Below, piece by piece: positions 1 through 64,000 of a DNA stretch of 64,000 nt; the stretch's first letter is position 1, and each line of letters opens with the position of its first letter. Source of the stretch: Hormiphora californensis. Its lineage: Eukaryota > Animalia > Ctenophora. The stretch spans positions 4,712,001-4,776,000 of the forward strand of contig CM035352.1 in the NCBI GenBank assembly GCA_020137815.1, read 5' to 3'. A program made the position numbers and the translations under genes. The notes beneath the pieces are model-generated. The model saw nothing but the letters and a program-made list of their open reading frames with translations. It was not told the origin of the DNA and searched no databases.

Positions 1-3000
1 CGTTCCCATGATGAAAATAGCAGACTTTCTCAAGGCTGGCTGTGAGGTGAGTGTTGTTTGGTCCGAGTAAATCACGAAGTTCTGAAAAGTTTCAATAGTT
101 CTTTTTTCCGTCGCCGACGGTATTTCTTACTTCATAAGACGTAAGCACTCGTGCAACTATTTTTAATAGTTTCAAACTTTTCAACACTACTTTAAACAAA
201 TTAATTTGAGTGTTCCGCTTATAATCGATTCGATCCGTGTCAGAGTTAATTTTCTATTCTCCGATATCTTTGAGTAACGCAAATCTCTTTCACTTGGGCT
301 TTTTGTGAACGTTATTTGAGTTTTGGGGATAGTATTAATCTCTGTCCAGGAGTGTGAGCCAGGTGTTTTAGGATGAACAGTATGACTATGAGAATTGATG
401 ACGTAGAGATAACGAGTAAAGATGAGTTTGATAGAGCTCTTAAAGCTCTGACTTATAATAGGTGTAGTGGTGAGCATGTCTTAGATCGTCTTCGGGTGGG
501 TGGGGATGCTCCTCTGTTCAACAAAGACAATGCCTGGGAACTTCTCTGTGCTGCTTATTCCTTGATTCCAGACAACCCGAGGGTGAGATTCGATAGTGGT
601 GTTAGTTCCGTATTGGACACGTCCCTGGGGGCGAGTGTGGCGGATGTACTGAAAGAAAGCTTTGAGAGTCTGAAGATGGAATTGCTTGCGGTGGTTGAGC
701 AGAAGGTGGAAGACAAGGTGAGCGAGTTGCATGGAAGAAAGGAGGTGGTTGTAGAAGACGAAGGTCCGGTTGCACCTGTGAGGAGGTATGTTGATATAAG
801 GTTGGATAGTAGTGATGCTGAAGGTACGACCCCAGTCTGTCCAAAGACGCAGTGGGCGGAAGTGGTAAAACCCCAAGTGGAAAAGGCTTTGAAGGGAGTT
901 CCAGTGTTGAACGCGGTAGTGAACAAAGGCAGTGTGCGGCTATCGTTCCAGAATGAGGACCAACTAAAGGAAGCTAACAATGTTTTACCACCAGCTCTTG
1001 GTCAGGAGGTTCAGATGGTCACAGAGACGAAATCGCTTCTTGACCCAAGAATTTCAATTGGTGATCTTGCACAGGACCTACTTGACAAGGAGACTTTAAT
1101 CTTGGAGTTAACTAGTGGAAAGAATGAGGAAATTAAGAAGCTGGTGGATCAGGGTGGCAAGGTGAAAGTGGTTCATATGAATCCCACTGGAAGGTTTGCA
1201 GTTCTCCAGGTAACTCCAGAAATAAGGAATGTAATCGCCCAGAAAGGGGACAAGGTATTCCTGAAGCTGAGACAATATTGGATCAGAGACAGGTATCATG
1301 TGGTACAGTGTTTTCACTGTCAGGAGTTTGGACATGTAGCAGGGTCGATCAGATGTACAAAGAAGGATGGAGATGCGGTGTGTGCTTTCTGTGCTGGAGA
1401 TCATGAGACTCGGAGTTGTGGTCACAAGAAGAGGAATGACACAGGGAAATTGAACTGTGTTAACTGTCAGAAGAGTAATAGCAGAGAAGATAGGAGACAT
1501 TCTAGGTCACATCTTGCATCCAGTACTCTGTGTCCATTCTACATTAATGAAAGAACTAAGCTTATGGAGAAGACAAGTGGCGTGAAGAAAGAGGCAAAAA
1601 ATGGTTATCGGACGAGGGCCATGGAGGAGTTGAAGAGAAGACGACTTGGAGGATTGGGACATTAAATGTTCACTCTCTAATGAATAAGACTGCTGGAGTT
1701 CTTACCCACCTGGAGGATAAAGCATGCGATGTGTGTCTTGTCCAAGAAACATACCTGAAGCTAACCGACACTGCTAAACTACAGGAGATAAAGGAAAATG
1801 GTTGGAACATTTACTCGAGCCCGAGGAATGAGAGGTCAGGTGGAGGAATCGGGGTACTTTATCGTGATGGAGTGGTGGTGAAGCTGGCACCGGTGAAGTA
1901 TAAGTTTAAGACCTTTCAAGTCCAGGAAGTGTTGGTTGGTGGAGAGGATGATCTGGTGAGGCTGTGTAACATTTACAGGCCACCTTATACCGGTAAAGCA
2001 CGGTTTACGGAGGCTAACTTTCTGGATGAGTTCAATGACTACCTCTCTGACCTTTTGATGAAAACTGGAAGTCCATTGATTATGGGTGATTTTAACTTTC
2101 AAGTACAAGACTCAAGTAACTTCTATGCAAAGAAGCTTCTTGACCTTCTGGACTCATTTGACTTTGTTCAAAATGTGCCACTTAAACCTACTCATGTACG
2201 AGGAGGAACTCTGGACTTAATTATCTGTCAGCGTGGTATGTCCAGTAAGTTGGGGAACCTGAAGATATTTCCAGATGGTACGATGTCGGATCATTATCTG
2301 GTAATGATGGAGGTTAAGTTGGCTTCTGAAGGAAGATATGTTTCCCGAGAGAGGATGAGTGTCTACCATGATTTTAAGGCTGTAGATGTGGAGGTCTTCC
2401 GGAATGGGCTGAGGGATATGTGTTTGGAAATTCCAGATGACGTTACGCCAGAACAGGCTTTGTATCTGTATGATCGAGCTTTGAAGGAGGCTGTAGATAG
2501 ATTTGTCCCGACCAAACGGAGGAAATCGGTGAAGAACTTCAGGCCTTGGAGAGAGAGACAGGATGTTCGGGACACCCTGCGGGAGAGAAGAAAAGCGGAG
2601 AGGGCTTGGGAGAAGAACAAAACAGGGTTAACGAAAGCAAGGTACAGGGAACTTCAACGACAGTTTGAGAGGATTGACAAGGAGGCAAGAATGGAGTATG
2701 TAAAGAAGAAGCTTGAAGATGTGAAGGATGATCCTGCTGGACTTCAGAAAATGCTAGCTCGACTACTGGGAAAGAAAGAGACTCTTCTACCGGGTGGACT
2801 ATCTGACAAGAAACTAGCTGATAACTTTGCACAGTTTTTCTCTGGAAAGATTGATAAAATACGGTCTACTGTACTGGAAGAACAAGAGGCTGGAGCTGGA
2901 TGTAAGGGTAATGGGGAAGGTAGAGGTTGTGAAGATGTAAGTGGAACTGGAGGTGTGAGTGGCGGAGATGTAAGTGGAACTGGAAGTGGAGGTGTGAGGG

Positions 3001-6000
3001 ATGAAGACGTAAGTGGAACTGGAAGAGGAGGTGCGAGTAGTGAAGATGTAAGTGGAGGCGTGAGTGATGAAGATGTAAGCGGAACTGGAAGAGGAGGTGT
3101 GAGTGGTGAAGATGTAAGAGGAACTGGAAGTGGTGGTGCATCGAGGCCTGATTGTGAGCTGACTCAGTTTGAAGAGATCTCGCAGAAAGATCTTGTTCGG
3201 ATTGTAAAGCAGATGTCATCTAAGTCGTGTGAGCTAGATCCAGTTCCAACGTGGCTGGTGAAGGATTGTCTAGAGGAGTTGGCGCCTGCTTTAACGACTA
3301 TTATTAACAAGTCATTATGTAGAGCTTCAGTACCTGAGCCCCTGCAAAAAGCAGTAGTCATGCCAACGATAAAGGATCCGAATGGAGACAGAGATCTTCT
3401 TGCCAACTACCGCCCTGTCTCAAACATTGCTTTTGTCTCAAAAGTCTTGGAAAAGGTGGTATTGTGTCAAATGAATGACTATCTACTGAAGAATGACTTG
3501 TTGAACGCCAACCAGTCGGGTTACCGAACTGGTCATAGTTGTGAAACTCTTCTGGCTGGAATGTTTGATGACTTGCTGAAAGAACTGGATTCTGGAAAGG
3601 TAGCAGCACTCATGCTGTTGGACATGAGCGCGGCTTTCGATACAGTAGATCATGAGAAGCTGATGGAAGTGCTCGAGGTGAGGTTTGGAGTGAAGGGAAG
3701 TGCGCTTGGGTGGTTTAAGAGTTATCTGAGTTCCAGGAGTTACAGAGTAAGCGTCCATGGTGAGCTCTCTGAGGTTATTGCTCTCATCTGTGGAGTACCA
3801 CAGGGGTCATTGTTAGGTCCTGTATTATTCCTGTTGTACATAGAGGAGCTACAGGATATTGCTAGACCGTATGGTCTAATGATAAAGCTGTATGCAGATG
3901 ATTCCCAGTTATATGTGGGACTTGTCCCAACGGATAGTGAGGGATGGACAGCGACTAAGACCAGTATTGAGGAGTGTCTCGCTTCTATTAAGAACTGGAT
4001 GGTACAGCATTGGTTCAAATGTAACGAGAGTAAGACTGAGTTTGTTCTTCTGGGAAAATCAAGTTCTCTTGAGAAGCTGGTATTTGATCCGGAAATTAGG
4101 TTTGGTGACGCTGTGTTGCAGCCCATGGAATGTAGAGGAAGGACAGGGAAGACTCTAGGAATACTTCTGGATGAGCATCTTACCCTGGAGAGGCAGGTGA
4201 ACAATGTTAAGAAACAATGTGGACTGCAACTCAAGAACCTATGGCAACTCAATAAGTGTTTGGACAATAGTACACGGATTCTTCTGGTGAAGCAATTAGT
4301 CATATCAAAGATAGACTACTGCAATATCCTCTACTGTGGACTCCCAAAACGGATTCTAAACAATCTTCAAAAGGTTCTAAACTCCTGCGTACGGTTCATC
4401 TATAACCTACGAGGACATCAGGATAGCTATGATGAGTATTTCAAGGAAGCTCATATCCTCCCAATACAGCAGAGACTAACGTTCAAGGCCTGCCTGTTAG
4501 CGTACAAAATTGTGCGTGGAACAGCTCCAGAGTATTTGCTGGAACTGGTCCCTAGGGATGATGATATTCTGGGTATGAGACCAACGAGGGCGAATTCAGT
4601 GATTGACTTCTATAAGCTGAAATATCCTAAACTCTCGAGTGTTAACGCAAACTCTAAACTGAGGAGAAGGAGGATTTCGGTGTTTCTACCGACGGTATGG
4701 AACTCTTTACCTCTAGACCTGAGATCTGTTCACCCCATTGAGTTGTTCAAATCTAGGCTGAAGACCAGACTTTTCCTTGAAGCGTTCCCTTCTACCCCTG
4801 AAGACTCCCGGTGTGGCGTCTGAGTTGTTCACCGTGTTCCCCATCTGTCAGTAGGCGGTCTTTAGGCGTGCTCACCATTTACACTTAGGGCTTTTTTATC
4901 AGTATTGTTGAGCTGCTGATAAGTAGTGTGTGGGCTGTTGGCTTTGTTCCCTTTATTTAATAAAGTCTGTAATTTTTTTCATCTATACAGTTTTAAGCGT
5001 TATGTGGCCAGTTATCTAATTAGTATATCTTGAACTAGGAGTTTTTTCCAAAGTGTGTGAGAATATAAGGACCTTTTCGCGTGAGGTATACCGCTCTGAA
5101 GCTCGTCAGTGTCAGTTACAGTTTTACTTATCTGGCCCTGTCGTGTCTGTGGCGGTATACAAAACTTAATATTATTATTATTATTAGTGAATCTATCGGT
5201 TACATTATAAAGTATCTCTGTTTTATCATCTTTTTCAAATCATTACATCCTTCACTTTCCAGGTTACTATCCTGTTCGCTGATCTCCATGCGTATTTAGA
5301 CAATATGAAGGCACCCTGGGCCCTGCTGGAACTTAGGGCTCAATACTACGAGGCCATTATCAAGGTGATTATTGAAACTATTGGCTAACAGATTATTTCG
5401 GTTGGAAGTTTTCTCACAGTTACTTTCGCATCGTGTGTGATGCTACAAATTGTAACATTGTAACTTACAATCATGCAGTATGACAAGTTGGAAGATATTT
5501 CTACCAGTTTTCACCAACAACAATACCCCTCTCTCAGTCCATGTTGAAGTCGCTGGGTGTGCCACTTGAGAAGTTAAAGTTTGTCAAGGGGACATCCTAC
5601 CAGTTGTCACGGGAGTACACCCTTGATGTCTACAAGCTGTCATCCCTTGTCACGGACCATGACGCAAGGAAGGCAGGGGCTGAAGTTGTGAAACAGGTTG
5701 CCCATCCCCTTCTCTCTGGGCTTCTATACCCGGGGCTGCAGGTGAGTAGAGGGAAGTAGTTCTCCAGCCTGAGATGAGAACATCTCACAAGAACCATATT
5801 TCATGGTTAACCACCCTTGTGTACGGTGTGTCTCTTCTGGCGTGTTATTAGAATCAATAGATATAAGGAAAGAGGGAGACCCTTTTAGTTTTAGCCAATG
5901 TACTTGTTTCTCTTGGAATTTAATTTCCCATTCCCAGGCATTGTACTTGTTTCTCTTGAATTTAATTTCCCAGGCATTGGACGAAGAATATCTGGGTGTG

Positions 6001-9000
6001 GATGCCCAGTTTGGGGGTGTTGACCAGCGTAAGATCTTTATGTTCGCTGAGAAGTACCTGCCTGCCCTGGGTTACAAGAAGAGGGCACACTTAATGAATC
6101 CCATGATACCAGGATTAACTGGAGATAAGATGAGCAGTAGCGAACCGGTAATAGTGGAAAACATTAATTATATTTTCATGTTCATCTTCTGAAATAAAAT
6201 TCCTTCATGAATTCCCTAACAAATTTGTATCCCCCCTCTTCCAGGACAGTAAGATAGATCTGATTGATGGTCCGGGTGTTGTCAAAAAGAAGATCAATAA
6301 GGCTTTCTGTGAACCAGGCAATGTCACTAATAACGGCCTCCTCAGTTTTTCTGAATCTGTTATCTTCCCCTTCCTTGGAGACAAGGGTGAGTTGAAAGAG
6401 GGTTGGGGTTCAAAATATAAAACAATCTGCAGCTAACTTCCCATGTTGGCATGTTTCCATGAATACAAATCTCACATTTCCACACGTCCAATTCATTGTC
6501 ACTCAAATGACTAAATCCCGCAGCGTTTGAAATCAAGAGGAAGCCAGAGCATGGTGGCGATGTATCCTTCACCAACTTCCAAGATTTGAAGGATTCCTTT
6601 GCCAAGGAGAGTATCTATCCCCTTGATCTGAAGATGGCCGTTACCACCTACATTAACCAGGTACACATGTGCTGCTCGAATTCTCGTATGATAAATGTGA
6701 GTTGTTCTGTCTGGTGGTTCCGGTCCCATTTCGATTCTCGACAGTGTGCTCAAATCGAGTCGGCAGAGTTGTTGGGAATAAGGCAACCAGTTCCATGCTT
6801 ATATTCCTACTAACACGTCCACCCTATCATTTAGCATGGTAGAAATGGAAGTGGACTCTCCTAACACCACTACAACAAGCCCAAACTCAGATGCCAAGAA
6901 GCGGAAATCTGGCAAACAGCCAGCTGGGGGGAAACCGGGTGGAAAGTTCTACTGTACGAGTTGTAATGTGTATTGTCCTAATGAGGCTACCCTGGAACAG
7001 CACAATCAGGGCAAGAAACACCAGATGACAGTGACGTCACGACACAAACGGGACAAGCACACGGAGGCGAGCGTGTTTGTTGGTAATCTACCAAAACTAA
7101 ACAAGATCACCGCTGTGATATCAGAGCCGGGTGGGGAGAACGAAAAGCTGAAATGTGATCTCATTACCCTTTTTAGTGAGTTTGGTGACGTTCAAAAGGT
7201 CATTATTGACAAGGTTCACGGGTCTTATTGTATCCTGGAGTTCAAATCACCCACCTCCGCTCAGAAGGCCATAATGGCTCAACAGCAGGGACGGTTGCCG
7301 CCTTTCTACGGGAAAAAGTTACAGGTTAAAAGTCGAAATGCCAACACTAAGAAAGCTCCTCTGCGGGCACCCTGTTCTGAGCTAGCCGTGGGTAATGTCA
7401 TCGAGCTACTGAGAGAAGAGAGAGAGGAACCTGTGACAGCTCTCAACATGCTAGATGCAGCTATAAAGTTACCTGATAACACGGCTCGTGTTCAGAAGGA
7501 AGCTCTCCTAGCTCTCCAGGGTCATATTAACAAAGCCTTCCCATTCCATGCTGTTTCCATGGAGCTCTTTGGGTCTACTGTAACGGGTTTGGCACTAAAG
7601 GACAGCGATATGGATATCACGCTATCTGCCCGGACACGGCTGGAGAGGGACGATCTGGTTAAGGTCCTAAAAGAGAGGTGTCCGGGTGTCAGTCATGTCC
7701 ACTTGGTACCAGCACCCGGTCAATCAACCATCCTCCGATTCAAACTGGATACCTACTCGTGTGATTTAGTGTTCGCCAACAAGTTGGGTATACGAAACTC
7801 CGCTCTCATCTCAACCATCACCAAATGGGATCTAAAGCTGGCCAGACTCCTCCGATTGATAACGTTTTGGAATAAGACAGTCCTTGGTAAGAGGTTTGCT
7901 AGAAGACCTAGCTCCTACGCGGTGACAGTCATGACTCTCGCATACCTGAGATCATGTAGTCACATTCCTGATTTCTTCAATCCAGCTCACTTCACCGAGG
8001 AGACCCGGATTTATGACTTGGATTGTTCGTTTGTAACGGAGCCACCCCTAAATGTGTTCCTTCCTACCAAGGTCTCTGTTCCAGAGTTGCTAGCCGGGTT
8101 TTGGAGGTACTACGGGCATGATTTTAACCGTGATGACTGTGTTGTGTCAATGAAGGGGCAACTCAAGAAATCTGACTTAGTGGAGGGGGAGGAGAGGAGT
8201 GATTGTAGTTATGTCACAGTATTTAGGAGGTCACCCCTCGAGGTCCAGGACCCTCTTGTTCCGACCCACAACCTGACCCACAACGTTCCCTTGGAGTGTG
8301 CGGTGATGTTTGGAGACTACTGTAGGGAGGCGTGGGATAACTGGGGAAAGAAGAGGCCCCTTTATTTGTGGATGTTTGGGAGACAGAAAAAGGAAGAGGT
8401 TGAGGAAGTGGAGGAAGAGGAGGAGGGATCCAAGACTCCTGAGTATACAGAATCGGGCAAGAGGAAGAGAAGCCTCGAAGCGATGGAACATTAAGGCCAG
8501 AGGGGGGGGGCCGGACTCTGTGGGTCAAAATGTTCACTTTTTATATCTTGTCAAGCTCTTCGGTTCGGATGAGAACACTAACTGATTCTCATCTGTTTGT
8601 GGAAGAGAATTGTGAACAACATGTGTTATGAACATGGATGTGATGATGGCTGTACTATGTACCCTATTATTTGTAATTCATTTTTATGCAAATTTAACGT
8701 TTTTAATCTTTCAACAGCTGTTAGTGCCTTTGTGTCTAAAAGTATGATTCGCTATATCTGCCTCTTTAACATTCCCCTTCCTTTCAGTTGTTAGCGCCAA
8801 TCATCCAAGAGTTCAATAGTAAGGAACTGAAGAAACTGACATCCCAGGCATATCCACCAGAAGGTATATAGGGCTAGATGAGGTCTGTCTAGCGGCACCG
8901 ACCCAGTTGTTGGCAGTGCGATCAGATCGGGTCGTTGGGATAAGGTCGGGTTTGGGGAGACAAAGAAAATGACCCTTTTTGACACCCGTTTGTTTACAGG

Positions 9001-10588
9001 AAAGGCTGGCAAGGGTGGACCGGCGGCAGCAGAACGGGAAATTGACTTATCTAGAGTTGATATTCGAGTGGGGAAGATCGTTGAAATTGGACCTGTAAGT
9101 TCATTCCCAATTTACTCCTGTTTAAAATTATTCCCCCTTTGATTCACAAAACATAATACCCTTGATCTACCGAACCCTTACAGAGCGCTCGTCATTTTAT
9201 AAAATAAAATGCAGTGTGAGCCACACAATAACATCCTGCTGGTGTGCGGACTCTAGTGCTACACTCTAAGTCTACAGTGGACTCTATATCTAAATTTAGA
9301 TTTAGATAAAGAGTCCAAATAAGTCTAAACTCTAGGAGGACTCTTTATCTAAAAAGTCTACACAGGGCGGACTCTTTATCTAAAAAGTCTAAACAAAGTG
9401 GACTCTATATCTACATAAATCTAAATTAGATATAGAGTCCGCCTTTCGCCGCGAACTCGAGATTTCGGCCGTTAGGCCGGAAACGAGAGTTTGCTCTACC
9501 CCTATACTAATTTAGAAGTGTTAGGGCCGTTATTTGGGTTCGAGGTTAGGGTTAGGGTTAGTGTTAGGGTTAGGTTTTGGGTTGGGTTAGGATTTTAGAC
9601 ATAGAGTCCGGGTTGGAGGATTTGGCGCCAAAATGTACTAGAGGACTCTATATCTAAAAATTCTACACAGGGCGGACTCTTTATCTAAAAAGTCTACACA
9701 GGGAGGACTCTTTATCTAAACTTTTTTCAAAATCTAACTGTAGATAAAGAGTCCGTTTTTAGATATAGAGTCCGCCTTGGATTTAGATAAAGAGTCCGTT
9801 AGCACTAGAGTCCGCCCACCCATCCTGCTACCCCGACCAGCACCCAGACGCGGACTCCCTCTACGTGGAGAAGATCGATGTTGGGGAGGAGTCACCCCGG
9901 ACGGTTATTAGTGGACTCCGTCACTTCGTTCCCGAGGATCAACTGCGGGATGCCCTTGTGGCTGTTGTGTGCAACCTCAAACCTGCCAACATGAGAGGGA
10001 TCAAGAGTCACGGTAAGAGAGTGGAATCAGGAACCGACCGAATCAGGAAATACTGGTCCCTGATTGGCTGATAACCAGTCACGTGACCTTAATAACGTGT
10101 TCTGATTGGTTGTTTACTTGTTTCTGTCGGTTCCTGAGTGGAACTATATCGATACTGTTTTAGGGCCCTGGAGTGCCACCGTTCAGTGTTCACCATAGCA
10201 AACTCTCTCTAGAAACTTCCTCAATATACGATACTGTCCTATTTGAACTTGCTGAGTCATCAAATTAGAGCAGGGGCCACCTTTGAACATCCAAACTAAC
10301 TTCTGTCCCTCTCTCCAAGGTATGCTGCTGTGTGCCTCGGATAAGGACCACAAAACTGTCGAAGTTCTGAGAGTTCCGGAGGGTTGCAAACCTGGTGAAA
10401 GGATTACAGGAGAATCCTTCTCAGAAGCCCCCGATGCCCAACTAAATCCAAAAAAGAAGATTTTTGAGAAAGTTCAGGTGGACCTAACGACTGATGACTC
10501 ATTACAAGTTACATATAAGGGAGAGCTCCTAATGACCTCGACGGGTCCAATCACTGCTCCCTCACTCAAGAGTGCCGTTATTCGGTGA
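1..10588 (+). CDS. YARS1: Cytosolic tyrosyl-tRNA synthetase with C-terminal EMAP II-like domain; 5' end outside the window. Exons approx. <1-46, 5263-5364, 5538-5741, 5974-6147, 6245-6386, 6524-6660, 8788-8863, 9000-9094, 9841-10012, 10320-10588
   Basis: Spliced translation [15 protein letters not shown]|[29 protein letters not shown]...LYPGLQ|ALDEEY...FGGVDQRK...KMSSS...DIRVGKI...[16 protein letters not shown]...[21 protein letters not shown] is collinear with human YARS1; GT-AG sites with consistent phases. Confidence 0.96.
373..1665 (+). CDS. LINE ORF1, gag-like nucleic-acid-binding protein with three CCHC-type zinc knuckles
   Basis: 430 aa; CFHCQEFGH...[18 protein letters not shown]...H...CP. 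Confidence 0.9.
   Translation: MNSMTMRIDDVEITSKDEFDRALKALTYNRCSGEHVLDRLRVGGDAPLFNKDNAWELLCAAYSLIPDNPRVRFDSGVSSVLDTSLGASVADVLKESFESLKMELLAVVEQKVEDKVSELHGRKEVVVEDEGPVAPVRRYVDIRLDSSDAEGTTPVCPKTQWAEVVKPQVEKALKGVPVLNAVVNKGSVRLSFQNEDQLKEANNVLPPALGQEVQMVTETKSLLDPRISIGDLAQDLLDKETLILELTSGKNEEIKKLVDQGGKVKVVHMNPTGRFAVLQVTPEIRNVIAQKGDKVFLKLRQYWIRDRYHVVQCFHCQEFGHVAGSIRCTKKDGDAVCAFCAGDHETRSCGHKKRNDTGKLNCVNCQKSNSREDRRHSRSHLASSTLCPFYINERTKLMEKTSGVKKEAKNGYRTRAMEELKRRRLGGLGH
1680..4823 (+). CDS. LINE ORF2, apurinic-type endonuclease + reverse transcriptase (frame open from 1560, overlapping ORF1)
   Basis: APE motifs QET, YRPP, GDFN, SDH; RT motifs [27 protein letters not shown]; L2/CR1-type C-terminus IDYCN...GLP. 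Confidence 0.95.
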   Translation: MNKTAGVLTHLEDKACDVCLVQETYLKLTDTAKLQEIKENGWNIYSSPRNERSGGGIGVLYRDGVVVKLAPVKYKFKTFQVQEVLVGGEDDLVRLCNIYRPPYTGKARFTEANFLDEFNDYLSDLLMKTGSPLIMGDFNFQVQDSSNFYAKKLLDLLDSFDFVQNVPLKPTHVRGGTLDLIICQRGMSSKLGNLKIFPDGTMSDHYLVMMEVKLASEGRYVSRERMSVYHDFKAVDVEVFRNGLRDMCLEIPDDVTPEQALYLYDRALKEAVDRFVPTKRRKSVKNFRPWRERQDVRDTLRERRKAERAWEKNKTGLTKARYRELQRQFERIDKEARMEYVKKKLEDVKDDPAGLQKMLARLLGKKETLLPGGLSDKKLADNFAQFFSGKIDKIRSTVLEEQEAGAGCKGNGEGRGCEDVSGTGGVSGGDVSGTGSGGVRDEDVSGTGRGGASSEDVSGGVSDEDVSGTGRGGVSGEDVRGTGSGGASRPDCELTQFEEISQKDLVRIVKQMSSKSCELDPVPTWLVKDCLEELAPALTTIINKSLCRASVPEPLQKAVVMPTIKDPNGDRDLLANYRPVSNIAFVSKVLEKVVLCQMNDYLLKNDLLNANQSGYRTGHSCETLLAGMFDDLLKELDSGKVAALMLLDMSAAFDTVDHEKLMEVLEVRFGVKGSALGWFKSYLSSRSYRVSVHGELSEVIALICGVPQGSLLGPVLFLLYIEELQDIARPYGLMIKLYADDSQLYVGLVPTDSEGWTATKTSIEECLASIKNWMVQHWFKCNESKTEFVLLGKSSSLEKLVFDPEIRFGDAVLQPMECRGRTGKTLGILLDEHLTLERQVNNVKKQCGLQLKNLWQLNKCLDNSTRILLVKQLVISKIDYCNILYCGLPKRILNNLQKVLNSCVRFIYNLRGHQDSYDEYFKEAHILPIQQRLTFKACLLAYKIVRGTAPEYLLELVPRDDDILGMRPTRANSVIDFYKLKYPKLSSVNANSKLRRRRISVFLPTVWNSLPLDLRSVHPIELFKSRLKTRLFLEAFPSTPEDSRCGV
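6836..8494 (+). CDS. TUT1: Terminal uridylyltransferase 1 / Star-PAP-like; intronless, nested in TyrRS intron 6661-8787
   Basis: 552 aa; U1/matrin-type zinc finger (CTSCNVYC...H...KKH), RRM (VFVGNLP), nucleotidyltransferase motif FGS...DSDMD, PAP-associated VQDP...HNL. Confidence 0.85.
   Translation: MVEMEVDSPNTTTTSPNSDAKKRKSGKQPAGGKPGGKFYCTSCNVYCPNEATLEQHNQGKKHQMTVTSRHKRDKHTEASVFVGNLPKLNKITAVISEPGGENEKLKCDLITLFSEFGDVQKVIIDKVHGSYCILEFKSPTSAQKAIMAQQQGRLPPFYGKKLQVKSRNANTKKAPLRAPCSELAVGNVIELLREEREEPVTALNMLDAAIKLPDNTARVQKEALLALQGHINKAFPFHAVSMELFGSTVTGLALKDSDMDITLSARTRLERDDLVKVLKERCPGVSHVHLVPAPGQSTILRFKLDTYSCDLVFANKLGIRNSALISTITKWDLKLARLLRLITFWNKTVLGKRFARRPSSYAVTVMTLAYLRSCSHIPDFFNPAHFTEETRIYDLDCSFVTEPPLNVFLPTKVSVPELLAGFWRYYGHDFNRDDCVVSMKGQLKKSDLVEGEERSDCSYVTVFRRSPLEVQDPLVPTHNLTHNVPLECAVMFGDYCREAWDNWGKKRPLYLWMFGRQKKEEVEEVEEEEEGSKTPEYTESGKRKRSLEAMEH
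9241..9820. mobile_element. MITE with 9-bp TSD (Mutator-like)
   Basis: TIRs GGTGTGCGGACTCTAGTGCT / AGCACTAGAGTCCGCCCACC; CATCCTGCT duplicated at 9232-9240 and 9821-9829; internal GGACTCTTTATCTAAA subrepeats in both orientations; TTAGGG-like tract at ~9544-9590. Confidence 0.85.
10028..10136 (-). mobile_element. ~110-bp MITE (CAGGAACCGAC termini) with 8-bp TSD, hAT-like
   Basis: TIRs CAGGAACCGAC / GTCGGTTCCTG; flanks AGTGGAAT / AGTGGAAC; second copy in opposite orientation at 31617-31725. Confidence 0.85.
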
Positions 10589-11026
10589 ATTGTTTTCATT
10601 TAGGGTTATTTATTTTCTTGCTGCCCCAAAATTAACGACCCTTTTACTGTAATCAGAGGGACGAGGTGTTGTAGGTACAAATCTTGCGTTCGTAACATTT
10701 ATTTACGTTGTAACGTAGTGTCACAAACAAATGGGACATGACAACACCTCGCCCCTCTTGAATTGATGGCAGACATGGTTCGGGAGATGGAAAATCAAAC
10801 GGAATTAAATACTAAATCTACAATCTACACACATTGCTAAAAGACATGGCACATTTGATACATGTGTTGTTATAAAATATACAGTTCTTCGCCTAACAAA
10901 AACAACGCTAAACCACCATTTAATGTCCTGAGACCCGAATACACATAAAATGTCCTGAGACTATTGATCTTATACTGAGCTCTCTCTTGCCAGATAAAAG
11001 TGTCTACAGAGTCTGAGGAATGCTGT

Positions 11027-22156
<11,130 letters not shown>

Positions 22157-22372
22157 TGTCACATCGCATTCAAATAAACAAGGGCCACTCTATCTCCGGC
22201 CTCTTCCTAAAGCTATAAAAATCGGTAGTTTAATTATTTCTTCAGTTATCTAAATCAAACTAAACAAGTTTCATTAAAAAGAAAACGGTTTTATCAGTTA
22301 ACACATATTCACAAATAATACTTGTCAGTTATAAACACACATACAAAACAATTAAACGATAATATATCTGGC

Positions 22373-23615
<1,243 letters not shown>

Positions 23616-25693
23616 CTATGGGAAAAGAAATAAGGAAAACTGAACATAATTTTGCTGACCTACTTTAGTACTTTATCAATTAACAATTCCAAAGTCACAT
23701 GCCGCATGAGGGGACTGCTGCAGCACATACGTCATGCCAAGACACCGGGGTCTCAGACTCTCAAGTCTAGTCAGATATCAAAAAGCACATCCACGATTGG
23801 CCACAGAGTGAACCTTCAAAATGATACAACACGAGAGAGTACCCTTGTATCCAACATGAGGCTCAGTTATCGTCGGTTTACTATTCATGCTAACTCCGGT
23901 CTCCGAGCAGGGGCGGTGCGGCGTAGTTCGTACGCAGCTTTTAGTCGCGGTCACTCCTCTACAGTCCAAGCCCCGGTTAGGGAGAGTGAAACCCCCGTTA
24001 AACCCACTACAAGGAGCCTCAGGGCAACTAGTAAAGCCCCGCAAGCAGGGTGTAAAGGACATTTGATAAAAAAGGTTCAAAAAGTTTCAAAATAAAAAGT
24101 CGGCTGAAATTTTCTTCATGCTAAAAAAATTATGCGCGCGCATGCGCGGTGTAAATACTGGATTTGCGCGTGACGATTTTAGTCGCGCGCGGTGTAAATT
24201 TTACCATGATCCACAACAAATTTATGACCACAAACTCTGAAAACGAGCCCTTCTCATTTTCGATCACAAAATACAAATCTCTCTCCAAAGCGCTATCGCG
24301 GATCGCCTGTCTTATACCGCACAGCGCATTGTAGCATATGCCAACCCTTAGAAATTCTTCTTCTGGACCTCTCTATCTAACAGTTAATTAATTTAGTTTT
24401 TATCTCTCAATCCAACTGGCAATCGAACCGCTTTTGAAAGCCGTTAGTTTAGTCTGTGTGTTTTCTAGCATATGTAAGAACTTTTCTGACAAGTAAAAGC
24501 TATAAAGCGGAATATTAAGTATTTTGTGATGATGATGAATATCGATCATTGTTTCTGTGCCTACTGTCCATCTTAGTCGAAAGCCCGCTTTAGGTAACTG
24601 CTGAAGCTCTCAGCCTTGTAGGATATATATATGACTTATTTGTATATGTCTATCAACTCTCTATTCACAGGATATCACATCACAATGTTGCCAAAAGGGA
24701 TTTGTAGTCTTATCGTTCACTATCATAATCTGCAAGACACGAGTAAACCATTTTTCAAGACCAAGCTCAACATTACCTGATTAAGACCTCATCTTTTCCA
24801 TGACGTGCACACCTTATTGAGACTGGTGTAGTAATTTTTTACATTGAGATCTATGGCCTCTGTTGCGCTATATTTTTCTAGACTTTTGTATGATTCTATC
24901 TTGTGGATATTCAGTGTTCAGTTTATGCTGTTTTGATTAACTTATTAACTATTTATTAATTATATGTGACAGTTTATGCTGTTTTTTAATTAACTTATTA
25001 ACTATGTATTTAATTATATGACAACGAGGACTTTCGGAAGGACATTGATACGAAGATGCGCTTTAGAAAGCGAGTTTTGATCGAAAGGACGCTTTAGTAT
25101 AAGTCGATCGAGATAAACACTTTTCGCTCAAAAGCGATTTATAAATGTTAAATGTTATTGTTATTGTTAGTGTGAGAGCGGGAAGAGTCACTTATATGAC
25201 TCTAATATAAATGTTGAAGGTCATTTTCATTTTCTTTATTATTCATACTGAGGTGCATGGCCGACTCTGCCTTCATAGTTCATACCAGTGTTGGGCGATC
25301 TCAGCTATGCAGTGAAGCACCAAGAGGCAAACTCAGTTGGCTTTGGTTTGGGTTGCTCATCTGGGACTTTAATCAGTCACACAGCCAAGTCTTGTCGACC
25401 GGGCGAGACAGCATAGTGATAATAGGTCACTAGTCAACTCAGTGCATGGTCAGTAGAGTGAACTTAGAAGAAAGACCTACTGTCGTTTAAGGTACTTCTG
25501 GGGGAATGGATGCAGAGATTTTCGGATCGCCCACCGGTAATAGGATACCCAAATTTTGGGTCCCAAAATAAGATTAGTCATACGGTAATACTGAAATGTT
25601 AACCTAACAAAACCAACACCCCTCCACAACCCACTCCGCTTCATTCACAAGGTTTCACCACGTGACACTCACACAGTCGAATGTTATAGCAAT

Positions 25694-28292
25694 ATGCCCG
25701 ATAATGTGAATGAGATGAAGAATACCTCCCTAGCGGAGCAGACCCGGCTTCACTGTACATTCCAAACAGTCAACATAGTACTTGTTCTTATCCACCAAAA
25801 AGATGAGACTTTCCTGCTGGTGCAGAGGTCTGACGCACACGGCTGGTGGCTTCCAGCTGGTCGAGTCCATGAGGGAGAAACACTGCAGGACGCTGCCATC
25901 AGGAAATGTCGCGAGGTAAGTGATATATATGCTTCATGTCTCTTGCAGATTTTAATAGTTTATATCTCTCGCAGGATGCTGGAATTAACGTCAACTTGAA
26001 GGGTATTCTGCGGCTTGAACACACTCTGGTTGCTAATGACCAGGCCCGGTTTAGAGTCATATTCTATGCGGTAAGATGCAGGGTAAAACAAACATGCACA
26101 CTTTGGAAATTCCAGACATCACGTCATAATTCTCACACTTTTTGTGGGTTATAACGAAGAAACGGTACCAGTGTTTCCCAAGTGCACGGTGTTCTTGGGA
26201 ATAAATGGTACTGTAGTTCACATCCCGGGGCGAGCAGAGAGACTATGGTCGAGCAAGGCAACACCTCACTATCATTCTTCATTCAAAATAGATTTTATAG
26301 AACTTATCAATTTATTTTTTGCGTTCACAATAATATTATTCTTCTAGCATAAAATAAGGCCAGAAGGGTCATGTTTCTACTTTCTAGAATGTTTCTACTT
26401 TCTAGAATATTTAGAACTAGTTTCCTTCATGATTTGTTGAGAGAACTTTGAATTCAAAGCCTTTCGATACCCTTATTTCAAAGTTAATTTTTCACCCACT
26501 GACCCACGCGTTGTTATCTCTCTTCCTGTTCTTATCACCCCCAACCCGCCCTCAGCAACCGGCCGATTCGACCGAGTTCCCAGTATCAGATGTGGTTGTT
26601 AAAAAGAAATGGATGAAGTTGTCAGAGATAAAACTCGCGACCCTTCGTAAACCTGAGCCCCTGCAATTCGCCGAGTACATCACTCAGGGTATTATATGGG
26701 GAGAGATGGACAGAAAGGATTTTATTTTTAGCCCCAAACTAATTTGCCACAATTTAGAACATACCTTTAATTTAATCGTGCCTCTTCAGTCTTCCCACTG
26801 TCCTCCCTCAATCTTATTCCTTCTCTTGCGTTATCATTAACTCCCATCACTCTTTCTCAGATGGTCAAATCTACCCGCTATCCATTCTGGCAGTTGAGGG
26901 TACTCCACCACCCCCACAGTGCCGATCCCATATGAGTCGGTCGTGTGGGTGCCACTCCAAGTTGGTATACTCATCCATCCAGATGAAGATGCACAAGTAC
27001 CTCCTTGATGCCGCACACTTTGGACCACGAGGTTGGTAAACGGATTGAAACAAGATTGATATTTCTCTCTCCCTCTGATCTCACTCTGTTGTTGTATTGT
27101 TGTTGGTAAACGAACAAAATTAAAATTTATAGCGATTGGTACGGGGATACTTAATTAAAATGATGAAAGGTGAACGCTTTATCACGCGAGTGCCACAAAA
27201 GGTTTTATTATTATCCAGGTCCGAGCCCAATTATTCCAAATGTCAAAGTCAGTATTTGGAGCCAAGTAGGAAAAGGGTAACCACTCATTTATAATATTTT
27301 ATAATATTTTATAATAAATTGTGATAACTTATGAAAATTGACATTTAATGTCCCTCCCCCTCCCTTTAACTTTCTTTTACTATCACTCTAACCATCTGCC
27401 CCTCAAATATGTTTAGGAAACATTGTTACATAATGAAAGACACTCAGCTGCACTGAGTGCTCAGCAAAACTTGTAAATTGTCGAAATACAGCTGTATGTG
27501 CACGCTAACAATACAACAAATCTCTCTCCCTCTTTTCCTCAATTCTATATATTTTTCAATCCGCCTGCTTCTTATTATATTTATCTCACTCTGTCTTTTC
27601 CTCCCCTCTCACTCTGTCTTTCCCTCTTCCTCCCCCTCTATCTTTCCCCTCTATATTTCTATATATAGAAACATATATGTTTTCAGAACAGTCGATTATT
27701 ATGGAGTACTTTGATCGAGTGTGTGGAGCCCAAAATACAGCCCCAATTGAGACGTTTATACAGCTTGTTAGTGCATTTGGAATCACTTCTGACCAAGCGC
27801 CGGACTTTTTCAGGTATTATATAGATAATAGAGATACCTTATTTGGATGCGAAAAGAATATGAGGGACCCTTCTATTCTTTTTGGAATCAATTGTGGGAG
27901 AAAACAGTGCTGAATAGACAGCTCAAGTAAGGGGCAGTGGGGACAGTTTCTAGAACGCTCTGTGATTTTATGAAATAAAATGCAGTGTGAGCTACACAAG
28001 TTTTTCCGGTAAAGTCTTGTTCCCTTTCCATTCTCTCGCTCTGTCCCTTGCTCTCTCGTTCTTCCCACCTTATTCCTTCATCTGTCTTTCGTATCTCTGT
28101 TGATGTCTGTATCTACTCTGTTCTTATAGTTTCCCAGCTTTCTGAGAGCAGACGCCCGGGGATGGACGAGAGGAGATACTTGCGAGAGCGAGTGACTATG
28201 GGAGTAGCTGTAGCGTGAAGAGCGAGCTGCGATCTCGTAGAAGCGAGGAGGAGAATTGCTGGTTCGTTCTATAGCTCATGAGCTCCTATTCG

Positions 28293-28362
<70 letters not shown>

Positions 28363-28382
28363 CGTCTGTCTCTCTCTCACTC

Positions 28383-28440
<58 letters not shown>

Positions 28441-31400
28441 AGAAGTATTATGTAAACCCTCCGCTAATTTCATCTCATATCACACACATTCTGCATTTTC
28501 AGCCCACCACACCATGACAAATTACTGTTACTTGTTTCTACCACTTTCTAGGTAGCAATAGAAAATTTGAGATGGAGAAAGAGAGGGGAGAAAGGGTGAG
28601 ATAGAGCGAGAAAATTTAGGAAAAGTGACCTAATTAAATGCTTTCTCTCGACAGCAGACACAGGCACTAGGCAGCAGACATTGCACATCCTCCCCTCCCA
28701 TTTTATAATCATTATCATTTGACTAGAGCGTTCGATCTACGAAAGGAGGGTGAAATAACAAGTCAAGAGTTTGTTCTCGGACTTGCTGCTATGGATCCGA
28801 ACACGCCACACGGAAACTTCTCAGCCGAAATGAGGTACACATGGATTAATGATAATAATATATCTTATTAATTAATTATTTGAAATTTAGCAAGAACTAA
28901 ATTCTCTCAATTCCCTCTTATTTTAGCGTATCTGATTCCTCATTCCCCCAACCCCTTCCTACCCAATAATAATCACAACCAGGGGAGCTGTTGATCTTCC
29001 CAACCCACACTGCTCACAGTGTGAGCTACACAATTTACTTCTTGTAACTTCTTGAAACATTTTCTTCCTCCTGCAGGTGTCGATACATATTCCGTTATTA
29101 CGACAAAAACGTGGACGGCAAACTCGATTTTACCGAATTTTGGTAGGTCAAATTTTCCCTTGTTATTTGTTCAGGAGATAAGAGAGGGTTGATCAAGGGA
29201 AATTCTCGCTATGTCGCTTTCGCTTGCCTTGTTCGACCTTGTTATCAGCGGGACGCGGAGAGAGAGGGTCGAAACTCGAACAAGACAAGTTCGACCTCCT
29301 ATCTTCGCTCCCCGGGAGGTTCGAACATTACAAGCGTCCGCTGACTTTACTGATATTCCAATGGCTAACATTTTATCTTTATTTCCTCCCCTCAGTCATA
29401 TGGTGGGCGATATCCATCGAGCCAAGAACCCGAACATCTCCCTGGATGAAATTCACGAGGAGGCAGTCCTTCTGGCGAAGTAAGGGTTGCAGGAACGCGC
29501 GCTCATGTCACTGCTATGAAGGGGGCGCAGAACGCGCGCCACAAGTGTATTTTTCAACAACCTGACCCGGGTTATATTTGTCAAATTCTGGCGAGGGCGA
29601 TCCCAATTCCCAATCCATTTGGTAAAAGTTATCTCACTTTCAGGGTTTTTTCATCCGAGGACAAGTCATCTCTTTATCTTAACGAGTTCCTTACAGCTGT
29701 TGGGATGCTTAAATTTAGGGGCACCTCAGCTTTATTCCGACTCCAGAAATCTGCTGTTAAATACGATGCAGTTCGAACACCACCGACACCGGTAATTTTG
29801 TAGTTATCATAAATCATCTATGGAATAATCTCAAAAGATCACGATGTTAGATGTACACGTTTTTCTGATAATAATCTTCAACACTGGGGCTGGGAAAATA
29901 TTAGTTCATGTTGATCTTTCTGGGTTACTGCAGATTACTAATTATTGTTGCTAATGTAGGTATGCCGAGAGGAGGAACAAGATCTAAACACGGAGGCCAT
30001 GACGTTCTCAGCAAATGATGTCAGTAAGGAGAATAATCAGCAGGATATCCAGTACGAGCTGGCGATGCACACCGTTAAAGTCAGGAGAAGTGGGGCCATC
30101 AGCGATGTAGCTGTATTATGGGAAAGGTATAATTGAGGTTTGAGGTTACTCTGGGTATGAGGTGTTATCTGTGATTGTAGCTCTAATATTATCTCACCCA
30201 CACCCCTGTTAACGTGTGATACCCTTCGCAGCGATCAGATGAAAACACTAGCTATCACGCTGAGCAGCGCCCAGATCTGCAAACAAAACGAGGAAGAGAG
30301 GGAGGGACAGCATAGCGGCACTTTGATTATTGACCGCAGCCATTCTGTAGATACTTTTAACGAGGTAATAAGATGCTCAGCCAGATAGGAGACACATCTT
30401 TTTGACCAGAGATGAGTATGGCGAATCAAATGAAATTGATGCTGATAACTATGTCCTGAGTTCTCATTCGAATAAATAACCAAACTACCTACCTTTCAGC
30501 ACTCTAATCCTAACGAAATGTTGTCGGGATTGCGGTACTTTGAGCGGCATATAAAGAATGATCCGAACAATCAGGGAGTACCCAAAGCTGCCTTCAGCTG
30601 GGGTTGTGTTGACCCCACTCTACTGGGGACGTGTATGCTCAGCATCACTGAACAGGTTAGAGTCTAGAGAGAAATAGGAGGGAGCTGAGTATTGTTCTGT
30701 ACGTGGGGCGTGCATGGTCAGAGCATATTTGCCCATTCTGGCACTCTAAAGAGATGGGGAGAGGGAGGAGAGCTGAGATTGTGAAGTTATAAATATCAGC
30801 GGGTGACATGTGACGGGTGACATGTGACGAGTATCGAAACACTGAGTTGAAGACAAATTGTAGCTTCATTTGACAATTTTCAGGTGCAAAAGATATTTGT
30901 TAGGGAGCCAAGGCTGCTGAAACTCACCAGCCCTACGTATATACTGGGCGATGTTCATGGGAACTTTCATGATCTTGTAGCATTCGAAAAGGTAAACACC
31001 TCATCCCATCAACCCTGGCCCTTATTAGTGTTACAGTATTGTGTTACAGTATTTGCTGTCTTGTTCCGCAAGACAGAAAATACTGTAATTTCGGGTAAAA
31101 TATAAACTGTATTGTATCCCATTACATTCCCCAGTGAACTTGCTGCTTGACACCCTACTAAGATCTGATTATCACCCCTCTCAGGTGTTATGGAGAATGA
31201 CACCCGTGCTGACACCCAGTAACTTCCTGTTCCTTGGTGATTATGTTGACAGGGGAGAGTACGGGTTGGAGGTGGTGGCTTATCTCTTTGCACACAAAAT
31301 AATCGCACCGGATAAGTTCTTTCTTATAAGAGGTTAGCGATAATAGTTTTTTGGCAATCAATCAATTATTTCGATTTTCCTGATTCTAATCTCAACCTTT

Positions 31401-34400
31401 TTAACAAAAATTCAAAAAACTACAGTTTGTATAAAATACTACCTGTCTTTCACAGGTAACCACGAGGTCCGAAGTATACAGGCAATGTTCACCTTTAAAG
31501 CGGAGTGTATGTCCAAGTTTGGACAGACCATGGGAATGAGGGTGTGGGAGGCAGTTAACAAGTGTTTTGATGTTCTTCCCCTTGCTGCCGTCATTGATGA
31601 CAAGGTATGTATTGGTCAGGAACCGACCGAAACAAGTAAACAACCAATCAGAACTCTGTATTTAGGTCACGTGACTGGTTATCAGCCAATCAGGGACCAG
31701 TATTTCCTGATTCGGTCGGTTCCTGGGTAGTATAGGTACTGCTAGAACCAGGAAATAATCTTTTTTAGGAATTGCAGTATAAATATGCACTGCCCTGTTT
31801 AATGCCACACTGCTTGTTGTTATGCAACATGTCAACACGTACCTAACTCTTGCCTTAGTCGACCCTATCTTTTTGTGTGCCTTTACAAATATAAAGGAGG
31901 GTTAGAACATAGCAACACCATGTCCAATCTCTCCCAGATATTTTGTGTTCACCATCCAATCTCCCCCAGATATTTTGTGTTCACCATCCAATCTCCCCCA
32001 GATATTTTGTGTTCACCATCCAATCTCCCCCAGATATTCTGTGTTCACCATCCAATCTCCCCCAGATATTCTGTGTTCACCATCCAATCTCCCCCAGATA
32101 TTTTGTGTTCACCATCCAATCTCCCCCAGATATTCTGTGTTCACCATCCAATCTCCCCCAGATATTCTGTGTTCACCACCCAATCTCCCCCAGATATTTT
32201 GTGTTCACCACCCAATCTCCCCCAGATATTTTGTGTTCACCATGTCCAATCTCCCCCAGATATTCTGTGTTCACCATCCAATCTCCCCCAGATATTCTGT
32301 GTTCACCATCCAATCTCTCCCAGATATTCTGTGTTCACCATCCAATCTCCCCCAGATATTCTGTGTTCACCATCCAATCTCCCCCAGATATTCTGTGTTC
32401 ACCATCCAATCTCCCCCAGATATTTTGTGTTCACCATCCAATCTCCCCCAGATATTCTGTGTTCACCATCCAATCTCCCCCAGATATTTTGTGTTCACCA
32501 TCCAATCTCCCCCAGATATTCTGTGTTCACCATCCAATCTCTCCCAGATATTCTGTGTTCACCATCCAATCTCCCCCAGATATTCTGTGTTCACCATCCA
32601 ATCTCTCCCAGATATTCTGTGTTCACCATCCAATCTCCCCCAGATATTCTGTGTTCACCATCCAATCTCCCCCAGATATTTTGTGTTCACCATCCAATCT
32701 CCCCCAGATATTCTGTGTTCACCATCCAATCTCCCCCAGATATTCTGTGTTCACCATCCATTCTCCCCCAGATATTCTGTGTTCACCATCCAATCTCCCC
32801 CAGATATTCTGTGTTCACCATCCAATCTCCCCCAGATATTCTGTGTTCACCATCCAATCTCCCCCAGATATTCTGTGTTCACCATCCAATCTCCCCCAGA
32901 TATTCTGTGTTCACCACCCAATCTCCCCCAGATATTCTGTGTTCACCATCCAATCTCCCCCAGATATTCTGTGTTCACCATCCAATCTCCCCCAGATATT
33001 CTGTGTTCACCATCCAATCTCCCCCAGATATTCTGTGTTCACCATCCAATCTCCCCCAGATATTCTGTGTTCACCATCCAATCTCCCCCAAATATTCTGT
33101 GTTCACCATCCAATCTCCCCCAGATATTCTGTGTTCACCATCCAATCTCTCCCAAATATTCTGTGTTCACCATCCAATCTCCCCCAGATATTCTGTGTTC
33201 ACCATCCAATCTCCCCCAGATATTCTGTGTTCACCATCCAATCTCCCCCAAATATTCTGTGTTCACCATCCAATCTCCCCCAGATATTCTGTGTTCACCA
33301 TCCAATCTCCCCCAGATATTCTGTGTTCACCATCCAATCTCCCCCAGATATTCTGTGTTCACCATCCAATCTCCCCCAGATATTTTGTGTTCACCATCCA
33401 ATCTCCCCCAAATATTCTGTGTTCACCATCCAATCTCCCCCAGATATTCTGTGTTCACCATCCAATCTCCCCCAGATATTGTGTGTTCACCATCCAATCT
33501 CCCCCAGATATTCTGTGTTCACCATCCAATCTCCCCCAGATATTCTGTGTTCACCATCCAATCTCCCCCAAATATTCTGTGTTCACCACCCAATCTCCCC
33601 CAGATATTCTGTGTTCACCATCCAATCTCTCCCAAATATTCTGTGTTCACCATCCAATCTCCCCCAGATATTCTGTGTTCACCATCCAATCTCCCCCAGA
33701 TATTCTGTGTTCACCATCCAATCTCCCCCAGATATTCTGTGTTCACCATCCAATCTCCCCCAGATATTCTGTGTTCACCATCCAATCTCCCCCAGATATT
33801 CTGTGTTCACCATCCAATCTCCCCCAGATATTCTGTGTTCACCATCCAATCTCCCCCAGATATTCTGTGTTCACCATCCAATCTCCCCCAGATATTTTGT
33901 GTTCACCATCCAATCTCCCCCAGATATTCTGTGTTCACCATCCAATCTCCCCCAAATATTCTGTGTTCACCATCCAATCTCCCCCAGATATTCTGTGTTC
34001 ACCATCCAATCTCCCCCAGATATTCTGTGTTCACCATCCAATCTCCCCCAAATATTCTGTGTTCACCATCCAATCTCCCCCAGATATTCTGTGTTCACCA
34101 TCCAATCTCCCCCAGATATTCTGTGTTCACCATCCAATCTCTCCCAGATATTCTGTGTTCACCATCCAATCTCTCCCAGATATTCTGTGTTCACCATCCA
34201 ATCTCCCCCAGATATTATGTGTTCACCATTCAATCTCCCCCAGATATTCTGTGTTCACCATCCAATCTCCCCCAGATATTCTGTGTTCACCATCCAATCT
34301 CCCCCAGATATTCTGTGTTCACCATCCAATCTCCCCCAGATATTCTGTGTTCACCATCCAATCTCCCCCAGATATTCTGTGTTCACCATCCAATCTCCCC

Positions 34401-36624
34401 CAGATATTTTGTCTTCACCATCCAATCTCCCCCAGATATTCTGTGTTCACCATCCAATCTCCCCCAGATATTCTGTGTTCACCATCCAATCTCTCCCAGA
34501 TATTTTGTGTTCACCATCCAATCTCCCCCAGATATTCTGTGTTCACCATCCAATCTCCCCCAGATATTCTGTGTTCACCATCCAATCTCTCCCAGATATT
34601 TTGTGTTCACCATCCAATCTCCCCCAAATATTTTGTGTTCACCATCCAATCTCCCCCAGATATTCTGTGTTCACCATCCAATCTCCCCCAGATATTCTGT
34701 GTTCACCATCCAATCTCCCCCAGATATTTTGTGTTCACCATCCAATCTCCCCCAGATATTCTGTGTTCACCATCCAATCTCTCCCAAATATTCTGTGTTC
34801 ACCATCCAATCTCCCCCAGATATTCTGTGTTCACCATCCAATCTCCCCCAGATATTCTGTGTTCACCATGTCCAATCTCCCCCAGATATTTTGTGTTCAC
34901 CATCCAATCTCCCCCAGATATTCTGTGTTCACCATCCAATCTCTCCCAGATATTCTGTGTTCACCATCCAATCTCCCCCAGATATTCTGTGTTCACCATC
35001 CAATCTCCCCCAGATATTATGTGTTCACCATCCAATCTCCCCCAGATATTCTGTGTTCACCATCCAATCTCCCCCAGATATTCTGTGTTCACCATCCAAT
35101 CTCCCCCAGATATTCTGTGTTCACCATCCAATCTCCCCCAGATATCTTGTGTTCACCATCCAATCTCTCCCAGATATTCTGTGTTCACCATCCAATCTCC
35201 CCCAGATATTCTGTGTTCACCATCCAATCTCCCCCAGATATTTTGTGTTCACCATCCAATCTCCCCCAGATATTTTGTGTACATGGGGGCATCCCATCTC
35301 CTGAGAACGGTGGCGGGTATCTGAGTGTATTTGAGGATATTCCTCACGACCTACCGGACCCTGAGAAAGAGTGCAGACTGGCATGGGAAGTTATGTGGTC
35401 AGATCCACTCAGGTAATAATGGACATATTAGACAGTGATCTGTTGTAAAATACCGGGTATATCACAAAATACACGGGAAATACACCCTCCCCCCGATTTC
35501 TAAACAACTCAACCTCTCCAGGGAAGACGAGCTAGACACGACAACGAAAGAGACGGTTAAGGATTCGGGCGGGTTTATAGCCAACCACCGCCGAGGAACA
35601 GCCTACCTGTTTTCCAGGGAGGCCCTGGAGAGTTTTCTAAAGAGGAAACAAACTCAGTCATGTGATTCGGGCTCATGAGGTTAAACAAGCCGGATTTCAG
35701 GTAAATTCACGTGATAACCAATTTAATAACTCCGTAGTGTGATAGACGATGTATATTTTTTGGCGCCAACTAGATCTGTGTGTACTGTCACCAATCCAAT
35801 TTGATAATCAAAACAAGGGCGGTGCCGCCAGACAGGATCTGTCAGTGTTAGAACATTGGTCTAACAGGACAAGATTGGGGGGGGGGGGGGGGGGGGTCCA
35901 GCCCTAAAAAAAGCTTAAGGTACCCTGATTTTGGTCGATAGCGTTTTTTATTTTAGCTTTTTTTAGCTTTTTTTAGCTTTTTTAGCCCTACTTTTTATGT
36001 TTTTTCAGCATTCATCTTGACACTTTTCCATTAAATTTTCATCCTTCCGGACGTCTATTGACTGCTTTTGTTCATTTCCTGCACATTTTTTACCATAATC
36101 TACCGTTTATGTCCATACATAGCAATTTCTGTATCCACCCCTACTGCCATTTTCTGGAGACATTTTTTCGATAAAAATATTATTCAAATTTGATAAAAAT
36201 AGTTTTAAAAAAGTTCAAAAAACGTTATAAAACGTTATAATAAAAGTTTAAAAAATTTGGCGTCAGCGGGATTCGAACCTATATGAATCCACTAAAAACT
36301 CAATTTTAGCTTTTTTTAGCTTTTTTAGCCTAAAAAAAGCTAAAAAAGCTAAATAAAGCTAAAAAAAGCTAAAAAAGCTAAAAAAAACTAAAAAAGCTAA
36401 AGGTACCCTGATTTTGGCCGTTAGTTTAGCTTTTTTTAGGGCTGAACCCCCCCCCCAAGATTGCTCCTAAATAACACCCACATATAATATATTCCCAGGT
36501 GCAACAGAACGGTAAACTGCTGACTGTCTTCTCCAGCTCGGGCTACTGTGGGGGGACAAACCAGGCGGCGTGCGTGCTGGCAGATCGGAACAAGATCAGG
36601 ACGATTAGGATCGACACTTCATAA
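25694..36624 (+). CDS. Multi-exon Ser/Thr protein phosphatase (PPP family) with N-terminal Nudix-like domain and EF-hands
   Basis: Nudix-like [25 protein letters not shown]|DAGI; EF-hands [15 protein letters not shown] and [14 protein letters not shown]; PPP motifs [37 protein letters not shown]. The exon phases I checked from the Nudix to the EF-hand exons are compatible; one +1 frameshift near 35648. Confidence 0.85.
31617..31725 (+). mobile_element. Second copy of the ~110-bp CAGGAACCGAC MITE
   Basis: Near reverse complement of 10028-10136. Confidence 0.85.
31918..35283 (+). repeat. Minisatellite, ~105 copies of a 32-bp unit CCATCCAATCTCCCCCAG|ATATTCTGTGTTCA spanning a 3' splice site
   Basis: Exon-start position after the first AG is 31938 and after the last AG is 35270: 3332 bp = 104 x 32 + two units longer by 2 bp. 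Confidence 0.97.
35878..36455. mobile_element. MITE with G/C-run termini
   Basis: TIRs (G)n-TCCAGCCCTAAAAAAAGCT / AGCTTTTTTTAGGGCTGAA-(C)n; CAAGATTG on both flanks; internal AGCTAAAAA repeats. Confidence 0.75.
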
Positions 36625-37628
36625 CAATACCAACATGATATCAGTCAATATTACCAGAGTACTTTGAACTGACACTGATGGTGCAATGTGATTGGGGGTG
36701 GTTGGGTTTCTATAGATATCAATGATTGAACAGGTTTTTACTTGATGTACAAATAACGGTAGTACATATTTAGCTGATATCACTGTATAAGATAACAATT
36801 GTACGGTGTCACTGTCTTGTTTTGATCGAGTGGCGACCAACCCCATAGGGGGATCGGGCACTGCGAACATGAGGGGTGCGACGTGCCCAATGTCTTGTTA
36901 GACCTGCCAGGCATACCCCATTTTAATTCTTAGTCTCAGTGCATTCAGAATCAATTGGCTCGTCGCCGCCAGACAGCACCTAGCTGGGTTCTTTTTATAC
37001 AAAAACTGGTCCCGATCCCAGAAGCATTTTGGGCTTTTGTTTAAATTATTCGTCATCATGTTAGTAGTGCCAGTTTATGTTTTCTAGACATGTGTTTGAA
37101 AGATCAATCGGCTGGTTTATTTATTTTTGTCAGACTTTTAAACAAAAATAAGCGATACAGCACAATACTGCCACTGGTGTGGGTGCAAGATAGAGCTGTG
37201 TCACATGTTACATAACTATCAGACGGCGGGCACACCATGGTTAGAATCTTTCTGTCTGGCGGTGCCAGACCCCAATTTGATTGACAGTGTGCTCAGATGG
37301 GTCGGCAGGCGCCAGACAAGATCTTTAAGATTCTGATCGAACGGTCTTTGATATGTTCTAAGACTGAATCTTAGGACATATCCAAGACCGTTCAATCAGT
37401 AGTGTTGTGATCACCATGATATATATACATGTGCTTTTTGTCAAGAGTTTTACTTATGTTCAATTCAACTTAAAACACAGCTCTTTCATGTTGTATAATA
37501 TTATGATCTCATAAATTAACATTCTCAAAGTCGGAAAAAATAACACGTAATTTGTAGAATGCAATAAGGGATACATGTGTAATGAACGAGTCTCTAACTT
37601 CTCAACACCAGAGTCCAGTTCTTCCAAA

Positions 37629-44829
<7,201 letters not shown>

Positions 44830-46254
44830 GATGGAGGACCCTAAATAACGGGAAGATAAACAGCATTATTGGGGCGTTATGTATAGAGTGGTACAGAATA
44901 TACAGAGTGTTGACATAAAAAGGTGCTTCAAGAAAACAAGAACACAGCAGTGGAATCACCATTCCAAGTCATTGAATAGCGTAAAACAATTAACAATCGG
45001 TATTTATTAAGTGAGTGCTTGGTCCATGCACCATCAAAACTATGATATCTCACAATTCACACATTCCCACCCTCACACACACACATGTCTCACCCTCTCT
45101 CACACACATGTCTCACCCTCTCACACTCACCTGTCCGTAGGAACCGTGGTAGACTCGTGACAAACATCTATATGATATATTGAAGGCTCAGTGACTGGTA
45201 TATTGGCTGCAAAATTTCAAACTTTAAGCGAACAAGCTGGTGCGTTTTTCCGTCATTCAAAAAGGTTAATTTGAGTTTCTTCTTGTAAAAAGTAAATTAC
45301 GATTGGCTAGGCGATTGCAGGTTCTACACTGGAAATCTGCTAGCTTACATGCAATATAATTGCGGGACCTGGAATTAGCTCTGTCTACGTTTACACATAC
45401 TCAATACTCATCAAACAGAACGCCCTACCAGGTTGTCTAGCATACATCTTTGGAGGAGTCAACGGCAAAGCAAAGTTGTAAGTTATAAAGTGACCTGGTT
45501 GTGGTTGTTGAAAGTACAGCCGACTCTGGAGATTTTCATCCAACGCGACTTTTTTGTTCTGAATTGAATCACGCGCGCACGGTTTTATCACATTGCGCGC
45601 CACGTTCGTATTTTTTGCGCGTTTATTGCGCGGCTCAACTTTCATTTATTTATTTATTAAAAAAATTCAAAATTTTAAAAACTCAAATTTTTGCAGCTCG
45701 CGACGTCACTTTTGTCTTTCCACACCCCAACACCGGGGGCAAATGATCGAACCCAATGTGAATGAGACTCATCGCGATTAACTCTTCATACGGTTACCCC
45801 CTTTCTCTCTTCGGCAGCTTCTCTTCGGCTGTTGGAAAGTGATGCCAATCGGTGTTGGGGTTAGTGAATTTGTCTTTCCACCAACCCCAACGGTTGAAAA
45901 GCGCTGCCTTATCCCGTGCGGGGGCCAGCAGCGTTTGCCAACCCCAACGGCCAACACCGGGGGAAATGATCAAACCCAATAGGAATGAGAAAAAAAACTT
46001 TTGTCTTTTCCGACACTTTGTTTGGAATTTTAATTTTTTGAGCTTTTCCGTTTTCAGGTTTCCAATTAGAGTACTTTTTTTCAACTGTTCCCCCAAAAAC
46101 TGAAATTTAATGAAATTCAGAATTTTTGTGGCAGGCGCTACACGTTAACATGTGATAAACGCGCAAAAAAATTCCGCGTACGACTTTGGGGGGTGAACAG
46201 TTGAAAAAAATGGAGTATATTAACATTACAACTGTTTGTTTAGGACCCTGCTGT

Positions 46255-49200
46255 ATGGCCGAAGACATCATCCCATCCTCGTTACCCTGTATCAGGTCGC
46301 AGATTCTAAACTTCATCAGTTCTCAGACATCCAAACCGGCAACTGAGGATGCTATTCCCCTTTTCTCCAGGGATTCACAGCCCCCTCCTCCAGCTCGTTC
46401 GACTGATTTCTCGAGAGCTCCGCAACTTGCACCTTCTCAAGCTACAGCAGCGGTAGCACCAACCAGGGACTTCTCCAATCGTCTCAAAATCAAACCAACT
46501 TTTGGCAGACCTGCGATCTCAGATCAGCAATCAATGGATCGGTTTGTTCAACGTAATGAAACTACCACCAAACCCAGCATTTCGGAAAACTACGATCGAA
46601 TAAATCAGGATCCAAACTTTGATTACCGTCCTGTTTCAGAAGTACCTGTGAAATACCGCCAGATCTTCTCCAAATATCCATATTTCAACAAGGTACAATC
46701 AAAGGTTCTCGACAGTGTCCTATTTTCAGACGCCCCACTTGTTCTCTCTGCACCGACAGGTTCCGGGAAAACGGTAGTCTTTGAACTTGCTATTGTCCGT
46801 CTACTGCAGCAAACTGAACCCTCAATGATATCTAAGATTAAAATCGTCTACATGGCCCCATTAAAGGCACTGTGCTGTGAAAGACTAAATGATTGGCGGT
46901 CAAAGTTCACACCTTTCAATCTCAATTGTATTGAAGTTACTGGCGACACCGATATAGACGACTACTCGGTGATGAGAAAGTCTAATATCATTTTCACAAC
47001 GCCTGAAAAGTGGGACAGTGTAACAAGAAAGTGGAAGGAACACACGGGAGAGGTACGGCATATCTCACTGTTCCTCATTGATGAAGTACACATGGTGGGA
47101 GATGGTGAGAGGGGCTCCACGATTGAGGCTGTCATCAGCAGAATGAAATGTATTAAAGATTCCACCGGCTCACAGCTCCGGTTTGTTGCTGTTTCTGCTA
47201 CAATTCCAAACGCAGAAGATTTCTCTGATTGGTTCAGTACTGCCCAAGAAAAGTCCGTTTGTTACAACCTAAATGAAAGTTACCGTCCTGTTCCATTGAA
47301 AAAGGTTGTTCTCTCCTACCCTGATTGCCAACCAAACACTGCCTACAAATTCGATCTGAACCTCAACTACAAACTTCCATCTGTGATTGAACAGTACAGT
47401 CCCAGGTCACCCACCATTATATTCTGCTCCACAAGGAAAGGGACCAACCAGGCTGCAACGACCCTTCAACAACAGAAACGCTTTATTTTCAGTGAGACCG
47501 AGCGAGCGTTTATCCGGGAGACAATCAGTAGTGTCGTAGATTCGAAGCTAAGAGAACTTTTAGGGTGTGGTATTGGCTATCACCATGCAGGATTAACGCA
47601 GTCTGACCGACAAACAATCGAAAAACTCTTCCTATCAGGTCACCTTCCTGTGATTTGTGCAACTAGTACCTTAGCCATGGGAGTCAATCTACCAGCTCAC
47701 CTTGTGATCATCAAGTCCACATTGCAGTATGCAGCGGGGAAATTCCGGGAATACTCCCCTGCAGACGTCCTGCAGATGATTGGTAGAGCGGGTCGGCCCC
47801 AGTTTGATTCCTCTGCCGTGGCGGTTATCATGACCCAGAACAGGACAAAACAACTCTACACAAACTTGATCAGTGGAAGCCAGATAGTGGAGAGCACATT
47901 TCACAAGAATCTAACCGATCACCTGAACTCGGAGATTGTGCTGAAGACGCTGACACATGTTACAAGCGCCGCCAAGTGGATGGAATCCCTGTTTCTATTT
48001 GTCAGGATCAGCAAGAATCCAAATCTCTATGGTCTCCCCGGGAACGTGACTCCCGATCAAATAAAACGCTTTCTTGAGGAGAATGTGCATGGAGGGAATT
48101 CGGAGTTTGAAAGAGTTTCGGTCTGATAAGTCTTGCCCCGGACGGCTCGATCACTCCTACAGATGCTGGATCTCTAATGGCTCGATACTGTATCGCCTTC
48201 CGAACGATGAAGATGTTTTGTGAGCTGAAGGGAGACGAGGGGATGAAGAATGTTCTGGAGGTGATTTCCGCTGCCCAGGAGTTCTCTGACGTGCAACTGC
48301 GAGTACAAGAAAAAAGCACGCTAAACCTTCTAAACAAGAACAAAAACGGACCCGTTATACGGTATCCATATAAGGAGAAAATAAAGACCAGCGCCATGAA
48401 AATCAGTGTCCTGCTCCAGGCAGTGCTGGGCTGTCTCACCATCACCGATTTTTCACTCAATCAAGAATCTTTGAGGATTGTCCAGGTTGCAGCTCGTCTA
48501 GCAAAGTGCCTGTTCGAGCTTCAATCGGCCCATTCCTCGAATTTTCAGTGCTACATATCCTCTCTACTCCTTATGAAATGCTTCAATTGTCGGCTTTGGG
48601 AAAACACCAAGTTCGTGGTTAGGCAATTCAAAAACATTGGCCCAACAATCGGAGGATTTCTGGTAAATGCCGGTATTGTATCTCTGACAAAACTCCTATC
48701 AACGAACCCCCGAGAGCTAGAGATGATCTGTAACAAAAACCCGCCTTTTGGAAGTCACTTGGTTTCAGAAGCCAGTGTAGTGCCACAATATGAGCTGTTC
48801 GTAAAACAGGTGGGAGATATTGAGACGGCCAGAGCCAGTTTGCAAGTGTTTGTCCAGGCCAAGATTCCAGCTGACCGGGCAAGTGAGATTCACCCGGCAT
48901 CTACATCATCCCTTATCATAGGAACACCTGAGAATACACTGGTTTACAAACGAAAACTCAAAGATCGATTGCTTGCGGAGGATCAGACATTCCAATGTGA
49001 GCTGAACATTTACAGAGTTGTCCAGGAACAGGCCGTGATATTTTGGTTGGTTAGTCACTCTAGGGTTGGTTGCGATATAAAAAGCACATTTTGTCCCAAG
49101 TTCCTCCCAGATATCTCGTTTCCGGATAAGATCACCAAACCTTCAGTCGCTCCTGTTGCACCAGCCGTGCCGTACAAGCGGAACCCGTATGTTGTAAGAA

Positions 49201-51176
49201 ATCATACAGAAAACATGGACAACAAACTGAAAGACAGTTCACGGATCTTGTCCGCCAAGCCCCGGAGCATGAATGAAACCCTCCAGCAGATAATACAACC
49301 CACCCCTGCCGGAGACGAGGAGAGTGACTTTGAGGATGTCAGTAGCTGGAAGATTCAGGAGATTATCGAACCGACTAAGAGGTCAGGACAGGCTCCCAAG
49401 ATGGGGATAATGTCCCAGACAATCAACCGACCTACGAACGAGCAGCTAGAACCTGGAAATCTTTGTCATGGTAACAGGAGTGTTTCGTCTTTTAGCGTCC
49501 AAGGTGCTACTTCTCATCAACATGATGCCCAAGATAAACCGCCTTATGATGCCTCTGTTGTTCATCACATGCCTCGTGTCTCCCAGCCTTACGAATCTCA
49601 TCATGGCAACGGTGGACAACAGAACGGTAGAAACAATGGGATCAACAATGTTGGAAGTTTCAACACTGCTCCTTATCAAAACAGTGCGAACCCTTATCAG
49701 TCGTACCAAACCAATTCAGTCCCTCCAGAACCGTATCAGAACAGTTCAAATCCTCCTCAGCGGTATCAGAACAGTACAAAACCGTACCAAAATAACTTGA
49801 GCACCATTCAAAATAATTCAAATGCTGCTCAAAGCAGGGAGCTAGGGGAACACACATCAAACTTTAAGCAGCAAACCAGTAATTCCATACAAAACCCTGA
49901 GTTTGATCCTATCCACTGCCAACCAAACAGAAGACCGCAGCAGGTAGTTAAACCGATCCTAAAAACTCGAGGGGCGGTGGAGTCAGTGTATCCAGTGGAT
50001 GGGAGAAACGATGCAGAATGCAGTTTACACGACGAGAGTACCGATGAGAAGGAGCTGGAGAAGATGCTGAAGGAGATGGAGGATTCGGGATATTTTGATG
50101 AAATTGAGAGTGGTGGAATGGGATCTGGAAGTGAAGGAATGGACTCCCCCAGTGGGCTGTCCGATAACTTTGATATGGGTGTTGCGGATCTTCTATCTTC
50201 GCAATCGTCAGTATCATCGGGAGAGTTTTCTCCCCTGCCACTCCAACAGCGGCTTGCAGATAAACAGTTACAGTTCCGATCACCTTACCAACAGCAACCA
50301 CCCTACCAGAAACAACAGCAACCAGTCTATCAGAAACATCAGCAACCACCCTACCAGAAACATCAGCAACCACCCTACCAGAAACAGCAGCAACCATCCT
50401 ACCAGAAACAGCAGGAACCATTCTACCAGAAACATCAGCAACCACCCTACCAGAAACAGCAGCAACCACCCTACCAGAAACAGCAGGAACCATCGATCAA
50501 AAGCAAACACGATGTGACTCAGCCACAAAACCAAGTCATGGGTCCAGCATCATGTGGAATGCCAGGAATCTCATTCAACTACTGCCCGGAACCGCCACAG
50601 GATGTGATGATCACAACAACTGGGAATAATAATGGATATCAATGTGGGAATATTGCCGACAATCGGTGGCACAATAATCAGGAATCAACCCATTCTTACT
50701 CCCATCAACAGCCATATCACCAAAATAACTCCCACTCCAACCCTGCCTGCTCTACTGCAGTTCCACCCGCCGCTGACCCTATTTCCCGGGTGATACGCCT
50801 CGACAAGGACGGTAATCAGTACCGGGAGTGTGGACACAAGTGTGCCGATAAGACCTCGTGTTCTCATTTTTGTTGTCGGTTTGGGGTGAAGGTGAAGGAG
50901 CCTAAGAAAAGGGCAGCAAAGAGTGTTAGTTGGGCAGAATCGCCCGATAAGGGAGACCAATCCGGACCACCCCCGTACGACAGTGCTTTCAACAAACGAA
51001 CTAAGTTTTTCAAGTCTAACAAGGAAAATGTCCCCCAAAACCAGTCAGTGTTAGATCGATACTGTGCCAAGCCTACTTCGCTGAGGGAAAAATTCCTTCA
51101 GTCGATCCGGAAAAGTCCGCCTAATCAAGATCGGGACTTTGAGGCAACTCAGGCACCGGCATTCCATGGGGTATAG
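46255..51176 (+). CDS. HFM1: Meiotic DNA helicase HFM1/MER3; intronless, two +1 frameshifts at ~48082 and ~48118 join the two ORFs
   Basis: APTGSGKT, TTPEKWD, DEVH, SAT, YHHAGL, TSTLAMGVNLPA, QMIGRAGRPQFD, Sec63-like region, C-terminal CGHKCADKTSCSHFCC zinc motif. Confidence 0.92.
50283..50492 (+). repeat. Coding 24-bp tandem repeat (QQQPPYQK) in HFM1
   Basis: About 8-9 copies of CAGCAACCACCCTACCAGAAACAK. Confidence 0.9.
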
Positions 51177-51522
51177 GAACAGAGGATGCCATGCAGGTTT
51201 CAGATATTTCCTCCATTTACGGTGGACAATAATAATCGAGTTTTTAAGTTGAGTTATTTGTTTTGTAAACTATATCATTCCGTTAATTTTCGTAAAGTTG
51301 TTAATGTAAATTTGATTTTGTAAGTTGTACACAATTTACCGCGTCATTTCTTGTTTCTCACCCAGTCGCAACCAATTATCTCCCTTGCCATGACTCCCTC
51401 TATTTCCCTAGTACCTGTTGGCCGTTATCCACCTGCTTCCCCCAACCCATTCCCATCTCAGTACCTGTTTCCATCCCTCTATTCACATTTCACCATCCCA
51501 TTTCCCTCTCTTTCTAGCAACG

Positions 51523-54500
51523 ATGGATTTTGAAACGGATAGTGTGATAACAGATCTCAGCGTTCTGGATACTCCTATGCCCTACAGGAGACTCCCTGAA
51601 GAGAAGTCCGGCAGTACCACCGACCTAACTTACTCTAGCAGTGATGGTAAGTCGTCCACAGACCTTACTTACTATAGCAGCGATGGTAAGTCATACCACC
51701 GACCTAACTTACTCTAGCAGCGATGGTAAGTCATACCACCGACCTGTTACGCGACCCTGAAATCTGAATCCTCACTCAGTTTGGTTCGTGTAGCTGGTTT
51801 GCTTACTATTTTATAATGTTTATTTTGGCACAATGCCATTACCAGCGGCAGTTTGAATAAATGAATGGAATGAAATGATGCTGTCCGGTTCGGCAGTCTT
51901 TTGTGAGACAAGTTCAGTACGCCAGACGAGCATCAGATAACCCTTGTTGTCAACACTGCGTTTCCTTCTCTCCTATTCTAAAAGCAACTCTCGTGAGTGG
52001 CGGCTCCACTTATCTAGTGCTTCTTGTAGGGCTGAAAAATGCTCAGCCTACAAAACCATTTCACACAACCATTCAATAGAGAAAGAGAGAAGGTTAGAAT
52101 CACTTGGTGACTCGGAGGTTGCTTGACATATGTATATTATTCGGTTATTCATATTTAGTATTCAGAGGTATTTCATTGTTGAACTACATGTGATCTCATG
52201 TAGCGTGAGAGTATAGAGGTACGTGGCACGAGGACGTGTCTGATCTTCGTAGTAATAGTTTAGTGACAAAGAGGTTATTAGATCAGGGGAGGATGAACTC
52301 TTTCATCCATGAGATACTACTGTAGTCTAGACAGAGAACAATAGGTGAATAGAACAGGGAGCAGAGGCTGAGTTAATTCTCGTTAATTTACAGTGACAGG
52401 TGGGGCCAGTCTCGGTTAGTTGGGGAGGAGGAATAAAGTCCAGTACGAGTCAGTTCTGGACCGACCAGAATTACTTGCGTTTGATAGTTGAGCTCTGGGA
52501 AAGCTCTTCTTAGTTACTTTAGTTAGACGGAGGATAACGGCGGGGACGGAGGTTTATGGCGGTTGGTATAGAGGTATTGTATAGGTGGACGGCAGGTCAA
52601 GGTAAGAAGGTTTGCTTACGCATAGCTGACTCGATTGGAGTCAGCTTGTCTCGCTATGGGTCGAGTTGTGATGGACACAACTCCCCTACTATGCTCTCAG
52701 ATATGATAGGCCGTCTTGGTATAGACGGAGCCAGCTTTGTTCTGCTTGTCATACTTGCTGGAGGTTGATGAGTCCCAAAGTGATTTAGGAAGAGACGAGC
52801 CAATGAGATGAGAGACAAGTTATATTTCAGGGTATTTTATATTGATTTATTTATGAGCGGACGATGTTCTTTTACAGTGATTATTTGGGGCTGGATTTAT
52901 CCCGCACTTTGTACCCTGAACTGTTTGTTTCAGTTTGCTATTATGGGAACGGATATAAACTGGTCATTTCATTATAGCACTCAAACCCCACCCGCTAGGT
53001 AGGTTGGCTTAGGAGCATTATTGGCATGGGGGTATGTCAGCTCCGTAAGTGTGTGAGGTGCTTGTTGGAGCACTGGTAGTGTGTTCACATAGAAGGGTTT
53101 TTTACAGTCCGGCCCTGAGCTTCACGCACCTACATTTTGGTCCGACGAACCAGATAATTAATTGGCCAATTAAATTTTTATTTTTATTACCAGATTAATT
53201 AGGAGCTAATTAGGGTGGGAAGTTGTACATGGCAACTTACCTTTTGAGTATGATAGTTAGGGGATGGACTATCTAAATTTTGTGCTGTAACTAGAAGCCA
53301 TATAATGTAGTACATCAGCTGGTAGCAGATGTATTGGAACGAGTGTGAACTGTGAAACTCGTGTGACATTCAATTAGGGCCAGCAATCATGATAAAATTA
53401 CAGGCTATCACAGAGCCTAAATAGAGTCGGAGATTGAGGGAGGAGTGAGTAGACTGTCATATGTACGCGTTTCGTTTCCCGACCTTTGTAGGTTTGCCTG
53501 TATTTTGTTGAGCAATCACTAGCTTGTTTGAGGGTCAATATTCTCCCTAAATTGCGGCGGTAACAGGGATTGAACAGTTGTAAATAATCATGCTCCGAGC
53601 TTGTATTTAGTTTGCTGATATGATTGATATTTGGAGGTATTTATTCAAGGTGGTCATTTGTGAGGACGGGTACGGATCTCAGGTTGGCAAATGGCAGATA
53701 TAATTTAGGGGAAATATTATTATTAATAATAGGGTGGTAAATCATATAAATCACTATAATACTATTATTTGAGGTACAAGGAAAGGCGGCTAGAGGTTAA
53801 TATGTTTTGTATTTATACAACCACCAGCCTGTTGTATAATTTAGGGCGTACTCAGAATACAGTAGATTAAGGTATGTAGCTTGTTTTAGCAATTGGAAAA
53901 TATGCATAACCAAATTCAAATTTTTTGGTTATGTGCATGATAGGTTGGGTTAGTGGATTATATGGTGCGGAACGAGGGGGCACTTTCCGAACGAGATACA
54001 GGGGGAGTTTCATGTTTCAATAAACGAGGGGGAACACTGCATGAATCTTATAAATCATGTTAGGTTTAGAAGTGGTTACAGTAACCATTAGCTCCCACCA
54101 CACATTTGTTTTCTGTTTGCATCTGTCGAGGTTGAGTTACGTGCACCTAACCCTTCGCGTGAGGTAACAGGATATTTGGTTGAATCCTGAGAGACTAGGG
54201 TAAAGTCTAGAGTTGACATGCTCTATCCACTGGCATGGGAGTAGGATGTAAAAATTTGGACTGCTCAACAGCCGGGCTATTTACTGGCTAGTTAGATAAT
54301 GTTATATAAGGAATTTCACAGCGGGTAGGGGAGAACTTGCTTGGATCCTGTAAGGGGGAGAAACAGGTCAAATATTTTGGCTTAAAATTTGGCTGTTCTT
54401 GAGTTAGGACAAAGAGTCCACATGAACTGTGGAACCCTCTGTTGTATGTAGGTTTAGCTCTCTATGAATTATGCTATTAAGTTGAGCAGGGAATAAGCTA

Positions 54501-57500
54501 AATATAGATGGAGTAATGACACATAGTGAGAAAGAGCTCCCGAGAAGGTAGAGCCAGAGTGAGACAGAGCTCCCGAGAAGGTAGAGCCAGAGTGAGACAG
54601 AGCTCCCGAGGGGATAACATGGATTTCTCACCTCCGACAGACAGTTAGCAACATTAGATTTGTGTGTGTGGTTAGTATAGCGCTGGTAGTGGTACATGGG
54701 GTCAGGGTCTGGATATCCTGGAATCATTATTAGAATTGATTTCAGCACTGCGACGGGGGATGAGTCCTACATAATCCATTGCACATAATCCATTGTATTG
54801 AAAGATAAGGTATGAAGGTGGTTAGTAGGTGATCAGGTGATTGGAGCGGAGCGGTATCGCTTACATCCCAGGGCGGGGAAAGGGGGTATTGGCCAATCTT
54901 GGTCAAAGTAAGCCTGGAAAATATAATGTTCCACGTGGTATGAAGGGAACACATTAGAATTTACATTGTACACTTAAATTCTATAGTTATTTTAATATCT
55001 ATTTTAGATGGACCGCTATTATTTTGATTAGTTAAAGGCGTCCTAATTGCAGACATTTGTTGGTAGTTTTGGCGGACCGGTGGCACTGAAAACTAGATTA
55101 TAGATTTAGATAACTATAAGAACGGAGTGCGAGGGGTTGCCTAACGTCTAAACTACACTAATTATTTATTATATATGCTATTGGAGCTCTGGAATAATCT
55201 GGACCCAACTAATGTGCCTTACAACCACATTAGGTAAGTTGTCTTACAAACAACTTGGTGGGTCTCAGGGTAAACCGGGATTTGAATGCATAAAATAAGT
55301 TAAACTTACTAACTGGGGTTAACAGTTAGAATTAGTCAGTGATAGCAGATAAGATACACTATGAGGTTTACAATTTAGCCAATTCAAAGCTCGATTTGGG
55401 ATATCAGGATGGGTGCGGTGGAAATATTCGGGTACTGCTGCACTGACTAGGTTACATAAAATGGAATTATATGTGGTTAATTAGCATATTAGAGTGTGTT
55501 TATTACGTAGGTAACTGGGGAGGTGGTTAAAATAGTTCTTTGATATAAAGCTGATTCATTGAGAACCAGAATGAGTTTATACATCATTGAGGAAAAGGTA
55601 TAATCAGTAATCAGAGGGGTCCAGGAGACGGAGGGGGTAAGGCGGGCTAGGCTTAATTGTGCAATTAGCTTCCCATCAAGGCTTGTAAGCCAGGTGGTTG
55701 ATTTATTCTAAAAATTGCAATCATGTTATTCAATTAACATGTTCTTTAGGGCTTCGAATTGAGCCGATTTTTAAATTTTCCTAACTTGGCCCTAGGTACG
55801 GATTGGTCGGAGGGGTATGGAACGGTCTAGCACGTTACAACAGGGAACGGGGGTATTTGAAACTATGTATACCAGCTAGAGAAGGGGGGTAGCTGCTGTG
55901 CATGTAATCGGCGTGTACTGAGTAGTAAAGTCAGTACAACCATCAGCATAGGTCACGTGCGACCAAATTGTGGAGGAGGGGTGTCATTTGGCGCATTGCA
56001 TGTGATATCGAGACCTTAATTAGGTCATCAATTATAGATTAGCCATGGACAATACCGACCCATGTCCAATCGGTATGGTGGGGCAGTGATGTGGCAGTGG
56101 GAAAAAATGCCTGGGTGCTCTCATAATTGTAGAATTTAGTCATCTCAGAATCATTCCATGATGCAGTGGGAGATCCGTAATACCTATACATATGATTAAT
56201 TACGTTGAACTATAGATAAAGTTCATACTTTCGGCAATTTATCGTGTCCATGCGTTTCAAGTGTCAAAAAGTGACACTCACTTAAATTTCCGAGGATTCA
56301 AGAAACACCTCGAGGACTGAAATTATTCTCAACAAATTTTATTCAGTAAAACTAGAGCGCTCCGGAGGAATTGATTTTAGGGTTTTTAGTCAGATGGTCG
56401 TGAATCGGGCTAAAAACATCACGAACCTAAAGTCAAATAATTTCTCTGTCTAGATTACGTTGATATATTGTTTCAAAGGCCCGAAACAATCCGCCGGTAT
56501 AAGAATGACGGCTTGCACTAGGGCAGGCGGGTAGAGGTACCTTGGGGCCAGGGGGAGGAGGCACAATATAGGACCTCCCCGTCTAAATCTGTGGACGGAC
56601 TGCGGACAGATGCAGTAGAACGGGGACGGACGGACGGTTTGGCTTGGTTGAGGTCGATCGGGGGGCGGGACACGGGGACGGTTATGATCGATCTCGGAAA
56701 TGCATTGATTGTTTACATAGGTGCAGTGTAAACACTTCCCGGGGGTGACGGGGATTGGGGCGGGAAGACACGATATTATCATGGTAATGCCGAAAATAGA
56801 TTGTACAAAGTCAGATAGGAGAGGGGCCTGGTCCGGATACGGGTGACTATAAGTTAATTAGAGAAAGGTAATTGTAATGGGGATGGTTGGGCGGGGTAGA
56901 TAACTGCACGGTATTGCGAGCTCAATTAAACTATATTTTACATAGAAGCTCTCAGGTTAAAGGTAGGCTAATCAATCATTGTTGTGGAGGTAGTAAATGT
57001 AGCTTCTGCGCTTTTGTCCCTGTTAGAAAAACAAACAGGTAGACAAGCGCAATTAGGGTAAAATGTTAAAATGGCTGGGGAATTGGGTCATACCCATGGT
57101 GGGGAGATTTAGGTGTTATACACGGTGAATGGGAACACCTGAACGGCGGATCTAAATGGAAAACCCATTTTTAATCAAGGGAGTTATAATTTTAGTTTTG
57201 TTTCATTTTGGGAGGGGTGGGAGGCAAGCGAGGGCTTGAAACGACCCAATATTTCAGGATCTGACAAACATTTTTCGTTATTAACAAATTAGATTCTTTG
57301 AACCTGAGCCTCTCAGTAAGACACATGTGAGGTACAGGGACAGATAAACCAGACTAGTAGGTCAGGTGGGTACTAGTTGTGTATCAAGGTACTAGTTGTG
57401 TAGCAAGGCAGGTCAGATTAGTTGGTGTAATTAGCTAATAGTTCAGGTTTAGCAATAGCAAGTTGAGCAAACTCTGCTAATCTAGGAGGATTAGTGGATA

Positions 57501-60500
57501 AACTAAACTATTCGTTTTGCATAAATAAACGCTGTGAAAGGTGTAAGTAGTCTTTTTCGAAGGTATGGTTTTGGAGGTATGGTTTTGGAGGTAAGAGGTA
57601 AGGTATGGTTTTGGAGGTAAGAAGGAGGTAAGAAGTCGTAACCGGTTAGTCGACTGTGAGGTTAGGCAGGTTTGCGTAGATAGTTTGATTTGAACCTGTT
57701 TTGATTTGAACCTGCCAGGAGGTAATGAAGTTCGGAGGTGTTGTTGGTTATGATCAATGGAGGTGGGTAATCTGAAAAGTTAATTTATAATTGGATTAAT
57801 TAGACGAGACTTTTGAATTATATGTGAGACTCATTGGAAAATGCGAGTTAGAGAACAGTGAGAATTGAATTGAGTTTTTAACATGTTACTCTTTTTACCT
57901 GCGTGTGTTTAAAATATTCCCCTTGTTCGATTACAATGCTTGTTCCAAAAGAGACACGAACAATTGTCAATTAATTATGTGCCTAATGCACTGCGATCTC
58001 TTGATGCTGAGGGTGTGTCCAGCCTCCCATTCTTCCTCTTTTTCATGAGGCTATCACGACTACATGGGCTACATCTGCACAGGGTACCGGGCTGGATTCT
58101 GAAGGCGCCAAATCATCACATTTTATGGACCGGAGTAACACTACTGATCGTGGGTCACAGTGACAGTTTGAGGAGGCACGAAAAAAAAACAGGTACGGTC
58201 ACAACTGGGATGGAGCATTTTCAGTGGAGCATGCACAGACGTGAGAGAGTCTTCTACTTTCCTCCTGTGTATCAATGGGTTCCTGAGGAAGTAAGATTGA
58301 GGATAACTGGCTATTCTCTGAGGAGAAGTGGTTTTAAGTAATGTGGATACTTCGCTGGCGGAATGGCGGATGGATTGCTCATTACCGGCGGACCAGAGTT
58401 AGGGATAGTTTGATCTGGATTAAAGGGGATCAACGCAGACCTGGCAATAATTCGAGGAATTGGATTTTGTAGGCGGATGGATTATGGGCGGACCGAGTAT
58501 GGATGGATCTATCTGGAGCAGTGGAGCAATGGAGGAGCAAAGCGGATCTGATAATGATTCGGGGCAAGAAAAGTAAGCGAAAAGTGGTCGAAGCTAATAT
58601 CAAAGCTACCAGCCATGAGCTGACGGTGATGGCGGTACCTGTGGAAACCGGCCTGGAATCCAGCTGCAGTCTCCGGATTTAGACAGTACGGTGTTGGTGG
58701 TTCTTAATCCTATTCCTTCTACAAGTCGTGTCTACAAAGGATACCCAGATCAATTGAGATGATTCAATATTAGTCTGTTTGTGTGTGTTGTCAAGTGTGA
58801 TTCTGTTATTGAATGAATTGGTTAGGTTGTTGTGAGTTTATTATAGGATATTTTATTCCAAGAAATTAGGGATTTCTTGCACTTTGGGGGAGGTGGGATT
58901 GTAGGGCTGAAAAATGCTCAGCCTACAAAACCATTTCACACAACCATTCAATAGAGAAAGAGAGAAGGTTAGAATCACTTGGTGACTCGGAGGTTGCTTG
59001 ACATATGTATATTATTCGGTTATTCATATTTAGTATTCAGAGGTATTTCATTGTTGAACTACATGTGATCTCATGTAGCGTGAGAGTATAGAGGTACGTG
59101 GCACGAGGACGTGTCTGATCTTCGTAGTAATAGTTTAGTGACAAAGAGGTTATTAGATCAGGGGAGGATGAACTCTTTCATCCATGAGATACTACTGTAG
59201 TCTAGACAGAGAACAATAGGTGAATAGAACAGGGAGCAGAGGCTGAGTTAATTCTCGTTAATTTACAGTGACAGGTGGGGCCAGTCTCGGTTAGTTGGGG
59301 AGGAGGAATAAAGTCCAGTACGAGTCAGTTCTGGACCGACCAGAATTACTTGCGTTTGATAGTTGAGCTCTGGGAAAGCTCTTCTTAGTTACTTTAGTTA
59401 GACGGAGGATAACGGCGGGGACGGAGGTTTATGGCGGTTGGTATAGAGGTATTGTATAGGTGGACGGCAGGTCAAGGTAAGAAGGTTTGCTTACGCATAG
59501 CTGACTCGATTGGAGTCAGCTTGTCTCGCTATGGGTCGAGTTGTGATGGACACAACTCCCCTACTATGCTCTCAGATATGATAGGCCGTCTTGGTATAGA
59601 CGGAGCCAGCTTTGTTCTGCTTGTCATACTTGCTGGAGGTTGATGAGTCCCAAAGTGATTTAGGAAGAGACGAGCCAATGAGATGAGAGACAAGTTATAT
59701 TTCAGGGTATTTTATATTGATTTATTTATGAGCGGACGATGTTCTTTTACAGTGATTATTTGGGGCTGGATTTATCCCGCACTTTGTACCCTGAACTGTT
59801 TGTTTCAGTTTGCTATTATGGGAACGGATATAAACTGGTCATTTCATTATAGCACTCAAACCCCACCCGCTAGGTAGGTTGGCTTAGGAGCATTATTGGC
59901 ATGGGGGTATGTCAGCTCCGTAAGTGTGTGAGGTGCTTGTTGGAGCACTGGTAGTGTGTTCACATAGAAGGGTTTTTTACAGTCCGGCCCTGAGCTTCAC
60001 GCACCTACATTCTCAACGAACGACTTGCCCGCAATAGGTTATGTAGTTCCCTCTTCGTTCGAATAACAACTGTTTCTTTTGCTCGATCATACTACCTTTA
60101 GACACTGATCAGTACAATGAATATCCGCTGGTTTGCAATCATTTTCTTTGCAATGGCGACCTTTTTCGGACTTTCTGGGAATACTCTTGTAATCTACTCC
60201 TCGGTACGATACAACGCAATCAACTTGGACGAAGTCTCTGTTATGTTTGTCCGGAATTTGGCGGTGGCTGATTTGCTCTACGCAACGGTCGGTATCCTGC
60301 CCAACTGCATCTCCTCAATAACGGGCTACAAACCCTTTTGGTATGGGGTTATGCGAGGTGTTCTACTGGGCAAGACACGGAGCTGGAGCAATAAGTCTGT
60401 GGACGCTCACTGTCATCACTACACACCGAATGTTAGTGGTACTGGCACCATTGCGGGAGTTGATCACGCCGCGAAAAGCTTGGGTAATACTGATCACTTA

Positions 60501-63028
60501 TTGGCTCTTATGTGCCTTTTGCATCCTTTTGTTAGTTGAGGCTTCCGAGGGCCCACAATACTACTTTGACAAAGTTGTATGGGACTGTCGGGTCAACTTT
60601 TGGAGCTCAACAGATCCATCACTAGCAGAAAGGTATCAGTTGTATCTTGGGTTAACTACCTTTTTGGTACTGATCCCTATTATCGCGACTGTCAGCTGCA
60701 ACATATTCCTGCTAGTTGTGGCGACCCGAAAACGCCTGACGCCCCAGTCTGGTTTCAATTTCAAAGCTCTGACCACTGTGGTTTCCCTTACTACTGTATT
60801 CCTAGCCAGTTGGTCAGTTTATCTGTACTTTGATGTCCGGAGTTTGTTTGGAAAAACAGATGAATCGGGCCGATATATGTTACTGGAGAGTGTGGCGATT
60901 TGTCTTGGCGTTGTAGCTAACCCCGTCTTGTATACCCTAACTAACCGGCGGTTTTATCTCTATGTCCGGTCTCTCATCGTGAGGAGCAGCCAAGCAGACG
61001 AGGCGAGACAACTTTTACTGGAGGATTAACTTGACAGAGAGATGAATAACTCTAGAGAGTGAATAACGCGACAGAGCTTGGACATTAAAATATTTGTACC
61101 GTGTGGAGGGTGGTGATTACTGTTAGTGTGCCATCTCATTACTGTAATATCTGGCTGTAAAAACTCATTTCTTCTATTAGAAATTAATTAATGATATATT
61201 GAGTTTTCATTCGTCATGTCTACCGCGGTGTTCAGATAGGGAAAAACTTACTTTGTCTTCATCAAACAAAACTGATACAAGTTGGCAAGATTTGCTGATC
61301 CCCACAAACATGTTGGTTCTTTTGTTACCAAAAAACACACTGACACTTATCGGGGCGCTACATTCCCAAATCCCAATTCGAACGAGAGGCTGGTGGTAGA
61401 ATAATTAATGACTCCTTCATTGTAACATTTCTCTTTCCAGCTGTTATAAAGGCCCTCCAAACACTTCAACAAAAAATCAAAAAGTTGGAGCTGGAGCGGC
61501 AGGAAGCGGAAAGGAACTGCGGATCTCTCAGTGAAGACACGGGAAAATTCCGGGAGATGGTATCTGCTGCATCAAACACCGGTAAGATACTGAGTACTGG
61601 AGAAAGAAAGTTTGTAACTGTTGTAGCACGTCCCTTCCGGGGGCGCTCACCAGAGCCTTGTGTTTTGAGAAATTAGCCACATAATACCAAATAATATCCT
61701 CAGATCACAACGTGACAAAGGGAGAGACAGCGGGTGAACAAATGTACGCCCTAACGCCAACTAAAACATCAACTCCCTCATCCGATAATAATCCCCATAG
61801 TGCATTCACCCGTTACAACAAGCTCTCCCCGCGTGAGGCAACACCTCCAACAAACAACTCTTCCCCGCCAAGAAACAACAACAACTTGTCCCCACCAAGG
61901 AACAATACAACATCACCTCCATCAAAAAACGTCCTTCCTCCACCAAGGGATGATTTGGATATCAAAAAGACGGTGTATTTTCCTTCTAAGGATCAACCCT
62001 ATGCAACATATGTCCGCCCAAAAAGAGATAATCTTACCAAACGTAAATACTATTGTACATGAGCACTAACTAATTTCAACCTTCTCGCACTGAAAATTAA
62101 TTATTTCTTCCTGGTCTCATACCGACATATATTCCCAGCTGAACCAGTAAAGACATTGGCCGATAGCAGAGTCAGTATACTGGAGAAGCAGCTAGAATAC
62201 ATGAGGCGGCTAGTCCACAATGCCGAATCTGAACGGACCAAGGCAACTGAGAAATTAGCGCAGCTAGAGGGAAAGGAAAATAAGGTGAGTTAGCCGGGGT
62301 GGGCTTTGTTTTCCTCGACCATATCCCTGTATCATATCACAAGTTAGTCAGTTCTTGGTGATACATTTTAGTTACATCACGAAACTAGGGAGGATTTTTA
62401 TTAATTTTTCTGATTATATTCAGGAGACCTGTACTTTGGAAGATATTCGGAAACAAAACGAGAAGATTGAGCACTTACAGATGGAGTGCGAGCGGTTGAA
62501 CTCCGCACATTCTAATGCCCAGGTATGTAACAGCCTCTCCCTTAAATCCTTCTATCCTCCTTATCTCTCTCTCCAGTCTCTCCTTCTCCCTCAAGTCCCC
62601 AACTGATCATCCCATCAATGTGAGAGTCTAAACAGTTTAATCACACCCAGGACAAAATTAAAGAGTTGGAGGGTCGATTTGGGGAAGAAAAAGATAGTCA
62701 CGAGAAGTTATTCCGGCAAACAGAGGAGGTAAGAGTTCATTGCATGCTTTCTAATATTGTGGAGTTTTCTGTCGAGTAAAACTTGCCAAAAAGGAGAGTT
62801 TCAATATATGCTTGGTAGGCAGGTTTTGGATGCTCTGATGTTTTCACAAGTTTTAAACGCTAACTAAGAACAGAAATCCCAGTTAGCACGGTTGACTGAG
62901 GAAAATAAGAATCTAATGCTCAGCATTACACCCTCCCTACCTCCCTCACCGCCCAACCATCGACCCTCACCATCTGGGAATTACAGACCCTCTCCTGAAC
63001 CGAAACGAAAACAGGTAATAGGAAATGT

Positions 63029-63068
<40 letters not shown>

Positions 63069-63957
63069 TCTCTCCCTATCTAAACTACACCAATTTCAGA
63101 GATCCACCAGATCGGGTAGCTATGAACCCAGACCACCCCGGTGCGAAACCCTGAAGAAGCCGATGCCGTTTGTATGTGGTCGCTCTGCTCACCCCTCTCA
63201 CTCCCTCTCTGCCAATGTTCAGCAAGTGTAAGTGTAATCAGGGGGTTACCATGGTAACATGTTAAAAGTGCTACCTATTTAGCACGCCACATGTTTTGAA
63301 ATCTGAGTGTACTAAAGATGCAATTATCAGGTTGTCGCTTCTACAAAAGGAGAACCCGAACCTCTGTGCTCGAATCTCCACACAAAGACGAAAGAAGGGT
63401 GGAAGTGGTACTACCGGGGAGATAAAGCAGATAATTAGTGGCTTAGAGGACGATATCGGGGCCTTAACATTGTAAGTTTATAATGGCTCCCTTTTTGATG
63501 TTTTGAAAATCTAGAGAATTCCACACTAACCCACAATCAACCCACAGTGAATACCAGTCCCTGAAGTCGAGAGATCAGGATGCTGAGACAAAGGGGAAAC
63601 TAGATTACATAACCGTCCAAATGGAAAAGAAGAGTTCTCACATTAAAAAACTTCGGTCACTCCAGAAAAAGGTTATTATTATTTGTCCTACCGGATTGTT
63701 TTAGTAAGTGTGGTAAAAAGATCATACACCTTATATCTAAATTTTCTTTTCTTGGGTTGACATGGATTTAACATTAACCCTCCCAGATGGATAGTGAGCG
63801 AGTTGTGACTGCTAAAGCCATGCCCCTCTCTTCAAGTAGTCAGTCCAGTAACCGAGAGGTACAAATATCACTGAAGGGACGTAATACGAGGGAATTGCTA
63901 ACGAAAGTTAAGAGTATAAGAGATGTTCTAACCAACAAGGATATTCAGTGGGTGTGA
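51523..63957 (+). CDS. CEP57: Centrosomal protein CEP57/CEP57L1 (translokin family); exon 1 at 51523-51646, a ~9.8-kb intron, remaining exons 61441-63957
   Basis: AVIKALQTLQQKIKKLELERQEAE, ILEKQLEYMRRLV, MPFVCGRSAHPSHSLSANVQ, QMEKKSSHIKKL. Exon 1 is linked by phase (G|CT) and position, so that link is less certain. Confidence 0.8.
52025..53134 (+). repeat. 5' LTR
   Basis: Direct repeat of 58900-60009; no difference seen by eye. Confidence 0.95.
58900..60009 (+). repeat. 3' LTR
   Basis: Direct repeat of 52025-53134. Confidence 0.95.
60117..61029 (+). CDS. Orphan rhodopsin-class GPCR; intronless, nested in CEP57 intron 1; one +1 frameshift at ~60340
   Basis: TM1 GN (LSGNTLVI), TM2 NLAVADL, TM3 Cys with THR at the DRY position, ECL2 Cys, TM7 NPVLY. 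Confidence 0.85.
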
Positions 63958-64000
63958 GATTGGGTTTTATTGCCCCGTTTTTGTTGTCAAGTCAACGGAA

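What the first reader, a model, noticed from the sequence alone, without database searches (positions are those of the whole stretch)
5899..51745. Synthesis: tandem repeats appear to be seeded at splice junctions
Seen: within 64 kb, four genes have tandem repeats whose unit contains their own splice site or its motif: TyrRS acceptor x2, phosphatase acceptor x~105, malic enzyme donor motif x>10, CEP57 donor x3. There is also a small donor-adjacent duplication at ~45080-45131, and donor-motif repeats occur inside both retroelements (2930-3135, 57560-57635). Inference: a mutational process tied to splicing (for example R-loops or polymerase pausing at junctions, or RNA-templated repair) amplifies exon-intron boundaries, and this spliceosome tolerates it by using the site closest to the exon body. 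This could generate new introns and alternative splice sites. I do not know of a description of this as a genome-wide system.
Basis: inference. Interest (0 to 1): 0.8.

Follow-up and report, generated by a model that had tools for sequence, protein, structure and literature searches.

The report
Splice-junction "mirage" repeats, five exon edges
In four genes of what is probably a comb jelly, five exon edges have been copied head to tail into the neighbouring intron (2 to about 105 times), a repeat type already known from lancelets and human genes, and likely a tolerated by-product of frequent local DNA duplication rather than a new splicing-driven system.

Summary
The repeats are real. Of 127 splice junctions tested, 5 have a tandem copy of themselves in the adjacent intron: TyrRS acceptor x2, phosphatase acceptor x105, malic enzyme donors x3 twice, CEP57 donor x3. 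The 105-copy unit is in DNA of two samples and of a related species, so it is no assembly artefact. One RNA contig uses the exon-proximal TyrRS acceptor. The two retroelement repeats do not belong: neither is at a junction, and the LINE one is an in-frame coding linker. Enrichment is borderline: 5 seen against 1.8-2.6 expected, P 0.02-0.12, in a window chosen for the pattern. The type is known: amphioxus 'mirages' (PMC3087553, PMC3902484) and human F7, CBS, LMNB2, PDGF minisatellites, where the exon-proximal site is mostly used (PMC1557585). Nothing supports R-loops or RNA templates. Most likely: ordinary duplication in short introns, filtered by selection. A real two-fold excess at exon edges stays open. 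The scan noted this before on other DNA of this genome and in brachiopod, urchin and annelid genomes (unchecked).

The parts
5899..5979 (+). TyrRS intron end + acceptor + 6 exon nt, two copies (AG at 5937 and 5973); live acceptor 5973
   Evidence: Pfam tRNA-synt_1b; RNA contig joins 5738 to 5971, equal to the 5973 acceptor
31923..35280 (+). PPP-family phosphatase acceptor array: 32-nt unit of 17-21 intron nt and 11-15 exon nt, 105 junction copies; live exon inferred to start at 35270
   Evidence: preceding exon aligns to PP1/calcineurin; unit present in runs X1, X5, X10
42599..42671 (-). malic enzyme donor 42669: 24-nt unit x3 starting 2 nt inside the exon
   Evidence: Pfam malic
41869..42598 (-). 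degenerate G-rich 21-nt repeat family continuing the donor array (11 further G|GTAGGT motifs)
45058..45135 (-). malic enzyme first annotated donor (45130): 23-nt unit x3; 4 exon nt match; copies have lost the donor
51615..51745 (+). CEP57 exon end + donor, 39-40 nt unit x3.3; donors at 51647 and 51686 in frame, 51726 out of frame
   Evidence: Pfam Cep57_CLD in downstream exons
   Evidence: one stop only, at 4821

Best explanation
These are 'mirage'-type minisatellites: short tandem duplications that straddle or abut a splice site, likely made by ordinary slippage or unequal exchange in a duplication-prone genome with short introns, and likely kept because splicing mostly picks the site nearest the exon, so the spare copies are cut out with the intron. 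Shown: five such repeats; median intron 167 nt; local duplications are also common in intron interiors, between genes and in transposons (1.2-2.3% of positions) but rare in coding exons (0.3-0.6%). Inferred: any two-copy seed can then expand like any minisatellite (105 copies in the phosphatase); a junction copy stays recognisable longer because one partner is held constant by selection, which would give a modest apparent excess without any mutational bias.
For: Background duplication rates by class. Expected junction hits from uniform placement are already 1.8-2.6 of the 5 seen; with a strict 5-nt margin 3 seen vs 1.29 expected, P 0.125. All spare copies lie on the intron side of the annotated site (0 of 127 exon-side hits). 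RNA uses the exon-proximal TyrRS acceptor (one contig). A later malic enzyme donor would meet a stop two codons in. Spare sites decay: 10 of 104 spare phosphatase acceptors have lost AG and the 4 kinds of rare exon-part variants are all non-synonymous. Same anatomy and same outcome in amphioxus and human genes. A related ctenophore has 13% tandem repeats and indel-rich introns (PMC8527503 passages).
Against: Some tests give P about 0.02 and, for units of 20 nt or more, 5 of 8 overlap a junction vs 1.39 expected, P 0.005 (post hoc). Spare copies differ from the live exon mostly silently (6 of 8 differences, P 0.002-0.03), more than plain decay predicts. 29 of 94 intact upstream phosphatase acceptors, the upstream TyrRS acceptor and CEP57 donor 2 are in frame without stops, so frame alone does not exclude their use.
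Confidence: 0.62

Rival explanations
1. Exon edges are true hotspots, but for a recombination reason: in a highly heterozygous species, exchange or repair between alleles starts in well-matched exons and slips where the introns stop matching, copying an edge from the other allele.
For: 6 of 8 copy-versus-exon differences are silent against 21.5% expected; excess among long units; samples differ heavily in introns; organism B has exon-start contigs with 2 and 3 differences, the number expected if it carries the array's codons (letters not shown). The idea was taken from earlier notes e1-10582703 and e1-10417509.
Against: Small numbers. Three of the six silent differences are in CEP57 and need no such model if donor 2 is used and both copies are coding. 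The phosphatase array is older than the split from organism B, so silent changes could have arisen later in the live exon.
Confidence: 0.22
2. One reading: splicing or transcription at junctions (R-loops, polymerase pausing, RNA-templated repair) causes the duplications.
For: Borderline excess; the two malic enzyme units are G-rich on the RNA strand (48-62% G) and start within 2-4 nt of the donor.
Against: Three of five units are G-poor (9-17% G); no spliced exon-exon joint in any array; duplications are as dense in transposons and between genes as in introns; retroelement repeats are not junctions; no paper found for it.
Confidence: 0.09
3. The spare sites are selected: decoys or alternative sites that tune splicing or give isoforms.
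For: In-frame, stop-free options exist for TyrRS (+12 aa), CEP57 (+13 aa) and the phosphatase; 94 of 104 spare acceptors keep AG; some human cases use second sites (PMC1557585 passages).
Against: Only RNA seen uses the proximal site; 45130 copies lost the donor; apparent array depth differs widely between organisms; inserts would fall inside catalytic domains.
Confidence: 0.05
4. Assembly artefact.
For: The assembly has single-base errors: all four runs lack one base at 35644-35646, and several genes show frameshifts. The four small repeats were not confirmed in reads.
Against: The phosphatase unit is at very high depth in two organism-A samples and present in organism B; copies of the small repeats differ from each other by substitutions and indels.
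Confidence: 0.02

Closest known systems
Amphioxus 'mirage' minisatellites (Adh3, globins BflGb6 and BflGb9, troponin C, PGBD5); PMC3087553 and PMC3902484, passages read
   Same: Tandem copies of an exon-intron boundary, at either 5' or 3' edges, units of tens of bases, many copies keeping AG/GT, no reported harm to splicing, proposed route to new introns, mechanism unclear.
   Different: Here a probable ctenophore; one array reaches 105 copies (6 and 3 in BflGb6 haplotypes); a within-window chance test was run; somatic instability not tested.
Human minisatellites whose first unit spans a donor (F7 intron 7 37 bp, CBS intron 13, LMNB2, PDGF intron 4, interferon-inducible 6-16); PMC1557585, passages read
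   Same: Authentic site followed by identical pseudo-sites; only or mainly the exon-proximal site is used.
   Different: Those are all donors and isolated cases; here 2 acceptors and 3 donors among 127 junctions (4%).
Intron gain by tandem genomic duplication (Rogers model); PMC3443670 passages read, PMC4974935 seen as listing only
   Same: Duplication of a splice-like sequence as raw material for new splice sites.
   Different: That model duplicates an exonic AGGT and creates an intron; here existing junctions are copied and no new intron is shown.

Membership tests
mirage minisatellites | Head-to-tail copies whose unit contains both exon and intron sequence of a real junction | tested here: met
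   Clear for TyrRS, phosphatase, CEP57 (6-32 exon nt); marginal for the two malic enzyme repeats (2 and 4 exon nt)
mirage minisatellites | Many copies retain the AG or GT signal | tested here: met
   94 of 104 spare phosphatase acceptors, 1 of 1 TyrRS, 2 of 2 CEP57; lost in the 45130 copies
mirage minisatellites | Normal mRNA is still made from the exon-proximal site | tested here: inconclusive
   One RNA contig for TyrRS from a sample of unknown allele; no RNA across the phosphatase acceptor; CEP57 ambiguous
mirage minisatellites | Length instability between alleles or individuals | tested here: inconclusive
   Unit depth is far above flank in X1 and X5 and only a few-fold in organism B, but contig depth is no copy number
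mirage minisatellites | Somatic instability (reported for amphioxus Adh3) | not testable with these tools
   Needs raw reads or small-pool PCR from one animal
intron gain by tandem genomic duplication | A new intron formed between duplicated AGGT sites | tested here: not met
   All five copy an existing junction; no new intron seen in annotation or RNA
RNA-templated insertion | Inserted unit carries a spliced exon-exon joint | tested here: not met
   None of 64 spliced 12-mers found in the five repeat regions; a pre-mRNA template would not be detected

The most novel reading that the evidence does not exclude
Exon edges are a real duplication hotspot in highly heterozygous marine invertebrates: exchange between alleles slips where matched exon meets unmatched intron, so a few percent or more of all junctions carry fossil copies of another allele's exon edge, a genome-wide supply of spare splice sites that has not been measured in print.
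Probability: 0.22. Interest if true: 0.65.

Novelty: new member of a known kind. Interest (0 to 1): 0.27.

Why it matters
As it stands it extends a little-known repeat class to a probable ctenophore and offers a natural test of splice-site choice: one live acceptor behind 94 intact copies. It also warns annotators and assemblers. If a genome-wide excess at exon edges is real, it would point to an undescribed mutational bias that feeds alternative splice sites and intron gain.

Tried and rejected
No whole genome is held, so the genome-wide test could not be run. A metagenome scan with the HFM1-like helicase gave 4 loci at 25-26% identity, unrelated. Homologue searches gave only unnamed proteins or none (CEP57 exon), so neither the taxon nor the CEP57 donor could be fixed from proteins; 'ctenophore' rests on gene layout resembling PMC8527503 and on unchecked earlier notes. 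The phosphatase exon after the array gave no Pfam or PDB hit alone. A first echo search missed TyrRS through a design flaw and was replaced. RNA run X7 has no contig over the phosphatase acceptor; that gap is no evidence. tables were flooded by transposon reads and showed no DNA row over the TyrRS duplication. The allele-origin test was inconclusive because letters near contig ends are not listed. Donor-adjacent repeat 18479-18519 and near-donor repeat 15786-15835 were checked and do not include the junction. Retroelement repeats rejected. Supplements of the papers were not opened; they could hold further cases.

Full report
Setting. I read the whole window and annotated by hand 64 GT-AG introns in seven genes: TyrRS, a DUF4550 (CFAP92-like) gene, a calcium-channel alpha2-delta-like gene (label recalled), a Nudix-like gene (label recalled), a PPP-family phosphatase, malic enzyme and CEP57 (Pfam and PDB support; one CEP57 acceptor corrected). 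Median intron length is 167 nt. RNA confirmed four TyrRS introns and one phosphatase intron. The organism is probably a ctenophore: this is inferred from nested genes and short introns like those in PMC8527503 (passages) and from unchecked earlier notes; no tool named it. The assembly has single-base errors: all four runs lack one base at 35644-35646.

Observation. An anchored search asked, for each junction, whether a copy covering it lies within 200 nt. Five of 127 junctions score 19-46 and the next scores 10: TyrRS acceptor 5973, phosphatase acceptor 35269, malic enzyme donors 42669 and 45130, CEP57 donor 51647. No junction has a copy on its exon side. Three are clear, with 6 to 32 exon bases copied; the two malic enzyme repeats include only 2 and 4 exon bases and could equally be called donor-abutting. 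The phosphatase array has 105 junction copies, 95 with AG and 10 with AA. Its unit is in DNA run X1 (contig depth 1723 against 25.7 beside it), X5 (7500-8833 against 371) and the related organism B (several contigs at 38-82 against 59). Depth is no copy number and one organism-A sample may be the assembly's source, but the array is real and older than the split from organism B. The four small repeats were not confirmed in reads.

The retroelement repeats do not belong. The 39-nt repeat at 2929-3139 sits in an open LINE ORF2 and its GTAAGT is Val-Ser codons. Both elements are 27% G on the + strand, with 28 and 34 GTRAG motifs, and neither repeat is near a junction.

Is it more than chance? Position test (every 7th base, microsatellites masked, first copies only): local duplications cover 1.5-2.1% of intron positions, 1.2-2.0% of intergenic, 1.6-2.3% of transposon and 0.3-0.6% of exon positions; at the intron rate 2.0-2.6 of 127 junctions are expected, P 0.05-0.12; this background includes the five events themselves. 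Event test on a collapsed window with hand-set transposon masks: 5 of 14 strong events against 1.82 expected, P 0.024; 5 of 22 with weak events against 2.47, P 0.088; within genes only P 0.019 and 0.093; not counting the 42669 repeat P 0.093. Requiring 5 bases each side: 3 against 1.29, P 0.125; units of 20 nt or more only, chosen after looking: 5 of 8 against 1.39, P 0.005. In-frame coding repeats and transposon-internal repeats were left out of the event list. The window was picked because it shows the pattern, so these P values are optimistic. Result: a 2-3 fold excess, neither established nor refuted.

Which site is used? One RNA contig (metatranscriptome X7, depth 13, allele unknown) joins TyrRS exons at the exon-proximal acceptor; the upstream AG would add 12 residues in frame. 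For malic enzyme a later donor meets a stop two codons in. For the phosphatase, the preceding exon aligns to PP1 residues 124-168, so the next exon should follow without an insert before the metal-binding His (recalled); 29 of 94 intact upstream acceptors are nevertheless in frame and stop-free, and no RNA covers the site.

Mechanism. Shown: duplications are common in all non-coding classes, rare in exons, and spare copies decay. Inferred: slippage or unequal exchange makes a two-copy seed; seeds inside exons are purged; seeds across a junction survive when the proximal site wins; some expand as minisatellites; one partner is held by selection, so junction copies stay visible longer. Against the splicing-linked model: no array holds a spliced exon-exon joint (0 of 64 tested) and three of five units are G-poor on the RNA strand. 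One result goes against plain decay: 6 of 8 differences between spare copies and live exon (counted by eye) are silent, against 21.5% expected (P 0.002; 0.027 if the live exon also drifts silently), while the 4 kinds of rare variants within the phosphatase array's exon part are all non-synonymous. This fits copying from another allele, an idea taken from earlier notes, but three of the six silent changes are in CEP57 and would be explained if both copies are coding.

Known relatives. PMC3087553 (passages) describes amphioxus 'mirages', tandem copies of exon-intron boundaries that do not disturb splicing, calls their origin unclear and proposes them as a route to intron gain. PMC3902484 (passage) adds PGBD5 and troponin C. 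PMC1557585 (passages) lists human F7, CBS, LMNB2, PDGF and 6-16 minisatellites with proximal-site use. PMC3443670, PMC2812944 and PMC10078293 (passages) cover duplication-driven intron gain and repeat effects on splicing. Searches for a ctenophore case and for a genome-wide enrichment or R-loop link found none in this library, which lacks most subscription papers. Earlier unchecked notes report the same pattern elsewhere in this genome and in brachiopod, urchin and annelid genomes; they are not evidence.

Verdict. Real, known in kind, new for the lineage as far as searched. Interest 0.27. The open point worth a genome-wide test is whether young duplications are truly biased to exon edges.

Noticed in passing
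window 10026-10137 and 31616-31725: Two copies (95% alike, opposite orientation) of a ~110-nt element sit 13 and 11 nt after a donor; the first is absent from contigs of X1 and X5, so it is a polymorphic insertion.
   Followed up: partly
window 6839-8494: Intronless TUT1/Star-PAP-like gene (zinc finger, RRM, nucleotidyltransferase) nested on the same strand inside a TyrRS intron.
   Followed up: partly
window 16846-21310: Seven-intron alpha2-delta-like gene nested antisense in a 4.8-kb intron of the DUF4550 gene; its last codons overlap the host's exon edge at about 21295-21310.
   Followed up: no
window 60-5190: Apparently full-length LINE with open ORF1 and ORF2, inserted sense in a TyrRS intron.
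   Followed up: partly
window 51997-60010: About 8-kb element with ~1.1-kb near-identical direct terminal repeats inside CEP57 intron 1, with no long ORF in the part that was shown; followed by a nested intronless 7TM receptor gene (60115-61030).
   Followed up: no
window 35644-35646; also malic enzyme, TTLL9-like, DUF4550 and HFM1-like genes: Single-base frameshifts in otherwise conserved genes; the phosphatase one is absent from all four runs, so they are likely assembly errors, not pseudogenes.
   Followed up: partly
window 22400-23615 (-) and 46255-51178 (+): Intronless TTLL9-like and HFM1-like genes; the latter has an in-frame 24-nt x8.4 Gln/Pro-rich repeat at 50292-50492.
   Followed up: no
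window 51615-51745: CEP57 copy 3 looks like a hybrid, its 5' part matching copy 1 and its 3' part matching copy 2, which suggests unequal exchange.
   Followed up: partly
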